Below, piece after piece: positions 1 through 64,000 of a DNA stretch of 64,000 nucleotides (positions within the stretch are counted from its first letter, which is position 1; each line of letters opens with the position of its first letter). Origin of the DNA: Kiloniellales bacterium. GTDB taxonomy: Bacteria > Pseudomonadota > Alphaproteobacteria > Kiloniellales > JAKSDN01. The notes beneath the pieces were generated by a model. That model searched no databases, was not told where the DNA came from, and saw only the letters and a program-made list of their open reading frames with translations. The translations under genes and the position numbers were made by a program. The stretch spans positions 3,357 through 67,356 of the forward strand of contig JAWWCG010000001.1 of NCBI GenBank assembly GCA_033720555.1, in the 5' to 3' direction.

Positions 1-75
1 CAACGGAAGTGCCGGAGCGGCTTTCCCTTTGGCGCAGCCCAATGCAATCTCGCTCAAGATTACAACGAGGGACTG

Positions 76-453
76 ATGGCTACAGCAAACGATCTAGGAG
101 AAGCCGCTGCCTTGACGGCGCGGCAGGCTGGCGCCTCGGGGCTTTTGGCGAATACGTTGCTAACGACGCTGAGCGCCTGGAATAGCCAGTGGACGTCGGT
201 GCTTGCCGGCGACACGCCCGACGAGCAGACCGTGCAAAACTGGGAGGTTCTTTCCCGAAGGCTTCAGGGCGAGTTGTTCTTTGAGACCGGCGGCAGCACC
301 CAGACCGATGGCGCTCAGGTGCAGCGAGTCATCGAAATCGTGGCTCGCACGTGCTATGCAGCGCAAGGAGCCGAGGCAGCGGGCCGCATCAGCGGCGCCG
401 ATGCGGCGGCTATCCTGGAGGACTGGAACGATACCTGGGGGGCTGTTCTGTGA
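76..453 (+). CDS. hypothetical protein (Ala-rich, helical)
   Basis: 125-aa ORF, co-directional and 54 nt upstream of the amidase gene. No motif recognised. Confidence 0.45.
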   Translation: MATANDLGEAAALTARQAGASGLLANTLLTTLSAWNSQWTSVLAGDTPDEQTVQNWEVLSRRLQGELFFETGGSTQTDGAQVQRVIEIVARTCYAAQGAEAAGRISGADAAAILEDWNDTWGAVL

Positions 454-506
454 TCTCTCCGCTCGCCAGGCCCTCGACCGACTTTGGGCATCGACCGGCG
501 AGCTTC

Positions 507-1223
507 ATGCGCATGCGCTCGACGCCGGTCTACGGCGTGACAGTTCACACAACGGGTTCTGGCCTTCCCAAGAAATCAAGCGCCCTTACCCCTATGGCAA
601 CGCTACAGCGCGCCGTGCGCTACTACACGGACTCCGGCGGGCCGTCCTATGTCATTGGATGGGATGGGACCATCGTCGCGACAGCCGACACCGAGAAGCG
701 ACGCACCCATCATCAGGGCATCGCATCCGCGGAAAAGTCAAAATATGCGTCGGGGCAGTGGCAGCGAGAGGTGTCTCCGGCAGGGCTTCGCATCTGGCAG
801 CGCCGATGGCCTGGTCGACGAAGCCCGATTGAACTGGTGCCAGATCGAAACCTAAGCCATACAAACGATTACTGGATCGGCATCGAGCTGATCCCCGTGA
901 CGGATGGCTCGACGACGTGGTTTCCGCCGAAGGCGCCAGGAAGGCGATTTAGCGCTGCGCAGCACGAGTCGCTAGCAAAGTTGCTCACAGATATCGGCAA
1001 ACGCCATGGCCTTCCTTCCGGTTGGAAAGAAAGCGCGCGACTTGTCGCGCATTCCGATATCAATCCTCTTACTCGCGACACGAGGGCCATGCCGATGTGG
1101 GATCCCGGCTTCACGAACCTTGACTGGAGCTTTGTGAAAAGTGGCGGCCTTGGCGGGTTTGCCATTCGCGCAGCCGCCGCGATCGGGATCGGGTACGCGC
1201 TGGCCAAGTACGTTTTTAAGTGA
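507..1223 (+). CDS. N-acetylmuramoyl-L-alanine amidase (Amidase_2/PGRP-like endolysin) with C-terminal membrane anchor
   Basis: Internal ATG (507) of ORF 351..1223. Amidase_2-like blocks VYGVTVHTTGS, YWIGIELIP, LVAHSDINP. The C-terminus GGFAIRAAAAIGIGYALAKYVFK is a hydrophobic helix plus basic tail. Confidence 0.75.
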   Translation: MRMRSTPVYGVTVHTTGSGLPKKSSALTPMATLQRAVRYYTDSGGPSYVIGWDGTIVATADTEKRRTHHQGIASAEKSKYASGQWQREVSPAGLRIWQRRWPGRRSPIELVPDRNLSHTNDYWIGIELIPVTDGSTTWFPPKAPGRRFSAAQHESLAKLLTDIGKRHGLPSGWKESARLVAHSDINPLTRDTRAMPMWDPGFTNLDWSFVKSGGLGGFAIRAAAAIGIGYALAKYVFK

Positions 1224-1229
1224 GGAAGC

Positions 1230-3107
1230 ATGGGCACGATCACGGTGGCCCTTCCCGTCCCTGCGGGAACGGGCGTGGGCGGCGCAGTTAGCACGGCGTC
1301 TCTAAATATCGACAAGACGGTCGTCGTTGGCGGCGAGTTTCGAGGGTCTCTTATCATCGAAGCGTCCGCAGGTGGCTTATCGTTCTGCCAGGTGGCGACA
1401 TTCACGCAGCCAGGCAATCAGCGATTGACGATCTGCGCAGACGAGATGCGAGTCCGTGTGCCAGGGCCGGCAGTGGTCGCGAGCGTCGACGTAGGGGCGG
1501 CAGACGCGGGCTGCGCTTTTTCTGGGGCACTCGATGTCCCGGCCGGCAATGGGCTGGGGGCTCCGACCAATATTGCGACTCTTGGGACCTTGATGACGGC
1601 GCTTGTGGGAGACGCCGACTTTACGGGGACGCTGGAAGTCCTCATTAGTTATGACGGGGTTGACTACTCGCAGGTGTTTGCGACGTTTACCCGAGCAGGC
1701 TGTAAGACCAGGTCGGCGCCGGCGATTTTTTGTCGCGTGCGTCGCTCAGGGGTCGTCACAGGAACTCCGACGCCGCAGGTGCATATCGGCGCCCAAAATG
1801 ACTTTGCGACAACCACCGCCGCCCCGACAGGCGGCGTCCTGCCATTGCGCGCTGGTCCGATTTCTGGGACAGGGTTTCCGTCCGGCGAAATCGCGCTCGT
1901 GGACCCCCTGGGGCCGAATGCCGCGGACGATGGAAGCCTTGCGACACCATTTTTGACTCTTCAGGGCGCCATTGACGCCTCGGTGTTGCCTACAACGTCA
2001 GCGGAGGCCAACCAGAGGTTTGTTGTTCAGGTTGTTCCAGGGGCCTACGACGAGGACCTCACGGTTCCGCCCGCGCGACGCATCTTGTTCAACTCGTCCG
2101 GAGGTGTGACGCTGGGTGACGCAGCGTTGGCGGGCGGCGCGTCGACCACGCCAAGAAACGTCACGGTTCAAGTCGATGGAAGCCTAGAGCCGGCGGGGAT
2201 GGTTCCGTCAACAACCTTCACGACGACGGAAGACGTCAATGGGTTCATTGGCACCCTAACAACCTTTGCTCTTGGATGGACGATTTCCGGAAGCGTCAAT
2301 GTTACAGATGTTGGCGGTGTCGCGAGTGAGCACGCGCTGATCTTCGGGAAAGTGCGCATCGAAGGAAATGTCGACGGAACGGGTGATGCGACAGGTGGAT
2401 CGGAGCCTCTGATCGGGTTTTCGAGCTGCGTAGTGCAGGGAACAATAAACTACCCCCTGGCCGATCTTCTTCTTTCGAACAACTCCATCTACGAGGACCT
2501 TGTCACCCTCGATCAATATGGGCTTATCGAAAATTGTCGCTTCGAAGGGGGTATGACCATCACGTCAGTGCCCGTGATTCCTCCGCCACGGGGGCTTGTG
2601 AACACCAACCTTCAGGGGACGTTTACCGGCCCAAGTAGCTCCCTGGTCATCGATTCGGAATCCAATCGAATATTTGTCGAAAATGGTGGGGTTCTTGCGG
2701 GCGGGGCAACTCGGCAGTTTCGCGGCAGTGCAAACTCCCAGTTCTGGGGCAATACATCTATCGCGGCAAGCGCGGACACGCGCTTTTTGCAGTTCGGCTT
2801 TGGCACAGGGACGGCCCCGACCACGCCAACGTTTCAAGTGCTGGCCGGGTCATCGGGCACCGCGGTCGCGATCATTGCGACGCACGGAAGCTCCGCCGGC
2901 AATGGGGCTCCCGTCGACTATCGGCTTCGAGTAAACGGAATCGATACGGCGCTTACGGTCTCGCTCGTCACGGGTGCGGAGGGGACCGCAAGTGCGACAG
3001 CCGAGGTTGATGTCGTCGCAGGCGACCAGATCGACGTCGTGGCCGTCAAGGCCGCCTCAATCGGCTCGGGGGGAATCGACGTGTCCGTGCAAATTCTTTC
3101 CTTCTAG
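1230..3107 (+). CDS. Tailspike/fibre paralog 1 (duplicated N-terminal module, beta-helix-like centre, C-terminal domain shared with 43552..45411)
   Basis: 625 aa. Residues ~5-190 are two tandem copies of the module found in five other genes (LPVPAG-G-G ... FCQVA ... MRVRV). The motif TPFLTLQGAIDA...GAYDEDLTVPP matches TPFATLQGAINA...GLYEEDLTIPP in 43552..45411. Confidence 0.75.
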   Translation: MGTITVALPVPAGTGVGGAVSTASLNIDKTVVVGGEFRGSLIIEASAGGLSFCQVATFTQPGNQRLTICADEMRVRVPGPAVVASVDVGAADAGCAFSGALDVPAGNGLGAPTNIATLGTLMTALVGDADFTGTLEVLISYDGVDYSQVFATFTRAGCKTRSAPAIFCRVRRSGVVTGTPTPQVHIGAQNDFATTTAAPTGGVLPLRAGPISGTGFPSGEIALVDPLGPNAADDGSLATPFLTLQGAIDASVLPTTSAEANQRFVVQVVPGAYDEDLTVPPARRILFNSSGGVTLGDAALAGGASTTPRNVTVQVDGSLEPAGMVPSTTFTTTEDVNGFIGTLTTFALGWTISGSVNVTDVGGVASEHALIFGKVRIEGNVDGTGDATGGSEPLIGFSSCVVQGTINYPLADLLLSNNSIYEDLVTLDQYGLIENCRFEGGMTITSVPVIPPPRGLVNTNLQGTFTGPSSSLVIDSESNRIFVENGGVLAGGATRQFRGSANSQFWGNTSIAASADTRFLQFGFGTGTAPTTPTFQVLAGSSGTAVAIIATHGSSAGNGAPVDYRLRVNGIDTALTVSLVTGAEGTASATAEVDVVAGDQIDVVAVKAASIGSGGIDVSVQILSF

Positions 3108-3154
3108 CGTAAGCTCGCGAACAACGTTTGCCGCAGCTCAGCGTATGCTGAGGC

Positions 3155-3319
3155 ATGCGTTGGTATCGGGTTGAGAACGCCATCACCAATGATGCGCGGA
3201 CGGCGGCGGCATGGTGCAAGGATGGGGGCGTCGTCGAGGTTTTGACGGCGCCTGTGCATGGCCCAGGAGTTCCCATCGAGCGTTGGTGGAAGCTCAAGGG
3301 GCGCTGGGTCTCCCTGTAG
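3155..3319 (+). CDS. possible small protein (54 aa)
   Basis: ATG 3155 to TAG 3319. Translation MRWYRVENAITNDARTAAAWCKDGGVVEVLTAPVHGPGVPIERWWKLKGRWVSL looks protein-like. The SD is poorly spaced. Below the ORF-track size cut-off. Confidence 0.3.
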   Translation: MRWYRVENAITNDARTAAAWCKDGGVVEVLTAPVHGPGVPIERWWKLKGRWVSL

Positions 3320-3323
3320 GGCG

Positions 3324-3737
3324 CTACTGCCATTGGCAGGGGAGGCTTAGCATGACCTCCTCTTTGTTCTTCACCCAGCGCTCCTCTTCCGCAGGTGTGC
3401 TGCGGGTGCAGTCCTCGACGTCCAGGGCACTGATGCACTCGATGTATGGGTAGCCGCACTGCTCTGCGCGCGTGCAAAGAGCATGAAAAGTGCGCTCGCA
3501 GATTTCGCGAGGAGCGACGAGCGAGGCGTCTGGTGGCGGCGCTGCGTCGATGATGTGTGGCGAGGCCGGCGGCGGCGCGCACCAGGCGCCGCAGGAGACC
3601 CATGCCGCCGAAATTGCTAACGGAAAGAAAGCGTAACCTAGAGCGCGAAATCCGCGCGGTCTCGCTCGACCTTGAGGCGCATGTCGATTCGCTGCATCAG
3701 GCGCACGAAGGCGGGGATATGACGTCCATCGAACCAC
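3324..3737 (-). CDS. possible Cys-rich small protein; start codon unresolved
   Basis: The C-terminal ~70 aa (ICERTFHALCTRAEQCGYPYIECISALDVEDC...) look coding. The annotated ATG overlaps the upstream gene by 100 nt and no good internal start was seen. Confidence 0.25.
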   Translation of the reverse strand: MVRWTSYPRLRAPDAANRHAPQGRARPRGFRALGYAFFPLAISAAWVSCGAWCAPPPASPHIIDAAPPPDASLVAPREICERTFHALCTRAEQCGYPYIECISALDVEDCTRSTPAEEERWVKNKEEVMLSLPCQWQ

Positions 3738-3955
3738 GATGTCTCCTTCTTCTGGCCGCTGTGCTCGTAGGCGCGGAAGAACTGAAACGAATAGTTTTCC
3801 ATGCCATTTTTGTTGCGGCGCTTGGTGATGCGCACAGAGACGCCGTCCGGGTCGGCCAGGGTGTCGACGGGAGAGTACGCGGACGACTTAAACGACCGCT
3901 TGTACTCGACCTTAGGAGCAGGCGCATGCCGGCGGTGATAAGAATTTCGCTGCAT
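3638..3955 (-). CDS. hypothetical protein (basic)
   Basis: 105-aa ORF 5 nt downstream of 3963..4160 in the integrase operon. No secure motif. Confidence 0.5.
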   Translation of the reverse strand: MQRNSYHRRHAPAPKVEYKRSFKSSAYSPVDTLADPDGVSVRITKRRNKNGMENYSFQFFRAYEHSGQKKETSWFDGRHIPAFVRLMQRIDMRLKVERDRADFAL

Positions 3956-3962
3956 TGAGTCC

Positions 3963-4160
3963 TCAGATGCGCATGTTGCGCGATTCGTGCGTGCGTCCCA
4001 TGGGCCATACGACTAAGCGCTGGCCGCGGGCGAGGGGGAGTTGTCCTTGGTAGCGAGAAACGAATTCGACTTTGGCGCTCGGGTATCCGCGCGCGGTGAC
4101 GGTGTAGATGCGGCCGTCGACGTAGCGGATCTTGTAGCGTTCCTTGATACCTACCGTCAT
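3963..4160 (-). CDS. hypothetical small protein
   Basis: 65-aa ORF whose start overlaps the integrase stop by 4 nt (4157-4160), implying translational coupling. Confidence 0.5.
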   Translation of the reverse strand: MTVGIKERYKIRYVDGRIYTVTARGYPSAKVEFVSRYQGQLPLARGQRLVVWPMGRTHESRNMRI

Positions 4161-5020
4161 GTGTCTGATTTAAGCCTGTCGCGCATGCGATCGGCAACCA
4201 CATCCAGCTCCTCTCGGCGGGAATGGTCGACGTATTGCGCAGCGGTCGCAATGTTCGCCCACCCCATGTGGTCGCGCAGCTTGGCCAGATCGCCGCCCAC
4301 TTCCTCCAGGAAATGCACTGCATAGGTGCGACGAAGCCGGTGCGGGCTCACGGCCCCGTTTCCCAATCCGGCAGCCTCAGACAAATCGGCGAACTCGCGC
4401 TGAATGCGAAGAACGGCGGCGTCGGCAGGGCAGCGGGCGCGGGGGGAGATGAGGTCAGCAACGATGTTCCACGGGGCAGAGAGCGGCAGGAGGGCGAGGT
4501 AACGCTCAAAGGGCCTCGCAGTCCATCGAAGAGTTGTGCCGCCCTTGACCTCAAATGCAAGAACGCCCGTGCGCAACGCTTCCTGGGCTTGGAGACGTTG
4601 AATGTCGCAGGCATCCCCCACGCGAAAGCCGCGAACGCAGATGAGTCCGGCGATTGCCCTGACAGCTGCCGGAGCCGCAAGCGCATCGACGGCCTCGATG
4701 ACGGCCTGCCACTCATCCAGCGACAGCGGAAATTTCTCTTGGACCCGCCGGGCCGGCGGGAGGTGGATGGAGTCAAGAAGGTCGCCAAGGTCGCGATTTT
4801 CCGTGTAGCGAGCCCAGGCGCGCAACGACGCCAGTGTGACGCGCCGAGTCTTCGGCGCGTAGTCTTTGCTGACCAGGCGATCGGTGATGTGGCCGCACGC
4901 GAGAGACTTGCGAACCTCTGCGGTGTACGCGGCAATGGTCTTTGCCGAGCTTCCGCGACGTCGAAGCCAGGAGGAGAACTCACTAAGGGGCGGATCGGGC
5001 ACGTTTGACCTTGTGGTCAC
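4157..5020 (-). CDS. int: Tyrosine recombinase / phage integrase
   Basis: 287 aa. Core-binding-like N-terminus (KTIAAYTAEV), Arg in VRGFRVGDA, H-x-x-R in SPHRLRRTYAVHF, and HMGW...AAQYV carrying the catalytic Tyr. GTG start at 5020; alternative GTG at 5002 with a better SD. Confidence 0.9.
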   Translation of the reverse strand: MTTRSNVPDPPLSEFSSWLRRRGSSAKTIAAYTAEVRKSLACGHITDRLVSKDYAPKTRRVTLASLRAWARYTENRDLGDLLDSIHLPPARRVQEKFPLSLDEWQAVIEAVDALAAPAAVRAIAGLICVRGFRVGDACDIQRLQAQEALRTGVLAFEVKGGTTLRWTARPFERYLALLPLSAPWNIVADLISPRARCPADAAVLRIQREFADLSEAAGLGNGAVSPHRLRRTYAVHFLEEVGGDLAKLRDHMGWANIATAAQYVDHSRREELDVVADRMRDRLKSDT

Positions 5021-5033
5021 GGTTTGGTATAGT
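5005..5033 (+). promoter_or_regulatory. Near-consensus sigma70-type promoter
   Basis: TTGACC (5005-5010), 17-nt spacer, TATAGT (5028-5033). Overlaps the 5' end of int on the other strand. Confidence 0.6.
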
Positions 5034-5039
5034 TTGTGC

Positions 5040-5135
5040 CTCTCCGAGTGGGTTTACCCAGACTGTGTCCTGCAAAGGAACGCTCGGGGCAGTTCCTTGG
5101 CCCCCGCCAGTACCTCCTGGCGGGGGTTTCTTTTT
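5040..5135 (+). ncRNA. Candidate ~95-nt small RNA (promoter-to-terminator unit), antisense to any int leader
   Basis: Predicted start ~5040 after the promoter. Stem-loop AAGGAAC/GTTCCTT (5075-5098), then an intrinsic terminator (5101-5135). No credible ORF inside. Confidence 0.4.
5101..5135 (+). terminator. Rho-independent terminator
   Basis: CCCCCGCCAG-tacctc-CTGGCGGGGG (10-bp GC stem) followed by TTTCTTTTT. Confidence 0.7.
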
Positions 5136-5154
5136 GGCTTATGGTGCCTAAGGG

Positions 5155-5376
5155 ATGGGGATCATCATACAGGGCGGTGGCCAGGGAGCCGCAGATTTCC
5201 TGGAATACGTTGCGCGCCTGCTTCGCAAGGGCGCCGTCAAAGCGCTTTCCATTGCGATGGCCGAAAACGGAGAGATGCGCGTCTCAGTCGTCTTTGCTGA
5301 CGGGTTCCCGCCGGGCATCGAGCCGTATGACCCGCGAGACCCAGAGGTAGAAGCGCCAGGAGGAGACGACGTCTAG
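5155..5376 (+). CDS. hypothetical small protein
   Basis: 73-aa ORF just downstream of the terminator. Weak SD. Convergent with the minus-strand genes. Confidence 0.35.
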   Translation: MGIIIQGGGQGAADFLEYVARLLRKGAVKALSIAMAENGEMRVSVVFADGFPPGIEPYDPRDPEVEAPGGDDV

Positions 5377-5585
5377 CGGAAGAGAGGCAGCTGCTCGCCG
5401 TGCTGTCGATGCAAGTCGGCCTCGGGACAATTCGCCCAATGCGGTTCGTAGCCATCGACCCAGCGCACGATCTCGCCATCGACGACAACGGCGACTCGTC
5501 GAGGTTGTCGCTCTAGCGGCATCGGGCGCCCGTGTTCGGTGTCTGCCCAGAAAATTTCTGCGTCGCAACTTTTACACAACGCCAT
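5373..5585 (-). CDS. small Cys/His protein (possible zinc-binding)
   Basis: Internal ATG (5585) of ORF 5373..5723 gives MALCKSCDAEIFW...HWANCPE. Overlaps the methyltransferase stop by 14 nt. Confidence 0.5.
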   Translation of the reverse strand: MALCKSCDAEIFWADTEHGRPMPLERQPRRVAVVVDGEIVRWVDGYEPHWANCPEADLHRQHGEQLPLFR

Positions 5586-6222
5586 TGGTTTTTGCCCTCT
5601 CCACCACAGCGGCGGTCGAGACAGGCCAAAAGACAAGGTGGTGTTGGTCAGTGAACGCCTCGAATGCCTTGTGTTCCTTAGGATGACCGCGATAGTCATC
5701 GCAGACAAGGAGTCCTCCACCACGGAGCTGCGACCAGGCGGCGTTTAGCTCGAACGACATGTTGTCGTATCCGTGGTCGCTGTCGTGGACAAAGACGTCC
5801 CAGGGGCCGCCAATCTTGTCAAGCGCGGAAATGCTTCGCTCCGGCAAGAACGTCCATCGGTCAAAGGGTAGTTTCACCCCAAGATGCTTCGTGAGCGTGG
5901 CCTCAGCATGGCGTTGCGAGGGATGCACAGGGTCGCAAGAGACTAGCTTTCCAGACCCATTGGCCTGTAGAGCGTGAAGAATAAAATAGGTAGACACGCC
6001 CAGTCGGACGCCGGTCTCGACGACAACGCGAGGCTGGACGATGCGGAGGATGGCGTAGAGGTAGTCCTGGTAGCGAATCGGACCCGACCGATGCACGTAA
6101 TTGCGCCTCGGCAACGTCAGCGCCTCCGTCTGGAGTTGCTCACGCAAGCCGCGCGGGTCGGCGACGCCTTGGCGCTCGGCCAGCTCCTCGACGTATTGCC
6201 AGCCGCTAACCTTCCCGCGCAT
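5572..6222 (-). CDS. Class I SAM-dependent methyltransferase (Methyltransf_24 / CmcI-like)
   Basis: Motif I-like VVETGVRLGVST, then SCDP, VFVHDSDH, LLVCDDY blocks. ATG at 6222 overlaps the RecT stop (6206). Confidence 0.65.
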   Translation of the reverse strand: MRGKVSGWQYVEELAERQGVADPRGLREQLQTEALTLPRRNYVHRSGPIRYQDYLYAILRIVQPRVVVETGVRLGVSTYFILHALQANGSGKLVSCDPVHPSQRHAEATLTKHLGVKLPFDRWTFLPERSISALDKIGGPWDVFVHDSDHGYDNMSFELNAAWSQLRGGGLLVCDDYRGHPKEHKAFEAFTDQHHLVFWPVSTAAVVERAKTNGVV

Positions 6223-7015
6223 GGGCGTTCTCCTCGATAAGCCGGCCGGCCGGCGCGTTTTCGCCGTCCCAAGAAAAAAGGTGGCCGTCCTGGCCGTCGT
6301 CACGGGCTCGCTCTTGGCGAATGACTGCCTCTAAAGGGCTACCTGAGCGGATAGGAAGGTCGGCGAGGGCGCGGCGAATGCTTGTTTTGCGAGCCATCGC
6401 GGCCCAGTGGTCGCGCCAAGGGCCGTCGTCGGAGCGCTGAGACTTGCTGCGATAGAAGTCGACCTCGCGACGGGTAAGAGGGTGAAAGCTAAAAAGACGC
6501 TGTTCATGAACAATCACGGTGTAGACGTGCGTCACGTCGCCGCGATCATCGGCAGCGGATGGTCGGTGGACGAAGGGTGCGGAGCCCTCCCATTCGCGCT
6601 CCCACGCAATGGAAAAGTCGTCGCGCTCGTAGACTAGGCGAGTGAAGATGCCAGTCACTTTAGCCGACTCGTAGGCAAGGGTCATTAGGCCCTTGTACCC
6701 GAGCATGAACTGGACCTCGCGAACGTTGCGCTTGCGATTCTGGTAGGGGACCAGGTAGCCAAGGGCAAGGTGCGGATTGGGCTCGATGCCGTACCAGGCG
6801 GAATCCATCAGCGCCATCACCCAGCTCGCCGGCGTGCATTCCAGGAGCTTGGGGTTCTGCGTAGCCGCCGCAACCGCAAGGTCAATCAGTCGGTCGGAAT
6901 TCAGCTCGCGACCGCGGCACATGCCGGCCAGGACGCTGGAGCGGTCGTGAAGGTAGCGAACAAGGTGTTTTCGCCGCTCCTTCGGGTCGCGCACAAGCGC
7001 GGTGTCGTCGGACAT
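6206..7015 (-). CDS. recT: RecT-family single-strand annealing protein
   Basis: RecT-like blocks ECTPASWVMALMDSAWYGIEPNP, LGYLVPY, VQFMLGYKGLMTLA. ATG at 7015 with GGAG 11 nt upstream, directly after the exonuclease stop. Confidence 0.85.
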   Translation of the reverse strand: MSDDTALVRDPKERRKHLVRYLHDRSSVLAGMCRGRELNSDRLIDLAVAAATQNPKLLECTPASWVMALMDSAWYGIEPNPHLALGYLVPYQNRKRNVREVQFMLGYKGLMTLAYESAKVTGIFTRLVYERDDFSIAWEREWEGSAPFVHRPSAADDRGDVTHVYTVIVHEQRLFSFHPLTRREVDFYRSKSQRSDDGPWRDHWAAMARKTSIRRALADLPIRSGSPLEAVIRQERARDDGQDGHLFSWDGENAPAGRLIEENAHAREG

Positions 7016-7020
7016 TGTGA

Positions 7021-8001
7021 TTAGGACTCCAGGTGGCACGCGAAGCGCCGAAAAGGGTCGTGGCGGTGCTGATTGACGAGTTCATCAAGCTCGGAGGGCG
7101 GAAGCTCCATGTCGCGAGCCAGGTCGCGGGCGACGGCCTCCCAGTTGACTCGCCCGCGTTGCATGGCCCACGTGATGCGCCCCCAGTCACCGCGGATGCC
7201 TTGGGCGTCACCGACCATATCGCAAAGATGTGCGCGAGCGATGCGAAGTTCTGCGTCAATCCGCTTGGCGAGCTGGCGCGCGTTCTCGTATGCTCGCACC
7301 CAGACCTCAGCATCCTCGGGGGCGTCGACGATTTCTGGTCGGTCCACCTTCGGATGGCGATGCTTGGACAGGTAGGTAGTGGTGGCCTCGGAGAAGTCGA
7401 GGCTTGGAGGGACTTGAGGAAGCACGTGCTTGGTCCAAAATCGATAGCCGACGTCCTGCAAGATCTCTCGCAGCTGGAGATCGGGGGCGAAACGCCAGAC
7501 GTGCAGTTTGCGGTTGGAAAGAAAAAAGGCGGCAACGTCGACTTCGTCCATGCCGGTGCAAGCCATCTGCCATTCGATCTGGTAGCGGACGTACGCGGGA
7601 ATGCCTTCCGTGTCGGCCGGATCCCACAGAGACGTCGATCCGCCGACCATCTTGATCTCGACAATGCGCTTGAAGGTGTATGGGTCCTCCGAGCCGAAGG
7701 GAACGACCAGCCGATCCGGCGTGGCGAACATCCATGGATTGTCTGGGTGAACGGTGCGGCACGTTCGGGTCAGCTCGTCGGTGCCGTTGAGCATCTTGTG
7801 CTGGTAGAGCCGACCGATACCGTCCTCCAGGAACGAGCCCGCAATCATCGATTCGGTGGTCGCGCCATGTTCGCCGAACACCTTGGAGTTCCAGACGGAC
7901 ATGGGCGTTGCATTGTCAAACGGAGCGCCGCCGGCGATGGCCGCGATGTCGCTGGATCCGATGCCGGCTCGGCGGGCCTCAAGTTCCTCAGCGGAAAGCA
8001 T
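7021..8001 (-). CDS. YqaJ-like viral recombinase exonuclease (PD-(D/E)XK)
   Basis: N-terminal GIGSSDIAAI, TPDRLV ... VEIKM (D...ExK) nuclease core. Immediately upstream of recT. Confidence 0.85.
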   Translation of the reverse strand: MLSAEELEARRAGIGSSDIAAIAGGAPFDNATPMSVWNSKVFGEHGATTESMIAGSFLEDGIGRLYQHKMLNGTDELTRTCRTVHPDNPWMFATPDRLVVPFGSEDPYTFKRIVEIKMVGGSTSLWDPADTEGIPAYVRYQIEWQMACTGMDEVDVAAFFLSNRKLHVWRFAPDLQLREILQDVGYRFWTKHVLPQVPPSLDFSEATTTYLSKHRHPKVDRPEIVDAPEDAEVWVRAYENARQLAKRIDAELRIARAHLCDMVGDAQGIRGDWGRITWAMQRGRVNWEAVARDLARDMELPPSELDELVNQHRHDPFRRFACHLES

Positions 8002-8071
8002 GGGCGCACCCTACGGGACGCCTATGACAGTCCAAAAGTCAAGACCAAGCGGGCGGAAACGAAGCCGAGGA

Positions 8072-8090
8072 GAGATCTCCAAGAGATCTC
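8072..8090. promoter_or_regulatory. Twin palindromic operator-like sites
   Basis: GAGATCTC (8072-8079) and GAGATCTC (8083-8090). Each is self-complementary, they are 11 bp centre to centre, and they lie ~70 bp upstream of the exonuclease start. Confidence 0.4.
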
Positions 8091-8740
8091 GGGGTGTTGC
8101 ATTTCCAAGTGGCAGCCATTGCGCCACTCCCGCGGGTGCGCGACAGTGCGGTCAATCCGGAATACGGATTTTCAGGAAAACTTCAGTGTGATGGCCGATA
8201 CGGGCACATCATGTCGTGCCGCAGGTTGCCATACACGTCGCATTGCGCGAATGTATCTCACGCAGCGGGCGAGCTATCGCCGCTGCGTGCGGACGCGCTT
8301 GCTGCGTTGGCAGGCTGGGGTGGTTGTGGACTTTTGCGGAGGGAGGGCTGCCTGACGCCGAGCGGCTAGCCAAGGGATAACGTCGCCCGAAAATGGCGCA
8401 CGCCGGAATGAATCGAGGAACCCATTCCGGCGCGCTAGAGCCCCGCTTTTGTACCTTTGGCGGGGGTGATGCCGGGCGCGGGAACCGCGGCACCGCCCGT
8501 GCTCCTGATTCGCTTTGACTTGAGGGAATGCAGGAGACTTGCAGCCTCACCGACGAGCTTTTGATGAATACAATCAGTGAGTCACTCGATACTACGAGTT
8601 TTCGACCGGCGGGCCAAACCTTTGCGCCCGAAAACGTACGGGGAAATTCGCCTGATCCGACTGCTGCGGGCGGACCCTCAAAGAATGAGTTGACATCGCG
8701 CCGCCGTTCAGGCACGCGCAAATCAAACTCAAAATCAACA

Positions 8741-8778
8741 TCTCTTACTCCTGGGCCTTCGGCCCAGGGAGTAAGAGA
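8741..8778. repeat. Long inverted repeat (17/18-bp stem) flanked by CAAAATCAA direct repeats
   Basis: TCTCTTACTCCTGGGCC-ttc-GGCCCAGGGAGTAAGAGA with CAAAATCAA at 8730-8738 and 8781-8789, followed by an alternating (GC)n palindrome at 8791-8825. Confidence 0.6.
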
Positions 8779-8827
8779 ATCAAAATCAAACGCGCGCGCG
8801 CGCATGAGGGCGCGCGCGTGCGCGGAG

Positions 8828-9769
8828 ATGACCGCCGCCGATGCGCCCCACGGGCGCGAGCTTCGCGCCTCGCTGGACGACCTTACCGCGACCCAGTTCG
8901 TGCAGTTCGAGGACGTCTTCGCGAGCCTGGTCGCCCGCGCTCGGAGCGAGGAGTACCGCGGGTGGTATCCCACGGGCTGGTGGAAACGGACCGACCCAGA
9001 GACCGTCGGGTGCTTCGCCTGGGCGCAAGAGCATGGCCTCGCGCACTACCTGCTGGATTCCGAATATTTCGAGTATCTTCGAACCGTTGCCATCCCGATG
9101 CACAACGGCCTGCGCACGACCAAGCGACGTCTGCGGGGCCTCGCGCCGCGGATCGTTCTCACGCCCAAGTGGCTCGTGGCGTATCGCGACCACGTGCGCT
9201 ACGGGGCTCGCTCCGCTCGCGGCAACGAGGGGGGGAGGGTTCCGGATACCCCTCGCCATGCGCCATCTACGGCGCCTGAGCGAGCCGCTGTGCCACGCAA
9301 ACGCTCTACCCGGGGGCAGCCACCAGGGAAGAAAAACGTCGCGCACGAGCGATTTGAGCCGCTGGATGCTCCGCCGAGGGATGCGACCCCCGAGGAGGCG
9401 CGCGCCTGGCGCGAGAAGCACAATCTCGTTTCGAGCGTCGCCGAGTTCGACCTGAGCTTTCTCGACGATGATCCAACGCCATCACGGACGTCTCCGCCGC
9501 CGCCTGTGCCGCCGGCGGCCGACGACGAGGTCCCGAGCCTGGAGGAGCTGCGCCAAGACCTTTTTCAGACCGGCTCGCTAGAGTCGAGCGATGACGAGCC
9601 CTCGACATTTGACACCCGACCAAACCGTCCGCTGGAGGGAGCGCAACGGTTTTTGTACGCCGGCGGACGCGAAGGCCGCCCTACAGCGGCTCCAGGAGCT
9701 GAAGGCGACGGCGCCGCCACGTCGATCGCCGACGCCCTCGCGCGATTGGGAGGAGGAGCGGCGCCGTAA
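8828..9769 (+). CDS. hypothetical protein (Pro-rich, acidic C-terminal half)
   Basis: Long ORF 8528..9769. The upstream part spans the hairpin region, so ATG 8828 (or 8804) is preferred. No motif recognised. Confidence 0.45.
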   Translation: MTAADAPHGRELRASLDDLTATQFVQFEDVFASLVARARSEEYRGWYPTGWWKRTDPETVGCFAWAQEHGLAHYLLDSEYFEYLRTVAIPMHNGLRTTKRRLRGLAPRIVLTPKWLVAYRDHVRYGARSARGNEGGRVPDTPRHAPSTAPERAAVPRKRSTRGQPPGKKNVAHERFEPLDAPPRDATPEEARAWREKHNLVSSVAEFDLSFLDDDPTPSRTSPPPPVPPAADDEVPSLEELRQDLFQTGSLESSDDEPSTFDTRPNRPLEGAQRFLYAGGREGRPTAAPGAEGDGAATSIADALARLGGGAAP

Positions 9770-9833
9770 GAACCTGGTCGGCCGTCGTGAGCTAGCGCGG
9801 GCCATCCAATGGCTGGAGCGGCGAGGTCTTTAG
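9591..9833 (+). CDS. possible small protein overlapping the 3' end of 8828..9769 in another frame
   Basis: 80-aa ORF (LTPDQTVRWRERNGFCTPADAKAALQRLQELK...) that looks more protein-like than the overlapped low-complexity tail. Confidence 0.3.
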   Translation: MTSPRHLTPDQTVRWRERNGFCTPADAKAALQRLQELKATAPPRRSPTPSRDWEEERRRKNLVGRRELARAIQWLERRGL

Positions 9834-10048
9834 GCCAGACGCTGCCAGGAGGAGTCCGCCCAGCAATCGGCGGCGTCATAGCGCCCTTGCGTAACGCAGC
9901 CTCGATAGAAGGCATCGGCTGCCATGTGCTCAGCGGCGTACTGGTGGGCCTCGCGACGGGTCCGGCCATAGAACGTGTGCGTGATGATTGGATAGCCCGT
10001 AACTTCCGGGCGGAAAACTCGGATATGGTAGGCCCACTTTGGTTTCAT
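9830..10048 (-). CDS. hypothetical small protein
   Basis: 72-aa ORF with GGAG ~8 nt upstream of the ATG. Lone minus-strand gene among plus-strand genes. Confidence 0.5.
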   Translation of the reverse strand: MKPKWAYHIRVFRPEVTGYPIITHTFYGRTRREAHQYAAEHMAADAFYRGCVTQGRYDAADCWADSSWQRLA

Positions 10049-10194
10049 GACATGAGAGTCGCTCCAAACGGCTTGGTGCGTCTATAGTTTGCGTGTGCCC
10101 CGGGGCGGGGCGGTCCACCAAGGGCGCCAGCCATTGCGTCCTCGTTCCTTCCGTCTCGTCTCAGGGGCACACCTTTTTGCGGAGAGGCGGGGTG

Positions 10195-10497
10195 ATGACG
10201 GGACGGGTTTTGGTGTGCGACGTCTGCGGCGAGCAATCGACAGTGTTCGTTCGCGTGACGTTTAAAGAGATGCGCGTGCAGATGCGGCAGCTCGGCTGGC
10301 GCTGCGGCAAAGACGAGGATCTTTGCGCGGCCTGTCGAGAAAAGCGCGGCCGGGCGTGGTCCTGCGGCTACTGCGACACCCCTGGACACAACATTCGGGT
10401 CTGCCCCGAAATTCAGGGGAGACTGACGTTGTTTCGCTCGCTTGTCCACAAACGAGCCTTGAAGGCGAAAGCCGAAGTCGTCACGATGGACGGGTAG
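10195..10497 (+). CDS. Zinc-binding protein with CCHC zinc-knuckle
   Basis: ATG 10195 preceded by GGAGAGGCGGGG. CDVCGE...CAAC plus CGYCDTPGHNIRVC = C-x2-C-x4-H-x4-C. Confidence 0.6.
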   Translation: MTGRVLVCDVCGEQSTVFVRVTFKEMRVQMRQLGWRCGKDEDLCAACREKRGRAWSCGYCDTPGHNIRVCPEIQGRLTLFRSLVHKRALKAKAEVVTMDG

Positions 10498-10536
10498 CGG
10501 AGCGAGCAGTTGGGCTTGCCCGCGAGGGAGACCAAA

Positions 10537-11097
10537 ATGGCACGCTCAAAAGCAAAGAACCTCACCAAAGCCGTCGCAAAGCGCAAGCGCTCCTCGCCCA
10601 TCAGCGCGGCTCCTAGGTCAAATCCGCCCATCGGTTTTGATGTGGCGTACGTCGTCGTCCCAGCCCTTGGAGCCTATGCGGGGACGCGACTTGTCGGACG
10701 AATCGCGCGAGGAATCGCCAAAAAGCGTTCGCCGAAGATGGCAAAGCATGCCGGCGCCCTGGCGCCGGCTCTTTTTACGGCGGGGCTCTGGGCAACGGTG
10801 CATCGATTTGACCGGCTCCTGCCGTATCACGATGGCATCCTCGCCGGGTCCTTTGTCGCGTCCGTTCAGTCGCTCTTGCAGAATTACGCTCCCATGTGGG
10901 GCTGGGTCCTGGACGACTTTCACGACGAGTCGGCAACGGCCATGGTCAATGAGCGCCCGCCGCCCGACAAAAACGCAGTCGCCGAGCTTCCGGAAGAGTC
11001 AGCAACCTCGCAGGGGGCCGTCATCATCGATGATTACTCCGGTGAGATCCTCGACGACTTGTCCGACTTGCCCGAGCTTCGCGAAGGGATGCACTGA
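10537..11097 (+). CDS. membrane protein with basic N-terminal leader ending RSNPP
   Basis: ATG 10537 after GAGGGAG. Basic residues 1-30, then hydrophobic helices (VAYVVVPALGAYAG, ALAPALFTAGLWATV) and an acidic C-terminus. Confidence 0.55.
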   Translation: MARSKAKNLTKAVAKRKRSSPISAAPRSNPPIGFDVAYVVVPALGAYAGTRLVGRIARGIAKKRSPKMAKHAGALAPALFTAGLWATVHRFDRLLPYHDGILAGSFVASVQSLLQNYAPMWGWVLDDFHDESATAMVNERPPPDKNAVAELPEESATSQGAVIIDDYSGEILDDLSDLPELREGMH

Positions 11098-11339
11098 TGC
11101 TTGGCTGGCTTCTAGGCCCACGATGGGCATGGTTTGCTGCTGGCGCGGCAGCCATGTGGTGGTACGAGAACAAGATCAAGGAAGCGCCTCCGAAGTTTTC
11201 ATCGGCCGCGCTGGCAGGCACAGACCGATACGTATGCCAGGAAAGCCCCAAGGGGCGCCTCTGTTACGACAAAAAGCTCAAGCGGTATGTCTCGACCAAC
11301 TACTGCGATAGCTACCATGAGCTGGAGGCGGCTTTCTGA
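11097..11339 (+). CDS. small membrane protein
   Basis: TGATG overlap with the upstream gene. N-terminal helix LGWLLGPRWAWFAAGAAAMWWY. Confidence 0.55.
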   Translation: MLGWLLGPRWAWFAAGAAAMWWYENKIKEAPPKFSSAALAGTDRYVCQESPKGRLCYDKKLKRYVSTNYCDSYHELEAAF

Positions 11340-13690
11340 TGGCTGGGAAAGTTGCTACTCGGAAGAATCCTCCCGTTAAGGCGGATCACTTTTATCACTA
11401 TTCAGATCGGCCGATGGCGCCGTCGTACCGTGATTCAGTGGAGTTTGGCTCAACGCCTACCGGAGTCTACTTTTACCAAGCCGATGCCTTCAAGACACCA
11501 GGTGTCAACTTTGGGGCAGGACGTAAGCATGTCCATGTCGCGCGTTCCTTGGTTCCGGTTCTGAATCTCCGCGACTACACGAAGGAGCAGTTGCGGCAGG
11601 ACCTGGCGACGCTCCGCGATCTTGTCGGCAAAGAGCAGATCGAGCAGATCCTGCGTCGCTGGCCCAAGTATAAGAGTCAGTTCGGTGCAGTGGCGACGTT
11701 GCCGGCGGCACAGTTTTGGTACGTGCTTACCAAGATCTGGGATCCGGGCGACTCAGGGTTTGATGTCATGTTCGTCCGCGACCCTGACGACCCGGATGAT
11801 GCGCCAAGTTTTGGCGATGTGCGCTACCCCAACGATGCAGTCCTTGCAAACCGTTTGCTTCGGGCGCTTGGGTATCGCGCCGTCATGGATCCCGGCCTTG
11901 GCATCATCTATTCGGGGGAGCCCGTGCAAACGTTTTTTACGGACGATGACGCCTTTGAGCTAGTTGATGCGTTTCCGACGAAGGAGCTTGTTCGACAAAA
12001 CCCCACCCTAGAATTCTCAGACGACCGGCTCCTGCTGGAGTCGTTTGAGGACCTGCACGGCTACAACGGGCCTGATGGGGTCACGTTCGAGTACGATGCC
12101 AGCGGCAACGCGGTGGCCGTTTACCTCACCGAAGCCGGGGCGCGTGCCATGCTGGCTGATGCCATCGAGTATGGTTACGAGTCCGTTGAGTTTGCATTGA
12201 AGGACGGGCTTCGTTCGAATCCAACGACAGGCATGACGGCGAAAGGGCGTCGCATGGAGCGCCACGTCGCCAAGTCGGGCAGCGCCTACGCCCCCAGCGC
12301 CGTCGTCTACGCTGCGGCAAAGCGTGGGACGAAAGGTCTCGTAACGAGGGAGTGGGCTAAGAAACACGGGTACCCGTCGCCGAATCCCGCTGTGGCGATG
12401 CACCCAGACCTTTTTGAAGGCGAAAGCCCGATCTACGTTTCGATGGAAAAGCTCTCGCCCGAGCAAATCCGAGCGCTCCCTCTTAGCGCCTTCAATGAAA
12501 AGGAGTGGGAGTCGCTCGACCCGGAGGACCAGAATTACATCATTGAAAACGATCCCAAATACGGCGAGATCGTTGAGCAGGCGAAAGAAGCGTACGAGGC
12601 GGCCATTCCTGAAGATTGGGATTGGTCAGACATTGTTGACGACGACGCAGAAGAAATGGTGCGGGATGATTTTGGCGCCATGAGCGAGTCCGATTTTTCA
12701 TCATGGGTAGCAATGGCGCGCAGAAAGTCGGGCGACCCAAGTTTGCGGGCGTTGATTCATCGGCTTGAAGAAGCCGGCATGGATAGTTCCGATGTGGCGG
12801 ACAATCTCGTCGAGGCTTTAGCAGACGAGAGCAATTGGAGTTTTTCGGCCGCAGATTGGGGTGAGGGCGGGTTCCTCACGTATCCCGTGGACGAGTATCC
12901 CGTGGAGATTGATTGGTCGACCTACGTCGACACGCCGATGGCAGACCTTCCTGTCGCGGTGCGAAGATATGTGGCGCGGCAAATCGAAGAGTACACCGAG
13001 GGGCGCATCGTCCTTGACGAACGAGATATCGCGCAACGCTACGGGACGTCGGTCTACGTCGACACGGGTCGTGTTGGGATTGGTGACCCAGATTTGGAAA
13101 CCATCGAGGAAAGCATTAAGGAGGATGTGGGACTCAATTTTGTGGATCCGCGTTCGTATGAGGAACGCAAAGCCGCGACGTATCGTGATGGTTTCTACAT
13201 CGTCGAGTTGACATCGCCGGAATTACGCAAGGAGGGCGAGGAACTCGGGCATTGCGTCAGCGATCCAAGCATGGGCTATATGCGCGCGATTGCGGACGGC
13301 GAGGCGCGCATTTACTCGCTGCGCACGGGCAAGGATCGCAGCAAATTTACGATCGAAGTTCAACTAGAGGACGATAAGCCCTATGCCGTTGTTCAGGTGA
13401 AAGGCAAGGCGAATCGAGTGCCCGGCTGGGGTCGCGAGCCTGGCGAAGGCAAGTTCAAGATTCAGGAGGTGTCGATGCTCCTCGACTTTATCGAAAACAA
13501 ACTGGGCCTCGATCCCGAGGACGTCGAAGACATGGAGCCTGCGCTCCAGCATCTTCACAACGAGCGCGAGGCAGGTCGCGGCCAGCTCATGAAGATCAAC
13601 CCGGGCTGGCGTCCGTCTCGCACCTTCTGCATGCCGAGCGGCGGCGGTGAGCGCAGTGCTGACTGCCCTCACGGGCGGTGCCTGCGATGA
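11339..13690 (+). CDS. Large multidomain (polyvalent-type) protein with C-terminal PcfJ-like domain
   Basis: 783 aa. C-terminal block LRKEGEELGHCVSDPSMGYMRAIADGEARIYSLR resembles the PcfJ HC motif. TGATG-coupled to the upstream gene. Several apparent linkers end in x-N-P. Confidence 0.65.
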   Translation: MAGKVATRKNPPVKADHFYHYSDRPMAPSYRDSVEFGSTPTGVYFYQADAFKTPGVNFGAGRKHVHVARSLVPVLNLRDYTKEQLRQDLATLRDLVGKEQIEQILRRWPKYKSQFGAVATLPAAQFWYVLTKIWDPGDSGFDVMFVRDPDDPDDAPSFGDVRYPNDAVLANRLLRALGYRAVMDPGLGIIYSGEPVQTFFTDDDAFELVDAFPTKELVRQNPTLEFSDDRLLLESFEDLHGYNGPDGVTFEYDASGNAVAVYLTEAGARAMLADAIEYGYESVEFALKDGLRSNPTTGMTAKGRRMERHVAKSGSAYAPSAVVYAAAKRGTKGLVTREWAKKHGYPSPNPAVAMHPDLFEGESPIYVSMEKLSPEQIRALPLSAFNEKEWESLDPEDQNYIIENDPKYGEIVEQAKEAYEAAIPEDWDWSDIVDDDAEEMVRDDFGAMSESDFSSWVAMARRKSGDPSLRALIHRLEEAGMDSSDVADNLVEALADESNWSFSAADWGEGGFLTYPVDEYPVEIDWSTYVDTPMADLPVAVRRYVARQIEEYTEGRIVLDERDIAQRYGTSVYVDTGRVGIGDPDLETIEESIKEDVGLNFVDPRSYEERKAATYRDGFYIVELTSPELRKEGEELGHCVSDPSMGYMRAIADGEARIYSLRTGKDRSKFTIEVQLEDDKPYAVVQVKGKANRVPGWGREPGEGKFKIQEVSMLLDFIENKLGLDPEDVEDMEPALQHLHNEREAGRGQLMKINPGWRPSRTFCMPSGGGERSADCPHGRCLR

Positions 13691-13887
13691 GCTATATCCC
13701 CGTCGGTTTCACCGCTGCAGAGGAAAAGACACTTCTGGCCAATCAGAAAGCCATTCTTGATGCGCATGAGCGCCTTGCTCGTTCGCGGCGGATGACTCTA
13801 ATCATCGGCGTCGCAAGCGCTCTGTTTGCCGCAGGACGCCTAGGGATTTTGGGCGTGACCACATACCGAGCACGAAAGCGCGCCTAG
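13687..13887 (+). CDS. small C-tail-anchored membrane protein (MSYIPxGF family)
   Basis: ATGA overlap with 11339..13690. The N-terminus MSYIPVGFTAAEE is paralogous to 38111..38347. C-terminus LIIGVASALFAAGRLGILGV + YRARKRA. Confidence 0.6.
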   Translation: MSYIPVGFTAAEEKTLLANQKAILDAHERLARSRRMTLIIGVASALFAAGRLGILGVTTYRARKRA

Positions 13888-13908
13888 GTCTCGTTTTTTG
13901 GTCTCACG

Positions 13909-13937
13909 TTGACCTGTGCCCCACCGTGTGCTCTAAT
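13909..13937 (+). promoter_or_regulatory. sigma70-type promoter
   Basis: TTGACC (13909-13914), 17-nt spacer, TCTAAT (13932-13937), upstream of GGAGGAGG and the 13961 start. Confidence 0.5.
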
Positions 13938-13960
13938 GCGCGGAGGAGGTGCAACTGTGT

Positions 13961-14914
13961 ATGATTATTGCGAAAGAGGGCGGCTTGCCGCCGAAGATAC
14001 CTGAAAAGCATCCCGGGCGCGCTTTCATTGCACGATGGGGATATGGCGATGCGGAGCTGCGCGTTTGGGAGAACATTGAAAAGCAGGATGACCGCGGCTG
14101 TTGGCGCTGGTGCGGAGGCGCCAGGCGCAACATTGTTTGCTTGGTCCGCCGGCGTCGCTGGCGTGAGCAGGTTCCGCGGCTGCTCTGGTACCTCATGCTC
14201 GGTGAGCCGGTGCGCGAGGGGTACTTTTTGGTCGCACAGTGCGACACGCCCGGTTGCGTGCAGCCGGCGCATCACAAGGAAGTCGAGCAAGGGAGCCAAT
14301 TGACGATGGGAGCAAAAAAGAGAGGTCAGGCAAAGACGTCGCGACGTCGCCGCACCGAGGCCAAGGTCATTAACGCAGTGCGGAAGCTCGGGCCCTGTAC
14401 GCGCGGCGAAGTGATTCGCGCGATCAAGGGAACGAACTACGTCTACGGAGTCGCAGGGGCCTTGATCCGTGACGGCATTTTGGAGGAAGACGGCGACAAG
14501 CGGCTTACGTTGGCGGCCGAGGAGGAGCCCCAGCCAACCCAGGTCGTGGAGGGGCCTGCCCCGGAGGCCGCAAAGGCCCCTGGCGAAGCGCCCGCCGAGT
14601 ACGTGATGGAGTGGCGTCAAATGCCATCGCCCAAGCCAACGCTCTCACCCAGCGAGTATGCCCAGGCGATCGTGCGCTTTGCGACAAGCTGGGCCTCTCG
14701 GATGAGCGTCTTGACGGAGGAAGACGCGCAGAGGCAAGAGGCGATGGTCGCCGGCGGCCGTCTTGTTCGCGAGTATTTGGAAGCGATTGGCGCGGATGAA
14801 GAGACGCAGGATAGCGTGTCGTCGTTTTTGTCGATGGCCGAGGCATGCCTTGCGCAGCGGATGGACATTGCGGGGCTGCCCCAGATCTTTGTGGACATGA
14901 CAACGTCTCGATGA
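13961..14914 (+). CDS. DNA-binding protein: degenerate HNH_3-like zinc module + winged-helix
   Basis: CWRWCGG...LLWYLMLGEPVREGYFLVAQCDTPGCVQPAHH resembles HNH_3 but lacks the canonical His. The central VINAVRKLGPCTRGEVIRAI...LIRDGILEE region is wHTH-like. Confidence 0.55.
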   Translation: MIIAKEGGLPPKIPEKHPGRAFIARWGYGDAELRVWENIEKQDDRGCWRWCGGARRNIVCLVRRRRWREQVPRLLWYLMLGEPVREGYFLVAQCDTPGCVQPAHHKEVEQGSQLTMGAKKRGQAKTSRRRRTEAKVINAVRKLGPCTRGEVIRAIKGTNYVYGVAGALIRDGILEEDGDKRLTLAAEEEPQPTQVVEGPAPEAAKAPGEAPAEYVMEWRQMPSPKPTLSPSEYAQAIVRFATSWASRMSVLTEEDAQRQEAMVAGGRLVREYLEAIGADEETQDSVSSFLSMAEACLAQRMDIAGLPQIFVDMTTSR

Positions 14915-14989
14915 ACGAAGGTTGTTGGCGGGAGGTAACGCCGCAATCTTTCCAACGGAAACCCTGGGAGCGGAAAAAAGGGACTGCTC

Positions 14990-15163
14990 ATGAGTGACAG
15001 AGAGGTTATAGAGGAATTTGTTCGGTTGCTTGTCTCGAAAATGGCAGAGATGGATGAAAGGCGCCTGGAAGCCTCGCTAAGGCTTGTGGAACGCCTTGAA
15101 GACGGCGATCCATTGGTTGCGAGGATTCTTGAGGAGGAGCTTCGCAAAGGGAGGGTGAGCTGA
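14990..15163 (+). CDS. possible small helical protein (57 aa)
   Basis: ATG 14990. Stop overlaps the next start as TGATG at 15161-15165. Below the ORF-track cut-off. Confidence 0.4.
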   Translation: MSDREVIEEFVRLLVSKMAEMDERRLEASLRLVERLEDGDPLVARILEEELRKGRVS

Positions 15164-16221
15164 TGGGGAAGAAGCGGCGAATTGGCCGAATGGAGGCAAG
15201 AAGCTCCTGGCCTGTAAAGAACAACAAGAAAACAAGAGGGACGGCGGCGGATCGCATTGAGTGGGTGCGAGAGCAGTGGCGCAATGATCCGCATATCACG
15301 ATCAATGGCAAAGACGGGATGAATCAGCGGCTCCTGGAAGTGTTTGGTGTCGCCATGCGTGCCGAGTCCCTTATGGACATTCGCTCGGAGGTCAGGGCGG
15401 AGGCTGCTAAGGCTCAGAAGGAGAAGGAAAAGTTCTCCAATTCAATGAGCGAAAAAGTGCAGGCCATTCGCGAAAGTTGGAGCGAAAAAAAGGCGCCGCC
15501 ACCGTTGAAGTTGGTGGAGGAAACGTCGGAGGAGAAAGGGGCAGGGGTGGTGGCAAAAAAGAAAAACTCCAGCCGTTCGCGTAGTGACACCCGCATTCGG
15601 CGCGAGTGGGCGCGCAGGCTGATCCAGGGTAATCCATCGTTCAGCAACCTGGAGGTAATGGAGGCCGTCCGCAATAAGTTTGGGATCGGTATGTCAGAAC
15701 ATACGGTCACGTCCATTCGCGGAATCGACCTAGGGGAAGGCTCTGGGCGAACGAAGTCAATGCGGGATGTACGCATTCGCCTCAGTCGCGCCAAGGAGCT
15801 TCTTCGTCGCGACCCGGATCTGCGAAACGAGGACTTGATTCCAATTCTTCGGCGCGAGTTCGGACTGGGGATTTCGCCTCGCTCGCTTGGCGATATTCGC
15901 CGCGTTCTTGGCATCGGTAGCCATTGTCGACAAAGGTATAATGAGTTTTTGAAACCTGGTGATGGGGAAGGGGGCGCGCAGGTGACGCCGTCGCAGCCGC
16001 CGTCGCAGTTGAGGGAGCAGGCGATGGAGGAAGTGATGGAGGAGCGTGCAAAGTCAAATGGCACCGACGGGCGCGATGAGACAATTCGTGTCGCGGTGCA
16101 GATGTTGATCGATGAGCTTCCAAACCTTCGCTCCCTGCGCATTGACATGGTCGATGGCAAGCCGCGGGTGTCGTACGACGTAGAAATTCGCAGCGTCGAA
16201 AGCGGCGAGGTCCAGCTGTGA
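15163..16221 (+). CDS. basic protein with three ~50-aa HTH-like internal repeats
   Basis: Repeats: RIEWVREQWRNDPHI...VFGVAMRAESLMDIR / IRREWARRLIQGNPSF...KFGIGMSEHTVTSIR / IRLSRAKELLRRDPDL...EFGLGISPRSLGDIR. Confidence 0.6.
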   Translation: MGKKRRIGRMEARSSWPVKNNKKTRGTAADRIEWVREQWRNDPHITINGKDGMNQRLLEVFGVAMRAESLMDIRSEVRAEAAKAQKEKEKFSNSMSEKVQAIRESWSEKKAPPPLKLVEETSEEKGAGVVAKKKNSSRSRSDTRIRREWARRLIQGNPSFSNLEVMEAVRNKFGIGMSEHTVTSIRGIDLGEGSGRTKSMRDVRIRLSRAKELLRRDPDLRNEDLIPILRREFGLGISPRSLGDIRRVLGIGSHCRQRYNEFLKPGDGEGGAQVTPSQPPSQLREQAMEEVMEERAKSNGTDGRDETIRVAVQMLIDELPNLRSLRIDMVDGKPRVSYDVEIRSVESGEVQL

Positions 16222-17030
16222 TTGAGGAGGGGTATTACCGCGAGAAATTGCTGTACGACCACGTTCTGGACGAAGGAGTTCTGGGTGGGGCGGGCAAGTT
16301 TTCAATCATTGACGGATATCGTCCGTCAGTCTGGGCCATCGATAACGTATCGCTGGATAGGCCGCGCACGAGATTGCATTGGCATCCTCCGGGCCACGCT
16401 GCGTGGTTTGAGTGGCGGTTGGACAGATCTGTCCCGGTATCCGGATTCGTCGCCGAACGAATCGGCTGTGCTGCGCTTACAGCAATGGGGTCGACGCTGG
16501 CCCAGTTTTTCGACCACGCAAAGCTGCATCGATTCTATCCGCTATCAGAGGGAGGCAAAGGCGGGTGGGTGATGGTAGAAAATCCTATCGAGCAGTCCGT
16601 TGAGGAGTTTCCGTTTGGCGAGCTTGGCCCTCTATTGATTATGCTCCTGGTCGTTCGCTACAGAAAACCAAATGGTTCTCGCGTGAATGCAATGCTCAGG
16701 CATCTCGTGATCGTCCCGGTTGGCAATGAGTATCAGGAGCTTGGAGCGTTTGTGGCCACCGGCGATGATTTCGACATGGCAAATTTGTGCTGGGAGGTTC
16801 GTTGTCGCGTGGGTGCTGCCATGACGATGTGGTCGCTTGGGACGCCGGTGGCGGAGCTAGAAGCGTTGCCAAAGATGCAGCGCGCGCGCCTCAAAAGAGA
16901 CAGGCGGATTCTTTCCCCTTGTAAGATACTTGCGACGGATGCCTTCGAGGCGCTTTCTGAGGAGACGCTTAATACGCTTCTGGAGGCAGCCAAGGAGCGA
17001 AAAGGGCCGCTTGCTGCAAGGGAGGGGTGA
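16218..17030 (+). CDS. hypothetical protein, paralog of 62445..63389
   Basis: 4-nt overlap with the upstream gene. Shares HWHPPGHAAWFEWRL / VWVPPWHTTWLEWRV and QRARLKRDRR / QRARRKRKKR blocks with 62445..63389. Confidence 0.55.
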   Translation: MIEEGYYREKLLYDHVLDEGVLGGAGKFSIIDGYRPSVWAIDNVSLDRPRTRLHWHPPGHAAWFEWRLDRSVPVSGFVAERIGCAALTAMGSTLAQFFDHAKLHRFYPLSEGGKGGWVMVENPIEQSVEEFPFGELGPLLIMLLVVRYRKPNGSRVNAMLRHLVIVPVGNEYQELGAFVATGDDFDMANLCWEVRCRVGAAMTMWSLGTPVAELEALPKMQRARLKRDRRILSPCKILATDAFEALSEETLNTLLEAAKERKGPLAAREG

Positions 17031-17419
17031 GCGGCATGCAGGAGATGAATTCCAAGTTTCTCAGGAGCGTGAAAAATAGGACCATCCTTGGGTTCGCGCT
17101 GTATCTGCCCAGCGACGTGCTTCTACAGCCTCAGCGCCCTGGGCCCTTGGCCGAGTCTTTGCGTGACTCTGCTGAATTTTTGGAGAAATTGGCGGGAGCA
17201 GGATGCAATGTTTCCGTGGTTCGGCGTGACGGCTTGGTTTGTGCGCGCATTTCAACGACGGATCACGAACTTGCGAGAAAGGCAAATTTTGCCATTGTCA
17301 GCCTTGGGAATCAGCGAGGCGATGAGTGGGTTGGCGAAATTCGGGCGCCCTGGACCGAGCATGAGGAAGCTCTGACCGAGGAAGCGTTCGAGGAAATGCT
17401 TCGATTGTCCTGGAATTAA
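17027..17419 (+). CDS. hypothetical protein
   Basis: 130-aa ORF overlapping the upstream stop by 4 nt. Confidence 0.5.
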   Translation: MSGMQEMNSKFLRSVKNRTILGFALYLPSDVLLQPQRPGPLAESLRDSAEFLEKLAGAGCNVSVVRRDGLVCARISTTDHELARKANFAIVSLGNQRGDEWVGEIRAPWTEHEEALTEEAFEEMLRLSWN

Positions 17420-17439
17420 AGGTGAGAGGAACTGTTCCG

Positions 17440-17733
17440 ATGATTAAGTCAGGGAGCAAGGTGGTGGATGAGCAGTGCCTTTATTGTTTAGAGCCCGTCG
17501 GGGAGAGGCGCCGCGACGATTCGTTTGCAGGAATATCGGACGTCGTCATGACGGCAGACGGACCGCGCCTGAGCCATCGGGCGTGTTCAATTCGGAATGT
17601 CGTCGGATCCGTGGCGCATCAAGAGAAGCGATGCTCCTGCTACGGGGGTACGTCGCATGACGAGGAGTTTGCTTCAGCGCGCGATGCAGCCATTGCGGCA
17701 GCGCGTCGGTTTTGCGAAAACGAAATGAACTAG
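17440..17733 (+). CDS. Cys/His-rich small protein
   Basis: ATG 17440 with GAGAGGA 9 nt upstream. CLYCLE ... HRAC ... CSCYGGTSH. Confidence 0.5.
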   Translation: MIKSGSKVVDEQCLYCLEPVGERRRDDSFAGISDVVMTADGPRLSHRACSIRNVVGSVAHQEKRCSCYGGTSHDEEFASARDAAIAAARRFCENEMN

Positions 17734-18083
17734 GGGTTAAAAGATGACAGAAGAACGACGTCAGAACTTGCTCGCTATCATTGCAAAGACCGACAAGCTT
17801 TCGCACGACATACGCGCGCGCAGAAGGTAATAGCGATTCATTTTTTTGGAGATTGGCAGCTCTTGTTGGAGAGCTGGCGGCACATTACGAAGAATGTCTA
17901 AGCCAAGGTGTGGATTTCGAAAAGGATATGCGGCCGATAGAGTTGGAGACACAAGGCGCGGAAAAGTTTGGCACCAAGTTCAGCGAGGGCGGCGTTGGTA
18001 GTAGTCTCCAGGGTGCGGTAACCTCGCAGCCGAATCAGCGGCCTGTCGAGAGGGTGGGTTAAGGAACAAGGGAAAGTTTCGCT

Positions 18084-18935
18084 TTGAAGAAATTGGCATT
18101 GGCAGCGGCGTGCGCCGCCTTGGTGGCGGCGTGGACGGCGCAGCGCTCGGAGGCGGAGATTATCGAAATTTGGGGTTCTCATCAGTGCCCCATCAGCCAT
18201 TACTGGGACGGCTGGAATTGCACCTATGGGCCCTGGTGGGACGGTAGCGGCGGCGATGATCCGCCCATCGATCCTGGCACCGGCGGATGCGGAGGCGTGT
18301 GCGGCGGCGATGGCGATGGCGATGGCGACGGAGGCGGAGACGACGATGACGATCCGCCAGAAGACGAGTGTGAGACCTGCCACAGCGTCTATGACAATTG
18401 CATGGCTGCGGCCGACGCGCAGCAAGATGCCTGCGAGCTGCACGGCAGACAGCGCGCGAATATGAAGTGCAACCTGGGAGTTGGCGGCCCTCCGGGCTAT
18501 GAGGCGAGCCACACGTTCGGTGTGGGTGGTCGCTCGATTGCCGACCTCATCTCTGGGGCGGCAACAATTCCCGGCTTTCAGCCGTCGGACTTTGAATACG
18601 AGTGCTTTTCCGGGCCCATCGAGACCGGTGAGGACGGCCGGCCTGGCCGCCCGGTTCGCATCTGCGCATTCAACAATGCGGACTCCTGTCCGGCGACCTA
18701 CCGCCAAGATATTCCATCGCTCACTGAGCACGTCGAGGAGACCTTTCAGGGCTCGCTCAACGTTAGCGGCATCGGCAGCCAGGGAGGTGTCAAGCGCAGG
18801 ATCGACGTGAGCTGGGGCGGCAAAACCGGCTGGGCGTCTCAGTGCGCCGGGCTAGGCGATAAATTTGCCGATATGTGTCATGAACGGAGGTTCGAATGCA
18901 CCAGCACCAACGGATGCTATTCCGTTATCTTCTAG
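18084..18935 (+). CDS. Secreted Cys-rich protein with Gly/Asp low-complexity tract
   Basis: TTG start. Signal peptide KKLALAAACAALVAAWTAQRSEA. GGCGGVCGGDGDGDGDGGGDDDDDPPEDEC tract. About 20 Cys. Confidence 0.6.
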   Translation: MKKLALAAACAALVAAWTAQRSEAEIIEIWGSHQCPISHYWDGWNCTYGPWWDGSGGDDPPIDPGTGGCGGVCGGDGDGDGDGGGDDDDDPPEDECETCHSVYDNCMAAADAQQDACELHGRQRANMKCNLGVGGPPGYEASHTFGVGGRSIADLISGAATIPGFQPSDFEYECFSGPIETGEDGRPGRPVRICAFNNADSCPATYRQDIPSLTEHVEETFQGSLNVSGIGSQGGVKRRIDVSWGGKTGWASQCAGLGDKFADMCHERRFECTSTNGCYSVIF

Positions 18936-19612
18936 CCGGCACTGCCGTGGCGGCGGTGGCCACGGGCGCTTTTTGGGCTTCGACTCGGCCTGCCCAGGCG
19001 CCCCTCCAGGCCGCCGCAGACGCTCCGAGCGGCATCGCCATCTCGGGCGTTGTGGCGGCCAATGAGCGGGCTCTGGCGGCCCCTGGCGGCCACCGGCGTG
19101 CGCTGCCCCAGCTGGCCGTCGAGCGCGAGCTGACGGCGGCTGAGGAGGCGCTGCCGGCGGCTATGCGGCCATCGGCCGAAAGCCTGACTCCGGTGACCGA
19201 CCTGATGCCGCGCGTGCCACCAGGGGCCGACCTCGACGAGCTGCCGCCCATCGAGCGGGAACTGAGCCCAGGGCAACAGGCCAACCACGAGCGCGTCATG
19301 CGCGAAAAGAAGGCCGCCTACGAGGCGTGGGAGCGCGACGCCGGCCTTTCGCCCGGTCAGCGTGAGGCGTGTCGTCAGATCATGAGGGAGCTTCAGTGGC
19401 TCCAGGCGCAGGCGCGGGCGAAGTACCCCGAGGGGCTGCCGGATGAGTGCCAGGACCTGATTTGCTACTCGGAACTCTTGGGCCACCAGGAAAGCCTCCG
19501 TGAGCGGTTCCTGCAAGTCATCAGCATCGAGCAATGGGAGGCGTTCCTGGGCGTCTTCGGCTCGACGACGATGGTGATGGCCTACCTCGAAAACTACATG
19601 TTCCTCTACTAG
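18896..19612 (+). CDS. Exported/signal-anchored protein
   Basis: N-terminal hydrophobic segment LFRYLLAGTAVAAVATGAFWAS, then a helical Glu/Arg-rich region. Overlaps the upstream gene by 40 nt. Confidence 0.5.
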   Translation: MHQHQRMLFRYLLAGTAVAAVATGAFWASTRPAQAPLQAAADAPSGIAISGVVAANERALAAPGGHRRALPQLAVERELTAAEEALPAAMRPSAESLTPVTDLMPRVPPGADLDELPPIERELSPGQQANHERVMREKKAAYEAWERDAGLSPGQREACRQIMRELQWLQAQARAKYPEGLPDECQDLICYSELLGHQESLRERFLQVISIEQWEAFLGVFGSTTMVMAYLENYMFLY

Positions 19613-19619
19613 CCTTTTT

Positions 19620-19705
19620 GGCGGCCCGCCGGCTCCCCCCCCCCTATTCGCTGCCCGTGGTGAGCGCCTCGGGCACCCCACACCGGCGGGCCGCCGTTTC
19701 TTTCC
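19620..19705 (+). terminator. Terminator-like 13-bp inverted repeat with 50-nt loop containing a C10 tract
   Basis: GGCGGCCCGCCGG (19620-19632) / CCGGCGGGCCGCC (19683-19695) followed by GTTTCTTTCC. C10 run at 19635-19644. Confidence 0.4.
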
Positions 19706-19915
19706 AAGCGCAACTAGTTATCATGAAACGTGTGGCAGCACGTCTGTGGGGCTTGCATGAAAGTTGGCCAAGACCGCGTAAAGAAGGTTCTGGCCTCTGG
19801 CTGGCGGCTGCACTACGGTCGCCTCCCCTGCTCCATGTGCGGACGCACGGTTATCTTCGCGTGGTCCGCTCAGCTAAGAGACGAGAGCTGCCCCGAGCGA
19901 TGATAGCATCGCCTC

Positions 19916-20530
19916 ATGCCCTTTCCCGTCTATGACATTGCGTCCGAGACCGCCAACGGGCGCGTAAACCTGTCCGACCTTCACGATGAAATCGTGGCGG
20001 CGGGGCCCTACACGCCAGTTTTTGAGGGCGTGACTCGATCTGGCGGCGACGTGACGGTTCACTTCGACGCCACGCCGCCCGTTCCTGAGCAGGTGACGGT
20101 GACGACGACCGTGGGTCTTCATCAGGGTGACCAAGCCGTCGAAATCGTCAGTATTCCGCTCGTGACGCAGGCGTTCAATATCACGAGCCCGGGGTTCACA
20201 TTCATCGCCGGCGTGCAGCTGCGGCCGGAGATCTTGGTCAACTCGCTCGCAGACTCGTTCTTTCAGATTCGCGCCGTGACAAACGTTCTGGGGACCGGCG
20301 CGCGCCTTCGCCTCGTCGAGGAGGATCCGGAGCTGATCTCCGACGACGTGGTTCTCGGCGCACGCAACCTTGATGACACTGTCGGCGCGCTCATCACTCG
20401 CATTGTCAACGCCGATGACAACCCCCCTCGCGGTCGTCGGCGCGAGTATCGCCTAGAGGGTCGCCTCAGCACTGCTACGTCGGCGGTGATTCGCTCGGTT
20501 GTTCTCCGATTGATGGAAAACGTCCCCTAG
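19916..20530 (+). CDS. hypothetical beta-rich protein adjoining the fibre cluster
   Basis: 204-aa ORF. Its stop overlaps the stop of the convergent gene 20527..21105 by 4 nt. Confidence 0.5.
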   Translation: MPFPVYDIASETANGRVNLSDLHDEIVAAGPYTPVFEGVTRSGGDVTVHFDATPPVPEQVTVTTTVGLHQGDQAVEIVSIPLVTQAFNITSPGFTFIAGVQLRPEILVNSLADSFFQIRAVTNVLGTGARLRLVEEDPELISDDVVLGARNLDDTVGALITRIVNADDNPPRGRRREYRLEGRLSTATSAVIRSVVLRLMENVP

Positions 20531-21105
20531 GTCTGCATCCGATACAGTGCAATGAACGATCCCGGCGAAATCGAAGACGACGCCGCGGCGGCACTGGTGA
20601 TGCACTCAAAGCCCAGGCTTGTGATGTTCGTGACGGTGTTGAACCACTGGCCGACGTATTCCCAGAGCCAGTGATCGTTTTGCGAGGCGTCGCCCAACTG
20701 CGCATGGCGTTGGCCGCCGGTATGACGAAACAAGCGGCGACCGTTCGGGCTTCCTGTGCGTGCATGGAGGAACCCCCACGAGTAGCTCGTGTACGGGGCG
20801 ATCTCATCGTTGTCGGCAGTGCGGGCAACGAGTACGCCGTCAAGGACGCCGGAGGCATCGAGCAGGCCAGGCGATCCCAGGTCCCTTTGATACCCGATGG
20901 TCGTCGCGACTCCTGCGCCTGACGGGCTGGATCCGTTGATTGATACGCGGATGCGCAAATCCGCGGTAGTTGGGCTCACCCAATAAAGAAGCCATGAGTA
21001 GATGCGATCGGTGTCGCCGTCGAGGCCGGAAAACGTCCCGAACGTCGAGACGGCGGGCCCGGCTGGAACCGTCAGAGTCTGAAGATGCTCCCATGCGCCG
21101 CTCAT
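20527..21105 (-). CDS. small beta-rich structural paralog (FxGLxGDxD family), member 3
   Basis: GTFSGLDGDTDRIYSWLL block shared with 21106..21657 and 21654..22373. Starts immediately after the upstream stop. Confidence 0.55.
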   Translation of the reverse strand: MSGAWEHLQTLTVPAGPAVSTFGTFSGLDGDTDRIYSWLLYWVSPTTADLRIRVSINGSSPSGAGVATTIGYQRDLGSPGLLDASGVLDGVLVARTADNDEIAPYTSYSWGFLHARTGSPNGRRLFRHTGGQRHAQLGDASQNDHWLWEYVGQWFNTVTNITSLGFECITSAAAASSSISPGSFIALYRMQT

Positions 21106-21657
21106 TTAGAACTCCAGCTTCCACAGCGTCATCGACGACGAGGTGTCCATGTTTTCTGTGCTACCGGCAGCGTTCGCGTTTTGGCGATATTGAAATCGCA
21201 AGCTGGTCACGTTCGTCGCCGTATCGTTCCAGTAGATGTTTCCGGTACGAACCGGCGCTAGCGGCAGGTTGGGTAGCGTTCCTGTTGCATCGGGAGTGAT
21301 GCGGCTGTCCTGGACATGAATCAGGCGCATGCCCGCGCCAGAGCGGGCAATGAAAATACCGAAGAACTGACAGATTGAGCCAGTTTGCGGGTTGGTGTCC
21401 GCGATGTCGGCGCCTGCAATAACGGCAATCGAGCCGGCAAGGTTCGAAAATCGAAGAGAACCCTGCCCTCCTGCGACGTCAGGGTCAGAGGGGACCGTCG
21501 AGTTGATATCAAGCATAAGGCCAAAGCCGCTGGCCGCGGTCGAGATCACCCTGCCCTGCCAGACGTATCCTCCATCGACGTCTCCGTTGAGCCCTGTAAA
21601 AAGAAAGGTTGGATCAGGGGTCGTAATCGTCTGGGTTTCAATGAGCGCACCGATCAC
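21106..21657 (-). CDS. small beta-rich structural paralog (FxGLxGDxD family), member 2
   Basis: FLFTGLNGDVDGGYVWQG block. 4-nt overlap with the upstream gene. Confidence 0.55.
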   Translation of the reverse strand: MIGALIETQTITTPDPTFLFTGLNGDVDGGYVWQGRVISTAASGFGLMLDINSTVPSDPDVAGGQGSLRFSNLAGSIAVIAGADIADTNPQTGSICQFFGIFIARSGAGMRLIHVQDSRITPDATGTLPNLPLAPVRTGNIYWNDTATNVTSLRFQYRQNANAAGSTENMDTSSSMTLWKLEF

Positions 21658-22373
21658 GAGGTCACCAGATGGTAGAGGTGAAAAGACGACCCTTGGCCGA
21701 TGCCCGTAACAACGGCATCGGCAGCGTTGACCGACGTCAGGTCGATGGAGGTAATGGCGGTGCTGTTGGCAAAGTTATCGCCGCCCTGCCCGCACGTTCC
21801 CTGGGACGCAAGGCCGTTTCGGGCAAAATGCCAAATCGGCATGCGTTGGTTGGCAAAGGCGTCGCCGGTGCTGGTCGATGCCGCGTTGAATGAAGCCCAC
21901 CCTTGAATGATCGCGGCGGTGTCGGCGACCTGTGTGACGAGCTTAGCGATGTCTCCGTCAGCCTCGGCAGCATCGGCGGCTGCAGAGGAGGCATACAGGG
22001 CAGATACGGGTTTGGCGGCCTGTTGGGCAATGCCGTTGTAGTTCCAGCGTAAACCGTTGGCGGAGTTGATCTTGTACCAATCAACGAGCAAAAAATAGAA
22101 AACCTCGGTGTCCCCCGATAGGCCAGAGAACGAGATCGAGGACGTGTCGGCGCCGACGTCGATTGTCTCAAGAAGCGTGACCGTGTCGGGGATGCCTCGC
22201 TTGGACCAATCCGTGTCTCCTGGGCCGATCTTGGTGAACACACAGCCGTTCGTCGTCGACAGGAACATCGACCCTTCAAGGGCCGGCGTTGGCGTAATCG
22301 TCGGATCTTGGCTGCCAGAGAGGATGATCTGGCCGGGCGTTATCTCCAGCTCGTCGGACTTGTAGGCGGCCAT
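21654..22373 (-). CDS. fibre-associated protein: N-terminal motif shared with 22373..22555 + FxGLxGDxD domain (member 1)
   Basis: KSDELEITPGQIILSGSQDP...GSMFLSTTNGCVFTKIGPGDTDW parallels the 60-aa upstream protein. Then SISFSGLSGDTEVFYFLL. Confidence 0.55.
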   Translation of the reverse strand: MAAYKSDELEITPGQIILSGSQDPTITPTPALEGSMFLSTTNGCVFTKIGPGDTDWSKRGIPDTVTLLETIDVGADTSSISFSGLSGDTEVFYFLLVDWYKINSANGLRWNYNGIAQQAAKPVSALYASSAAADAAEADGDIAKLVTQVADTAAIIQGWASFNAASTSTGDAFANQRMPIWHFARNGLASQGTCGQGGDNFANSTAITSIDLTSVNAADAVVTGIGQGSSFHLYHLVTS

Positions 22374-22555
22374 CAGCTTAGCTGCGTCCAGTCGGTGGTT
22401 GCCGCACCGGTCTTTGAGTAAAGGGACCCGTCGTCGCGAAGGAACAGGGAGCCAATGGGTAAATCGAGACCTGTCGAGCTAGGGTCAATGGAGCCGCTCG
22501 TGATGATGACGCCGGTGCTCAGCTCGTATTCGTCAGACTTAATGGGTTTGGCCAT
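22373..22555 (-). CDS. 60-aa protein carrying only the shared N-terminal motif
   Basis: KSDEYELSTGVIITSGSIDP...GSLFLRDDGSLYSKTGAATTDW. 1-nt overlap with the downstream paralog. Confidence 0.5.
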   Translation of the reverse strand: MAKPIKSDEYELSTGVIITSGSIDPSSTGLDLPIGSLFLRDDGSLYSKTGAATTDWTQLS

Positions 22556-22582
22556 GACCGCTCCTTTCGACTGGGAAGTTTC

Positions 22583-23428
22583 TTATCCGGCGATGATGAA
22601 TCGTAGCTCATCGCCCGCGGTCGGGGGTGCCGTCGTGATGACGCGAAAGTCCGTTGTCGTGCGATCAGGGCCGGCAATGTCAGGGCAATCAATGCCAAGG
22701 ATGGATGTCATCCCCTGGTTTGCAGGAAAGACGCTGTAGGTGTCGGTCGAGCGCGTGAATCCCAGAGGGACCATGAAGTCAGAGCCCTCGACCCCGGTTG
22801 CCGTGTAGGTGACAATGACGGGGTCGGTGAATGTGCCGCTGGATCCGCCGGGTTCCGGCGGCGCCGCAATGGAGACGTCTGGGGCCCCTCCCCCGCCCGT
22901 GCGGATGACGCGCGCAAACTGGCTAGGCTTGATGAAGTTTCGGCATCCGCCTGGTGCGGTGAAGCTGGTCGTGGCCAACTCGAAGTTGACGTTGTCTTGG
23001 CTGATTTCGACGCCAATCGAGCCCGTAAAGCGGCTCGGAGAAGCCACGATGACTGTCGACAGATCGCCCAGTGCGGAGACGTCCGAGCTAGCTCCGACGC
23101 CTGGCGTTGGGGGTACCGCGAGTGTCACGGCTGCAATGGTGGTTTCCTCGCCCTGGACGTCGACCGAATCCACGGTTCCGATGGATAGGCCCTGTACGCG
23201 GACGCGCGCGTCGGTGGCGCCAAAGGTAAGGGTCTTGGCGCCGGGGGCCTGGAAGAGTGCGACCTGGCAGAACTCCCCGCCGTTGTTCGCTGCCTCGATG
23301 ATCACATTCCCGTTGCGGAAGCTGCCAGAGACAACGATGGTCTTGAGAGAGTTGATGCCGCTGATGTCGCCGGTGGTGCCGACGCCATTTCCGACGGGGA
23401 TGTTCAGGGCTACACCGACAGTGGCCAT
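22583..23428 (-). CDS. Fibre paralog 6 (duplicated N-terminal module + short C-terminal domain)
   Basis: 281 aa. MATVGVALNIPVGNGVG...FCQVALF...ARVRVQG, then LAVPPTPGVGAS...GVEISQDNVNFE...FARVIRTGGGGAPDVSI. Confidence 0.7.
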   Translation of the reverse strand: MATVGVALNIPVGNGVGTTGDISGINSLKTIVVSGSFRNGNVIIEAANNGGEFCQVALFQAPGAKTLTFGATDARVRVQGLSIGTVDSVDVQGEETTIAAVTLAVPPTPGVGASSDVSALGDLSTVIVASPSRFTGSIGVEISQDNVNFELATTSFTAPGGCRNFIKPSQFARVIRTGGGGAPDVSIAAPPEPGGSSGTFTDPVIVTYTATGVEGSDFMVPLGFTRSTDTYSVFPANQGMTSILGIDCPDIAGPDRTTTDFRVITTAPPTAGDELRFIIAG

Positions 23429-23431
23429 TGC

Positions 23432-23728
23432 CTACTCCTTGGGCTCTAGAACGGCTCGAAGAAACGGAGCCGCGTGAATCATGATCGCGGGATTGTATGG
23501 AGCGCTTGGTTCGGAGATGACGTCTCGTAGAAGCTCCCAGTGCGCCGTGTCGAGCTGAACAGTGCCGTTGGCTTCTTTGACGAGCCGGATAATCTCGACG
23601 GCCTGAAAGATGGTTTTTGCAGACGCGCCGAATTTGCGGTCGCTGGTCATGCCTTCGACCCATTGGGCAAAGCTAAGGTCGTCTCCGTTGGGGAGAGTGA
23701 CGGGCGGCGGGACGGTAAGAGTCTTCAT
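23432..23728 (-). CDS. small protein between fibre genes (possible adaptor or chaperone)
   Basis: 98-aa ORF overlapping the stop of the 914-aa fibre gene by 4 nt. Confidence 0.5.
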   Translation of the reverse strand: MKTLTVPPPVTLPNGDDLSFAQWVEGMTSDRKFGASAKTIFQAVEIIRLVKEANGTVQLDTAHWELLRDVISEPSAPYNPAIMIHAAPFLRAVLEPKE

Positions 23729-26469
23729 GCAGTTGTATTGTCGGTGATGAGGTTGAGGCTTCCTGCTGCCAGGGCCGTCAGCAGGCTGGTGAGGGCGGCG
23801 TTGCCGCCGCGTGAGCCCGTAACGGACGGCTGGGCAACAGGAGCGCCGCCGAAGAATGCAATTCCGGTGTCGTTTGTCTCAAAGAGTGTGCCGAGATCTT
23901 GGGCGTCGCGGACAATGAATGAGCCAGGCGTGCCGCCGCCGTCTTCGTCGCCAGGAATGATGATGACGTCTCCGCCGTCGTCAGGGCCCCCGCCTCCAGC
24001 GTCGCCAGCAAGGATGCGAATGTCGGCGCCGGCGCCGGCGGGGTTGTTTGTTCCCTCCACGGTGCCAACGCTGAGGATGTCTCCAGTCTGCATGTCGAGG
24101 TTTGCGCCGACGGACATCGTGAGGCCGTTGACGAACGACATCCCGTTGCCTTGGAGGTTGAGCGTCGTCTGGCCGAAGGCGTACTCAAGCGCGCCATTGA
24201 TGCGCATTTCGACCTGCCCTGTCGGAGTGGTTGCGGTGACGTTGTTGACGAGGGTGGAGTCAAAGTTTGCGCTAGCCGCGCCGGTCCAGTAGGTCGCACG
24301 CAACGCAAGCTGCGGCGAGTCGCGGAGCTGCGAGCCAGCATCCGCGTCGATAGCAGTGAGGACCTGGTCGGCGGTAAAGAAATTTTGGATAGCCCAGCGC
24401 GCGATGGGGGTGTAGGCGCCTCCGTTTTCACTGACCTGAAAATTCTGGTCTGTGGCATTGAAGACAAGGCGCCCAGTGTTGGCCGGGGCAGCGCCAAAGG
24501 CAGAGCCGTCGAGAAACGCCTCGCCGCGGACGTTGAGGAGGTCGCCACCTTGAAGGTCGACGTCGCCGCCGGCCTGCATGGTGATCGTCGCTGGATTTAG
24601 GACGTCACCCCCTTGGAGATCGATGTCGCCGCCAGCCTGCATTTGAATGAGGCTGGCGTTGAGCATTGCATGAGTCTGCAAGTCGAGAGAGAGCGGCGAG
24701 CTGGCGTTCGGGCCATTGATGAGCATGGCCACTGATTCGCCAAACTGCGGCCCAATCAGAAAACGGAGATCATGCTGCGGTGTGGCGCCGGAGGCGGTGA
24801 CGACATGGGTGAGGACGGCGCCAAGGTCCTCGTTGGCAGCGCCATCCCAGGAGGAGCCGATTAGTGAAAATCGCGGGGAGTTTCGTTCGGTCGTCACGCC
24901 GTCAGTGACCAGAGGGCTGAGGCGAACGGCGCCGTCGTTGAACAGCGAATAGCGAGAGCGCGCATAGTCGTTTTCGACCAAGCGCATTTGCTCCTGTCCG
25001 TCTGGTGGCGGGCCACCGAGCGCGTTGGAGAGCTTTTGTATGGTAATGGCATTGCCGACCTGTTCCTGGGCAAGCATGCAGCCGGCAAAGTTGGGGACCG
25101 TCGTGCTTTCCCAGAGGCCGATGAAGTGGACGGAGTTGGGGAGGCTCAGCGGCACATTCATTGTGTCTCGTTGAATGGTGCCGATAAAGCCGCGGGTAGA
25201 GTCGACGAACGTGGCCGCCTCATAGCCGACGGCGCCAAAGCCAAAGAGGATGGTGTCCCAGGCGTCGCCATGGCCAAAGTGAATGACTTTGCATCCGCCG
25301 CCGGCGGTGGCATCGGCCTGGTTGTCGGTAATTTCTAGGTATAGCGCCCATGGCTGAAGGCCGCCGGGTCCTGGATTGGGGTCGACCTTGCAGTACCATG
25401 CAGCGCTTTCGAATTGTCGAAATGTGTTGGCCGGCGGTGGGTGCGCGTTTTGCGCGATACGCACTGGAATGGTCTGCGGGTTGGGGCCGCCCGTGTTCTC
25501 CAGATTGACGATCTCGTAATCCCCAATTTCTAGGACCGTGAAGGGTGTGGGTCCTCCTTGGGCGAGCGGGCCATTGGTCGTGAAGGCAATGCCGCCCATC
25601 GCGATGTTCGGATCGCCTGCTCGCCCGGACTGAGGGCGGAGCTGGATATCCATCGAAATGTTCTGAGAGGTAGACCCATCCCAGGCGGAGCCTAGCGTGA
25701 AGTAGGATCCGGCGCGTTGCTCCGTGGCAACAGCATCCGACGCCGTGTTGTTGACGATCTGGAGCGCCGGCGTTGTTCCGAGTTGAAAGTTGTTGGTCTG
25801 AAGATCGACCGGCCCCGCATCGACAAAGATGAAGCGCCCTACGTTGTAGGCGTCATCAAGGCTGCCTCCGCCTCCTCCTCCTCCGGAAACCTCGGCCGAG
25901 GCAATGCTGACATCAGGCGTCCCTCCGAGGCCCGTTCGAACTACACGCGCGAAGCGAGCCGGCGCCACCTCCGTCGAGCACCCCCCCGGGTCGGCAAACG
26001 AAGGCGACGCCGTCTCAAAATTGGCATTATCCTGGCTAATCTCGACTGCAATGGTTCCCGTGTATCGGGTCGCATTGTTTGCAACAAGGACCGTAAACTC
26101 GCTGGAAATGGGCTCGACGTTTACGGACGCACCGACGCCAGGGCCCGCTGGTACGGGCAAGCTCGCAGTCGACACAGATGCTGCCTCTCCCTGGACAGAG
26201 ATTGCATCGACTGCGCCGCTGCGAAGGTTGGCCACGCGCACGCGCATGTCCGTGCAGGCGACGGGAAGTACCTGGACGCCAGGGCGAGTAAAGCTGGCCG
26301 CCTGGCACCATGGGCCACCGTTGTTGGAGATCTCAATTGTCACGGTGCCACCAACAAACTCGGCAGCACTGAAAACAAACGATTTGACGATGCCAAGCGC
26401 AGCAACGGAGGCCGCGGAGCCGACTCCGTTGCCTGCTGGCAGCGGTAGGTTTACGCCCGTGGTGGCCAT
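23725..26469 (-). CDS. Large fibre/tailspike paralog 5 (914 aa)
   Basis: Duplicated N-terminal module. The C-terminal ...TGIAFFGGAPVAQPSVTG...LTSLLTALAAGSLNLI resembles the common phage fibre C-terminal block (FFGa.PvaqP). Confidence 0.8.
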   Translation of the reverse strand: MATTGVNLPLPAGNGVGSAASVAALGIVKSFVFSAAEFVGGTVTIEISNNGGPWCQAASFTRPGVQVLPVACTDMRVRVANLRSGAVDAISVQGEAASVSTASLPVPAGPGVGASVNVEPISSEFTVLVANNATRYTGTIAVEISQDNANFETASPSFADPGGCSTEVAPARFARVVRTGLGGTPDVSIASAEVSGGGGGGGSLDDAYNVGRFIFVDAGPVDLQTNNFQLGTTPALQIVNNTASDAVATEQRAGSYFTLGSAWDGSTSQNISMDIQLRPQSGRAGDPNIAMGGIAFTTNGPLAQGGPTPFTVLEIGDYEIVNLENTGGPNPQTIPVRIAQNAHPPPANTFRQFESAAWYCKVDPNPGPGGLQPWALYLEITDNQADATAGGGCKVIHFGHGDAWDTILFGFGAVGYEAATFVDSTRGFIGTIQRDTMNVPLSLPNSVHFIGLWESTTVPNFAGCMLAQEQVGNAITIQKLSNALGGPPPDGQEQMRLVENDYARSRYSLFNDGAVRLSPLVTDGVTTERNSPRFSLIGSSWDGAANEDLGAVLTHVVTASGATPQHDLRFLIGPQFGESVAMLINGPNASSPLSLDLQTHAMLNASLIQMQAGGDIDLQGGDVLNPATITMQAGGDVDLQGGDLLNVRGEAFLDGSAFGAAPANTGRLVFNATDQNFQVSENGGAYTPIARWAIQNFFTADQVLTAIDADAGSQLRDSPQLALRATYWTGAASANFDSTLVNNVTATTPTGQVEMRINGALEYAFGQTTLNLQGNGMSFVNGLTMSVGANLDMQTGDILSVGTVEGTNNPAGAGADIRILAGDAGGGGPDDGGDVIIIPGDEDGGGTPGSFIVRDAQDLGTLFETNDTGIAFFGGAPVAQPSVTGSRGGNAALTSLLTALAAGSLNLITDNTTA

Positions 26470-26472
26470 GGC

Positions 26473-28446
26473 TTAGCTCGTCCGAGTGGTGATCATTGAG
26501 AAGTCGCCGATGGGAGCTGTCGACGTTCCGTCAAGGCCGCGCGTCAGGTTTCCGTTGTAGCCCGCAACCTCTTCGAACTCGCCGGCGCCGGTGCCGTAGC
26601 TGACGGCGCCACCACCGGACACCTCCAAATCACCGCTCAGGCCCGTAATGGTGCAGCGCTGACCGCCATTGACGCGCGCCAGGCCGCCGAATCGACATGC
26701 AAGGCCAACGTCTTCGTTGTCCTTGCCCGTGACGGCGGGAATACCGCCCCCGCTATCCATGCGAAGGCGACTGCCGTAGCCGTGGACAAGTATTCCTGGG
26801 CCGGAGGCCGTTCCATAGACAGAAACCGTCTGCGCCGCTTGAAGAACGCCGCTAAAGCCAGGAGTAGCGGCGTTTTGACCGGTCCCAATCTCAAACGGAG
26901 CCCCAACCACTAGGATGCACGTTCCGTCATCCGTCCCCGTGTTAATGGGGCTGGAACCGCTGTCGAGGCGTGCGGCCGGCGTTGCTTGAGATGTGCATCC
27001 ATGAATGGCACCAAACTCGCTGATTGTGTTGACGTAGTTGGCGGCCCCACCATTGATGTTTAGGCCGGAAAGAAATGTGCCTCGGCCCATTCGGCAACGG
27101 TCGAACGTGAGGAACGTGTCCGCACACCAGATGTTGGAAAATTCGAGGCGTTCAAAGTTGGCGCCGTCCGTTTCGCTGGAGCCTAGGGCGCCCGCGTTGG
27201 CCGTCCCCGCACCGCCAGAGATGTTGACCAGCCCCGCGTTGGCGCCGCTCGCCGAAATTCGAACCGCCGGGTTGACGATCTCGACCGTGTCTCCGGCAAG
27301 AAAATTTGTTGCCGTGGAAATGTCGATGACCAAAGATCCCGAATCATTGTCGGTGATAGGGCACTCGAAGATGACAAGATTTCCTCCGCGAGTGACCCGA
27401 ACGAAGCGGCCGCGGAGGTCATCGTCGGTCCAGCTGGCCGACGCAGACATGTTGAGGCGCGTCCGCTGTCCAGCGCCGTCGGGCGCTTCAGTCTGGTCAA
27501 CGCGCTCGGCAGGCGTGGTCCCGTCAAGAGTTGCCGTGTTCGAGCCCGTGGCGAGCGTCGTGTCCAAGAGCATCGCCGGCCCGCGCCATTGGGTCGCATT
27601 TTGCGCGACTCGCATCCCTGGCGTCAGATGGATGCCATCGACCGTATAGTTGTCGACGACGCCCGAGCTGTTCAAGAAGTTGACAATGATCGTTGATTGC
27701 TCATAGAGCTGATACGCCGTGCGTCGCTGCACCTCCTGGATCGTTTCCAGAGGGGCGCCAGGATCCGTGCCAATGTTGGCATCGTTGCCGACGTTCTGGT
27801 CGACATAGTAGTTGATGGTGGTGCCGTCATCGCGAGACGTAAGGCCGGCGGTGTCGCCGGCGCCCCCGCCCTGCCCTGCGGGCTCTGCCGACACCCAGAC
27901 GTCCTCGACGCCGCCGTCGCCCGTGCGCACCGCGCGCATAAAGACGCTGGGGGCCACGACCGTCTGGCATCCTCCAGGGGACGCCTTGGAAAGGCCAATC
28001 TGGCTGTAATTGGTGCCGTCTTGGCTAGTTTCGACGTGGATCGTGCCCGTGTAGGTGGCGGCGCTATGGATGTAAATACTGGTGACGTCGCCAAGGGCGC
28101 TCACGTCAACAGAGGCGCCGGCGCCGGGCGTCGATGGGATGGGAAGCTCGACGGCCACAACATCGGTGGCGGTGGCTTGCACATCAACCGCCGTGACCGT
28201 TCCGATGGTGTTGCCTTGAACCGTGACGCGCATTTCGGTCGCGGCAAAGGCGATGCGCCGTTGGCCGGCGCGCTGGAAAAAGGCGACCTGGCAGAACGAG
28301 CCGCCGGCCGATGCCTCGACGATAACGTTGCCGTTGAAGTCGCCGGTGACGACGATGGTCTTGATGGTGCCGAGGTTGGACGTCGAGGACGCGGCCCCGG
28401 TTCCATTTCCCGGCGGGATGGTGAGTGATACTCCCGCAGTTGCCAT
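26473..28446 (-). CDS. Tailspike paralog 4 with beta-helix (pectate-lyase-like) body
   Basis: Duplicated N-terminal module. YYVDQNVGNDANIGTDPGAPLETIQE, then repetitive G/N/T-rich turns (VNISGGAGTANAG..., LNINGGAANYVNT...) typical of right-handed beta-helices. Confidence 0.75.
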   Translation of the reverse strand: MATAGVSLTIPPGNGTGAASSTSNLGTIKTIVVTGDFNGNVIVEASAGGSFCQVAFFQRAGQRRIAFAATEMRVTVQGNTIGTVTAVDVQATATDVVAVELPIPSTPGAGASVDVSALGDVTSIYIHSAATYTGTIHVETSQDGTNYSQIGLSKASPGGCQTVVAPSVFMRAVRTGDGGVEDVWVSAEPAGQGGGAGDTAGLTSRDDGTTINYYVDQNVGNDANIGTDPGAPLETIQEVQRRTAYQLYEQSTIIVNFLNSSGVVDNYTVDGIHLTPGMRVAQNATQWRGPAMLLDTTLATGSNTATLDGTTPAERVDQTEAPDGAGQRTRLNMSASASWTDDDLRGRFVRVTRGGNLVIFECPITDNDSGSLVIDISTATNFLAGDTVEIVNPAVRISASGANAGLVNISGGAGTANAGALGSSETDGANFERLEFSNIWCADTFLTFDRCRMGRGTFLSGLNINGGAANYVNTISEFGAIHGCTSQATPAARLDSGSSPINTGTDDGTCILVVGAPFEIGTGQNAATPGFSGVLQAAQTVSVYGTASGPGILVHGYGSRLRMDSGGGIPAVTGKDNEDVGLACRFGGLARVNGGQRCTITGLSGDLEVSGGGAVSYGTGAGEFEEVAGYNGNLTRGLDGTSTAPIGDFSMITTRTS

Positions 28447-28493
28447 GCTCCTAGACTACTGATTTTGGGAGCTTCGCGCGAGAAGGTTGGGAG

Positions 28494-28590
28494 GCGACGC
28501 CGCCCTTCTCGGGCGGCGTCGCAGTGGTGGACAAAGGGACAGGGATCAGGAGCTTGGATTCCGCTGCCCCTGGGGTACGCCAGGGGCAGC
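28494..28590 (-). terminator. Two perfect GC-rich hairpins between the small-gene operon and the fibre operon (no U-tract)
   Basis: GCGACGCCGCCC-ttctc-GGGCGGCGTCGC (28494-28522) and GCTGCCCCTGG-ggtacg-CCAGGGGCAGC (28563-28590), downstream of the 28614 stop. Confidence 0.4.
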
Positions 28591-28613
28591 CGGCGGCGCT
28601 AGTTTTTGGACCG

Positions 28614-28817
28614 CTAGGGCTCTGAGTCGGCGGCAGCCTCGCGGCGCCTCATCGCCTCTCGGCGACGAAGCTCCGCGACCGCCATGTCGGCGAACTCAGC
28701 CGCGGCCGAAACGTTGTCGGCGACGCCCGTACTTGCCAACCGCAAGTTTTGGAGCACAGCGACGTAAACGTTCTGCCAGAAAGCGGATTCTCGGCTTTCG
28801 TCAAGCTGGATCGTCAT
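28614..28817 (-). CDS. hypothetical small protein
   Basis: 67-aa ORF with a 4-nt overlap to the upstream gene. Confidence 0.45.
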   Translation of the reverse strand: MTIQLDESRESAFWQNVYVAVLQNLRLASTGVADNVSAAAEFADMAVAELRRREAMRRREAAADSEP

Positions 28818-29143
28818 CGCTGTATCAGGGCATCCAGCTCAAGCTCAAAGCCGGCAAAAAATCGGTGCATCGCGTTATAAAAGCTCTCGGCCGCCTTGGA
28901 TTCATCGGTGACAGCGTCGCGTAGCTGACGAAGGGCGCTGAAAAGGACTTCCGGAGGCGGATGAGTGCAGCGAAGCGCCAGGAGCAATTGTTCGGCGCCT
29001 TCGCGGGTGCGCTCGGCGGCGCTGAGGCGCCCATAAGCAAGCTGTACCGCGTCGCGAAGATCTCGCGGCAGGTTGGCGAGGCACTCGTTGTAAAGCTCGT
29101 TGTCAGCGAATTCGGAGTGGTTGCTAAGAATGGCGATGCCCAT
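28814..29143 (-). CDS. hypothetical helical protein
   Basis: Internal ATG (29143) of ORF 28814..29212, chosen because it follows the stop of 29160..29372. Confidence 0.45.
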   Translation of the reverse strand: MGIAILSNHSEFADNELYNECLANLPRDLRDAVQLAYGRLSAAERTREGAEQLLLALRCTHPPPEVLFSALRQLRDAVTDESKAAESFYNAMHRFFAGFELELDALIQR

Positions 29144-29159
29144 CGGTTCCCTTTTGTGA

Positions 29160-29372
29160 TCAGTAGGTTGACGGCCGGCCGTGTCCACGGCGAGTCCGTC
29201 GCCATCGAACATACGACACGGCGGTCCAGCACACCAGGGCGGTGAGCGTCGCGACGTTTATCTGGGCCGGCGGGGCGGTCTCCATCGCGACCGCGTAGGT
29301 GCAGGCGGCGGCGAGCCAGCGTAGCGGAGGAGGAATGCGGGGCCTCGGGGGGTCGGTGAGGCGTTCGAGCAT
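29160..29372 (-). CDS. possible small membrane protein
   Basis: 70-aa ORF with hydrophobic stretches LRWLAAACTYAVAM and VATLTALVCWTAVSYV. Confidence 0.4.
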   Translation of the reverse strand: MLERLTDPPRPRIPPPLRWLAAACTYAVAMETAPPAQINVATLTALVCWTAVSYVRWRRTRRGHGRPSTY

Positions 29373-29508
29373 CCTCCTAGCCTAGAAGAATGGGGCGCGG
29401 GTCACCAGCGTTTGACGTTTGCGATGTCGTTGTTGGCACTCTGCGCGGGGCCCCCTCCAGGGAAAGAACGGAAAAGCAAAAGGGACCCCTGATGACCCGC
29501 GCCCCGAA

Positions 29509-29727
29509 CTAGAATAGCGGCATTTGGCGGTCGTCGGGGGCCGCAAAACGAGCCTGGGATTCCCATTTGCGCCACATCGCGCCGGTCAAGCGTTGCCACT
29601 CGGCATGGAGGCGGAGTACTCGCAGTGCATCGCCCTTTTCTGCGGCGATGATGGCCCCCTCTTCTAGCTCAGAAAGGCGCATGCGCAGCGTGGCGAGTTG
29701 CTGCGGGTGTCGTTCGGGTCGGCGCAT
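29509..29727 (-). CDS. hypothetical small helical protein
   Basis: 72-aa ORF. No motif recognised. Confidence 0.4.
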   Translation of the reverse strand: MRRPERHPQQLATLRMRLSELEEGAIIAAEKGDALRVLRLHAEWQRLTGAMWRKWESQARFAAPDDRQMPLF

Positions 29728-29755
29728 TGATGAACTCCAAGGAAGTCAAGGGATG

Positions 29756-30043
29756 TCAGTGGCCCGCAGCCTCTGAATGGCAGAGGCCATCGGCGAACGC
29801 GTGCTTGCCATTGGCGAGCGCGTCGCAAATGTCAGCCAAGCGTTTGCGGCTGTCGCGTACGACTACTTGGTCAAAAGAGTTTTCGTGAAGCTCGCGCTGA
29901 AGTGAAATTTCAGCCGCGCGCTTTGCGCGAATGGCAGCGTCACGGTCGGCGCTGGCGTCGTAGTAGCCGTGTCCAAGCACGGCTACTGCGACGGCGAGGA
30001 CAACGGTGAGGATGGGGCTGAATCGCGGTTCACGGTAGTCCAC
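29756..30043 (-). CDS. N-terminally anchored coiled-coil protein (i-spanin-like architecture)
   Basis: GTG 30043, 2 nt after the upstream stop. TM helix ILTVVLAVAVAVLGHGYY followed by helical DRDAAIRAKRAAEISLQRELHE. Confidence 0.4.
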   Translation of the reverse strand: MDYREPRFSPILTVVLAVAVAVLGHGYYDASADRDAAIRAKRAAEISLQRELHENSFDQVVVRDSRKRLADICDALANGKHAFADGLCHSEAAGH

Positions 30044-30045
30044 GG

Positions 30046-30363
30046 CTAGCTCCGATCGGGGTTGCCGCCCGGGCACACGAGGGGATCAGCGCGCGCGCAC
30101 GAGAGCGCAAGCGTCTCGAAGACGTGCTCGCTCACGACAGCGGGCGGCTCATACGGCAGGCGCTCAGCCGCCTTGTGAGGCCCTGCGTGGTTGGCTGAAA
30201 GCACGCAGCGACGGTGGCGTTTTCCAGCAACAAGAAACGTGCAGCGGTTCTCATTCAAAGGAGTAAGCCTTTCTCTCGTACCGCTCGATAAGCGTCGCAA
30301 GAAACTCAAGGCGGGCGGCGTCGCGAGTGCCGCGCGGTGGATCCAGCGCGACAAGGCGCTCAA
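30046..30363 (-). CDS. uncertain ORF (only the 3' part may be coding)
   Basis: 105-aa ORF. Its 5' third overlaps the better-looking 53-aa ORF 30251..30412 in another frame. Confidence 0.25.
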   Translation of the reverse strand: MSALSRWIHRAALATPPALSFLRRLSSGTRERLTPLNENRCTFLVAGKRHRRCVLSANHAGPHKAAERLPYEPPAVVSEHVFETLALSCARADPLVCPGGNPDRS

Positions 30364-30412
30364 TTTCGGAAAGCGCCTTCTCGTAATCGTCGTCCGAGTT
30401 GATTGACCGCAT
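30251..30412 (-). CDS. 53-aa protein resembling the N-terminal helical region of HigA/COG5499-type antitoxin-regulators (no HTH)
   Basis: MRSINSDDDYEKALSEIERLVALDPPRGTRDAARLEFLATLIERYERKAYSFE. ATG 2 nt after the upstream stop. Below the ORF-track cut-off. Confidence 0.35.
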   Translation of the reverse strand: MRSINSDDDYEKALSEIERLVALDPPRGTRDAARLEFLATLIERYERKAYSFE

Positions 30413-30414
30413 AT

Positions 30415-30807
30415 TCAGTCTCCAATCGGGATCACGTCCATGACGTCTTGGAGCGCGGGGTCGATTGTTGCCGCCTTTTTGTCTTTTGCGTTCAGCTTCA
30501 AACGCTCGGTCATGTTTCGAACCTCGCGCTTTTTGAGCGGCCGGTCATAGGGGCGCCATTGGCCGCGCCAGAACCACATCTTCGGCGCCGGTGACGGGAC
30601 GGAGGGCTTTCCGCGATTCCACGCCGCGCACTGGCGACACGAGCGCGACGTGCCCCGCGTGAGCGCGTCTGCGCGCACGAGGAAAAGGCCATTGCATCGC
30701 CCACACGCGCATTCCCAGAAGCTACGGAGGCCGCTCGCGAGCGGGCGTCTTAGGGTCCATTCGCCGATGATTGCGCCGGGTTCGAGTAAAGGCGGATCGG
30801 TAACCAT
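30415..30807 (-). CDS. zinc-ribbon protein
   Basis: Internal ATG (30807) of ORF 30415..31446. FWECACGRCNG...SCRQCA. First gene downstream of the promoter at 30817-30845. Confidence 0.5.
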   Translation of the reverse strand: MVTDPPLLEPGAIIGEWTLRRPLASGLRSFWECACGRCNGLFLVRADALTRGTSRSCRQCAAWNRGKPSVPSPAPKMWFWRGQWRPYDRPLKKREVRNMTERLKLNAKDKKAATIDPALQDVMDVIPIGD

Positions 30808-30816
30808 AGCGGAATC

Positions 30817-30845
30817 GTTATATAAAAGAAAAGTGGGATATTCAA
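30817..30845 (-). promoter_or_regulatory. sigma70-type promoter in an AT-rich patch, near-leaderless
   Basis: Minus strand: TTGAAT (30845-30840), 17-nt spacer, TATAAC (30822-17), 9 nt before the ATG at 30807. Confidence 0.5.
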
Positions 30846-30999
30846 TGGCTATTAGACGTCGCGCCGTGCTATAGAGCCCTTGTTCGTGACACGGGCGACC
30901 ATTTAGCGCGATGGCGACCGAGGGCTCCAATGGCAGCGTCTGCGCTTGCTGCCCCCTAGGCTTCTGGGTTGAGACCTTTCTCGTGTCAGGCAACCTGCG

Positions 31000-31039
31000 G
31001 GGGCGCCTCGTACCGGATTCGAGGCGCCCCATTCTTTTT
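31000..31039 (+). terminator. Canonical rho-independent terminator inside a divergent control region
   Basis: GGGGCGCCTCG-taccggatt-CGAGGCGCCCC (11-bp stem), then ATTCTTTTT. Lies 36 nt upstream of the 31075 start. Confidence 0.65.
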
Positions 31040-31074
31040 GGAGGGGAGGCCCGGCGCGGGCCAGGAGGGGCAGG

Positions 31075-31428
31075 ATGGCGATCTACATTATGAATGCCGG
31101 CGCTGGGGCGGGCGCCGATCCCATGCGGCAGCATGCGGACGACAACATCGTGACGTTTGCCGCCGACATGGGGCTTGGAAAGAGCCGCATTCGCATCGAG
31201 CGCGTCGACCCGCGGGACGACGGTCATGGGCGCTACGGCTACGAGATTCGCCTCGACGACCACAAGACCGAGGTCTGGATGCCTGGGCGCCCTATCGAGC
31301 AGGTGCGCTTTCGGCGACACCTGCATGTGCCCAGCGATTTTCCATGCCTTTATGTCGATGGGCTCAGCCGCCTGTGGTGCTACGCGGTCGAGATGGCCCG
31401 CGACCGGCTTCTTGGGGTGGCAGCATGA
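31075..31428 (+). CDS. hypothetical protein
   Basis: 117-aa ORF preceded by GGAGGGGCAGG. First of five coupled plus-strand genes. Confidence 0.5.
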   Translation: MAIYIMNAGAGAGADPMRQHADDNIVTFAADMGLGKSRIRIERVDPRDDGHGRYGYEIRLDDHKTEVWMPGRPIEQVRFRRHLHVPSDFPCLYVDGLSRLWCYAVEMARDRLLGVAA

Positions 31429-31643
31429 AGGAAAGCATCGAGGCACGTTTCAAGGACGGCGCCATTGTGCTTACGTGGCTCGCTGGCGAGAGCCGCGCCT
31501 TGCTGACAGTCCGCGGCAAGGTGCATGATCTTTCCGGTCGAGAGTTGGAGGAGCTTGCCGACGCCCTTTTGGAGGCTGCCGCGGCCATACGCCTCACTCG
31601 TTTGCACGACGAATTTGAGGGCATCGCTGGGCATCGCCCATGA
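31425..31643 (+). CDS. hypothetical small protein
   Basis: ATGA overlap at 31425-31428. 72 aa. Confidence 0.5.
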   Translation: MKESIEARFKDGAIVLTWLAGESRALLTVRGKVHDLSGRELEELADALLEAAAAIRLTRLHDEFEGIAGHRP

Positions 31644-31906
31644 AGGAGGGAACTGACGTCATGCTTATGCGAGAGTCGGCGCGGGCGTATCACGCTCGCC
31701 TTGTTCGAGACTCGGAGCGCGCGGCCTATCTGGGCGTGTTCTACGCCATCCTCAGCGGCGTTTCATGGTTCGTTGCCCTTGCCCATCTGCCGGCAGAGGT
31801 AGCGGGGTTCGTTGGGACCCTCCTGGGGCTCGCGTCGCTTTTTTCGAGCTGGCACTCCAGGAGCCTTTTGCGGCACGCTCGGCGTTTTTCGGAAATGACG
31901 CGATGA
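31640..31906 (+). CDS. small membrane protein (two TM helices)
   Basis: ATGA overlap at 31640. YLGVFYAILSGVSWFVALA and VAGFVGTLLGLASLF. Confidence 0.55.
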   Translation: MKEGTDVMLMRESARAYHARLVRDSERAAYLGVFYAILSGVSWFVALAHLPAEVAGFVGTLLGLASLFSSWHSRSLLRHARRFSEMTR

Positions 31907-32160
31907 AGACGCGGCAAAAAAGCGATGGTGTTAAGCATGGGTTTGTTGCCGGCGTGTCGCGCCTCGCCGGCGGCCTTACTCAGCGAACGCGAATTATGCC
32001 GCTCCGCGAGGCCAGGCGATGCTTCGAGGAGTTCTATATTCGCTATGTCGTTGCCCTCTGCGCTGGCAATCGCCGCGAAGCGGCGCAGCGGCTTGGCATC
32101 GGGTACTCGACGCTCAAGGACAAGGTGAGAGCTGCCCCTCTGGGTTTTTTTCAACGGTGA
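31903..32160 (+). CDS. Fis-family (HTH_8) DNA-binding protein
   Basis: ATGA overlap at 31903. C-terminal ALCAGNRREAAQRLGIGYSTLKDKV matches the Fis/NtrC-type HTH pattern. Confidence 0.65.
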   Translation: MKTRQKSDGVKHGFVAGVSRLAGGLTQRTRIMPLREARRCFEEFYIRYVVALCAGNRREAAQRLGIGYSTLKDKVRAAPLGFFQR

Positions 32161-32165
32161 ATGTC

Positions 32166-32372
32166 ATGCGATACTTCTGCGCAAGCTGTGGTCGGCCGCT
32201 TCCTGAGCGCGAGCGCATTGAGCACATCTCATTGTCGGCCGGCCAGCTCTGGGGCTGGCACCTGGACTGTTTTGATGACGACCCGATGTCCTCGATCACG
32301 CTTCCGTGGGCAAAGCGCGCCCAGGAGATCAATGCCCGCGGGCCTCGCCGCGTCATGAATCTGGCTAACTAG
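32166..32372 (+). CDS. small zinc-ribbon-like protein
   Basis: ATG 32166. MRYFCASCGRPL...WHLDC. Confidence 0.45.
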   Translation: MRYFCASCGRPLPERERIEHISLSAGQLWGWHLDCFDDDPMSSITLPWAKRAQEINARGPRRVMNLAN

Positions 32373-32848
32373 TCCATGTCTGGGATCAGCGGAGAATCCC
32401 AGACCAGATAGCCCTCCTCGTCAATCCCCGCGTCCCAGGGGATGGATTCCCAGTCCTCGATCGAAGTCCATTCTTTGCCATCCCACACCGTGATCTCATC
32501 CGGATCGATGATGCAGCGGCAATAGAACGCGCCGGCGCCGGCGTCTTGTGTGCCGATGGCGTCCTCCTCTAGCTCTGCGTCAGGCTCCGCAAAGCGCAAC
32601 ACGACCGGAACAGCCTCAGCCTCGCGCACGTCGTCGTATCGGTCGTTTACGAAGTTCTCCATGCGCTCTGCCCAGAACGATATGCCCTCTGCCTCGGTCA
32701 TGAAGACCTTGCCGCGCCGATGAGCGTCTAGTGCTCGCGAGCCAATTCCTTGGCCACCGGCGCGCAGCCCGTCGTCGGTGATGCCGGCTAGATTTGAATA
32801 AAGCGTGACGTGGTAGAGGTCCTCGTCGTCGAGATCGTCGTTTGTCAT
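32369..32848 (-). CDS. acidic protein with LYHVT...GL N-terminal block (weak resemblance to Tpt1/KptA-type ART-fold proteins)
   Basis: 159 aa. DLYHVTLYSNLAGITDDGLRAG ... KVFMTEAEG. The assignment is tentative and made by eye only. Confidence 0.5.
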   Translation of the reverse strand: MTNDDLDDEDLYHVTLYSNLAGITDDGLRAGGQGIGSRALDAHRRGKVFMTEAEGISFWAERMENFVNDRYDDVREAEAVPVVLRFAEPDAELEEDAIGTQDAGAGAFYCRCIIDPDEITVWDGKEWTSIEDWESIPWDAGIDEEGYLVWDSPLIPDMD

Positions 32849-32969
32849 GAGTCCAGATCTTCCAATGACTCGCTAGTCATTGCAAAATTGGAAGGGCGCG
32901 GGCCGGCGTTGTTGGGTTACCAGAAATTGTTCACTGCATCGCCCAGCGGCACATCTTGCCCGCGCCCCT

Positions 32970-33007
32970 AACGCCTAAGGTAAAACCTTTTACCTTAGGC
33001 GTTTTTG
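32970..33007 (+). terminator. Perfect 16-bp AT-containing hairpin + T-run, plus-strand oriented between two minus-strand genes
   Basis: AACGCCTAAGGTAAAA-cc-TTTTACCTTAGGCGTT, then TTTG. Immediately downstream of the stop of 33008..33193 on the other strand. Confidence 0.45.
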
Positions 33008-33193
33008 TCAGACTGGCAGGCGCAGCTGGTGCGACGGCACGGGCCGAATTTGTTTAATGCGCTGCCAGTTTTGCACGCGCGACCACGGCTTGCCGCGCAT
33101 CCACCGATAGATGGGGCATGTGGCAATCACCTTGTCGCCGCTTGTCTGAACAAGCCCGCAAGCGCTTCCTGTGTCGACCAGCCAATCAGCCAT
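33008..33193 (-). CDS. hypothetical small protein
   Basis: 61-aa ORF with a 1-nt overlap to the upstream gene. Confidence 0.4.
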   Translation of the reverse strand: MADWLVDTGSACGLVQTSGDKVIATCPIYRWMRGKPWSRVQNWQRIKQIRPVPSHQLRLPV

Positions 33194-33543
33194 CAGGACT
33201 CTCCGCCTCCCAGGGGGCGCTTATACAAGATGGCCGTTTGGCTCACCAAGTTTTCGACAAACGAGATGTCACGCTTGGTGGTGCGCCCCAGCCCCTCGGC
33301 CTTCACAGCCTTGTTGAATAGGTCGAGAAAGCACGTCCACTTCTCCGTGGAGGTTTTAAGCTTTCCGGCTCGCGCCAGCTCCTCGACCACGTCAAAGACG
33401 GTATGCGCAACGTCGCGAATGCGCTCTCGCCGCGACTTGCGACTTCGGAAAAGTCCCCAGATGGCGACGCCAAGGGCGGCCACGGCGCGAATGCCCTCGT
33501 CGCTCAGCGCCCAGCCAATTATCTCACTGATCCAATCAATCAT
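33193..33543 (-). CDS. hypothetical protein with N-terminal hydrophobic segment
   Basis: 116 aa. IRAVAALGVAIWGLF followed by RSRKSRRER. Confidence 0.5.
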   Translation of the reverse strand: MIDWISEIIGWALSDEGIRAVAALGVAIWGLFRSRKSRRERIRDVAHTVFDVVEELARAGKLKTSTEKWTCFLDLFNKAVKAEGLGRTTKRDISFVENLVSQTAILYKRPLGGGES

Positions 33544-33559
33544 AAGAGCCTCCCATCAT

Positions 33560-33847
33560 TCACCCATCTTCGCCGCCCTCCTCTTCTGCGTCATCTTGGG
33601 CATCCGCCCAGACAGACTCTGCCTCCACCGCTTCAAGATGGGGATGAGCGTTGTCTAGCGCCTCAACGGCCTTGCGCAAAGCAAGTTGTGCATCGTCGAC
33701 GGCACTGAATCGGTCCTCGAATTCGTCCTCGTCGGCGCTTCCGCTAAGAATATCAATGGCCATGTCGACATAATGCGTCGCGTCGTTGGCCTGGTGCCGA
33801 GCGATGGCCAGATGTGCGATGGCTGCATGCAGTTCGCTACTTTTCAT
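33560..33847 (-). CDS. acidic helical protein
   Basis: 95-aa ORF with a 4-nt overlap to the upstream gene. Confidence 0.5.
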   Translation of the reverse strand: MKSSELHAAIAHLAIARHQANDATHYVDMAIDILSGSADEDEFEDRFSAVDDAQLALRKAVEALDNAHPHLEAVEAESVWADAQDDAEEEGGEDG

Positions 33848-34065
33848 TTCTTGATCTCTGCATGGACTCCGTCCGGCGTGATCCGGAGCTGTATGTCAAA
33901 CGTCGAGCCGGCGGGAAGCTCCACCGTGGAAAATTTCCAACTGCAAGAAGGGCCGATGAGCGTGCCATGACGCTTGAGGCCGCACGCTCTTTGTCGACGC
34001 ACAAGGGCGCCCTTTACGCGCGACACCAGGACATGGGTAGGCGAATTGCAGCGCGGGCAGCGCAC
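33844..34065 (-). CDS. zinc-ribbon protein
   Basis: MRCPRCNSP...RACG...SCSW. 73 aa. Confidence 0.5.
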   Translation of the reverse strand: MRCPRCNSPTHVLVSRVKGALVRRQRACGLKRHGTLIGPSCSWKFSTVELPAGSTFDIQLRITPDGVHAEIKK

Positions 34066-34074
34066 GCAGCTAGG

Positions 34075-34263
34075 CTATCGCGACGGAAGCACCCAGACCA
34101 GCGTCGTCGGAAGCGTCTTGAGGATCTTCATGTGACGACCACAGTCGTCGCACGTCGCGACGTTGCCGGCCTCGCAGGCATACTCGATCTCGCGAAAGTC
34201 GTTCTTGGCGCCACAGTGCGGGCACTGAACTCGATCGATCATTTGCGCGGCCGGCTGCGGCAT
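34075..34263 (-). CDS. zinc-ribbon protein
   Basis: CPHCGAKN ... CDDCGRHM. 62 aa. Confidence 0.5.
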   Translation of the reverse strand: MPQPAAQMIDRVQCPHCGAKNDFREIEYACEAGNVATCDDCGRHMKILKTLPTTLVWVLPSR

Positions 34264-34571
34264 CAGGAAGCTCCAGGGCGAACGATTGGGCTTGCAGCAA
34301 GCATCCGCATGACGCGATCAACTGAGGATGCTTCAAAAAGTTGCTCGACCAGGACTTGGTCGCCCGCTCGAAAATCGCCAGGAGTCTGCGTCGTCGCCTC
34401 CGTGACCGTGCCCAGGCAGAACGTATTATCGACGGGGCCTTGCTTCAGGCCGCCCGCCATCGCTGTGCCATCCTTGAAGATGAGCTGAACGCCAACGACA
34501 CCCTCGGCCCCGGCCTCACGAATTAGATGTTCCAGTAGATTGCGCACCGACTCCTCCATTTTTTCCTGCAA
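34263..34571 (-). CDS. hypothetical protein
   Basis: 102-aa ORF. Its start overlaps the low-complexity tail of the glycosyltransferase. Confidence 0.45.
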   Translation of the reverse strand: MQEKMEESVRNLLEHLIREAGAEGVVGVQLIFKDGTAMAGGLKQGPVDNTFCLGTVTEATTQTPGDFRAGDQVLVEQLFEASSVDRVMRMLAASPIVRPGAS

Positions 34572-35724
34572 TTTCGCTCAGTGTAGACAGAAATTTTGAT
34601 CCGACGGCCTCGTAGCCGTACTCGCGAATAAGCGCCCCGCCAAAGCGCCCCGGGCGAAAGCCGGCACGTTTGTTGTAGGCGTTGTGCATCTCGTAGCTGA
34701 GGGCCGTCAGGTCGGGCTCCATCCACGTCTGGAGGGCATCGACGCCCTCAGGGCGAGCCGAGCGAATCTCACGTGCGGACAGGACCTGGTCGCCAACGTG
34801 GATGCGCTGCGTGCGCGTGTGCTCGTAGGCCATCGCGGGTGTCGGGATGCCTCCGAACGTCCGATGGTAGCCGTCGTAGTGCTCCAGAAAGTCTCGTGCG
34901 CCCATGGGCGTCGTGATGATGGCGTTGCCCACCAGCGCCGCCTCAAAAGATCCGAGGCCCCATCCTTCGCCTCGGGAGGCCGAGACGTAGCAATCGGAGC
35001 GTTCATGGAGGGAGTACAGCTCCTCGTCCGTGACGCGCTGCGTAATGAAGCGCACTTCAGGAAAATTGTCGAAGCCGGTGGCGCGCTTGATGGCCTCGAT
35101 GCGTTCCTCGTCGTACCAGGGCGTCAGGATGGTCAGGCGGACCGGGTCCCCCTTCTGAAATGAGACAAAGTAGGCCGTGATGACGCCCTCAATGTTCTTT
35201 CGAGTCGACCAGACGCCTATGGTGTAGAAGTGATATGTCGCGCTCTCGCTGGGCTTGCGGTCGCGAATCCAGTAGGCGGGGTCGAACGCATGCGGCACGA
35301 CGTGGACGGATGGTCCAGGGGGTCGCAGATCGGCCATCATCGCTTCGCGGGAGTCGCGGCTGGGGACAACGATCGCGTCGTAGTTGTCGGCGATCTGCAC
35401 CCATAGGTGAGGAGGGAGCGCGCTGGTCTCCCAGGTCGTGACGAAAACGTAGAGGGAGTCTCGCCGTTGCTTCATGCGGGTGGGACGCATCGACGATGCA
35501 ATCGATGGCATTCCGTGGACGATGACGACGTCCGGCGGTGCGATGCTGAGCCCTGTCTTCTCCAGCAGGGGCTTGTGGGAGCGTCCGATCCTGTCGTCGG
35601 AGTACGGGGCGAACGCGACGGGGCGAACGTCGCAGCCGGCAGAGCGCAGCGCCATCATGTAGTCGTGGGCGGCGCGTGCGATGCCGCTTGGCTGCCCGAA
35701 GGGGCAGTGATACTCGATGATCAA
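34516..35724 (-). CDS. Group 1 (GT4-type) glycosyltransferase
   Basis: 402 aa. C-terminal half VSASRGEGWGLGSFEAALVGNAIITTPMGA contains the E-x7-E motif typical of GT-B retaining transferases. Confidence 0.8.
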   Translation of the reverse strand: MIIEYHCPFGQPSGIARAAHDYMMALRSAGCDVRPVAFAPYSDDRIGRSHKPLLEKTGLSIAPPDVVIVHGMPSIASSMRPTRMKQRRDSLYVFVTTWETSALPPHLWVQIADNYDAIVVPSRDSREAMMADLRPPGPSVHVVPHAFDPAYWIRDRKPSESATYHFYTIGVWSTRKNIEGVITAYFVSFQKGDPVRLTILTPWYDEERIEAIKRATGFDNFPEVRFITQRVTDEELYSLHERSDCYVSASRGEGWGLGSFEAALVGNAIITTPMGARDFLEHYDGYHRTFGGIPTPAMAYEHTRTQRIHVGDQVLSAREIRSARPEGVDALQTWMEPDLTALSYEMHNAYNKRAGFRPGRFGGALIREYGYEAVGSKFLSTLSEIAGKNGGVGAQSTGTSNS

Positions 35725-36392
35725 GCGCCTTCCTCGCGGCCGAGAGGTTGGAGTAAGTGATCAGGAACGTCGACCTCATCGAGCGACGACACAATGCCGC
35801 GCAGTTGCAGGGCGTTCTCCTTCAGCGTGTCGCTGGGGTGATAGCGAGCGGAAACGCCACGCAAGAGAAGCTGCGAGGCATCGTCGGCCAGCGGGCACAG
35901 GATGGCGTCATACCGGCTGAGTGCGGCCACTTCCTCATCGCAATGACGACCAGACGTGATTGCAATATTTCGGTGTCCGCTCGTGTGGAACCGCTCGAAG
36001 GAGTAGGAGGGCTCGTACACGATTTCGTCCGGCGCGAGGGACTGCCATCGTACGCGACCAGTGTCGTACTCGCCAAGGCGACGGGGGCGGCGACCGGTCT
36101 GGTGGCCGGCGGGGGCCACCACAACATTGATAAAGTTCGGATCGACAGGTCCGGTGAAGATATGGCGATTTCGTTGCAGATGGAGGTAGCGAGCGTCGTC
36201 GTCGCCAGCGACGAAGTAGCATTCGCCAAGCGCGATGGCGCGGACGCCGGCGTCCGACAGGACCAAAGCCTCGACGTACTCCCAGGCGATGTCGGGGAAA
36301 TAGTGAGGGTCGCTTGGCTTTCGCGGCCCGACCACCGTGAAAACGCGCAAGATTGCCGCCACGTCCCTAGGCATACACCCTCGGGCTGACAT
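35721..36392 (-). CDS. hypothetical protein coupled to the glycosyltransferase
   Basis: 223-aa ORF with a 4-nt overlap to the GT4 gene start. Confidence 0.5.
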   Translation of the reverse strand: MSARGCMPRDVAAILRVFTVVGPRKPSDPHYFPDIAWEYVEALVLSDAGVRAIALGECYFVAGDDDARYLHLQRNRHIFTGPVDPNFINVVVAPAGHQTGRRPRRLGEYDTGRVRWQSLAPDEIVYEPSYSFERFHTSGHRNIAITSGRHCDEEVAALSRYDAILCPLADDASQLLLRGVSARYHPSDTLKENALQLRGIVSSLDEVDVPDHLLQPLGREEGA

Positions 36393-36432
36393 TTCAAAGG
36401 CAAGACGAGCTTTCCGCTCGGAACTACTCGGC

Positions 36433-36777
36433 CTACGCCTTTACGTGGATGCTCTCATACGGAACATTCCACGTAAGCCCTTTGCCGGATTGTCCACGAA
36501 CATAAGGCTTGTCCGTAGTTTGCTCGACCTTCGCGTTCTTGGGATTGAGCTTTCGGATCCTTCCAGGAACTCGATCGGTCTTGTATTGAAAATAGACAGA
36601 TTGGCCTACACGGAGCGATGACCTTGAAACCTTTTTCGTTCCAGACATCGCTTTTTCGTATCGCTCAGCTCGGCGCTTCTGGCGCTTCTGGCGCTTTTCG
36701 CGGTAAAACTTTGTGGCCTGCTCGACGATTTCAGGCGCCATGCAGGTCGATTGAGGTAGCTGGCCGCAGGCGACCAT
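36433..36777 (-). CDS. basic protein with KOW/SH3-like C-terminus; 5' boundary uncertain
   Basis: 114-aa ORF. This frame stays open upstream of the ATG and looks coding there (HQCIAEGYEPDEGHGEQWREL). Confidence 0.45.
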   Translation of the reverse strand: MVACGQLPQSTCMAPEIVEQATKFYREKRQKRQKRRAERYEKAMSGTKKVSRSSLRVGQSVYFQYKTDRVPGRIRKLNPKNAKVEQTTDKPYVRGQSGKGLTWNVPYESIHVKA

Positions 36778-37013
36778 AAGCTCGCGCCATTGCTCCCCAT
36801 GGCCTTCGTCCGGCTCATAGCCTTCCGCAATGCACTGATGCGGAGCACTAGCGAGCGCGCCTGTTCGACAAGCTCGGGATCCACGGAGCGCCGGGGCGGG
36901 TTCTGGTGGGCCTCAGCGCGCGTGCATATAACGATGTCGCAGTCATGGTGGTAGCAGGCATCCCATTCTTCCGAGGGGGCGTCGGCGTCTGGGTAGAATT
37001 TGTTGCTGTGCAT
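36606..37013 (-). CDS. Cys/His-rich N-terminal domain protein; 3' part probably not coding in this frame
   Basis: ATG 37013 (MHSNKFYPDADAPSEEWDACYHHDCDIVIC...HQNPP). The last ~60 aa are Ser/Arg-rich and junk-like, and overlap 36433..36777. Confidence 0.35.
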   Translation of the reverse strand: MHSNKFYPDADAPSEEWDACYHHDCDIVICTRAEAHQNPPRRSVDPELVEQARSLVLRISALRKAMSRTKAMGSNGASLWSPAASYLNRPAWRLKSSSRPQSFTAKSARSARSAELSDTKKRCLERKRFQGHRSV

Positions 37014-37015
37014 CG

Positions 37016-37141
37016 CTATTTGCGCCTCCAAAGCACCCAGGCAAGGTAGCCAAGGCCAGCCAAAACGAAAGGTTGCTTCCAGAGAGGCTTTTTCTCGGGA
37101 AGGCCATCGTTGCCGACAAACATGAGCTGATTGACCGCCAT
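37016..37141 (-). CDS. 41-aa C-tail-anchored mini-protein
   Basis: TAATG overlap at 37141. MAVNQLMFVGNDGLPEKKPLWKQP + FVLAGLGYLAWVLW + RRK. The anchor is paralogous to 37141..37317. Confidence 0.45.
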   Translation of the reverse strand: MAVNQLMFVGNDGLPEKKPLWKQPFVLAGLGYLAWVLWRRK

Positions 37142-37317
37142 TACCTTTTACCTTTCCAGAGAACCCACCCCAGATAGCCCAGGGCCGCCAGAACCAGTGG
37201 AGAGCGCAGGACATCGCTCAATTCGACCGTTCCCATCGGCGAGGGGTAGCACGAGATGTCGTGGATGTGTCCCCTACCCCTGGGGCCGATGGCTGGGCCA
37301 GTTTTGCAGTACGCCAT
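37141..37317 (-). CDS. 58-aa C-tail-anchored mini-protein
   Basis: ATG 37317, 9 nt after the upstream stop. The C-terminus PLVLAALGYLGWVLW + KGKR. Below the ORF-track cut-off. Confidence 0.45.
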   Translation of the reverse strand: MAYCKTGPAIGPRGRGHIHDISCYPSPMGTVELSDVLRSPLVLAALGYLGWVLWKGKR

Positions 37318-37326
37318 ATCGCTAAG

Positions 37327-37689
37327 TTACCAGATCAGCTTCAAGTGCTCGGCAAGGCGTTTTTGTTCTCGCGCCAACTGGTCAATCGTAGACAATGCTT
37401 TCTTTCCCAGCGCGCGCACCTTTTTGGCTAGCTGGGCGACCTCATCCTCATAGCCGCTGGCCTCGTCTTCCCACAGATCGGCGCTTTCGAGGTCGGTGCG
37501 GGCCTGCTCCCACATCTCGTCGGCTTTCTCGATAGCGTCAGTGGCGTCCTCGGGCGCGAGCGAAAACTCGTCGAGAGCTTCAATGAGCGCCTCTGCAAGA
37601 GACGTGATTCGTTTGCGCTCCTCTTGCAGGTCCTCCCACGAATCAATCAACGATTCGTAGCTGTCCGGCGTTATCTTGCGTCGAGCCAT
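37327..37689 (-). CDS. acidic coiled-coil protein
   Basis: 120-aa ORF with a 1-nt overlap to the upstream gene. Confidence 0.55.
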   Translation of the reverse strand: MARRKITPDSYESLIDSWEDLQEERKRITSLAEALIEALDEFSLAPEDATDAIEKADEMWEQARTDLESADLWEDEASGYEDEVAQLAKKVRALGKKALSTIDQLAREQKRLAEHLKLIW

Positions 37690-38114
37690 TAGCGTTTTTT
37701 GCGAACGATAAAGAGTCCAGCCAACGCCGCAACGCCAAGCGCACCGTATAGAAGCAGGCGCTGATTGGATGATTGCTGCGCCGCCTGCGCGCCCGCATAC
37801 GCGGCGGCCTGGCCAGCGCCAGACGTCACGGGGTCAACGCCTGCGGCAGCTGCCTCGTTGACCGCTGCAATCATTTCGCGAGCCGCCGCTGTCGTATCTC
37901 CACGCCCGACAATGATAGTGGGCGTGACGGCGACGCCATCTTGAAGTACGGTGACGGCGACTTTGCTCTTGTCTCCGCCAGTCGCGCTCGCGCGATGGTC
38001 GCGTCGGATGGTGGTGCCGCCCATGGGAATGTAGCGGCCGGCCTGATGGGCGACCAGGGCAGCCCCGAGGGGTACGCACGAACCTTGGCCAGCGCAGCGT
38101 GGGCAACAACTCAT
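37689..38114 (-). CDS. C-tail-anchored protein with N-terminal CxxC
   Basis: MSCCPRCAGQGSC... The C-terminus LLLYGALGVAALAGLFIV + RKKR. Confidence 0.55.
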   Translation of the reverse strand: MSCCPRCAGQGSCVPLGAALVAHQAGRYIPMGGTTIRRDHRASATGGDKSKVAVTVLQDGVAVTPTIIVGRGDTTAAAREMIAAVNEAAAAGVDPVTSGAGQAAAYAGAQAAQQSSNQRLLLYGALGVAALAGLFIVRKKR

Positions 38115-38347
38115 CGTTTGGCCTCAAACAAGCGGGCCAGGCCCAGCCCCGCGGCCATTGGTACAACCGCGACGGCGAAAGCCTGAACCGCCTGCCAGAA
38201 AGTGGCGCGCTCCTCAGCGCGAATTTCCCGATGGCGCATCGCTAGCTCAACGCGCTCCATGAGATCGAGCTTGTTCAATTCGTCAGGGGAGAACGCCAGG
38301 AGCGCATCTTCCTGTGCTGGAGTGAAGCCCATCGGGATGTAGCTCAT
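38111..38347 (-). CDS. C-tail-anchored protein (MSYIPxGF family)
   Basis: ATGA overlap at 38344-38347. MSYIPMGFTPAQED... The C-terminus FAVAVVPMAAGLGLARLF + EAKR. Confidence 0.55.
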   Translation of the reverse strand: MSYIPMGFTPAQEDALLAFSPDELNKLDLMERVELAMRHREIRAEERATFWQAVQAFAVAVVPMAAGLGLARLFEAKR

Positions 38348-38682
38348 GTCACGTCCACCATCAGGTTGTCGACCACGCGCGCGTGGAGGCCGCAGCCATC
38401 CCACGAGCAGCGAAAAGAATCCATCGAGATCTTGCCTTCTCGCACGCGCAGATTCTTTTGCGGCGTTTCGACCTTCAGAGGCTGGCCGCATTTTGGGCAA
38501 AAAAAGTGCATCAAGAGGCGCCCGGCTTGATCGTAGAGGTCGGCCTCAGAGACGCGGTCGCGGTAGCGGATGCGCGGGTGGAGTCGAGCGTTTCTTGTGA
38601 GGTCATGCTTGCCTTCCGTGCCTCGAAGTTCCGAGTCGGAAGGATGCGCAACGTCGTCGCGGATGGTGAAGTAATCGTTCAT
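38344..38682 (-). CDS. zinc-ribbon protein
   Basis: 112 aa. FFCPKCGQPL ... FRCSWDGCGLH. Confidence 0.55.
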   Translation of the reverse strand: MNDYFTIRDDVAHPSDSELRGTEGKHDLTRNARLHPRIRYRDRVSEADLYDQAGRLLMHFFCPKCGQPLKVETPQKNLRVREGKISMDSFRCSWDGCGLHARVVDNLMVDVT

Positions 38683-38683
38683 G

Positions 38684-38977
38684 TCATTTCCTTCTTCGCG
38701 AGATAATCAGGGCCGCGGCGAGCCCTGCACCTCCGAGAAGGATAAGCGTTTTGTTGCGCTCAAAGAAAGACGGCTCCGCCGGCGGAGTTGCGTAGCCTGG
38801 AGAGGGCGCAGCTGAACCACCGGCGTCAAAGAACCTCGACAGCTGGCCCCCGATCCAGGACCAGGTGTTACCGCCGGCGGCCTTGGCCGGCGCCGGCGGC
38901 GGCGGCTTGGCGCCAATGCTCGCGGGCAGCGTCGGCGCAGGGGCGAGGTTGAGTTGCCCAAGGTGGTGGTAGCTCAT
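38684..38977 (-). CDS. C-tail-anchored Pro/Ala-rich protein
   Basis: MSYHHLGQ... The C-terminus LILLGGAGLAAALIIS + RRRK. Confidence 0.55.
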   Translation of the reverse strand: MSYHHLGQLNLAPAPTLPASIGAKPPPPAPAKAAGGNTWSWIGGQLSRFFDAGGSAAPSPGYATPPAEPSFFERNKTLILLGGAGLAAALIISRRRK

Positions 38978-39216
38978 TTGTTCTTCCGGGTGAACAAGTA
39001 GACGGCGGCAAGCGCCCCTCCTCCGAAAAGAAGGGTTTTGCCGTGCTTATCCATGAAGCTCGGCTCTCGGTACGCCGGCATGGGCGCCAGTGGCTGCGCC
39101 GCCGCGGCGCCCTGTTGCGCGGCCTGTTGGCGCACGCCCGTGAGAATAGACGAAAAGGCGTTCTTGCCCTTTGTCCAGATCGCGTCCCAGTCAACGCCTT
39201 GCGGAATATAGGCCAT
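38974..39216 (-). CDS. C-tail-anchored protein
   Basis: MAYIPQGVDW... The C-terminus LLFGGGALAAVYLFT + RKNK. 4-nt overlap downstream. Confidence 0.55.
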   Translation of the reverse strand: MAYIPQGVDWDAIWTKGKNAFSSILTGVRQQAAQQGAAAAQPLAPMPAYREPSFMDKHGKTLLFGGGALAAVYLFTRKNK

Positions 39217-39845
39217 TACTTCTTCCTCCGAGTGAACATGTAAACAGCCGCGAGGCCGGCGCCCGCGATGATGGCAATCTTTCCCATGCTAAGCCCAGCC
39301 GCCGGGCGCGGCGCGGCGTATGGCCTAATGCGAAGTGCGCCCTCCCCTTTCCCGGGGAGCGGCTCCAGTGAGACGCCTGTCGTGCGGGTTCCCGTCGAAC
39401 CTGCGCCTCCTTTTGTGCCCGTCGGCGGAGGCGCCATTGCGTCGACCGGAGGCTTCTTGAGCAAAGGGATAATGTCGCTGATGGCCATTCCGGACTTCAG
39501 CATATCGACGCATTGCGTTATGCGTTCCTCGGGGATTCCGGCGTACTTGCATTGCGCGCGAAACTGCTCCAGTTCCAGAGCCGATCCAGAGCCTGGGGTC
39601 GCTAGGACCGTTGTTTGCGTCCGCGGAGACACGGTTTGGGTCTGCGTGGTCGTGGCCACCGCAGTAGACGGCATGGCCGTGATGGGGGCCGTCATAGCCG
39701 GAGGGCGAATTGGGTCCGGCGGAGGCGGCGTAGGATCCCTCGCCGGGTCTACCGATAGCAGCGACCGTCCCCCGGGAAGCTCGGCGGGGGAGCGCACGAG
39801 CTGGCGCGCGGCGCCCAGTGCAATGCGATAGCTCATTCGACTCAT
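39216..39845 (-). CDS. C-tail-anchored Pro/Thr-rich protein
   Basis: ATG 39845 (alternative 39836 gives MSYRIALG). The C-terminus IAIIAGAGLAAVYMFT + RRKK. Confidence 0.5.
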   Translation of the reverse strand: MSRMSYRIALGAARQLVRSPAELPGGRSLLSVDPARDPTPPPPDPIRPPAMTAPITAMPSTAVATTTQTQTVSPRTQTTVLATPGSGSALELEQFRAQCKYAGIPEERITQCVDMLKSGMAISDIIPLLKKPPVDAMAPPPTGTKGGAGSTGTRTTGVSLEPLPGKGEGALRIRPYAAPRPAAGLSMGKIAIIAGAGLAAVYMFTRRKK

Positions 39846-39849
39846 TGGT

Positions 39850-40179
39850 TCACTTTTCTCGGCCGAAGAGATAGCCCAGGGCAAAGGAGCCCAGGACAGC
39901 GCCTCCGACGGCGGCTGGGAGCAGCCAGCGATGCTCTTTACTTTTGGCAGCCCAGCGTAGAGGCGTAATGACCTCGCGAAGGCCCAGCCCCCGGCGTGGT
40001 TGGTTGGGCGGCGTCCGTCGGCAAGGTGGCCCGGGGGGGCGACCCTCCTCCAGCGCAGAGATGCGCATGGTGAGGCATGTGACCTCGGGAAGGTACGGAT
40101 CGTCCAGGAGTTTGGCGCCGACGGCCAAGATGCCGCCGGCGCGCTCCATGGTGCTTTGACCTAACGGTAGATAGGTCAC
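39850..40179 (-). CDS. C-tail-anchored protein
   Basis: MTYLPLGQ... The C-terminus WLLPAAVGGAVLGSFALGYLFG + REK. Confidence 0.55.
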   Translation of the reverse strand: MTYLPLGQSTMERAGGILAVGAKLLDDPYLPEVTCLTMRISALEEGRPPGPPCRRTPPNQPRRGLGLREVITPLRWAAKSKEHRWLLPAAVGGAVLGSFALGYLFGREK

Positions 40180-40324
40180 GTCGGCCTCCCAGTCGACCCG
40201 TCATCCGGGCCAATGCGCAACGGGGCTCCGACAGTCCGATGCGCGAAGGTCCAAGACTCCCCCGAGCCACCTGGTACCTCCGTCAGACGACGGGTGACGA
40301 GCCGATTGGGAGGCCGACGCATCT

Positions 40325-40945
40325 TCATTTTCGGCCTCGCGTCGAAACTTCGTGTCGCACTCGCGCACCAATTCCGGCCTTCTCCCAGAGAAACCAGCCC
40401 ACGAGCACGGCGCCGAGAACTTTCATGGGGCCCCAGCGGCCTGCTCCGGCGGCCTCTGCCTTGATTCTCTCAAGCTCGGCCTCTTTTTCAGCCGCCGTGC
40501 GGATCTTGACGACGTACGCCAAAAACGCCAAAGAGCCGCCGACGACGACCAAGAGCGGAACAAGCGGCAAGATTCCTTGAGCCTGCGGGCCGGACACTTC
40601 CCCGAGAGCCCGCTTCGCGAGCTTTGCCGCCGCGTATGGGTCCTGGAGTGACGGGAGATTGGTGTCGCCTGCCTCCGTAAGTAGCCGATGAATTTTTGCC
40701 GCGAGCTGTGCCTCGGACGCCATGTCGCGCCGAGGCATCAGGCCGCCGGGTTTAAGCGTTCGTTTGCCTGTCCGAAATTCCTCGTTGATGGTCCAAAACT
40801 TTAACCATCGACGAAGACCTTTTTTCATGCTGGAAAGTTCAGCGCTCGGGTCGGCATCCGGGGTAGACCCCATGGACTCGACAAGGTGGCCGGCCGGCCC
40901 GATGTAGAGCCGAGCGCCCGGCATGGTCATGTAGGGGCCTGCCAC
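40325..40945 (-). CDS. membrane protein with two C-terminal-half TM helices
   Basis: 206 aa. ILPLVPLLVVVGGSLAFLAYVV and VLGAVLVGWFLW separated by a helical EKEAELERIKAE region. Confidence 0.55.
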   Translation of the reverse strand: MAGPYMTMPGARLYIGPAGHLVESMGSTPDADPSAELSSMKKGLRRWLKFWTINEEFRTGKRTLKPGGLMPRRDMASEAQLAAKIHRLLTEAGDTNLPSLQDPYAAAKLAKRALGEVSGPQAQGILPLVPLLVVVGGSLAFLAYVVKIRTAAEKEAELERIKAEAAGAGRWGPMKVLGAVLVGWFLWEKAGIGARVRHEVSTRGRK

Positions 40946-40954
40946 GATGTCTCC

Positions 40955-41614
40955 TTACATGTTGACAATACGGTAGCCGGGAAGCGCAACCGCCAGGGTG
41001 CCTTCCGTTGGAGGCGTCGCTGCGTTGTTGAAAAGGATGCGTTCGTACGTTGGAAAAAACTGCGCGGTCGCGTTCGGGACCAGAAGCGTCGGTACCGAAA
41101 GGGGGATGAGCTGGTCGGGGCGCGAAAGAAACGCCGGCGTCGGCAGGTTCTGAAAATTGCGTTGACTGCCCGCATCGACCATTTCCCAGCTGATAGCGAC
41201 CAGATCCGTATTGAAGTCCTGGCCTGCCGCAGAGGCTTGCAAAGGAAGCGGCCAGCCGGCAGCGACCGGGCGCCACAGGCCGAACGCCGTGGCCGTGTCG
41301 GGCGCGCTGGGCCGCCAGACGGCCATTGGATAGTGCGTCATGACGAACGGCCCGTCCTGGCTTACGAGGAAGTTGATGGGTTGACCCCGGCGCCCATCGT
41401 CAGAGATATCGAACGTGATAGTTCCGTTGAGGTTGTAAAAAATTCGCCGCCCGGGAATTTTATCGATTTCCTCCGTGATCGACGGGACGCGGTCCGCCAT
41501 CTTCGCGACGATATCCGTCTGCGCTTTAAGGGCGGTGATCTGCTGGGTAAGCGTGTTGACGCGCTGAGAGACTTTCGTAAGGCTCTCGCGTACGTATGAG
41601 GCAAAGTCAGCCAT
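40955..41614 (-). CDS. structural protein: N-terminal coiled coil + beta-rich (jelly-roll-like?) domain
   Basis: ATG 41614. LTKVSQRVNTLTQQITALKAQTDIV, then alternating beta-type sequence (FLVSQDGPFVMTHYPMAVW...AISWEMVDAGSQRNFQN...GYRIVNM). Confidence 0.55.
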   Translation of the reverse strand: MADFASYVRESLTKVSQRVNTLTQQITALKAQTDIVAKMADRVPSITEEIDKIPGRRIFYNLNGTITFDISDDGRRGQPINFLVSQDGPFVMTHYPMAVWRPSAPDTATAFGLWRPVAAGWPLPLQASAAGQDFNTDLVAISWEMVDAGSQRNFQNLPTPAFLSRPDQLIPLSVPTLLVPNATAQFFPTYERILFNNAATPPTEGTLAVALPGYRIVNM

Positions 41615-41785
41615 TCTGATTCCCTGTCTTCGGACCAAGGGTATGGGGCCTGCGCCCCCTCGGCGTCGCGGGTCCGATCCGCGTGGCCGGAAGCGAAGAA
41701 GGGAAGGATCAGAACGCTATGCGTTTTTCGATTGCAGTTCGGCGTGGAGGTGCGCGAACTAGCTCAAGCCTACAAGGGCGACCAC

Positions 41786-42715
41786 TTACAGCGCAATCCA
41801 GTTCGTCATGCCGTCGGTTACGAAAAGGTTTGCACCGCTCGCCGCGATGGCAAACGGCCCGGCGATGAGGTCGATGGTGTCACCGCCGGTCGGCGTTACC
41901 GTGAGGGCTGCGCCGGGAATGATTTCCTTGATCCAGGCACCTGTGCCTGCCGGCAATGACGCCGCCAAGGGAAGCGGCTGCGCAATGGCGCCACCGCTTG
42001 TGTCGAAAAGAAGAATGGCGTTTGGAATCACCGCCGCCGCGGGAAGAGGAGCTGCGGACGGTGGAGCGCCCGGCGGAGGATCTTGCAAAAGAATGTTGGG
42101 CTGTACCAGTGCCGCAATGTTTTCGGCGCCAACCCAGACGACAGGAGTACCCGAGCCGCCCCCCGCAGATGTGTTGTTTCTTGTGACTCGCAAGAATGGA
42201 TACGCCTCATCGGCCTGGCTTTGGCAATCCGGCGACTGAAAGGAAAGCGACGTCGGAACAAAATTGACGTCATCGAGCGAGCCCTCAATGGTCAGCGTGC
42301 CCGCATAGTCGCTGTCGCCCGTCGCCTGCACGACAAACGTTCGAATAGCTCCCGCAGTGGATAAATCGACGCTTGCGCCGGAGCCGTCGCCGGCGGTCAC
42401 GGGTAGCATCGTGAATGAATTCGCAAGGGTTGCATCAATCCCGCCAACGTCTATGGTTGCGCCCGAGGCGTCGCCGTTTGTAACCGTGACGCGCATTTCA
42501 TCGGCCACGGCGCCAATTTGCTTCGTTCCTGGCGACGTGAACGTAACGACCGGACAGAAGGAGCTTCCCCCAGCGGATACCTCAATGTTCACCGATGCGC
42601 CGGTGAGCGTGCCGCTGACGGCGATAACCTTTGAAAACCCAATGTTGGCCGTGCTGGCAGCGGCTCCGGAGCCGACGCCGGCCGGCGCAGGTAGATTTGC
42701 GGTAAGAATGGGCAT
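41786..42715 (-). CDS. Fibre paralog 3 (duplicated N-terminal module + short C-terminal domain)
   Basis: 309 aa. LPAPAGVGSGAA...SFCPVVTF...MRVTVTNG, then LPVTAGDGSGAS...FLRVTRNN. Confidence 0.7.
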   Translation of the reverse strand: MPILTANLPAPAGVGSGAAASTANIGFSKVIAVSGTLTGASVNIEVSAGGSSFCPVVTFTSPGTKQIGAVADEMRVTVTNGDASGATIDVGGIDATLANSFTMLPVTAGDGSGASVDLSTAGAIRTFVVQATGDSDYAGTLTIEGSLDDVNFVPTSLSFQSPDCQSQADEAYPFLRVTRNNTSAGGGSGTPVVWVGAENIAALVQPNILLQDPPPGAPPSAAPLPAAAVIPNAILLFDTSGGAIAQPLPLAASLPAGTGAWIKEIIPGAALTVTPTGGDTIDLIAGPFAIAASGANLFVTDGMTNWIAL

Positions 42716-42727
42716 GGTCGTCGTCTC

Positions 42728-43552
42728 CTAGTTGGCTTTGATGAGCGTGATGCGGCGATTGTAAATGTTGACCGTACCGGTTCCGGATGCGCGCCGGAAA
42801 ATGGCGCGAATCCCGTCGCCTGTCGTAAGGCCGGAGAAGAGATGCGTCGTCGTCGAATTGCGCCGGGAGGAGCCTTGCGTTTGCCTTGCAGTTCCTGCCA
42901 CCGCTGTGGTGGTGGAGTTTAGGCCAAGGGCGATTTCGCCAACCGTGTTGTTGGTGGTGTTGTCCGTATCGGTCTCAAAAATGGCAAGGTAGTCTCCGTC
43001 CTCCGAAGGATTGAGGGCGCTACCAAACGCTGCCGCAAACGTTGCCGATGTTGTCCCGGATGAGCTAGTCGAGTTCTGACTGGCAGCGGCGTTGGATGTT
43101 GCGCTCGCGGGTATTCCGTCAAGTTTACTTTTGTCCGCGGCCGACATGAAGCCGGAGACGCCGGCTGTCGCCGCCGTGTGAAGTGTTCCCCCGCCTCGGC
43201 TTCCGTGAGCATGTACGTGGTCGGATCGAGGAAAGCTGTTGGCAGAGCCCGCGCTATTTGTGGTGTCGGAGATCGCTATGGGTGCTCCCAGGGAGAGCGG
43301 ATCGCTTCCGGAGGGGGCGTGTCGGCTGCCGTGAGTGTCAAGGTCGACCTGCGGGTTGCTTAGGTCGAGGACGAACCCAACGGACTCCATAAATTGGTCA
43401 AGAGTGTCAACGGCTCCTGACACGGCGTCGTCGATTTGCAGGACAACGCCCTCGGTGAACGTGGAGACGCCTGACGCAGTGGGAGACACTTCTATCTGAA
43501 GGCGCTGGTTGGATACGCCAGCGCGACGGTATATGCGTTGAACAATCGCCAT
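42728..43552 (-). CDS. Tail-fibre-like protein
   Basis: HGSRHAPSGSDPL ... FPRSDHVHAHG ... AGVSGFMSAADKSKLDGI are motifs common in phage tail-fibre proteins. Ser/Thr-rich linker. Confidence 0.7.
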   Translation of the reverse strand: MAIVQRIYRRAGVSNQRLQIEVSPTASGVSTFTEGVVLQIDDAVSGAVDTLDQFMESVGFVLDLSNPQVDLDTHGSRHAPSGSDPLSLGAPIAISDTTNSAGSANSFPRSDHVHAHGSRGGGTLHTAATAGVSGFMSAADKSKLDGIPASATSNAAASQNSTSSSGTTSATFAAAFGSALNPSEDGDYLAIFETDTDNTTNNTVGEIALGLNSTTTAVAGTARQTQGSSRRNSTTTHLFSGLTTGDGIRAIFRRASGTGTVNIYNRRITLIKAN

Positions 43553-45411
43553 CAGATAAACTCCACGGTAACCTGAACGTCAATGGAGCCATTGCCGATG
43601 GTAAGCGCCTTGGTTGCAACCATGGAGATGCTGTCGCCGGCAGCAACATCGACAGCGTTGACGAGATCAGACGCTTGCCCAGGCGCGCCTGTCGCCAGGC
43701 TAGCCGTCAGGGCCGACGGAGCGCCATTTACGTGAAGCGTGTAAACGACGCTATTTCCATTGCCGACGCTGTCATTGGTTAAGACGCGCAAGTTGATGAT
43801 TGTTCCGGCGCGCGGAACTGACTGCGTAAAAATGGGGCTTGTTGACGCAGTGGTCGTGGAGCGGCCGGGCGTAAGGTAGCGCGTGTCTGCCGCGGCGCCG
43901 ACAGAGTTGTTGCCCCATGTGATGGAGGAGCCGGCGCCGATGAAAACCCGTGTAGCCGCACCACCGAGGCTTCCTCCGAGGGAGAGGTAGTTGGAATTAG
44001 TGACCGAGTCGAGAATGAATGACTGGGCTGGGCCCGTAAAGGTTCCCGCAAACGAGCAAAAGTTAAAACCTCGGGGCGGCGGAGCGCTCGGAGCGGCGGA
44101 TACTGTAAAGCCTCCTAGGACATTGCATGCCTGCCAGAACTCATACGTTTGCAATGTGATCAATCCTAGGAAAGATGCGCCTTCTGCGCTCGTCACAATC
44201 GCTCGCGGATAGTTGAAATCGCCGGCGAATTGCCCGTTGATAATGAGGATTTCGCACGCGGCAGTCGCTTCATCGCCGGTGCCATCGACATCACCGCGAA
44301 CCTGCACCAGCTGTAGACCGAGGATCTTGTCGCCTCCGACTCCATTGTTTACGATGTTGATGTCGCCCGTGATAATCCATCCAATGGACTCTTGGTTGGG
44401 GTCATCGACCACGGGAGCCGCGGATAGCGTGGAGCCAATCAGAAGCGCTGGATTGGCGCCTCCGAATTGCTGTGCAGGATCTACAGTCCAGGTAATGCTT
44501 CGCGGAGTCGCGGCTGTTCCAAGCTGGACAAAGCCCGGGGAGATGAGGCCAATGCGCCGGGATGGAGGGATCGTCAGGTCCTCTTCGTAAAGCCCGGGCG
44601 CACATAGGATGGCGGCTCGCTGAGCTTCATCGGCTGCATTGGTGGGCGGGGGGACAGCGTTGATGGCCCCCTGAAGCGTGGCAAACGGAGTGGACAGGTC
44701 TCCGTTGTCGATGGCGTCGGGATGTCCAGGTATTGCGTATGCGGATATGCCAGACGGAATTGTGCCGCCGGGGATCGTTGTGTTGATAAGAGGCAGAATA
44801 CCGTTCGTGGCAGGAGCTGGCGTTGCCGCACTGATGGCGTCGTTGACGGCTCCAAGGTGAACTGCCGGCGTCCCTCCTACTCCAGCTTTGACGTTGGCCC
44901 GAGTGACGCGCGCGAAACGCGCAGCGGCGGGACTGGACTTGCACCCTGAGGACGTAAACGTGAAAAACGTGTTTGAAAACACGATGCCATCCGGCGACAG
45001 CTCGACGCTTACCTGGCCGCTAAAGGTGCCGCTGACGATGACCGTCGAAAAAGTCCCAAGTGCGGATATATCAGTGACGGCGCCAGTGCCGTTGCCGGCT
45101 GGGACATCTAGCGTAACTGCCTGCGCGCCGATGTCGTCGGCTGCCACTTCGATGGAGGCGCTGCTGGATGTGCCCTGGAGTACTGTCCGCATTTCTTCCG
45201 AGGCGAAAGAAAGGATGCGGGGGCCGTCGCCGGGGACGAACGTCGCGATTTGGCAAAAGTCGCTTCCGCCGTTGGCTATCTCGACGGTGATCGTGCCAGT
45301 GAAAGACCCACCGACAGCAATGGTCTTGTCGCGCCCGAGGGCGCCAGTTGCGACGGCCAGGCCAGTTCCTGAGCCCGTCGGTACGGGTAAAGCGACGCCC
45401 AGCGTGGCCAA
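43552..45411 (-). CDS. Tailspike/fibre paralog 2 (full-length paralog of 1230..3107)
   Basis: TTG start with AGGAGG 5 nt upstream. N-terminal duplicated module, central TPFATLQGAINA...LYEEDLTIPP and C-terminal VYTLHVNG...DVQVTVEFI all parallel 1230..3107. Confidence 0.75.
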   Translation of the reverse strand: MATLGVALPVPTGSGTGLAVATGALGRDKTIAVGGSFTGTITVEIANGGSDFCQIATFVPGDGPRILSFASEEMRTVLQGTSSSASIEVAADDIGAQAVTLDVPAGNGTGAVTDISALGTFSTVIVSGTFSGQVSVELSPDGIVFSNTFFTFTSSGCKSSPAAARFARVTRANVKAGVGGTPAVHLGAVNDAISAATPAPATNGILPLINTTIPGGTIPSGISAYAIPGHPDAIDNGDLSTPFATLQGAINAVPPPTNAADEAQRAAILCAPGLYEEDLTIPPSRRIGLISPGFVQLGTAATPRSITWTVDPAQQFGGANPALLIGSTLSAAPVVDDPNQESIGWIITGDINIVNNGVGGDKILGLQLVQVRGDVDGTGDEATAACEILIINGQFAGDFNYPRAIVTSAEGASFLGLITLQTYEFWQACNVLGGFTVSAAPSAPPPRGFNFCSFAGTFTGPAQSFILDSVTNSNYLSLGGSLGGAATRVFIGAGSSITWGNNSVGAAADTRYLTPGRSTTTASTSPIFTQSVPRAGTIINLRVLTNDSVGNGNSVVYTLHVNGAPSALTASLATGAPGQASDLVNAVDVAAGDSISMVATKALTIGNGSIDVQVTVEFI

Positions 45412-45464
45412 CCAGTCCTCCTAACGCAAGTAAAACTTTTCAACAGCACGGCGGGCAAGTGTGG

Positions 45465-45500
45465 AACAAACGGCCCGAACGGAGCGCCGGGCCGTTTGTT
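45465..45500 (-). terminator. 13-bp perfect hairpin after the 194-aa structural gene (no U-tract)
   Basis: AACAAACGGCCCG / CGGGCCGTTTGTT with a 10-nt loop, 17 nt downstream of the stop at 45517. Confidence 0.4.
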
Positions 45501-45516
45501 GCCAACGGAAAGTTAG

Positions 45517-46101
45517 CTACTGCACATCACGTGTTTGTAGGCCGTCCAGCATCAGGAGGATGACCTTCTGATCATCAGTTGCGCCGCCGTTGATAAGAGT
45601 CAGCGCGTCGGTGGTCCCAACCGAGAACCATTCCATGTTAGCGTTAAAATTTTGCCGGACCGGGACCACAATCGGTCGCGCCAATTTCATGATGGCATCA
45701 GCTGAGGGCCAGCCGTGATTGTAGATCGGCGTTGCGGCAGCGGCACCGCCGTCTCCAAACACGCCGCCGCCGGCAGGCAGGTACCAGCTGGGGCACTGAA
45801 ACTGCGGCTTGTCGCCAAGGTTAAGCGTTACGTACAGCTGAGACACGGTCTGCTGATACAGCTCGCGGATGTTCGTGCCATCAAAATACAGCCAGAGGCG
45901 AAGCGACAGGATCACATAAGTTTGATCCGAGGCCAGTTGGCCCGCCACTTGAAGATTGGTGAGCGCCAAGTTCCCCACATTGGCGTTCCCGAAAAGTCGA
46001 GTCGATGGGGTGATGGGAGTCGCCGGCGTTCCAGTGGTCCGAATCAGGCTATCCCAAAACGGTTGATGGCGACGTTCTCGAATACCATGAAGACGAGGCA
46101 T
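45517..46101 (-). CDS. abundant-looking beta-rich structural protein (capsid candidate)
   Basis: 194 aa. Strong SD (GAGGAAGG) after a structured 195-nt leader, and a hairpin after the stop. Beta-strand-like sequence (TYVILSLRLWLYF, LYVTLNL, VILLMLDG). Confidence 0.55.
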   Translation of the reverse strand: MPRLHGIRERRHQPFWDSLIRTTGTPATPITPSTRLFGNANVGNLALTNLQVAGQLASDQTYVILSLRLWLYFDGTNIRELYQQTVSQLYVTLNLGDKPQFQCPSWYLPAGGGVFGDGGAAAATPIYNHGWPSADAIMKLARPIVVPVRQNFNANMEWFSVGTTDALTLINGGATDDQKVILLMLDGLQTRDVQ

Positions 46102-46296
46102 GAGCGGTTCCTTCCTCTGTTATTCTTTCCGCCCGGAACTTTGAACAACGCGAAACTTTCCGGTAAAGCAGGCGGAAAGAAAGAACGTGCAAAGCCGAAC
46201 GTGGTCGGGTGTCTCCCCGCCAAAGAAGTTGAAGGGCATTCGCCGGAATTGGCGAATGACCTAGGAGGAAGGGATGAGGAAACGGTAGTGGTTACG

Positions 46297-47778
46297 CTAG
46301 CAGCCGAAGCCGCCGCGGAAGATTCCAGTATAGAGGCTCGACATCTTGTCAAACCGTGAGGGCTGCGCCGACGGCACGGCCTTCACGAAGCTTTTGGCCG
46401 GAACGGCCGCAACCATGGAGCGACGCGGCACACGGCCGACGAGCGCGTTCCAAGGGGTGCCGATGCCGCTGCCGATCTGCGACGCAGGGCCTTGCTTAGG
46501 CATTGGCAGCGCGTTGGGGGCGGTCGCGGACGGCAGCGGGGCCACGTCGTCGGCGCCCAGCTCGGCCTCGAAGGCGCCCAGCTCGACGTACTCGCTGAGA
46601 TCGTCGTGGTACAGCTCGCCCAGCTCCTCTTCGGCGCCAAGCTGGACGTACTCGCCAAGCTCCGCCTCGTACTGGCCCATCTCCACGTACTCGGACAATC
46701 CCTGGTCGTAAATGTCGCCAGTCGACCAGAAGCCGCCAGTGGGTGCCGCCGAGTCACCATTTTTGACGGCGTCCTTGGCTGCATCGTCGACGCTCGCGCC
46801 CAGGTACTTCTTGTATTGCTCGGGCATGAGCGAGCGGAGCGACGTGTCGAGCAAATTGACGCCAAGGCCCATCAGGATGTGCTGGCGATTTTGCTGAACC
46901 ATCGGCGCCTTGATCCGCGCAGTGATGAACGCACCGGCGGCCAGGACGGCGCCAGCAAGCACGGGCTTGCTAAATTTGCCAAGCCGGGCAAGCTGCGCCT
47001 CGAATTGTTTGTCGAGCGCCGTGACGGCAGCCTTGGCCGCGTACATGGAGCCCGCGACGGGAATCGCCATCTTTACAGAGTCAATGAGCGCACCGCGCGG
47101 ATTGGACCGCATACGATACCGCTTCATGAAGTTGCGAGCGGCAGCGTTGCCGTAGCCCTTCTGGTAGATGATGCTACGACGCGCCTTCCACAGTCCGCGG
47201 ATGCCCCGGGCCGGCGACCCGCCTCGGGAGCCGGGCCCTTTCGAAGCGCGACGACGGATGGCCTTCCACTTCGTGCGATGGCGGCGCTGCGTTTTCGTGA
47301 GCTTCGGCTTGTCGCTTGGGTTGCGGCGATAACGCCGGCGGCGACGCGGAGCGGCTGCGACCGCACGACGACGGCGCCGGGTCGGGTTCTTGCGTGCCGC
47401 GGTGCGCCGGCGGCGACGCGGAGCGGCTGCGACCGCACGACGACGGCGCCGGGTCGGGTTCTTGCGTGCCGCGGTGCGCCGGCGAGCCGGCCGACGACGT
47501 TTGGCCGCGGCTGTCGTGCGGCGGCGGCGCTTCCGTGCGGGGTTCTTGCGCGTTTTTCGGCGCCGGAGCTTCGCGAGGCGCTTTGCATGCGCCTTTGCCG
47601 CCGCTCCATAGAGCTTCTTTGCCATCGTTCCCTTTCCTTTCGGATTTTTGCGCCGGGTAGCCCGGCGAGCCGGTTTCTGCCGCAACGTACGAGCGCGCCG
47701 AACGGGGCGCTTGATGGCGCGCTTGGGATTGTGCTTGGCGGTTCGCCGTGACGACGGATTCACAAAAAATAGGGGCAT
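46297..47778 (-). CDS. Arginine-rich (protamine-like) N-terminus + hydrophobic core + acidic repeat protein
   Basis: 493 aa. The first ~190 aa are mostly R/K/A with recurrent RKNP, then FSKPVLAGAVLAAGAFITARI, then LSEYVEMGQYEAELGEYVQLGAEEELGELY...LSEYVELGAFEAELG repeats. Confidence 0.65.
   Translation of the reverse strand: MPLFFVNPSSRRTAKHNPKRAIKRPVRRARTLRQKPARRATRRKNPKGKGTMAKKLYGAAAKAHAKRLAKLRRRKTRKNPARKRRRRTTAAAKRRRPARRRTAARKNPTRRRRRAVAAAPRRRRRTAARKNPTRRRRRAVAAAPRRRRRYRRNPSDKPKLTKTQRRHRTKWKAIRRRASKGPGSRGGSPARGIRGLWKARRSIIYQKGYGNAAARNFMKRYRMRSNPRGALIDSVKMAIPVAGSMYAAKAAVTALDKQFEAQLARLGKFSKPVLAGAVLAAGAFITARIKAPMVQQNRQHILMGLGVNLLDTSLRSLMPEQYKKYLGASVDDAAKDAVKNGDSAAPTGGFWSTGDIYDQGLSEYVEMGQYEAELGEYVQLGAEEELGELYHDDLSEYVELGAFEAELGADDVAPLPSATAPNALPMPKQGPASQIGSGIGTPWNALVGRVPRRSMVAAVPAKSFVKAVPSAQPSRFDKMSSLYTGIFRGGFGC
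47333..47476. repeat. Perfect 72-bp tandem duplication (2 full copies + partial third) inside the Arg-rich gene
   Basis: CGCCGGCGGCGACGCGGAGCGGCTGCGACCGCACGACGACGGCGCCGGGTCGGGTTCTTGCGTGCCGCGGTG at 47333-47404 and again at 47405-47476. Encodes TAARKNPTRRRRRAVAAAPRRRRR twice. Confidence 0.9.
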
Positions 47779-47921
47779 GACGCTCCTAGGAAACGCGGCC
47801 AGAGGTCGGAGTAGCCACGGGAAGTTTGTTTATGCTCGCAAGATTGCTCACGACAGACAAGAAGAACTCTTTGCAAGGGCCACTGCTGGAGTCTGGCGCC
47901 GGGAAAAAATCCATCGGTGCA

Positions 47922-48209
47922 TCATTTGACCGCCTCCAAGATGGCGTCGAGTTTCACGTCTTGTTCGGCCTGTTCCTCGGTGAGGCGCTCCTGGAGGGCG
48001 CGTTGCGCCGTCAATTCGGCACGGATCTCGGAGACCCGCTCGGCAAGGTCTCGGTGTCCGGCTTCATTGTGATGCTTCAGCTGCTCGTCGATGGAGGCTT
48101 GGGTGGGGCGGCCAGTGATGGCGCCGGAAAGTGCCCAGATCGCCCCTCCGACGGTCACTAGGACGCCGAACACGATCGAAAGCAGTTTGCCGATAGGGAG
48201 TTGCACCAC
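47922..48209 (-). CDS. N-terminally anchored coiled-coil protein
   Basis: GTG 48209 with AGGAGG 9 nt upstream, overlapping the upstream stop. LLSIVFGVLVTVGGAIWAL followed by a long helix. Confidence 0.45.
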   Translation of the reverse strand: MVQLPIGKLLSIVFGVLVTVGGAIWALSGAITGRPTQASIDEQLKHHNEAGHRDLAERVSEIRAELTAQRALQERLTEEQAEQDVKLDAILEAVK

Positions 48210-48222
48210 GGTCTCATGCCTC

Positions 48223-48753
48223 CTAGTCGACAATGCCTCGGGCCTCGATGCGCATCTTGCCGCCCCAGAGCATGCCCAGAAGCTTGCGCTTGCCATGGAT
48301 GACTAGAAGGCATCGGCCCGAGGGTACGCAGTAAAGCTCGGGGTACGGGCGCTTGGTGTGAGACTCGATCTTGTCGTCGCCCTCTAAATATGTGAACCCC
48401 AGGCATTTGCCGAGAAGAGTCAGCGTCTTGGCAGACCGGAACGTCCTCGGGACTGCCTTGATGCGCCCTTCCCCGCCCTCGATGGGCTTGTAGGCTCGTA
48501 CGCCATTGGAGAACTCGTGGATGTAGTTGTGCGTGCCATCGTTCCACTTGTCGCTGCGATAAAGGACATTGACGGCTGGGCCAAGCGGAACCACTGCCTC
48601 TGGGATCTGGAGGGAGCGATGAAACACGCCGATCTCGCGAGCGTCGCGGTCCTGGAAGACGCCATAGCGATGAATTGCGCGCCCCATGTCGCGGGGGTAG
48701 CCTTCGCTCGCCTTGCGCGTTGGTGCGCGACTGGTGGCTCGATTCTTTCGCAT
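48223..48753 (-). CDS. hypothetical structural-operon protein
   Basis: Internal ATG (48753) forms a TGATG overlap with the upstream stop, with GGAGGA upstream. 176 aa. Confidence 0.55.
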   Translation of the reverse strand: MRKNRATSRAPTRKASEGYPRDMGRAIHRYGVFQDRDAREIGVFHRSLQIPEAVVPLGPAVNVLYRSDKWNDGTHNYIHEFSNGVRAYKPIEGGEGRIKAVPRTFRSAKTLTLLGKCLGFTYLEGDDKIESHTKRPYPELYCVPSGRCLLVIHGKRKLLGMLWGGKMRIEARGIVD

Positions 48754-49274
48754 CAGGTCCTCCGCTTGGCCCACTCCTGATAGACGATATAGGCAAACGT
48801 CGCGTAGACGCCCCATTTGATGAGGTTGGTGGTCAACTCAAGCCCGCGGCCTGCTCCACGGGCGAGAGTCTCTGCCTTGTCTGCAAGTTCCGACGCGCTT
48901 TCCGAGACCGACTCCCAGGCAAGCGTTAGGCCACTCGGAGGCGGGTAATTAGCAGAGCTGCGCTCGATAGCAAATTTCGCACCCTTAGACCAGAAATCCT
49001 CATTGGCGGGATATTCAAAGGACCCCATGCGCCCCAGGAGCCCAGCGCCGGGAAGAGTCGCCGCCCATGCTCTGGCGGCGTCCTGAAGCGGTGCGCCCCA
49101 GTTGATGTTTGGGTCGTACGTCTTCTGGATAAAGCTCGAATAGAAGTCATAGACATCGCGATACGTCGACCGCGGTATCAAGGAGCTGCTGTTTACGCCA
49201 GGGCGATAGCCGCGTTTTAGGCGCAGCTCCCTCTTCTTGGCCATGAAGTATGTGACGGGATCAACGGAAGGCAT
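48753..49274 (-). CDS. C-tail-anchored protein
   Basis: ATG 49274 forms a TAATG overlap. The C-terminus LIKWGVYATFAYIVYQEW + AKRRT. Confidence 0.55.
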   Translation of the reverse strand: MPSVDPVTYFMAKKRELRLKRGYRPGVNSSSLIPRSTYRDVYDFYSSFIQKTYDPNINWGAPLQDAARAWAATLPGAGLLGRMGSFEYPANEDFWSKGAKFAIERSSANYPPPSGLTLAWESVSESASELADKAETLARGAGRGLELTTNLIKWGVYATFAYIVYQEWAKRRT

Positions 49275-49591
49275 TAGCGCTTCTTCCTTAGGTAGATATA
49301 TGCGGCAGCCGCGCCAACCAGGAGCCATGGCGCCGGAATGCCCGCAATGCTCGCGCCTAGCCCAGAAAGCGCCGTGCCACCGCGGCTTGCGATGAGGCCA
49401 GCCGCCCGCGGCCCCGAGCCGATGTACTTTGCGCCCGAGGGAAGTCGTCGAGCCGCACTGTCGGGGCTGAGGCCAAGGCGATGGCTGTGGCCATAATTTG
49501 GGTGAGGGGCAAACACGCCATCGCGAAGCGAGCCAGGGGCTACATAGTGGTCGTATTGCTTCTTCTGGTAATCCCAGACCGAATAGCGCAT
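49274..49591 (-). CDS. C-tail-anchored protein
   Basis: 105 aa. The C-terminus APWLLVGAAAAYIYL + RKKR. Confidence 0.55.
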   Translation of the reverse strand: MRYSVWDYQKKQYDHYVAPGSLRDGVFAPHPNYGHSHRLGLSPDSAARRLPSGAKYIGSGPRAAGLIASRGGTALSGLGASIAGIPAPWLLVGAAAAYIYLRKKR

Positions 49592-49594
49592 CGC

Positions 49595-49972
49595 TTACTT
49601 CTTTCGCAGAAGAAGCCAGCCGACTACGGCGGCGGCGCCGGCAAGGGCAAGGTTCCGACCGGAAAGTTCGAAGCCGTCGACGTGCCGAAGGCCATGGGTG
49701 TGCAACCAATACGGTGAGCCTTCCTTTCGCACCTCAAAGAACGGAAGACGTTGCTCGCGCTTGTGGAGGTAGTATGGGCTGTCCTTGTCAGGGACACGGA
49801 AGAACTGCGAAAGGTTGGTCACGTCGCCCATCGTGACCGGCGTTCCTTCGTCAAGTTCCATGACGTCCGCCAGCGCGCGATGTTCGGCCGACCAGGAGCG
49901 GCCTTCTGGCAGACCTTTCCATCGCCCCTGGTATTCTGGCTGCTGAAAGCCAAAGCGATATCCGAGGGGCAT
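49595..49972 (-). CDS. C-tail-anchored protein
   Basis: 125 aa. The C-terminus LALAGAAAVVGWLLL + RKK. TAATG overlap at 49972. Confidence 0.55.
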   Translation of the reverse strand: MPLGYRFGFQQPEYQGRWKGLPEGRSWSAEHRALADVMELDEGTPVTMGDVTNLSQFFRVPDKDSPYYLHKREQRLPFFEVRKEGSPYWLHTHGLRHVDGFELSGRNLALAGAAAVVGWLLLRKK

Positions 49973-50895
49973 TAGCGGCGTCCTTTCTTCTTGGCCGGTT
50001 TTTTCGTTTGCGTCATCGCCAGAAGGATTCCGCCTCCAATGGCCGCCAAACCAATCGGCGACATCGCAAACTCCATGAGGCCGCCTTTTGGCTTGAGGTC
50101 GGGCGGGTGAATGACTTGCCCTGACGGGCTGGCAATTGAAGGAGGCTGCTCTGGCGGAGGCGACGGAGGTCGCGCAGGGGCGCGACGCTGGTCAGCGTAG
50201 TCTTTGAACTCGGCGAGAAGGACGTCTGCGACCGAAGCGACGCCATCCTCGGTCCCAAAGGGAACGATAGACATGCCGAGTGCGTCCTGGGCCTTCTGCA
50301 CGCTGTCAATGGTGTCGGGTCCAATGCGTCCATCAATGCCCACGGCCTTCGCTGCCCCGACAGCCGCCATGCGATTGAGCTGCGTTTGAAGACCCTTGAA
50401 CACGGCGAGCGTCTGAGCATCCATTGGAATTGCGATGCCAGCCAGGACGCGGCAATTGGGCTTTGGGTGCCGTTTGGAGCACCAGGAGGTCGTGCTTAGG
50501 TTGCCCATCGCCAAGCGGCCTCCTTTGATTTCTCGCAAAGCGCCCAGGCCCTCGTCGAAGGGATTCACGGGCGCTCGCTTGGTGGGTGACGCATTGAGAA
50601 CGTCCTCAACGATGTTGACCCAGGGACGACTCTTCCACTGCGGCCCGGCGACGATGCGCAGAGCGCGCATGGTCGCGTCGTCGACAAAGCCGTCGCGGCG
50701 GGTGAAGTACCCAAGCCGCGACAAGTAGCTCTGAATTCCTTCGACGAGCATAATGATGTTTGGCGCATAGGGGTCCACCGTCGATGGCGTAAACCATACA
50801 AAGGGAATGATCATTGTCGCATTGACGCGATCAATGCCGAGGTCCATGAGGATGTCGACGACATCGTTTTGCCCTTGAGGCCGTGGCTCGCGCAT
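49972..50895 (-). CDS. C-tail-anchored protein with two peptidoglycan-binding-like (PG_binding_1-like) repeats
   Basis: IQSYLSRLGYFTRRDGFVDDATMRALRIVAG and LNRMAAVGAAKAVGIDGRIGPDTIDSVQKAQ. The C-terminus IGLAAIGGGILLAM + KKPAKKKGRR. Confidence 0.55.
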   Translation of the reverse strand: MREPRPQGQNDVVDILMDLGIDRVNATMIIPFVWFTPSTVDPYAPNIIMLVEGIQSYLSRLGYFTRRDGFVDDATMRALRIVAGPQWKSRPWVNIVEDVLNASPTKRAPVNPFDEGLGALREIKGGRLAMGNLSTTSWCSKRHPKPNCRVLAGIAIPMDAQTLAVFKGLQTQLNRMAAVGAAKAVGIDGRIGPDTIDSVQKAQDALGMSIVPFGTEDGVASVADVLLAEFKDYADQRRAPARPPSPPPEQPPSIASPSGQVIHPPDLKPKGGLMEFAMSPIGLAAIGGGILLAMTQTKKPAKKKGRR

Positions 50896-51936
50896 TTATT
50901 TCCTCGTGAGAATGAATGCCAGGGCGACGGCGCCGCCGGCGATGGCGATGGGGACGATGGGAAGGCCACCGGCGGGTTGCGCGACGGGCATTTGCGGAGG
51001 CGGTGGCGGGTCACTGGCGCAGAGTGCGGCGCCAATCTGAGCGCCTGCCATCCCCGCTTGAGGCGGGGCGCCCAGCGCCCCGGCCCCAGCTCCAACGGCG
51101 ACTTGCCCGGTGGGATGTGATGCGACGCGACAGGCGGCGTTGGCAATCTTGGATAGCGCCTTTTTGCCGAAATCGTAGGCGGCCGATGCGCCCGAGCGAA
51201 CGGCGCTTCCGATTCTCTTGGCGCCGCTGTAGATGCCCTTGCCGGTCGCCGTTACTGCCCGGGCCGGGGCCGTCACGACGCTCTTGACTCTCGACCAGAA
51301 ACCTTCAAGCACCGCCTGCTCTGCCTCGGCGCCATAGCAGCCAAGGCCCATGAGAGATTTGAGCTGAGGCGACTTTCCGCTTCTTCCGGCCTTCACGAAA
51401 TCCTCGACGAGGCCCTGGCTCATGGCCGAGGCAATGCCCCCGCGCAGCGCCGCGGCGGCAGTGGCCCCCTGCATGCGGAGCTGGTTGGCCTTTTGCGATA
51501 CGCGCACCCATAGCTTGGGGTCCACTTCGTCAAAAAGGGCCTTCATGGCGGCCTTGCGCTCTGATTGCGGAACCTGCTGGATTGCCTTCATGATGTAGGA
51601 CGCCACGGTTTTTCCAAAATCACCGACGGGGTCAGACGCGGGCCCAAGGCCGCCCTCGTCGTCACCTAGGTAATCGAGAACGCCGGTGTCGATCGTGCGT
51701 CGCGGCATATATTTGGTCCGGCGCGCGTTCACGCGCTCAGTGGCAGGGCCTTCGAGAAGGACGTGGTCGGGGTATGCAAAGCCCGGTCGCCAGGCTTTTG
51801 TGATCTCGCGCGGTACGAGCGTGTCGACCGTTCGGCGCGGCATATACTTGGTGCGGTGGGCGCCTCGCCCTGGCGCTTCGACGCTCACCCAGCTGGGAAG
51901 CGCGAAGCCGGGATTCCATGGCGGTGGGATCTTCAT
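50896..51936 (-). CDS. C-tail-anchored protein with internal W-PGFA-P...RTKYMPRRT-DT repeat
   Basis: ATG 51936 with AGGAG upstream. Two ~42-aa repeats. The C-terminus LPIVPIAIAGGAVALAFIL + TRK. Confidence 0.55.
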   Translation of the reverse strand: MKIPPPWNPGFALPSWVSVEAPGRGAHRTKYMPRRTVDTLVPREITKAWRPGFAYPDHVLLEGPATERVNARRTKYMPRRTIDTGVLDYLGDDEGGLGPASDPVGDFGKTVASYIMKAIQQVPQSERKAAMKALFDEVDPKLWVRVSQKANQLRMQGATAAAALRGGIASAMSQGLVEDFVKAGRSGKSPQLKSLMGLGCYGAEAEQAVLEGFWSRVKSVVTAPARAVTATGKGIYSGAKRIGSAVRSGASAAYDFGKKALSKIANAACRVASHPTGQVAVGAGAGALGAPPQAGMAGAQIGAALCASDPPPPPQMPVAQPAGGLPIVPIAIAGGAVALAFILTRK

Positions 51937-51946
51937 AGGTCGACTC

Positions 51947-52423
51947 CTAGGCGACAGGCCAGAAGCGCTCGGCGACGACCCGACCGTGCATCTCATCGGT
52001 GCGCCCGCCGGCTACGGGGTCAAGGGTAATCCAGCGTCCGGAGCGGGGCTCGCGGGCCTGGGCAAAGACATGGCTGTATTGGCGTTGCCCGCGATAGAAC
52101 ATATCGCGGAAGGCGACCGTCACAATGCGGCACTGGCCGCCGACGGCTAAGATGAGGGCGCAGATGAGCGCCGCCATGTCGTCGCAGTCAAGGCTTGGAA
52201 TCTTTCCGGCGGCAAGTTCCTTTGCGACCAGGCTAGGGCTGCGGACAAGCTCAACCGTGCGAGGGTCGCGGGAATAGCGCGTGCGCGAAAGGACGTAGTA
52301 GTAGATGGCAAGGTACTCAGAGAGAAAGTCCTTGCTGGGGAGGCCGCCGACGATGTCCTCGGCGAGAGAGCGGACGGCGTAGTCGTTCTGAGACGTCAGC
52401 GCCGCCCGCCGAATCACCGCCAC
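51947..52423 (-). CDS. Transglutaminase-like cysteine protease-fold protein
   Basis: SLDCDDMAALICALILAVGGQCRIV ... YSHVFAQA ... RWITLDPV. Cys/His/Asp order and spacing are as in the transglutaminase-core superfamily. Confidence 0.55.
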   Translation of the reverse strand: MAVIRRAALTSQNDYAVRSLAEDIVGGLPSKDFLSEYLAIYYYVLSRTRYSRDPRTVELVRSPSLVAKELAAGKIPSLDCDDMAALICALILAVGGQCRIVTVAFRDMFYRGQRQYSHVFAQAREPRSGRWITLDPVAGGRTDEMHGRVVAERFWPVA

Positions 52424-52480
52424 GGTCTGCGGGGCCCCTTGGTAGGGGCTGCGTTGTACCGTCTTATGGAGGCGCAGGGG

Positions 52481-54079
52481 TCATGGGCTTTCCTCGGCAA
52501 CCGGTGGGTCAGGGTCTGTCGTACCTTCCAGGAGGAATTTCGCGACCTGTCGGACGTAATCGCGACCAGCGACTGTGGCTAGGGGAGAGCCGTCCTCGAT
52601 AGTAGCAACTTTGTTCAGGAAGGCGTCAATCCCTTCCCGCTTCACATAGGCCAAAATTCCCTGCGGGATCATGTTGCGGGCCGATTGTGCCAGGACGGTA
52701 GCGGGGGTGTTGTTGCGATACGCCGCCTCCAAGAGGAGGACCGCCTTCTTGATGTCGGCAGGGTCGACGTTGAGCGGCGGACCGTTGGCTTCGGCCTCCG
52801 CCTTCGCCTTTTGCGCGGCCTGCATGCGGGCCACGACGCTCGCTGGCATTTGCACGAGCTTGCCGTCAGGGCGGCGCACGGTGACCATCTGCTCGACGGG
52901 GGGCTCGCCCTCGGGCAGCTCCGAGGGGCCTTCGGCGTCATCCGGGTCAAATTCGCCGCTGCCTGCGACCCGGGTCGCGATTCCCTTGGCAAGCGAGCTG
53001 TTGAAGACCAGCTCGGCGGCGCGCTCCCAGCCCGTCTTTGGTGACTCATCGTTGTTGGGCAAAAGAGCGTCAAATCCCGACTTCAAGCTCACAAGTCCTT
53101 GGATTTGCTCAAGGGGGCTCTGCTCTTTTCGGGCTCGCAAGGCCGCCAGCTCAGACTCTCGGGCCTCTAGCTCGCGCTCCAGGCGGCGCATGATGTCTTT
53201 GAGGCCGTCCACGCGCATTTCGAAGCCGTGACGCTGGCTGTCCATCGCCTGCTGGTGAGCCTGGGCCATGGTGGCCAGCTCGCGCGCATGGGATTCGCGC
53301 ATCGCCTGCATGTCGCGCTCGTGGCGATCTTCCCGCCGGCGAATTTCCTCGCGGTTGAAGTCGCGCATCTGGCGAAGCTCGCTCTCATGGGTCTGCCGCA
53401 GGCTGTCTAGGCGGTTTGCCTCCTGCGAGCTGGACTTGTCCATGAGGTCGATGAGGCGGTCAGAGGCGCTCGTGTCGGCCGGCCGGTTCAAGACGCTGAT
53501 GAGGGCCTGCTCCTTTTGGTTGAGGGCGTCCTGCATCAGCCGCAACTGATCGCGTAGCGGGTCCATGACGCGCGAGATGCCATCCCAGTCGGTGCCCTGG
53601 GAAGCGCGCTCGCGTTCGCGCTCGGCGCGCCTCTCTGCGTCCTGGGCCATTTGATGGGCCAGGCTCATTGCATGCTCGACCGGGCCATTGGCGGCCTTGC
53701 CATTGGGCGACGGCGAATCCTCGTGCATGAGCGAATCAATTCGCGGCACGCCGGCAATGTCGAAGGTTCGCGCGCCCGCATAGCGCCAGGTTGGGGAGCC
53801 CTTCTTGGTCCGCGCAGGCTTGTGAACGATGAGCTGGTAGCGCCCCCCGCCATGCTCCTGCGCGATGCGCTCCACGGTGACGGGCTCCTCATAGCGCGAG
53901 AGGCTACCGCCGGTCTTGATGCCCTTGTACGTCGTCGGCGAGATGCGCTTCAGCATGACCCGGATGGCGCCCTCAGAGCCGAACTGACTCATCCAGTCAT
54001 ATAGTTCTTGGTCGCTATCCTTTTCGATTTGCTCCTCGGGGGAGTCGATCTCGTCTTCAAACTCAACTGCTGGCGGCAC
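52481..54079 (-). CDS. Coiled-coil-rich protein (scaffold-like)
   Basis: 532 aa. The central ~200 aa are charged heptad-like (AERRAERERERA...RQMRDFNREEIRRREDRHERDMQAM...ELEARESELAALRARKE). Confidence 0.55.
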   Translation of the reverse strand: MPPAVEFEDEIDSPEEQIEKDSDQELYDWMSQFGSEGAIRVMLKRISPTTYKGIKTGGSLSRYEEPVTVERIAQEHGGGRYQLIVHKPARTKKGSPTWRYAGARTFDIAGVPRIDSLMHEDSPSPNGKAANGPVEHAMSLAHQMAQDAERRAERERERASQGTDWDGISRVMDPLRDQLRLMQDALNQKEQALISVLNRPADTSASDRLIDLMDKSSSQEANRLDSLRQTHESELRQMRDFNREEIRRREDRHERDMQAMRESHARELATMAQAHQQAMDSQRHGFEMRVDGLKDIMRRLERELEARESELAALRARKEQSPLEQIQGLVSLKSGFDALLPNNDESPKTGWERAAELVFNSSLAKGIATRVAGSGEFDPDDAEGPSELPEGEPPVEQMVTVRRPDGKLVQMPASVVARMQAAQKAKAEAEANGPPLNVDPADIKKAVLLLEAAYRNNTPATVLAQSARNMIPQGILAYVKREGIDAFLNKVATIEDGSPLATVAGRDYVRQVAKFLLEGTTDPDPPVAEESP

Positions 54080-54578
54080 TGGGCGCCTCCTCTTCGTCGC
54101 CGGCGGGGGCGGCTTGCATGGTGGCCTGGGCGTCGCCGTCGCCGTCGTCGTCGCTGTCGTCGTCGGTAGCGTCCTCGATGGTCACGTCTTCGACCATCTC
54201 CGAGCAGACCGTCGCGGCGTGCTCGAAGGCCCCGACCATGTTGGCCAACTCGGTCGGCATAGGAGCATCGGCGGTCCAGACATCCAGCTTGCGAATCATT
54301 TCGCAAAGCGTGGCGCCGATCCCCAGGGTCCCCTGGATGCGGCCCGCCAGCATAGGCAAAAGGATTGACTCCCCGCCGCTGAGGTATTCGGCGACGGCGT
54401 CCTCGACGGCCTGGACCCGGTCGCCCTGCTCGCTTGCGGACTGCGCGATTGCGGCGGCGATAAAGCGAAGGAGCGGATAGACGTTGTTCTCTAGCTCCTT
54501 TTTTGGGTCTATCACCGCCGCGCCGGCGATAACTTTCTGCGCGCGGTCAATTTCACTCAGAATCGTTGCTGCGTCCAT
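54063..54578 (-). CDS. hypothetical protein with poly-acidic C-terminus
   Basis: 171-aa ORF. The tail is DATDDDSDDDGDGD. Overlaps neighbours on both sides. Confidence 0.5.
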   Translation of the reverse strand: MDAATILSEIDRAQKVIAGAAVIDPKKELENNVYPLLRFIAAAIAQSASEQGDRVQAVEDAVAEYLSGGESILLPMLAGRIQGTLGIGATLCEMIRKLDVWTADAPMPTELANMVGAFEHAATVCSEMVEDVTIEDATDDDSDDDGDGDAQATMQAAPAGDEEEAPSAASS

Positions 54579-54990
54579 CGGAGCCTCCTAGGCCATGCTT
54601 TCGAGACCAGCGTGCCTGGCGACGCTCACGCCGGCGAATCAGGAGAGGCGCCGGGTCCCATTGGTTGCACGTATAAACGGGTGAGTCGCCAGAGAGTTCA
54701 AGGAAGACGCCCGGGATTGCCGTGCAATAGCGGTGGGTTTGCCGCGGCGCCTTCGTCAAGGACCCTGCCGGGTTACCGGCATCGAAGTGGCTTTCCGCTC
54801 GGAAGTAATACCGGCAGTCGCGGACGCACGGAACGAACTCAGGCTCGTACGGTTTCGCCGCCTCGGGCGGCGGCAGCGGTAGCGCCGGGACTCCCAGAAG
54901 CGCCCCAGGCGGCATGGGCGACGGCTCGCCCGACTCAAGCGTCCCCATTGCGGGCGCTTGCTTGTCCTCGTCCCTTGCTGAACCTCGCAT
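54553..54990 (-). CDS. first gene of the late operon; Cys-containing protein
   Basis: 145-aa ORF adjoining the 950-nt non-coding region. Confidence 0.45.
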   Translation of the reverse strand: MRGSARDEDKQAPAMGTLESGEPSPMPPGALLGVPALPLPPPEAAKPYEPEFVPCVRDCRYYFRAESHFDAGNPAGSLTKAPRQTHRYCTAIPGVFLELSGDSPVYTCNQWDPAPLLIRRRERRQARWSRKHGLGGSDGRSNDSE

Positions 54991-55680
54991 GAATCCTCCT
55001 GGCTGCGCAACGTAAACCGTTTACGCAGGGTTGCAAGGGGCCAGCAACGCCATTTGCCCAGCGTTTTTTCTAGAGGATTTCGGAAATGGTTTTGTGAACG
55101 AGCAAGGGCCGCAAGCAAACGGAGTCCAAGAGCGGCGCGGGTTTCGCGAGAGGCCGAAAAACGGGCCCGGCAGTTCCCGGTCTCGGTGCCCATTGGCAAG
55201 CGGGAGGCGCGGGAGCGCGCGGTTAGCTCAACCCAATGCTTGGAGTCAAGGCCGGGAATTCCCCCGGGTCACCCACGTGGTATGATGCAGGCAATCCCGG
55301 GGACCGATTGTGGGCGCGGGTGGTTTTTGCCCCTACCTCCCGGGCGTGCGCCGCTTTGCAAGGGGCGTGCCAGAGAAACTTTCGAGCGGAAACCCCCGCG
55401 GGAAACTAGTTTCCCGGGCCGCGAAAAAGTTTGCGCGGTCTAACGTTGCGGAATGCCGGGGTTGGTGCGAAAATTTGTGCGCGTGGTCCCGGTGACTACA
55501 TGGGTAACCGCCCGGATTTATTGGCGAGCGATCCCGGCACGGCCCCTGCAGTATCCCTGGTTTCCATGTTCTCTGCCAGCCGGCACCCACACCAACCTAC
55601 ACGCCCCGGCGCTTCGTGCGTCGGGGCGTGCGGTTTGGCGTTTTCGGTTGACGGGAAAACCCCGGTATTCGCCGGGGGCG

Positions 55681-55767
55681 CTGTCAGCGCCGCGACAAGC
55701 GGCGCTCCCGCTGGCGACGGCGCTCGTCGCCAGCGAACGGGAGCGCCGCTTGTCGCGGCCCTGACAG
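55681..55767. repeat. 87-nt compound hairpin (7 + 21 + 9 bp stems)
   Basis: CTGTCAG..CCGCGACAAGCGGCGCTCCCG-CTGGCGACG-gcgct-CGTCGCCAG-cgaa-CGGGAGCGCCGCTTGTCGCGG..CTGACAG. Confidence 0.85.
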
Positions 55768-55942
55768 CCAATAGCGCGCGCGTCATGGGCGCGCGACGCC
55801 CCGCCGGATTTTTCGGATCTCGCGGCCCCCGCGTCATTGTACGCTGACAAGGGGGAGTGTAATAGTTTCGCGTACATTGGGAGTGAGGGCACCCGTGTGT
55901 CCGACACACGGAGGCCCTACATAGGAACGAAAGGCTTACACA

Positions 55943-56284
55943 ATGGCAAAAAAAGACACTCAAGCCGATACTGCGCTCGTCTCTGCGACCTTGCCCGCTA
56001 ATCTCGCCCCCCGTGGGGAAATGGCGGAAAAGGTGGGAGAGATGACTGTGCTCGTCGGATCCAAAGCGGTTACACGTACGGTCACCGGCGACGATGTAGA
56101 CAAACAGGTGAGGCGAGCGCTCGGGCGGGAGATTGGCTCGGCATTTCAGGCGCAATGGCAAGCGGACGCTATCGCGAATAGACTCACCTCGGAGGCTGAG
56201 GTAGTCAACCTGCCGGTAAAGGTAGTACGGTTGCGCATAGCGCAACGTGCGCGCGGCATGCGCCCGCTCGTCGGCGACGAGTAA
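55943..56284 (+). CDS. hypothetical early protein
   Basis: 113 aa. Starts ACACAATGGCAAA (shared leader/start motif). Confidence 0.55.
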   Translation: MAKKDTQADTALVSATLPANLAPRGEMAEKVGEMTVLVGSKAVTRTVTGDDVDKQVRRALGREIGSAFQAQWQADAIANRLTSEAEVVNLPVKVVRLRIAQRARGMRPLVGDE

Positions 56285-56293
56285 GGGATTATC

Positions 56294-56363
56294 CGCCCCG
56301 GCGCGATGCGCCGGGGCGCATACCAAGAGCCCACACCGGCGTCGGTGTGGGCTCTTGGTATGC
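56294..56363 (+). terminator. Tandem perfect hairpins (11 bp and 21 bp) after the first early gene
   Basis: CGCCCCGGCGC-gat-GCGCCGGGGCG, then GCATACCAAGAGCCCACACCG-gcgt-CGGTGTGGGCTCTTGGTATGC, then GTTTA. Confidence 0.55.
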
Positions 56364-57049
56364 GTTTAACGGATGATTTACTTGCTCGGCGCCATGCGGC
56401 GCGCCTTGCCATACATAGGGGGGAGATCCCCGACGTGTCGGGCATTGGCGATGCCGTGGCGCGCGCATGCGCCGCGCGCGCATGGCAAAACTTGCGGGCG
56501 GAAATTGCCCGGGATACGGGAGAATCTCACTTTTTCCCCCGGGAGCGCACGGTATCACACGCGGCGTCAATTGCGGGTGAGCGCATGCGCACACTGTGTG
56601 CGCATGTCGTCGTCGCGTATCTCGCCGACGATCGGCCGGGCGATCCCCGGGAGTATGCGGTCGCATACTTCGCTGCATTGGATCGGGTGTCGGAGCGTAT
56701 CCGGCAATCGGCCGATCGGCGCGCCACGGTTTCCCCTGCCCCCCTGCGTGCGACGGTGCGATCCGGTGTGCGCAATGGTAGGAGCGCCGGGGCGCGGCAT
56801 GGAGTCGACCCGATCGCGGCGACAATCCCCGGCGCGGATTGGCGCGTTAGTGAGGCGTTTCGGCGCCTTGAACGCGAGGCACGCGATCTGCTAGCGAGCG
56901 AACGGGCGGAGGCGGCGCACGCCGCACGCCGCGCGCCGTCGGCGCGTCGGACCGTTGTTTACACTGCGACGGCGACCGGTGCGGTGACGGTAGAAACCCG
57001 GGCGAAAAAGCGCAAGCGCGGGGGGCGCCGACACCGGCGCCGCAAGTAG
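56360..57049 (+). CDS. hypothetical Arg-rich protein; start uncertain
   Basis: First ATG outside hairpin 1 lies inside hairpin 2. The C-terminus is KKRKRGGRRHRRRK. Confidence 0.4.
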   Translation: MRLTDDLLARRHAARLAIHRGEIPDVSGIGDAVARACAARAWQNLRAEIARDTGESHFFPRERTVSHAASIAGERMRTLCAHVVVAYLADDRPGDPREYAVAYFAALDRVSERIRQSADRRATVSPAPLRATVRSGVRNGRSAGARHGVDPIAATIPGADWRVSEAFRRLEREARDLLASERAEAAHAARRAPSARRTVVYTATATGAVTVETRAKKRKRGGRRHRRRK

Positions 57050-57071
57050 GCTAGCGCGCACATCGATGTAA

Positions 57072-57109
57072 GCCTGCCGGGCGTTGCCCGGCGGGCCTTT
57101 TTGCGTTTT
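57072..57109 (+). terminator. Rho-independent terminator
   Basis: GCCTGCCGGGC-gtt-GCCCGGCGGGC (one G-U pair), then CTTTTTGCGTTTT, 23 nt after the stop. Confidence 0.65.
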
Positions 57110-57123
57110 CGGGCGTAAGCCCG

Positions 57124-57142
57124 TGGGAAAAGGGACGACACA
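57124..57142 (+). promoter_or_regulatory. Conserved early-gene leader, copy A
   Basis: TGGGAAAAGGGACGACACA directly before ATGGCAAAC. Confidence 0.4.
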
Positions 57143-57505
57143 ATGGCAAACGGCAATACAGGTACGGCAAACGCGCGCCTTTGGATCCGATATCAGGGCG
57201 CATGGGTAAAGCTCACACTGCGACCCGAGGAACGTATCGAATTCGGGTTTCATGCGCCTACGGAGGAAGGCTTCCGTAGCGAGGGCTGCATTTTGGAGCA
57301 TAACGGCGCGCATGTGTCGATGCACCGTTACTACCGATCGCGGGATTGCGATGGAGTCTATAGCGGGCACTCGTTGATGCGGTGCCCGTTGGACAATTTG
57401 CATTCCGTCGACGTCGACGTCGACGGCGAAACCTTTCGCCGTCCCGATTGGAAAGAACTATCGCGACTCGACCGAGATCACGCGGCCGAGGATGCGGGAT
57501 ACTAA
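57143..57505 (+). CDS. hypothetical early protein
   Basis: 120 aa. MANGNTGT... Confidence 0.55.
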   Translation: MANGNTGTANARLWIRYQGAWVKLTLRPEERIEFGFHAPTEEGFRSEGCILEHNGAHVSMHRYYRSRDCDGVYSGHSLMRCPLDNLHSVDVDVDGETFRRPDWKELSRLDRDHAAEDAGY

Positions 57506-57543
57506 GACGCGAACCAATAAAACGGAAACGGGGACAAGGGACG

Positions 57544-57879
57544 ATGAAACGAATCGCAATGGCAACCACGCTCGCAATCGCTCTTTCCGGCTGCTCCTGG
57601 GCATTCCAGGATACGCTTCCGGATATTCATAAGCCGGGTGACGCGCCCATGTGCAGCAAGGGCAAGGGATGGCCGATCGTTGACACGGTTTTCATGGTCA
57701 GCAACCTTCTCGCAATGGCGGTCTACCTCGACGCGGAGTATGGGGGCGCCGCCGCAGTGCAAGGCGGGTTCGCCGCACTATGGGGCGCGAGCGCTTACTC
57801 GGGGTTTAAGAACGCCGGGGAGTGCAAGCAAGCCTATTTCGATTATGTCCGCAAAGAGCGAGAAAGGAACGAACGGTAA
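57544..57879 (+). CDS. Lipoprotein
   Basis: MKRIAMATTLAIALSGC has a lipobox L-S-G-C. Followed by a hydrophobic segment VDTVFMVSNLLAMAVYL. Confidence 0.6.
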   Translation: MKRIAMATTLAIALSGCSWAFQDTLPDIHKPGDAPMCSKGKGWPIVDTVFMVSNLLAMAVYLDAEYGGAAAVQGGFAALWGASAYSGFKNAGECKQAYFDYVRKERERNER

Positions 57880-57949
57880 GGCTGTCGGCGCCCCGCACGG
57901 GGCGCGCATCGAGCGCTCGTGCGAGCGTTGGGTGGGCATCCCGTGCCCT

Positions 57950-57966
57950 TGGGAAAGGAACGAAAC
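57950..57966 (+). promoter_or_regulatory. Conserved early-gene leader, copy B
   Basis: TGGGAAAGGAACGAAAC directly before ATGGACAATGGCAAA. Confidence 0.4.
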
Positions 57967-58650
57967 ATGGACAATGGCAAACATTTTCTTCGCATTCGCC
58001 GCAGTGACGGCAAGGCATATGTCGACCTATGCCTTTATGGGATCACGCGCGTTTTCAATCCCTCGGAGTGGTCGGCGCTCATGGCTGGCGATGGTGTCGT
58101 TTGCGACATCTTTCATCGCGTCGAGCGCTGGTGCGAAGTGCTCTATTACTACGAGTCGCCCGCGTCTAACCATATATGGGGGCCCGGTTTTGACGAGCGC
58201 GAAATCGGGATGAAAGTCGTGTGCATTGACTTTCCGTATGGTGCGGCCAAGGAACTGGCTCAAGCCGCGTTCGAGGGGCTCCTCGAATACGACGGTCAGG
58301 AGCCGAATGAGTACGGCGATCGAGATTCGGTCGTCGTCGAGCTGGATGCTCGATGGCCGCATTGGTGCGCGCATTATGGCCAGGGCAAAGGGCGAGTCGA
58401 GTGGCGGTTCCAAAACGACGAGATCCGCGAGCGCTGGCAGGCATGGTGCGCGCGAAACGATAAGACGTTCGAGCGTTGTCGCGAGCGCCTTGAGGCAATT
58501 GCCCGGAATACCACCTGGTCGGCCGACGAAACCGGGACCGTACATATCGGCTACGACTTCGCAGGGTTCGGATTTTCCGCAGCTCGCCTAATTGGCGGTG
58601 TGATCAATCACGGCGACGACGACGCGCCCGATTGGTCCATCCATACGTGA
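57967..58650 (+). CDS. hypothetical early protein
   Basis: 227 aa, Trp/Cys-containing. No motif recognised. Confidence 0.55.
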   Translation: MDNGKHFLRIRRSDGKAYVDLCLYGITRVFNPSEWSALMAGDGVVCDIFHRVERWCEVLYYYESPASNHIWGPGFDEREIGMKVVCIDFPYGAAKELAQAAFEGLLEYDGQEPNEYGDRDSVVVELDARWPHWCAHYGQGKGRVEWRFQNDEIRERWQAWCARNDKTFERCRERLEAIARNTTWSADETGTVHIGYDFAGFGFSAARLIGGVINHGDDDAPDWSIHT

Positions 58651-58823
58651 GCCGTAGAAAGAATCTATTTCATCTAACACTGGCCGATTTGCCTCCCATT
58701 TACGGGGGGCGGGCTCGGTTGGTGACCGACGACGATTTACTCGCTCGTTCCTTGGTTCGGAAGCGGTCACGGCTTGCCACCGTGGCCGCTTCCGATCCTT
58801 CCCAAGTTGCGAGCGGAAAGAAT

Positions 58824-59105
58824 ATGTGCCCGATGATTCAGAAGCCACGATTTCCACATGATTGCTCCGAGTGCCGGTTTCTTGGGACTGTGGACGGAGG
58901 CGACCCCTATCGCGGAAGCCAGTTTATGCGCTTCGATTTATACTATTGCGCTTCGACGGACGACGGATCCTTGCTCGCTCGCTACGGAGACGAAGGCGGC
59001 GAATACCTTAGCAGCCCGCGCGCGCTCCTTGAGCGCGAGTCGGGGGCTCATCCGGCCCTCCGTTGGGCTTTGTCTCTCGTGCACCGGGAAGAAAGGGACA
59101 TCTGA
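58824..59105 (+). CDS. hypothetical small Cys-containing protein
   Basis: ATG 58824 after GGAAAGAAT. 93 aa. Confidence 0.45.
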   Translation: MCPMIQKPRFPHDCSECRFLGTVDGGDPYRGSQFMRFDLYYCASTDDGSLLARYGDEGGEYLSSPRALLERESGAHPALRWALSLVHREERDI

Positions 59106-59362
59106 TGACAGCTCTCCAGAAGCTAGCCCTGGATGCGCTCGCCGTGCAAGACGCCTGCAATCTGTGCGGCGTTGCCCAGGGGTTTGCTCGCGCCATGGCC
59201 GAGCTTACTTCCTTGGGGTTCGATACGGAAGCGCGGAACAATCACCCGATCGCAAGAGTGTGGGCGGACAAGATTGCGCATCTGACAGGGACCCAATCGC
59301 TTGGCGCTCCTGCGGTAATGGACGCCTTCGCGCGCGTTTCCGAGATGGCGCGGGGGGAATGA
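59105..59362 (+). CDS. hypothetical small protein
   Basis: TGATG overlap at 59103-59107. 85 aa. Confidence 0.5.
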   Translation: MTALQKLALDALAVQDACNLCGVAQGFARAMAELTSLGFDTEARNNHPIARVWADKIAHLTGTQSLGAPAVMDAFARVSEMARGE

Positions 59363-59363
59363 T

Positions 59364-59558
59364 ATGGACCCAAACGCTAACTACGACGAGCTATCGGCCC
59401 TTGCCGCGCAGTTTCTCGAATCCTGGGACCAGGAAGAGGAAGTCGACACCGACGACGCCTATCGCATGGCAGAGTTGTTTACAGCGCTTGACGCCTGGAT
59501 TCGCAGCGGCGGTTTTTTGCCCCGTGCGTGGAGAAAGCCACGAGAGAGGGAAGAATGA
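59364..59558 (+). CDS. acidic small protein
   Basis: 64-aa ORF starting 1 nt after the upstream stop. Confidence 0.5.
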   Translation: MDPNANYDELSALAAQFLESWDQEEEVDTDDAYRMAELFTALDAWIRSGGFLPRAWRKPREREE

Positions 59559-59822
59559 CTAAAGAAAAAGCAACGCGCGTCTCGTTCCTTACGCACTACG
59601 ACATCCGCTTGTGATGATGTCGACACCGGATCGCGAAAAAGCCTATCAGCTAGCAAAGGAGCATGGGCTTACGGCTTGCGATCTGCTAGATGCTGCGCGC
59701 GACAAGGCGCGAGCACCCGAAGGAATACAAAGCATGGTTAGCTAATCAAGAGGAGTTGGCTGACCTGGAGCGCGAAATGGAGGCAGAGCGCCGTTTCGGT
59801 TGCTAGGTAGCTTTCTTGGAAC

Positions 59823-59841
59823 TGGGAAAAGGAACGAAACA
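59823..59841 (+). promoter_or_regulatory. Conserved early-gene leader, copy C
   Basis: TGGGAAAAGGAACGAAACA directly before ATGGCAAAT. Confidence 0.4.
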
Positions 59842-60387
59842 ATGGCAAATGAGCGAGGAAAGTGCGCCGGCCTAGTCGAGGAGCAAGCGCGCGACCGGAT
59901 TGAAGATATACGGCTTCTATTGGTACCGACGAAAGAGGACGTCGAGCTTGTCGATCGCGGCACGATGGATACGTGTATTCGTCTTGGCGATATCGAGGAA
60001 GTGTATTCGCAGGAACACGCCGCGGACTATCGAGACGAAGACGGCACGCTCGACTTGGAGTCGTTCGTCGACGATCACTGGGACGAGCTTGCCGAGCGTG
60101 CCCGCGAGCGTTGGTACGAGTTTGGGCTTGGCTTTGATTATGTCGATCGCGAGGATACCGAGCATTTCTGGCGATACCAGATCTCGTGGGGGGGTCCGAG
60201 CGAAGAAATTCGCTTTTTCGCAAACCATGATCTCACGCTCTATCGCGCGGAATTCTGGTACATGGATTGGTTCGACGGCGCCCATGTCGTGGTCACAGAC
60301 GACGACACCGTGCGGGCCATCTGGGACGAGTTTGTCGAAACGGAAACCGCTGCGCATGCGCGAGACAAGGTATTGAACGATGGCTAA
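59842..60387 (+). CDS. acidic early protein (WGGP motif)
   Basis: 181 aa. FWRYQISWGGPSEEIRFF...FWYMDWFDGA. Confidence 0.55.
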   Translation: MANERGKCAGLVEEQARDRIEDIRLLLVPTKEDVELVDRGTMDTCIRLGDIEEVYSQEHAADYRDEDGTLDLESFVDDHWDELAERARERWYEFGLGFDYVDREDTEHFWRYQISWGGPSEEIRFFANHDLTLYRAEFWYMDWFDGAHVVVTDDDTVRAIWDEFVETETAAHARDKVLNDG

Positions 60388-60574
60388 GCAAAACGTGACA
60401 AGATATTCCGACGCGGAGTTGTCCCTCCTGGTGCTCAATACCGAGCCTCACTACCGCGAGTTTATGGACTGCGAGAGCGAGGAGGAGTTGCGCGCGTTCG
60501 TCGAGCGCGCGTTTATCTTTACCGAGAAGCAGTTCGCGGAGTTGCTCGACGATTGGAGGGATCGCGATGAGTGA
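60380..60574 (+). CDS. acidic small protein
   Basis: 64-aa ORF with an 8-nt overlap to the upstream gene. Confidence 0.5.
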   Translation: MAKQNVTRYSDAELSLLVLNTEPHYREFMDCESEEELRAFVERAFIFTEKQFAELLDDWRDRDE

Positions 60575-61226
60575 CATGCTGTGCGTAGTCTGCAATGAGC
60601 CGTGGGACGCCTACGGCGCTCGCCATGGCGATATGGCCAAATGGGAGTACGAGTTATTTCGCAAGGGGGCCGGGTGCCCGTGCTGCGAGGGCGATAGGCC
60701 CGAGGGGCTCGATGAAAGCGAAGCTGCGGAGGCGGCACTTCGTCAGCAAATATTTGAGCCTACCGACGACGACGAGGTAGCGCATGGCGCGATGGATGCG
60801 TTGCAGGGAATGAAACGGCCAAAATGGCAACGCCCGGAAGATCCTTGGCTTTGGCGTTGCGATGGATGCGAGACGGGTGTTCGACGCGACTTGGACGATC
60901 AGGAGACGTATTCCGAGGGGGCCAACGAGCGCTATGTCGACCCATGCGAGACGGAGCCACCGTTTCTTTTCGAGGGAAAAAAGTATTGCGGCGGCTGCAT
61001 GCGCGTCTGTCGGCGCTGCGATGACGAGATCTTTGCAAGTTCGCAGTCTGCCACGGGCACGGTGCTTTATGGCGATACGTACGACCCAGGCGCCTCGTTT
61101 CTACCGGACGATTGCTATTTGACGGAAGATCTTCTCTGCATCAATTGCTTTGAGGATTGGCAATCCGAGGCCGCCGCGGAAGTCGACGACGAGGAGTCTA
61201 GCGACAACGCAAACGAAACTTCCTAG
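60567..61226 (+). CDS. Cys-rich (multi-CxxC) acidic protein
   Basis: CVVCNE, CPCCEG, CDGCET, CGGCMRVCRRCDD, CINC. 219 aa. Confidence 0.55.
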   Translation: MSDMLCVVCNEPWDAYGARHGDMAKWEYELFRKGAGCPCCEGDRPEGLDESEAAEAALRQQIFEPTDDDEVAHGAMDALQGMKRPKWQRPEDPWLWRCDGCETGVRRDLDDQETYSEGANERYVDPCETEPPFLFEGKKYCGGCMRVCRRCDDEIFASSQSATGTVLYGDTYDPGASFLPDDCYLTEDLLCINCFEDWQSEAAAEVDDEESSDNANETS

Positions 61227-61343
61227 CGGAAAGAAGGGCTAGATAACCGGCCTCGACTGGAGCCCGCAAGCAATGATAACCTGCGGGCTGTCGCCGGCGC
61301 CGTTTAAGCCGGTTTGGGTAAACCTACTGAGAAGGAGCGAGCT

Positions 61344-61880
61344 GTGACAAAAACGTCACGCATTGTTGCGTGTCGCGTCGGCCAGGAGCCCGTCGTGGAG
61401 ACGCTGAACTTAACTCTTGGGCCAATGCAACACTTCGTTGGCGGCTATATCGAGGCTGTGCGGCTCGATAATCACCTGATTCTTTGGTGCAACGAAGAGG
61501 GCCGCATTCTTGGCTTGCCCGTGAATCGCCGCCTAGGTCCCGGGATTAACATTTACGGTGACTTTTTCGTCGCGGCCTCCGACGCCGATGGCAGAGAGAT
61601 CGGTCTGACGGAAGCGCAGGCGACTCAGGTGCTTGGCTATCTGAAAAAATTGCCAGGGCCTCTGACTCTTTGCGAAAGCGGCGACGTGACGGGCGTGCGC
61701 TGCGAGGAGCAGGACGCACGGAGGCTTGTCGTCGTCCGGTATGTCCCCTTGTATCAACGCGAGACCGCCAAAGCGGCAGGGACCTGGAAAGGCTTGGTGA
61801 GGGCTATCAATTGCTGCGAGGCGTGCGCCGATATGTTTGCGGATAGCGACGATGCGCAATGGTTCGAGAGGGAGCAGTAA
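61344..61880 (+). CDS. DUF3846-like protein
   Basis: GTG 61344 after GAAGGAG. VGGYIEAVRLDNHLILWCNEEGRILGLPVNRRL...IYGDFFV resembles the DUF3846 pattern. Confidence 0.5.
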   Translation: MTKTSRIVACRVGQEPVVETLNLTLGPMQHFVGGYIEAVRLDNHLILWCNEEGRILGLPVNRRLGPGINIYGDFFVAASDADGREIGLTEAQATQVLGYLKKLPGPLTLCESGDVTGVRCEEQDARRLVVVRYVPLYQRETAKAAGTWKGLVRAINCCEACADMFADSDDAQWFEREQ

Positions 61881-62452
61881 TGGGAAATGTCCATATTAAA
61901 GTCCTGCATGACGACTATCCGGCGAGCCCTCGTGAATGGGAGAATATTGGCGTCATGGTGTGCTGGCATGATCGTTACCGGCTTGGGGATGAGCAGGTGC
62001 GCGAGCCGCAGTTGTGCGTTGACGATCTTCCGGCGGGGACCGTTGTGCTGCCTTTGTGGCTGTACGATCACGGCGGGATTACGATGAGTGCAGGAAGCGA
62101 AAATCCGTTTTCCTGCGAATGGGACTCGGGTGTCGTTGGCATTATCTACGCCACGCCCGAGCGCATACAGCGTGAGTTTGGGGCGAGCTGGAGTAGAGAC
62201 GTCGTGATTGCCGTTCTTAAAGCGGAAGTGAAAGTGTACGACGACTATCTAACGGGCAATTGCTGGTCGTTCGTGATCGAGAAGGACGTGCCAGCCTGCG
62301 AATGCTGCGGCGCGACGGCCGCACCGGAGATCATGGATTCATGCGGCGGGTTTTACGGCGACAATGCCCTGGACGATATGCGTGCGCATGTCGACGACGA
62401 GTACCACGACCTTTTGGAGGAAGCGTGGGAGCGGCGAGGCTCCGATGCGTAG
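61880..62452 (+). CDS. hypothetical protein (DYPxSPREWxNxG...HxRYxLGDE family)
   Basis: TAATG overlap at 61880. 190 aa. The N-terminal block is widespread in phage and plasmid accessory regions (recalled from memory). Confidence 0.55.
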   Translation: MGNVHIKVLHDDYPASPREWENIGVMVCWHDRYRLGDEQVREPQLCVDDLPAGTVVLPLWLYDHGGITMSAGSENPFSCEWDSGVVGIIYATPERIQREFGASWSRDVVIAVLKAEVKVYDDYLTGNCWSFVIEKDVPACECCGATAAPEIMDSCGGFYGDNALDDMRAHVDDEYHDLLEEAWERRGSDA

Positions 62453-63389
62453 AAGCAACGAGCCGCGACTTTACGACTATCTGATGGTCGAAGGGGCGGC
62501 GCGTGCGCTTCCGAAAGACGTCGGCCCCGAGGGGATTGCGGAGGAGGCGGCCATAGTGGCGCGCATCCTTCCGAGCATGCAGCGAATTTTGTCCGAATGT
62601 CTTGTCATTGATGTCTCGGCTATTCGGCCAGAGTTTTCAGAGCCGCCCGATCCAGAGGGGGCTGTATGGGTGCCTCCGTGGCATACGACCTGGCTGGAAT
62701 GGCGAGTCTTTGAGTTCGGTCACATGACTCATCTGGGAGCCGTAGTGGCTCGGCTTGACGATGAGGGATTGCAGGCATTCTTAGGGCGCGTGGCATCTCC
62801 GCCAAGGCTTCGCCCAGGAGAAGTCGCTATTGTCGGTCAGATGTACGCGAGGTTCTCCGCAGGAGGCCACAGGCTCCTTCCTCAGCTTCCTCGTAATCGC
62901 CACGGGTACAACCCAGTCATTGTCATTGCCTCGCACGACGGGGCGATGCGGACAACATGGCAATCATATGGCCCTTCTCCGGTGGCCGCCGAAGAGGAGG
63001 AGGCGCTGGCCGCGGAATTCTTGCGCACCGTGGGGTATGCGTTCACGGTGCTTGCGTGCAAAAACACGAGAACGGTCGACGTCGAGCCGAGTGAGAAATT
63101 GCAGCGAGCGAGGCGAAAGCGAAAAAAGCGCCCGCTCGTGACCTATAAGACGATTGAGATCGACTTGTCGAAGACGCCTTCGCGTTATCCGCGAAGCGCG
63201 GCGCCGGAGGCAGGAGCGCCAGTGCGGCAGCACAGGCGCCGTGCGCACATTCGCGACTACCGCAAAGGCAAAGGTTTGTTTGGCAAGTATAAGGGCCTGT
63301 TCTACGTGGGGCCCGCCCTTGTCGGTTCCAAGGAAGAAGGATCGATTGTGACCGACTACAAGCTTACGAGGAGTAAGAACGATGACTGA
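62445..63389 (+). CDS. hypothetical protein, paralog of 16218..17030, with basic C-terminal region
   Basis: ATG 62445 with an 8-nt overlap. Blocks shared with 16218..17030. QHRRRAHIRDYRKGKG tail. Confidence 0.55.
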   Translation: MRRSNEPRLYDYLMVEGAARALPKDVGPEGIAEEAAIVARILPSMQRILSECLVIDVSAIRPEFSEPPDPEGAVWVPPWHTTWLEWRVFEFGHMTHLGAVVARLDDEGLQAFLGRVASPPRLRPGEVAIVGQMYARFSAGGHRLLPQLPRNRHGYNPVIVIASHDGAMRTTWQSYGPSPVAAEEEEALAAEFLRTVGYAFTVLACKNTRTVDVEPSEKLQRARRKRKKRPLVTYKTIEIDLSKTPSRYPRSAAPEAGAPVRQHRRRAHIRDYRKGKGLFGKYKGLFYVGPALVGSKEEGSIVTDYKLTRSKNDD

Positions 63390-63447
63390 CCGGAGCAGTA
63401 CCGGCGGCAAACTTGCGAGTCAAAAGTCATCTAGCGAAGGAGTAGAC

Positions 63448-63777
63448 ATGAGCGACGACGTTTTGGAACGGTATACGGTATGGGTCGATGGCGAGCCGAA
63501 TCTATGCTTCGAGGGCACGTGCATTGCCGATGTCGAGGACCGGTGGCGCAACGGCCAAGAGCAAACCCGATGGTCAATTTTTCGGTTGTATAGGCTTGCC
63601 AATAACACATTCGTCTGCGAGCGCGTGCGGCGCTCCATGTGGATGGGCGAGGGCGATCGGCATGAGGCCGCCCATGTCAACTCCGTAAAGGACGTCATGA
63701 AGTTTTTCGAGTATTCGGATTTGGCGAAGCGTCTTTACGACAAAGCAAAATTCGACGCTACCGCTCGGGTGCCGTAA
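63448..63777 (+). CDS. small protein (possibly EXLDI-like)
   Basis: ATG 63448 after AAGGAG. RWSIFRLYRLANNTFVCERV...WMGEGD pattern. Family assignment is tentative. Confidence 0.45.
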   Translation: MSDDVLERYTVWVDGEPNLCFEGTCIADVEDRWRNGQEQTRWSIFRLYRLANNTFVCERVRRSMWMGEGDRHEAAHVNSVKDVMKFFEYSDLAKRLYDKAKFDATARVP

Positions 63778-63792
63778 AGAAAGGATAGCGCG

Positions 63793-63963
63793 ATGACAAA
63801 ATCAGAGGCAAAGGCAATCGTGGAGCTGTTGGGGCCGAACACAGGCAAAATAAAAAACGCTTGGCGTGCCCACGGGAAGGCAAATGGTAGTCGCATTCCC
63901 GAGGAAAGGTCTGGCAAACGTACTACGAGGAACTTCACGAAATGGTCAAACTCGTGCTGTTAA
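63793..63963 (+). CDS. possible 56-aa basic protein
   Basis: ATG 63793 after AAGGA. Below the ORF-track cut-off. Confidence 0.3.
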   Translation: MTKSEAKAIVELLGPNTGKIKNAWRAHGKANGSRIPEERSGKRTTRNFTKWSNSCC

Positions 63964-64000
63964 TGGCCAAGGCAGAGCTGGAGTAACCAGCCATGGCAGA

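Follow-up and report, generated by a model that had tools for sequence, protein, structure and literature searches.

Six paralogous genes, each opening with one tandem N-terminal module (hereafter the anchor) followed by distal parts of different kinds, probably encode particle-surface host-recognition proteins of a virus-like element, a closed circle of 69,078 bp. They were located within a window of 64,000 nt, meaning the whole stretch of DNA analyzed (positions 3,357 to 67,356 of contig JAWWCG010000001.1). A preliminary description had placed the six genes at three loci on both strands; an ORF check with translations recovered all six at the same coordinates and strands, and an HMM search in all six frames of the reconstructed circle gave exactly six module genes and no seventh:

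1230..3107, + strand: paralog A, 625 aa; tandem anchor at aa 1 to ~190 (nt 1230 to ~1800)
22583..23428, − strand: paralog B, 281 aa; tandem anchor, then a predicted beta-sandwich head of ~80 aa
23725..26469, − strand: paralog C, 914 aa; tandem anchor, GGGGGGG hinge, and 714-aa body
26473..28446, − strand: paralog D, 657 aa; tandem anchor, Gly-rich hinge, and 457-aa body
41786..42715, − strand: paralog E, 309 aa; tandem anchor, then a head of ~110 aa
43552..45411, − strand: paralog F, 619 aa; TTG start, tandem anchor, and a body paralogous to that of A

Shine-Dalgarno-like sequences preceded five of the six ORFs, including GAGG at A (which lay directly downstream of, and adjoined, an Amidase_2 gene) and GGAGG at F, where the TTG start was additionally backed by the family alignment; the exception was C, which was coupled to the stop of D located 3 nt before the C start.

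Alignment of the N-terminal ~200 aa of the six proteins displayed 27 invariant columns and 38–48% identity to the first sequence, and pairwise BLASTP of residues 1 to ~190 gave 34–52% identity (E 3e-16 to 2e-56, computed with composition-based statistics); the anchor similarity was therefore not compositional. The shared N-terminal module proposed in the preliminary description was thus borne out, as were its two tandem copies, which represented a true internal duplication: the profiles of copy 1 (aa 1 to ~90) and copy 2 (aa ~97 to 190) aligned in hhalign with 98.3% probability, E 2.3e-14, and 36% identity over 81 columns, each repeat being ~90–95 aa long and carrying, by our own reading of the sequence, a discoidin-like motif IE.S.DG..W/F. 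Pfam, PHROGs, and NCBIfam gave no significant match covering residues 1–200 of any of the six, the PDB sequences gave no match to the module, no Pfam match to PF00754 or PF22633 (discoidin/galactose-binding-like) was obtained for the anchors at E ≤ 0.1, and no T7 gp17-N, T4 gp9/gp10-, P22 gp9 head-binding, or BppU-like attachment domain was recognized in them. The preliminary description had not recognized the module as a known family, which agreed with these four resources, and we call it a new anchor family. Reading of the N-termini (MANLF.../MAT.GV...) revealed no signal peptide or transmembrane segment, which fits proteins assembled in the cytoplasm.

Different bodies followed the shared module, as described before: B, C, D, and E had only the N-terminal region in common (BLASTP), while A and F were indeed full-length paralogs (44% identity, 629 columns, E 6e-142). 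None of the six bodies had a significant Pfam, NCBIfam, or PDB-sequence match, and the weaker signals were as follows: (i) a beta-helix-cap-like motif of A (~aa 235–285) weakly matched NCBIfam PRK10531 at aa 235–282 and (ii) an N-cap-like motif of F (aa 232–283) weakly matched PHROG 4577 'tail protein' (E 7.6e-4). The large bodies of A, F, and D are possibly beta-helices. The C body displayed no internal repeat at the BLAST level and matched only P0123 among the family representatives, while the B head recurred in family members P0014, P0095, P0099, and P0108, the D body was common to at least seven other members, and the E head domain recurred in 28 of the 149 other family proteins compared, sometimes twice per protein. 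The AF2 model of B, the shortest paralog (pLDDT 92.1), had a small head behind two beta-sandwiches in tandem, its three all-beta domains spanning roughly aa 1–95, 99–190, and 204–281; the distal parts of B and E are taken as small beta-sandwich heads.

In an exhaustive search of public metagenomes, whose proteins are clustered at 50% identity, 1012 cluster representatives matched the module at E ≤ 1e-3, and for 787 of them E was 1e-10 or lower. The module nearly always occupied residues 1–200; among the 154 best matches (total length 188 to 1195 aa), it began within a few residues of the N-terminus in every protein except one that was N-truncated. A Gly-rich hinge was frequently visible behind it, and the distal parts were mosaic and reused between family members; Pfam domains among 82 members included Beta_helix (4), pectate-lyase-like (3), Laminin_G_3, and F5/8 type C (single matches, scanned over full-length proteins), and ConA-like domains were also present in distal parts. 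Several relatives held two to three module genes within 20 kb, and the module was found in elements binned with hosts of different phyla.

The neighborhoods of the paralogs contained four further genes of interest:

45517..46101, − strand: 194-aa protein, very highly conserved; capsid-like candidate
42728..43552, − strand: 274-aa protein between F and E, without the anchor
40955..41614, − strand: 219-aa conserved protein; candidate second capsid or vertex protein
23432..23728, − strand: 98-aa ORF between C and B, with a 4-nt overlap with the end of C

The 194-aa protein had 673 clusters at E ≤ 1e-3, with 66–81% identity among the 120 matches listed, and occurred on contigs of 55–180 kb from Alphaproteobacteria, Gammaproteobacteria, Myxococcota, and Gemmatimonadota bins. 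Its AF2 model, of medium confidence (pLDDT 72), was beta-rich; the best PDB folds were SH1 virion chains, a weak match (E 2e-3, probability 0.99), the SPV1 capsid protein matched with TM 0.44/0.47 and probability 1.0 (E within 2e-3 to 1e-2), and further jelly-roll capsids were among the PDB matches, none reaching E ≤ 1e-3. In its modeled fold the protein thus bears a weak resemblance to jelly-roll capsid proteins of two tailless viruses, SH1 and SPV1. Between genomes, the anchors were ~40–50% identical and the bodies unrelated, and their difference from the 66–81% of the capsid-like protein would be the contrast expected for receptor-binding proteins versus capsid.

Paralog F was the next gene after the 194-aa gene, 105 bp downstream; the same slot held a module gene in relatives L006 and L030, and module genes lay 6–10 kb downstream in other relatives. 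The 219-aa gene stood directly behind the 194-aa gene in most relatives, while F, the 274-aa gene, and E were inserted between the two here. The 274-aa protein, in which tail-fibre-type motifs (HxH, SGFMSAADKSKLDGI) were read from the translation and which gave weak PHROG matches including 7389 'tail fiber protein' (E 0.0024), is a possible accessory fibre or partner. The 98-aa ORF had no family match and might be an assembly factor, a 60-aa ORF followed B, and an Arg-rich protein gene adjoined the capsid-like gene.

In the explanation considered probable, all functional steps of which we infer from architecture and gene linkage, the N-terminal anchor would dock each protein independently and in parallel on one kind of particle site, the distal part would bind or cleave a host surface structure, and new specificities would arise both through recombination of distal domains behind the hinge and through duplication of the genes in tandem (B/C/D) or their dispersal (A/F). 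With the anchors only 34–52% identical, different docking partners among the six are possible. The preliminary description had taken the module for the virion-attachment adaptor of a branched multi-tailspike arrangement; the adaptor role was retained, being consistent with the conserved N-terminal anchor and the swappable distal parts, while the branched, tail-mounted arrangement was not. Branched multi-RBP systems use different docking domains in a hierarchy, and six anchors of the same type point to parallel attachment at equivalent sites rather than to a branch.

It is unlikely that the element is a tailed phage whose six proteins are baseplate-mounted tailspikes or fibres in a branched arrangement like those of CBA120, PhiK64-1, and SP6. 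Tailed-phage RBPs typically pair a conserved N-terminus with variable bodies, the BFVD fold matches of the anchor comprised minor tail, J-like, BppU, and tail-fibre proteins besides one F5/8-type-C protein, and the PHROG matches of F and its 274-aa neighbor, a weak T4_gp9_10_N match in 2 of the 82 relatives (Pfam), and the listing of relatives as viral contigs in IMG/VR were counted in the same direction. Among the 96 proteins of the closed genome that lack the module, however, Pfam, PHROGs, and NCBIfam detected no terminase, portal, HK97 capsid, tail tube/sheath, tape measure, or baseplate family, with the largest proteins additionally scanned one by one; in three divergent relatives, the larger proteins flanking the capsid-like gene likewise lacked tailed-phage morphogenetic families. 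No plausible Walker-A motif was present in the called proteins or in six-frame ORFs of at least 80 aa, no ATPase family match was obtained in the genome with the same three libraries, the largest non-module proteins were a PcfJ-like protein and a coiled-coil protein, and none of 50,697 GenBank phage records was similar. Extreme divergence could account for the missing terminase and tail matches. The presumed particle nevertheless appears tailless, and the terms tailspike, fibre, and branched multi-tailspike were not supported, given that neither recognizable tailed-phage core genes nor a plausible Walker-A motif turned up, that the 194-aa neighbor has a weak likeness to capsid proteins of tailless viruses, and that all six carry a single anchor type, where the branched systems of tailed phages have distinct docking domains.

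For the host-recognition explanation, a tail baseplate is a less likely docking site than the vertex or capsomer of a jelly-roll capsid without a tail, a step proposed with less assurance than the preceding ones. The element comes from a large uncultivated and undescribed lineage, probably of tailless viruses. We put forward tentatively, as possible rather than probable, that the six proteins are alternative vertex or capsomer spikes of undescribed tailless large bacterial dsDNA viruses (with a genome of 69 kb in this element and as much as ~180 kb in divergent relatives) with a shell of ~191-aa single-jelly-roll proteins and without a packaging ATPase; by analogy with SPV1, assembly may proceed around an Arg-rich nucleoprotein core, and the tandem beta-sandwich anchor would be a lineage-wide socket for swapping host-recognition heads.

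The polarity might also be the reverse, the discoidin-like module binding a common glycan, lipid, or peptidoglycan and the variable C-termini serving as anchors or enzymes, which was likewise considered unlikely. The top PDB folds for the two-domain anchor were tandem discoidin domains (Foldseek probability 1.0, E 2.5e-4 to 1e-2), namely the ligand- or membrane-binding F5/8-type-C domains of neuropilin and coagulation factors V and VIII, and on these modeled folds the anchor could have a binding activity of its own; the F5/8-type-C protein among the BFVD matches is in line with this, and a broadly conserved ligand could explain why the module was kept across host phyla. These fold matches were weak ones to generic beta-sandwiches (TM ~0.3), however, and Pfam F5_F8_type_C was absent from the module. 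The variable parts, for their part, included lectin-like and beta-helix domains, typical binding or depolymerase modules; six unrelated bodies acting as C-terminal anchors would need six different docking sites, and anchors usually have the topology seen here, a strict N-terminal position followed by a hinge.

A sub-variant of the particle-surface explanation, in which the anchor itself is a capsid building block (a penton-base- or capsomer-like tandem jelly-roll with built-in spikes), is rather improbable. Tailless membrane-containing viruses do have jelly-roll penton domains fused to spikes (PM2 P1, PRD1 P5/P31, and STIV A223), each anchor repeat was a compact beta-sandwich, the birnavirus jelly-roll capsid protein VP2 was among the PDB fold matches, and module genes adjoined the capsid-like gene in three genomes. 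The top 50 PDB matches of the anchor nevertheless included no double-jelly-roll capsid or penton structure, the anchor had no profile similarity to the 194-aa capsid-like or the 219-aa protein, and 34–52% identity would be unusual divergence for subunits that must co-assemble.

Non-virion secreted or surface effectors of polymorphic type, with an N-terminal trafficking domain and variable payloads on a plasmid-like or integrative element, are highly improbable: their conserved N-terminus, Gly-rich linker, and variable C-terminus resemble polymorphic toxin loci, small ORFs followed some genes (98 aa after C and 60 aa after B), and the element encoded an integrase, RecET, and plasmid-type PcfJ-like and DUF3846 proteins, but no toxin, immunity, secretion-system, or trafficking family was found in the six or their neighbors (Pfam, PHROGs, and NCBIfam), the identifiable payload domains were of beta-helix or lectin types, the genes sat in a conserved syntenic, structural-looking module beside the capsid-like protein, endolysin-type Amidase_2 and SLT genes were present, and IMG/VR classed relatives as viral.

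Host recognition follows, as a standard, the logic of one conserved anchor and exchangeable heads. This anchor, found in no domain library, yet heads about 1,000 clusters, and defining the family would allow these proteins to be annotated and head-swapping and host-range evolution to be traced in elements that current phage tools leave almost unannotated. The surrounding genome may outweigh the six genes in importance; should these elements prove to be tailless viruses, non-tailed bacterial viruses would span a wider range of sizes and assembly strategies than is known.

Among known systems, the discoidin domains (neuropilin b1b2 and factor V/VIII C1C2) gave the best PDB fold matches to the anchor, in whose repeats a discoidin-like IE.S.DG..W/F motif was read, but the E and TM values were weak, PF00754 was absent, the repeats were ~95 aa instead of the ~150 aa of discoidin domains, and the setting was a virus-like element rather than a secreted lectin of eukaryotes or bacteria. 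PBSX XepA (PDB 6i56), second among the PDB fold matches (E 8e-4, TM 0.27, 13–14% identity), is a prophage-encoded protein that likewise has two beta-sandwich domains; no sequence relationship to it was detected, and XepA is a lysis-module protein without a variable distal part.

The multi-RBP tailed phages (CBA120 with TSP1–4, Klebsiella PhiK64-1, SP6/K1-5, and G7C), some of whose bodies are beta-helix depolymerases and whose heads are exchanged by recombination, resembled the element in having several RBPs per genome, putative ones in the element, with conserved N-terminal attachment and different distal bodies. They differed from it in three respects: (i) the searches here recovered no gene for a tail, baseplate, portal, or terminase; (ii) the six proteins had one anchor type instead of a hierarchy of docking domains; and (iii) the anchor was a tandem beta-sandwich, unlike T7 gp17-N or T4 gp10-type domains.

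The vertex proteins of tailless viruses (PRD1 P5/P31/P2, PM2 P1, STIV A223, and the SH1/SPV1 vertices) resembled the six, as these are modeled, in combining a beta-sandwich or jelly-roll N-terminus with a distal part that binds the receptor or, in the six, may do so, while no sequence or profile similarity connected the anchor with the solved vertex proteins. The known tailless jelly-roll families have genomes of ~10–31 kb and one or two spikes, in contrast to the 69 kb and six spike paralogs here. The FtsK/HerA-type packaging ATPase typical of Varidnaviria was not found in the element, and SPV1 is not known to encode one. SH1 and SPV1 were also nearest in fold to the candidate capsid protein, on weak evidence. 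Like SPV1, which has a circular genome with a glycosyltransferase and a methyltransferase and no recognizable DNA polymerase (PMC8459092), the element was circular and encoded a glycosyltransferase and a methyltransferase, with no DNA polymerase recognizable.

Six paralogous genes, located by the preliminary description at three loci on both strands, were all found and translated as open reading frames (ORFs):
A, 1230-3107, plus strand
B, 22583-23428, minus strand
C, 23725-26469, minus strand
D, 26473-28446, minus strand
E, 41786-42715, minus strand
F, 43552-45411, minus strand

Multiple alignment of the first ~200 residues of A to F gave 27 invariant columns and 38-48% identity to the first sequence, and pairwise identities of this N-terminal anchor were 34-52% over ~190 residues (BLASTP with composition-based statistics, E = 3e-16 to 2e-56); since this significance was reached under composition-based statistics, the shared module was real and a compositional-only similarity was refuted. 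Its two tandem copies were recovered by comparing profiles of residues 1 to ~90 and ~97 to 190 (hhalign probability 98.3%, E = 2.3e-14), and the anchor is thus an internal duplication. A and F, on opposite strands, were paralogous over their full length as had been proposed (44% identity, E = 6e-142); the similarity of B, C, D, and E was confined to the N-terminal region, and the body of C, a putative fibre, displayed no internal repeats at BLAST level. A Shine-Dalgarno-like sequence was present for five of the six genes, including F, for which the family alignment independently placed the TTG start codon; C had no such sequence and started 3 nt past the stop of D. No promoter or terminator enrichment was detected around the B-D cluster. 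A strong GC-rich hairpin (GCGACGCCGCCC-GAGAA-GGGCGGCGTCGC, minus strand) was located at window positions ~28490-28525, ~50-75 nt upstream of D; it was omitted by the simple terminator scan because no T-run followed the stem, and it suggests a transcript boundary ahead of the D-C-B cluster.

When 1.84 billion cluster representatives were searched exhaustively with HMMER, 1012 anchor relatives were recovered at E<=1e-3, 787 of them at E<=1e-10. Of the best 154 (total length 188 to 1195 aa), every protein except a single N-truncated one had the module starting within its first few residues; module proteins opened straight with the module (MANLF.../MAT.GV...), showed no signal peptide by reading of the sequences, and often carried a Gly-rich hinge behind it. 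The distal parts were mosaic across the family: of the 149 other family proteins compared, 28 shared the ~80-aa head of E, while the C-terminal ~120 aa of A and F recurred in seven or eight other members, the head of B in five, and the body of D in seven. Pfam recognized no domain in most of the 82 family members searched, and the remainder gave Beta_helix (4), pectate-lyase-like (3), and T4_gp9_10_N (2), plus single matches to Laminin_G_3, F5/8-type-C, and CHB_HEX_C. Such a layout, in which shuffled heads follow a conserved anchor and hinge, is the one expected for receptor-binding proteins. Relatives were examined as windows of <=20 kb; one Gemmatimonadota MAG scaffold harbored three module genes inside 6 kb, and further MAG labels on module proteins were Acidiferrobacterales and Kofleriaceae.

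The module belonged to no known family, as first described: searches of A to F against Pfam, PHROGs, and NCBIfam gave only sub-threshold noise (e.g., MlaD and MCE), searches of PDB by sequence and by profile, run with the anchor profile, C, D, F, and the profile of the capsid-like protein described below, gave noise only (e.g., de novo TIM barrels and a choline transporter), and anchor patterns matched in IMG/VR, yet tblastn confirmed zero relatives there. The anchor was thus outside every curated family searched. A confident AlphaFold2 model of B (pLDDT 92.1, 59-sequence alignment) was divided into three all-beta domains (approximately aa 1-95, 99-190, and 204-281). Its top PDB folds by Foldseek were tandem discoidin (F5/8 type C) domains of neuropilin and factors V and VIII, followed by PBSX XepA and birnavirus VP2, all of them weak matches (E = 2.5e-4 to 1e-2, TM ~0.3); the best BFVD matches were uncharacterised 'uncultured Caudovirales' proteins (E = 4e-8), with F5/8-type-C, minor-tail, J-like, and BppU-like proteins ranked lower. 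From this model and these weak fold matches, the anchor is predicted to consist of tandem, jelly-roll-like beta-sandwiches of generic type.

Of the virion-attachment adaptor proposed in the preliminary description, the conserved N-terminal anchor with mosaic heads was found, and docking itself is the step that we infer: the N-terminal module would dock the paralogs onto the particle, and the distal parts would recognise or degrade structures on the host surface. The opposite polarity, in which the discoidin-like module would be the binding part, is compatible with the fold but would call for six distinct anchoring bodies and is considered unlikely. Returning to N-terminal docking, the presence of a single anchor type in all six suggests that they dock in parallel at equivalent sites rather than in a hierarchy, and the branched multi-tailspike arrangement was therefore not retained.

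A large minus-strand block was syntenic with unrelated metagenomic contigs; the block and the genes of interest within it were as follows:
54990-34075, minus strand, block encoding, in order, proteins of 145, 171, 532 (coiled-coil), 158 (transglutaminase core), 346 (C-terminal TM), and 307 aa (PG-binding plus TM), ..., then 176, 95, 493, 194, 219, and 206 aa (TM), ..., then 217 and 402 aa (glycosyltransferase)
46297-47778, minus strand, Arg-rich 493-aa protein, directly upstream of the capsid-like gene
45517-46101, minus strand, 194-aa capsid-like protein
42728-43552, minus strand, 274-aa protein without the anchor, between F and E
40955-41614, minus strand, 219-aa protein

Almost all genes of the block had no family annotation, and several encoded C-terminally membrane-anchored proteins. 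The most conserved was the capsid-like gene, with 673 clusters at E<=1e-3; its best 120 homologs shared 66-81% identity, were almost all ~191 aa long, nearly all terminated in LQTRDVQ, and were carried by contigs of 55-86 kb. The capsid-like protein retrieved 18 IMG/VR contigs, and homologs at 33-44% identity lay on IMG/VR contigs of 94-179 kb; tailed-phage genes were sought by PHROGs among the larger proteins beside the capsid-like gene in three divergent relatives, and none was found. Its AlphaFold2 model (pLDDT 72) was beta-rich with one main helix, and the best PDB folds were SH1 virion chains, the SPV1 capsid protein, and then other jelly-roll capsids, none at E<=1e-3. The 219-aa gene immediately followed the capsid-like gene in nearly all relatives; in this genome F, the 274-aa gene, and E were inserted between the two, a module gene occupied the same slot in two related metagenomic loci (L006 and L030), and five IMG/VR contigs carried module genes 6-10 kb downstream of the capsid-like gene. 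Module genes were tightly linked to a conserved, structural-looking gene module. PRD1 P5 and P31 are related jelly-rolls; such a relationship among the anchor, 194-aa, and 219-aa proteins was rejected (hhalign probabilities only 0.1-2.7%).

In the 493-aa protein, the N-terminal half was duplicated and extremely rich in Arg (RRRRRTAARKNPTRRRRRAVAAAPRRRRR, twice), and the acidic C-terminal part carried repeated (S)EYV.(L/M)G motifs; conservation in relatives was limited to residues ~196-493, and the protein could be a DNA-condensing or core protein. The 274-aa protein contained, by reading, motifs frequent among tail fibres (HGSRHAPSGSDPL, HVHAHG, and SGFMSAADKSKLDGI), gave weak PHROG tail-fibre matches, and may attach via F or E. 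A second N-terminal mini-module (~55 residues, 44% identity) was shared by a 60-aa ORF (22373-22555) and a 239-aa ORF (21654-22373), both on the minus strand, and also headed 340- and 351-aa proteins beside a module gene in the related locus L010; 20527-21105 and 21106-21657 (minus strand) were tandem paralogs with 29% identity.

The window contig was binned in a 'Kiloniellales bacterium' MAG. Independent assemblies of the element had different break points, and joining the window with L003, a metagenomic locus of the same element, gave a closed 69,078-bp circle with exactly six module-bearing ORFs (six-frame HMM scan); genes in the 5,078 bp outside the window (L003:3694-8771) include those for a protein of 417 aa and for an SLT lytic transglycosylase of 351 aa. 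The public contigs, 69,219 and 69,133 bp long, equalled the circle plus 141 and 55 bp, read as assembler k-mer overlaps. The 96 other called proteins of at least 60 aa were batch-scanned against each library and gave (i) RecE/YqaJ, RecT, tyrosine integrase, and HNH endonucleases, (ii) methyltransferase, GT1/GT4 glycosyltransferase, DUF3846, PcfJ-like, and AcrVA2-like proteins, and (iii) SLT, transglutaminase core, and PG-binding matches and an Amidase_2 gene situated immediately upstream of A. Part of this content was placed as follows:
60567-63777 (plus strand), 3046-8001 (minus strand), and 11339-13690 (plus strand), DUF3846, AcrVA2-like (weak), PcfJ-like 783-aa, methyltransferase, RecT, YqaJ/RecE exonuclease, HNH, and tyrosine integrase
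4157-5002, the tyrosine integrase

Together with a Lar-like restriction-alleviation match elsewhere or within these regions of the genome, these genes make up a set characteristic of anti-defence or establishment regions.

The Pfam, PHROGs, and NCBIfam scans of these 96 proteins of the closed genome turned up no family for a terminase, portal, HK97 capsid, tail, or baseplate, and the tailed-phage frame of the preliminary description was not supported; branched tailspikes on a tailed phage are improbable, as this gene content contradicts them. The 69-kb element, which carried endolysin-type, integrase, and RecET genes, yielded no polymerase, helicase, or packaging ATPase family and no tRNA genes. 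Called proteins contained no Walker-A motif and, in a relaxed G[KR][ST] scan, no P-loop-like context; a terminase or packaging ATPase missed by gene calling was considered and rejected, the six-frame Walker-A scan giving only implausible matches in non-called frames. The 24-kb region, D, the capsid-like protein, and the family-consensus anchor had no match in 50,697 GenBank phage records (megablast and tblastn), and the capsid-like protein had no tblastn match in PLSDB plasmids.

The best available reading is a particle that lacks a tail and has a small jelly-roll capsid protein, though a weak one because the fold E-values were marginal and the particle is a prediction from the genes. A sub-variant of the docking model, in which the anchor itself would be a penton base or capsomer, is a doubtful prediction. 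Polymorphic effectors are very improbable, no toxin, immunity, or secretion signature having been detected.

The logic of an anchor with swappable heads in several copies per genome is already known. What is new is the anchor family, and its host element apparently belongs to an undescribed lineage, literature searches yielding no description of it. The genome of SPV1 is circular, with genes for a glycosyltransferase and a methyltransferase and no identifiable polymerase; its particle has single-jelly-roll capsid proteins and vertex complexes and contains both an inner membrane and a nucleoprotein core (PMC8459092). SPV1 serves as a loose analogy: in the present element the Arg-rich 493-aa protein is encoded beside the capsid-like gene, and several C-terminally membrane-anchored proteins are encoded in the same block.

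Follow-up and report, generated by a model that had tools for sequence, protein, structure and literature searches.

The window (the whole 64,000-nucleotide stretch analysed here) carries a minus-strand operon from 34.5 to 55.0 kb that is 95% coding over 20.5 kb, with 13 junctions at which start and stop codons overlap by 1 or 4 nt (TAATG, ATGA, GTGA, TGATG, TTGA), in keeping with the tight operon described in an earlier note on this DNA. That note listed at least 13 operon proteins ending in a single hydrophobic helix and a short basic tail, and all 13 reading frames exist on the minus strand at the coordinates given below. A strict rule was applied, demanding a 17-residue window with a Kyte-Doolittle (KD) mean of at least 1.2 and no more than one charged residue, ending at most 12 residues from the C-terminus and followed by a tail of net positive charge, all transmembrane calls being made by hydropathy only. 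The rule was passed by 11 of the 13, each a C-tail-anchored protein:

50896-51936, minus strand: 346 aa, tail TRK, strongest anchor (KD 2.55); conserved, and in relatives immediately downstream of the transglutaminase-like gene
49972-50895, minus strand: 307 aa, with a peptidoglycan-binding domain (PG_binding_1, E 1.2e-5) that bears out the earlier by-eye assignment; tail QTKKPAKKKGRR
49595-49972, minus strand: 125 aa, tail RKK, TAATG overlap with the upstream gene
49274-49591, minus strand: 105 aa, tail RKKR; conserved more widely than any other anchored protein (28-49% identity in relatives, including distant large contigs)
39850-40179, minus strand: 109 aa, start MTYLPLG, tail ending REK; 30-42% identity in relatives
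39216-39845, minus strand: 209 aa, Pro/Thr-rich linker, tail RRKK
38974-39216, minus strand: 80 aa, start MAYIPQG, tail TRKNK; paralogue of 38684-38977
38684-38977, minus strand: 97 aa, tail RRRK
38111-38347, minus strand: 78 aa, start MSYIPMG; paralogue of 13687-13887
37689-38114, minus strand: 141 aa, tail RKKR
37141-37317, minus strand: 58 aa, tail KGKR; paralogue of 37016-37141

The remaining two are borderline, such that the earlier figure of at least 13 holds as 11 clear cases:

48753-49274, minus strand: 173 aa, aromatic, amphipathic C-terminal hydrophobic stretch (KD 0.84, sub-threshold), tail AKRRT, TAATG overlap
37016-37141, minus strand: 41 aa, C-terminal hydrophobic stretch of only ~15 residues (KD 1.01), tail RRK; gene-called in the ENA contig

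In total the operon encodes 11 clear and two to three borderline proteins ending in an Ala/Leu/Gly-rich helix (Ala 24%, Leu 21%, Gly 16%) and a basic tail of net charge +1 to +7. Residue-shuffled operon proteins yielded 1.6 +/- 1.2 such proteins (maximum 5, 500 trials), a frequency far below that seen, which together with the hydropathy agrees with the reading of these helices as transmembrane anchors, and in the mirror test only one operon protein had an N-terminal anchor. Outside the operon two of 63 genes are truly anchored, precisely the further members named previously:

507-1223, plus strand: N-acetylmuramoyl-L-alanine amidase (Amidase_2, E 3e-13) with a C-terminal anchor (residues 217-233)
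13687-13887, plus strand: 66-aa C-tail-anchored protein, start MSYIPVG

Membrane segments of other kinds occur in the following operon products, the last of which is a putative membrane-anchored DNA-condensing protein:

47922-48296, minus strand: 124 aa, N-terminal membrane segment (residues 29-62) and helical tail; homologues in related loci L007 and L006
40325-40945, minus strand: 206 aa, membrane hairpin of two hydrophobic segments, basic end; conserved in L008, L009 and L012
46297-47778, minus strand: 493 aa, arginine-rich N-terminal ~200 aa, one central transmembrane helix (269-289) and an acidic repeat region, with a perfect 72-bp tandem repeat at 47333-47484; 22-54% identity in relatives

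The other products, in the operon and in two spike loci outside it, include soluble proteins, spikes and enzymes, with three of them (54553-54990, 54063-54578 and 48223-48816) giving no match in family searches and 52481-54079 none in Pfam, PHROG or NCBIfam. The last of these may be a scaffold or assembly protein and 48223-48816 a vertex or minor capsid protein. The Cys-protease-fold protein noticed earlier corresponds to 51947-52423.

54553-54990, minus strand: first operon gene, 145-aa Cys-containing protein, called in the ENA contig; 39-40% identity in L007 and L012
54063-54578, minus strand: 171 aa, acidic C-terminus, strong coding score; conserved in L007 and L012
52481-54079, minus strand: 532 aa, soluble, with an extended charged helical region in the middle and no transmembrane segment; 25-43% identity in relatives
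51947-52423, minus strand: transglutaminase-like protein (Pfam Transglut_core, E 1.5e-8); 48-62% identity in relatives
48223-48816, minus strand: conserved soluble protein of ~197 aa, start uncertain, no transmembrane segment; 28-41% identity in nearly all relatives
43552-45411, minus strand: 619-aa spike or fibre paralogue with the shared N-terminal ~190-aa module; weak PHROG tail-protein match; 44% full-length identity to 1230-3107
42728-43552, minus strand: 274-aa fibre-like protein, weak PHROG tail-fibre matches (E 3e-4 to 2e-3), TGATG overlap
41786-42715, minus strand: 309-aa spike paralogue with the shared N-terminal module
38344-38682, minus strand: 112-aa soluble Cys-rich protein, conserved (22-42% identity in relatives), no transmembrane segment
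34516-35724, minus strand: GT4-type glycosyltransferase (Glycos_transf_1, E 5.5e-8) at the distal operon end, 4-nt overlap with 35721-36392
1230-3107, plus strand: 625-aa spike paralogue
22583-28446, minus strand: second spike cluster, with paralogues of 281, 914 and 657 aa (22583-23428, 23725-26469, 26473-28446) and a small ORF

The N-terminal module is common to six spike paralogues across the genome; in the second cluster, where it is shared at 31-52% identity, searches of families and PDB sequences gave no match. The spike 41786-42715 was flagged by script as an anchored protein, but wrongly, since its tail is negatively charged overall.

The two beta-rich proteins of the operon, singled out earlier as possible capsid components, are both predicted by AF2 to be single jelly-rolls:

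45517-46101, minus strand: capsid protein candidate 1, 194 aa (pLDDT 72.9, pTM 0.68)
40955-41614, minus strand: capsid protein candidate 2, 219 aa, an 8-strand jelly-roll preceded by a long N-terminal helix (pLDDT 88.1, pTM 0.73)

Among capsid shells they are matched best by chains of SH1 and HHIV-2, both membrane-containing sphaerolipoviruses, in keeping with their standing as jelly-roll capsid candidates. For candidate 1 the best PDB matches were SH1 virion chains g, a and h (prob 0.75-0.95), with SPV1 also found, and the best BFVD match was I1ZBH9 (E 3e-5), while for candidate 2 Foldseek gave the HHIV-2 virion (6h82_A, prob 0.97), cement proteins of phages and SH1 (6qt9_C). Scores for the fold matches are weak (E 5e-3 to 5e-2, TM 0.3-0.45; none in the PDB with E <= 1e-3), and generic jelly-rolls are matched too, among them phage cement proteins and the head of influenza HA. 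At the level of sequence neither candidate is linked to a capsid protein of Salisaeta phage SSIP-1, P23-77 or SH1. Candidate 1 is the most conserved gene of its lineage, with at least 673 homologues and, in a separate count, 458 clusters at 50% identity, which make the lineage an abundant and widespread one. The pair are the two best conserved genes in relatives (57-75% identity for candidate 1, 47-60% for candidate 2), with candidate 2 lying immediately downstream of candidate 1 in L006, L008-L010, L012, L013 and L017.

The earlier failure to recognise a terminase, portal, HK97 capsid, tape-measure, sheath or tube gene by eye was upheld by Pfam, PHROGs and NCBIfam, which gave zero matches to terminase, portal, HK97 capsid or tail genes among all large ORFs and the ~5 kb recovered outside the window, and none to tube, sheath or tape-measure genes in the complete genome. 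A tailed phage in which terminase, portal and HK97 capsid have diverged past recognition, with the jelly-rolls acting as cement or decoration and the anchored proteins in lysis, superinfection exclusion or host-membrane remodelling, would suit the genome size, which is typical of tailed phages, the cement proteins Pam1 7eel_H and KHP30/KHP40 among the top fold matches, and the weak PHROG tail and tail-fibre matches of the fibre-like proteins. It is nevertheless improbable given hallmark families unmatched in three HMM libraries, and across the whole genome no credible P-loop ATPase was found, though to our knowledge the large terminase always contains one. In addition, the best conserved gene of a lineage does not normally encode a decoration protein, and a set of over 11 anchored proteins transcribed together with structural genes is no lysis cassette.

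The window represents 64 of 69.1 kb (93%) of a complete circular genome, closure following from an ENA contig that spans the window ends and a window that spans the ENA contig ends (69,133-55 = 69,219-141 = 69,078 bp). Beyond the window, the ~5 kb encodes an HTH/replication-initiator-like protein and an SLT transglycosylase besides small ORFs and unknowns. The peptidoglycan enzymes of the genome and its ribosome-binding sites of GGAGG type indicate a bacterial host. Circularity, an integrase-like gene, RecT/YqaJ, a PcfJ-like protein, the SLT transglycosylase (a VirB1-like function) and the many small membrane proteins could also be expected of a plasmid or integrative element encoding a membrane-embedded transfer or secretion apparatus. 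Such a non-viral element is very unlikely, as VirB4/VirD4-type or other credible P-loop ATPases, relaxase and pilin families were not found, the conserved core is a capsid-like jelly-roll pair, IMG/VR classes 18 relatives as viral contigs and no homologue occurs among 72,556 plasmids. The lineage has no cultured member; its contigs are 68-86 kb, with distant relatives of 94-179 kb, and a series of C-tail-anchored proteins lies on the capsid-gene strand in 23 of 23 related loci.

The closest isolate is SSIP-1 (44 kb, circular), reported to be membrane-containing with T=49 and two capsid proteins (PMC6356626, PMC4958249, PMC6260650). Nine to ten proteins of SSIP-1 are tail-anchored in the equivalent way, three having a structural annotation, and the SSIP-1 structural protein gp34 is homologous to 51947-52423 (blastp E 2e-11; phmmer 4e-9), sharing the Transglut_core domain, a link that alone is not specific because transglutaminase-like domains are widespread. 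In PRD1, P23-77 and SH1 about half of the morphogenesis genes likewise encode small membrane proteins, but these are mostly N-terminally anchored, so that the abundance of membrane proteins is general and anchoring by the C-tail is particular to this lineage and SSIP-1. The FtsK/HerA-type packaging ATPase, a core gene of sphaerolipoviruses (PMC5332951), and a counterpart of the SSIP-1 P-loop ATPase (gp40) are both absent from the 69-kb genome, which differs from known relatives also in its size, its membrane-anchored arginine-rich protein and its six spike paralogues, which have one N-terminal module in common. The missing packaging ATPase and the arginine-rich DNA-condensing candidate, together with the many anchored proteins, six spikes and glycosyltransferase, would accord with an external envelope or pleomorphic vesicle bearing the anchored proteins and spikes, the jelly-rolls being matrix or spike parts. 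This is unlikely in view of two adjacent, highly conserved jelly-roll genes whose products match capsid shells, a scaffold-like protein, peptidoglycan-directed enzymes suited to the way a non-budding phage enters and leaves the cell, and the likeness to SSIP-1, reported to be icosahedral with an internal membrane (PMC6356626).

The window is best read, with a probability of about 0.7, as most of the genome of an uncultured temperate tailless phage, which appears to have an icosahedral shell of two single jelly-roll proteins (45517-46101, 40955-41614) over an internal lipid membrane, an architecture that would be that of SSIP-1 and sphaerolipovirus-type viruses. The late operon's 11-14 C-tail-anchored proteins are most likely the protein set of that membrane. 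The anchors, missing hallmarks, predicted jelly-rolls and SSIP-1 parallel support the earlier proposal that such an array points to an internal-membrane phage rather than a typical tailed one, and the novel membrane-remodelling machine offered alongside it is not needed. Insertion into the membrane after translation is a general property of tail-anchored proteins. Because their sole hydrophobic helix lies at the extreme C-terminus, the anchored proteins would be made in the cytoplasm with a soluble N-terminal domain and inserted in this way, and their N-terminal domains would therefore remain on the cytoplasmic face, becoming the capsid-facing side of the membrane, with the short basic tail fixing the helix. 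These domains may link membrane to capsid and provide cell-wall functions for entry or exit, through the peptidoglycan-binding domain and the anchored amidase, with the transglutaminase-like protein nearby and the SLT transglycosylase. Receptor binding would fall to the six spikes, docked by their shared N-terminal module, and DNA condensation is probably the task of the membrane-anchored arginine-rich protein.

Several of the small proteins had been said to begin with M-[ST]-Y-[IL]-P-x-G, and as M-[AST]-Y-[ILV]-P-x-G the motif is indeed found in strict form in three (starts 13687, 38347, 39216) and more loosely in three others, its reversed form giving no matches. Since it is almost missing from relatives, the motif marks a local family of paralogues, not the lineage.

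The genes of the minus-strand operon from ~34.5 to 55.0 kb, taken with the content of the whole genome, are best explained by a tailless phage in which two single-jelly-roll proteins build the shell and an internal lipid membrane carries a set of C-tail-anchored proteins, a reading given a probability of roughly 0.7. The window sequence maps exactly to a 69,133-bp ENA contig and to a 69,219-bp NCBI contig labelled as part of a Kiloniellales MAG. In the ENA contig the right end of the window is followed by 5,078 extra bases and then by the left end of the window, while the window itself spans both ends of that contig, the break point lying in a perfect 72-bp tandem repeat (2.1 copies, 47333-47484) inside the gene 46297-47778. 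Once terminal overlaps are removed both assemblies have the same length (69,133 - 55 = 69,219 - 141 = 69,078). Ends bridged both ways and one shared length show a complete genome, either circular or with circular permutation.

Five small ORFs lie in the 5 kb outside the window (10620-15697 of the bridging ENA locus, L003), together with genes for an SLT transglycosylase, for two proteins without an assigned role and for a protein of 417 aa whose HTH and replication-initiator-like matches are weak. Elsewhere the 69-kb genome encodes YqaJ, RecT, a methyltransferase, a PcfJ-like protein, an HNH endonuclease, a GT4 glycosyltransferase and, by a weak match, a tyrosine integrase, with no tRNA genes found. 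The integrase-like, methyltransferase, RecT and YqaJ genes fall in early or accessory regions at 4157-8001 (-) and 55943-63777 (+), the right-hand plus-strand block also carrying a DUF3846 protein and a protein weakly matching AcrVA2-like anti-CRISPR proteins. Because of these matches, the gene content suggests a temperate lifestyle with counter-defence genes.

The operon is tightly packed, with 95% of its 20.5 kb coding and start and stop codons overlapping by 1 or 4 nt at 13 junctions (TAATG, ATGA, GTGA, TGATG and TTGA). All 13 ORFs listed in the earlier note as encoding C-terminally anchored proteins were found in it. An anchor was scored when the best 17-residue window ended no more than 12 residues from the C-terminus, averaged 1.2 or more on the Kyte-Doolittle scale, contained no more than one charged residue and was followed by a tail of net positive charge. 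By this rule 11 of the 13 pass, with 37016-37141 and 48753-49274 borderline. Residue-shuffled operon proteins gave 1.6 ± 1.2 matches (maximum 5 in 500 trials) and a mirror test for N-terminal anchors found one match among the operon proteins. The script also flagged 41786-42715, which was discarded as a false positive. Outside the operon, 507-1223 and 13687-13887, which had likewise been named as anchored, are the sole real cases among 63 genes. The anchor helices consist of Ala, Leu and Gly at 24, 21 and 16%, respectively, and the tails carry net charges of +1 to +7. Three further membrane proteins, absent from the earlier note, were identified in the operon by TM prediction:

40325-40945 (-), predicted two-segment hairpin membrane protein
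47922-48296 (-), predicted N-terminally anchored protein
46297-47778 (-), arginine-rich protein with one predicted central helix

The structural operon thus encodes 11-14 predicted anchored proteins and three other predicted membrane proteins. The longest ORF of the 346-aa anchored protein starts at 51996, giving a 50-nt overlap (51947-51996) with a transglutaminase-like gene; translation more likely begins at the ATG at 51936, which has AGGAG in front of it. Scans of the sequence for promoters and terminators gave nothing beyond chance.

The two small beta-rich proteins previously put forward as possible capsid or spike proteins, capsid candidate 1 (45517-46101, 194 aa) and capsid candidate 2 (40955-41614, 219 aa), both on the minus strand, were each modelled by AlphaFold2 as a single beta-sandwich, and their genes are directly adjacent in most relatives. 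Capsid candidate 1 is the most conserved gene across the 23 related loci compared (57-75% identity in the close clade) and capsid candidate 2 the second most conserved (47-60%). For capsid candidate 1 at least 673 homologues were found at 66-81% identity on contigs repeatedly topping out at 60-87 kb, and an exhaustive profile search returned 458 clusters at 50% identity (E ≤ 1e-3). In the window the pair is split by a three-gene spike cassette (41786-45411), which has been inserted between them.

The model of capsid candidate 1 is a beta-sandwich with one helix (pLDDT 72.9, pTM 0.68), and in that of capsid candidate 2 an N-terminal helix of 37 residues precedes a sandwich of eight strands (pLDDT 88.1, pTM 0.73). 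The best PDB fold matches of capsid candidate 1 were three SH1 virion chains (prob 0.75-0.95) and then chains of Sulfolobus polyhedral virus 1 (SPV1; prob 0.44-0.77), its best BFVD match being I1ZBH9 (211 aa; E 3.3e-5, prob 1.0), a protein of the same length as gp46 of the Salisaeta phage SSIP-1. Capsid candidate 2 matched a cyanophage cement protein and HHIV-2 virion chain A (prob 0.97) most closely, with an SH1 chain ranking lower. The Foldseek matches to SH1 and HHIV-2 chains reached probabilities of 0.95-0.97 but were weak (E 7e-3 to 2e-2, TM 0.33-0.42), as were the fold matches of both candidates overall, where no PDB match reached E ≤ 1e-3, TM was 0.3-0.45 and generic jelly-rolls matched too. 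From the models a single jelly-roll fold is taken as shown for both proteins, with homology to sphaerolipovirus capsid proteins a lead that the predicted folds provide. No double jelly-roll family was matched, and as single sandwiches of 194 and 219 aa the candidates speak against membership of Tectiviridae, Corticoviridae or other double jelly-roll phages.

Sequence comparisons of the candidates gave no link to the capsid proteins of SSIP-1, P23-77 or SH1. Profile comparison showed no relationship between candidates 1 and 2 and nothing significant with SSIP-1 gp44-48 (including gp45/gp46), hhalign gave no match to P23-77 VP16/VP17 or SH1 VP7/VP4, comparison with PRD1 P31 gave none, and a search of the capsid profile against PDB chain sequences returned nothing useful. 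Against the 57 SSIP-1 proteins a broad capsid profile placed gp46 first at a non-significant E of 0.15; gp46 itself has a single homologue among 5.8 billion proteins, and therefore no deep profile can be built for it. The operon had no Megablast match among 50,697 phage records, and tblastn of the capsid candidates found no homologue in 50,697 phage genomes or in PLSDB plasmids. The lack of plasmid homologues also bears on whether the genome is a non-viral transfer element, which is very unlikely given that it is without ATPases, relaxase or pilin families and that IMG/VR classes 18 of the relatives as viral contigs.

The anchored series is present in all the related loci, with 2-11 members per locus on the same strand as the capsid gene in the ±10 kb around it, and hardly any on the opposite strand. 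An N-terminal motif was dropped as a lineage signature because it is almost absent from the relatives. That these membrane proteins belong to an externally enveloped or pleomorphic virion is considered improbable.

The possibility that this is a tailed phage with unrecognisable hallmark genes was weighed against the complete gene set. Pfam matches (own or precomputed) covered every ORF of ~200 aa or more, PHROGs most of these and NCBIfam the core proteins. Terminase, portal and HK97 genes had been reported as not recognisable by eye, and this held for the complete genome including the 5 kb outside the window, with no match in Pfam, PHROGs or NCBIfam. No family for the large terminase subunit of Caudoviricetes was found in any of the three databases among the large ORFs and the 5-kb gap, HMM searches gave no match to a portal or an HK97-fold major capsid protein (the fold-level check covering two proteins), and HMM scans found no tail tube, sheath or tape-measure. 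Fibre-like proteins gave weak PHROG matches to 'tail fibre' or 'tail protein' (E 3e-4 to 2e-3).

A scan for Walker A motifs, run in six frames on ORFs of at least 80 aa in the window and the bridging locus, found one motif inside a called gene, 31075-31428 (+), with a product of 117 aa. This gene is the first of five small genes (117, 72, 88, 85 and 71 aa) at 31075-32372 (+), set between minus-strand blocks, and the only one of them with a Walker A-like motif. The corresponding ORF, 30973-31428 (+), was ruled out as a packaging ATPase, being a 117-aa product amid a small-gene cluster. Because this is the sole Walker A product of a called gene, the 69-kb genome has no credible P-loop NTPase, and no credible Walker A ORF for a packaging ATPase belonging to the FtsK/HerA superfamily was found in it; nor was one found within ±10 kb of the capsid gene in the 23 relatives. 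This argues against a hidden large terminase, such that a tailed phage is disfavoured both by the want of a credible P-loop ATPase and by the jelly-roll pair forming the conserved core. By the same token, the genome also lacks the packaging ATPase that is usual in tailless dsDNA phages.

The closest isolate to the proposed tailless phage is SSIP-1 (JN880423), which is reported to be a circular 44-kb phage with an internal membrane and a T=49 shell whose two capsid protein types are vertical single beta-barrels (PMC6356626, PMC4958249, PMC6260650, PMC5332951). The phage has no assigned class, and hardly anything related to its sequence is present in databases (PMC6356626, PMC4958249, PMC6260650, PMC5332951). 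Its structural operon (21296-40363) was found to encode 9-10 C-tail-anchored proteins, three of them annotated as structural:

gp34, ORF36, ORF39, gp41, ORF42, ORF50, ORF52, gp53 and ORF54 of SSIP-1, anchored proteins, each ending in a helix rich in Gly and Ala with a short tail that is polar or basic

No mention of this tail-anchored pattern was found in the reviews consulted. Both genomes are circular dsDNA with a one-strand structural operon encoding about ten C-tail-anchored proteins, a pair of capsid-size genes of ~200 aa (gp45/gp46 in SSIP-1) and an integrase-like gene. The sole significant match between the proteomes is 51947-52423 with gp34 (blastp E 2e-11, phmmer 4e-9), both matching Transglut_core; gp34 has its own anchor, whereas here and in the relatives the Transglut domain is followed directly by a separate anchored protein, encoded by the adjacent gene. 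The two differ further in genome size (44 kb against 69 kb) and in the capsid candidates, which have no detectable sequence similarity to those of SSIP-1. SSIP-1 also has a structural P-loop ATPase, gp40 (AAA_25, E 5e-11), and a 2,319-aa gp43, neither of which was found here, whereas six spike paralogues and the arginine-rich membrane protein belong to the present lineage, which has hundreds of members while SSIP-1 is an orphan.

SH1, HHIV-2 and P23-77 (Sphaerolipoviridae, Matshushitaviridae and Simuloviridae of the Helvetiavirae) share with the present genome two adjacent small single jelly-roll genes, here predicted from models, together with many small membrane proteins in the morphogenesis module and cell-wall hydrolases in the virion gene set. 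They differ in having the FtsK/HerA packaging ATPase, a core gene of sphaerolipovirus-type viruses (PMC5332951) not found here, in their genomes of 16-31 kb against 69 kb, and in the want of profile-level similarity between their capsid proteins (VP16/VP17, VP7/VP4) and the candidates. PRD1 (Tectiviridae) works in a way similar to the arrangement proposed here, its internal membrane being loaded with many small virus-encoded proteins for assembly, packaging and DNA delivery and its virion carrying a transglycosylase and a muramidase (PMC3782422). PRD1 differs in that its one capsid protein is a double jelly-roll of 395 aa, and in having a packaging ATPase (P9), N-terminal membrane anchors and a linear 15-kb genome with terminal protein.

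A TM scan of annotated reference-virus proteins (threshold mean ≥1.5) scored as membrane proteins 19 of 31 in PRD1, 16 of 31 in P23-77 and 8 of 18 in the SH1 structural block. These are mostly N-terminally anchored or multi-pass, and the few C-terminal cases are mostly tiny peptides. The general step taken in the earlier note, from many small membrane proteins to an internal membrane, was therefore right for viruses of this kind, but the C-tail design is a narrower trait, one that with sizeable N-terminal domains is common to SSIP-1 and the present lineage and not to PRD1, P23-77 or SH1.

SPV1 (Portogloboviridae), some of whose chains matched the fold of capsid candidate 1, is a virus with a circular genome, an internal membrane and a basic nucleoprotein core, and is not known to have a packaging ATPase. 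The lack of an ATPase and the arginine-rich protein of the present genome would be counterparts of these traits; SPV1 differs in its archaeal host and 20-kb genome.

In a tailless phage with an internal membrane, a protein whose sole hydrophobic helix lies at the extreme C-terminus would escape co-translational targeting, being finished in the cytoplasm and inserted afterwards, so that its N-terminal domain would keep to the cytoplasmic face. It is on this face of a virus-specific membrane patch that the capsid lattice takes shape in PRD1-type assembly, and the N-terminal domains would therefore come to lie between the membrane and the shell, with the short basic tails on the side of the DNA. 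The anchored peptidoglycan-binding domain, the anchored amidase, the SLT transglycosylase and the transglutaminase-like protein would fit with entry and exit through the bacterial wall.

An N-terminal module of ~190 aa, made up of two ~95-aa repeats, is common to six proteins at 31-52% identity, their C-termini being unrelated or divergent. They are encoded at three loci:

1230-3107 (+), shared-module spike paralogue
22583-23428, 23725-26469 and 26473-28446 (-), shared-module spike paralogues
41786-42715 and 43552-45411 (-), shared-module spike paralogues

Of these, 1230-3107 and 43552-45411 share 44% identity from end to end. No Pfam match was obtained for the six paralogues, and a PDB sequence search of four spike or fibre proteins gave nothing useful. 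The likeliest reading is that they are interchangeable receptor-binding spikes, for which the shared module would provide docking on one common site. Downstream of the second spike cluster, 20527-22555 (-) holds the small paralogue pairs 20527-21105/21106-21657 and 21654-22373/22373-22555, which have no family match and may be spike accessory or assembly proteins.

The product of 46297-47778 (-) is a 493-aa protein, conserved within the close clade, whose N-terminal half is extremely rich in arginine and which has a single TM helix at its centre and an acidic repeat region towards the C-terminus. Speculatively, it is a candidate protein for holding DNA at the membrane and condensing it there, an idea that gains interest because the packaging ATPase is missing. 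A tentative extension is that the lineage is a tailless, membrane-containing, two-jelly-roll one without an FtsK/HerA motor, in which DNA would be condensed on this membrane-anchored, protamine-like protein as membrane and shell close around it, and in which the membrane proteome would be almost purely tail-anchored. If so, at least a new family would be merited and the orphan SSIP-1 would be linked to a major environmental group. Taken jointly with packaging of this kind, it is possible, with the odds against it, that the lineage is large, globally distributed and uncultured, and given here its first complete genome view.

The virion type is already known. The lineage is set apart from every described member by five traits, namely genome size, the lack of a packaging ATPase, a membrane protein rich in arginine, a spike family of six members and the tail-anchored membrane proteome, the last shared only with SSIP-1. 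Literature searches, with subscription journals outside their coverage, yielded no account of the lineage and none of tail-anchoring in phages that contain a membrane. Few isolates are tailless phages with a membrane, and the true number of such phages is believed to be badly underestimated; in this case a single conserved capsid gene accounts for 458 clusters at 50% identity, and there is no cultured representative. SSIP-1 would gain many relatives and the genome size range of the virion type would widen. A question raised by the lineage is how 69 kb of DNA comes to be enclosed when no packaging ATPase can be recognised. Its tail-anchored design would give a simple mark in the sequence by which further viruses of this sort could be found, and would lend itself to the study of how bacteria insert proteins into membranes after translation.

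Genomes of the lineage measure 69-86 kb, with distant capsid homologues on contigs of 94-179 kb. Near-complete genomes of the lineage (L006-L010 and the NCBI record of the window) have been deposited in MAGs under six entries, labelled Kiloniellales, Gemmatimonadota (two), Thermomicrobiales, Galbitalea and Deltaproteobacteria. Because capsid genes 58-76% identical carry such inconsistent host labels, the records suggest free viral contigs mis-binned into MAGs, and for practical purposes the contigs should be taken out of the MAGs now holding them. The IMG/VR contigs L021-L028, of up to 179,401 bp, encode homologues of capsid candidate 1 at 33-44% identity with anchored proteins around them, and may be giant relatives or proviruses in host DNA.
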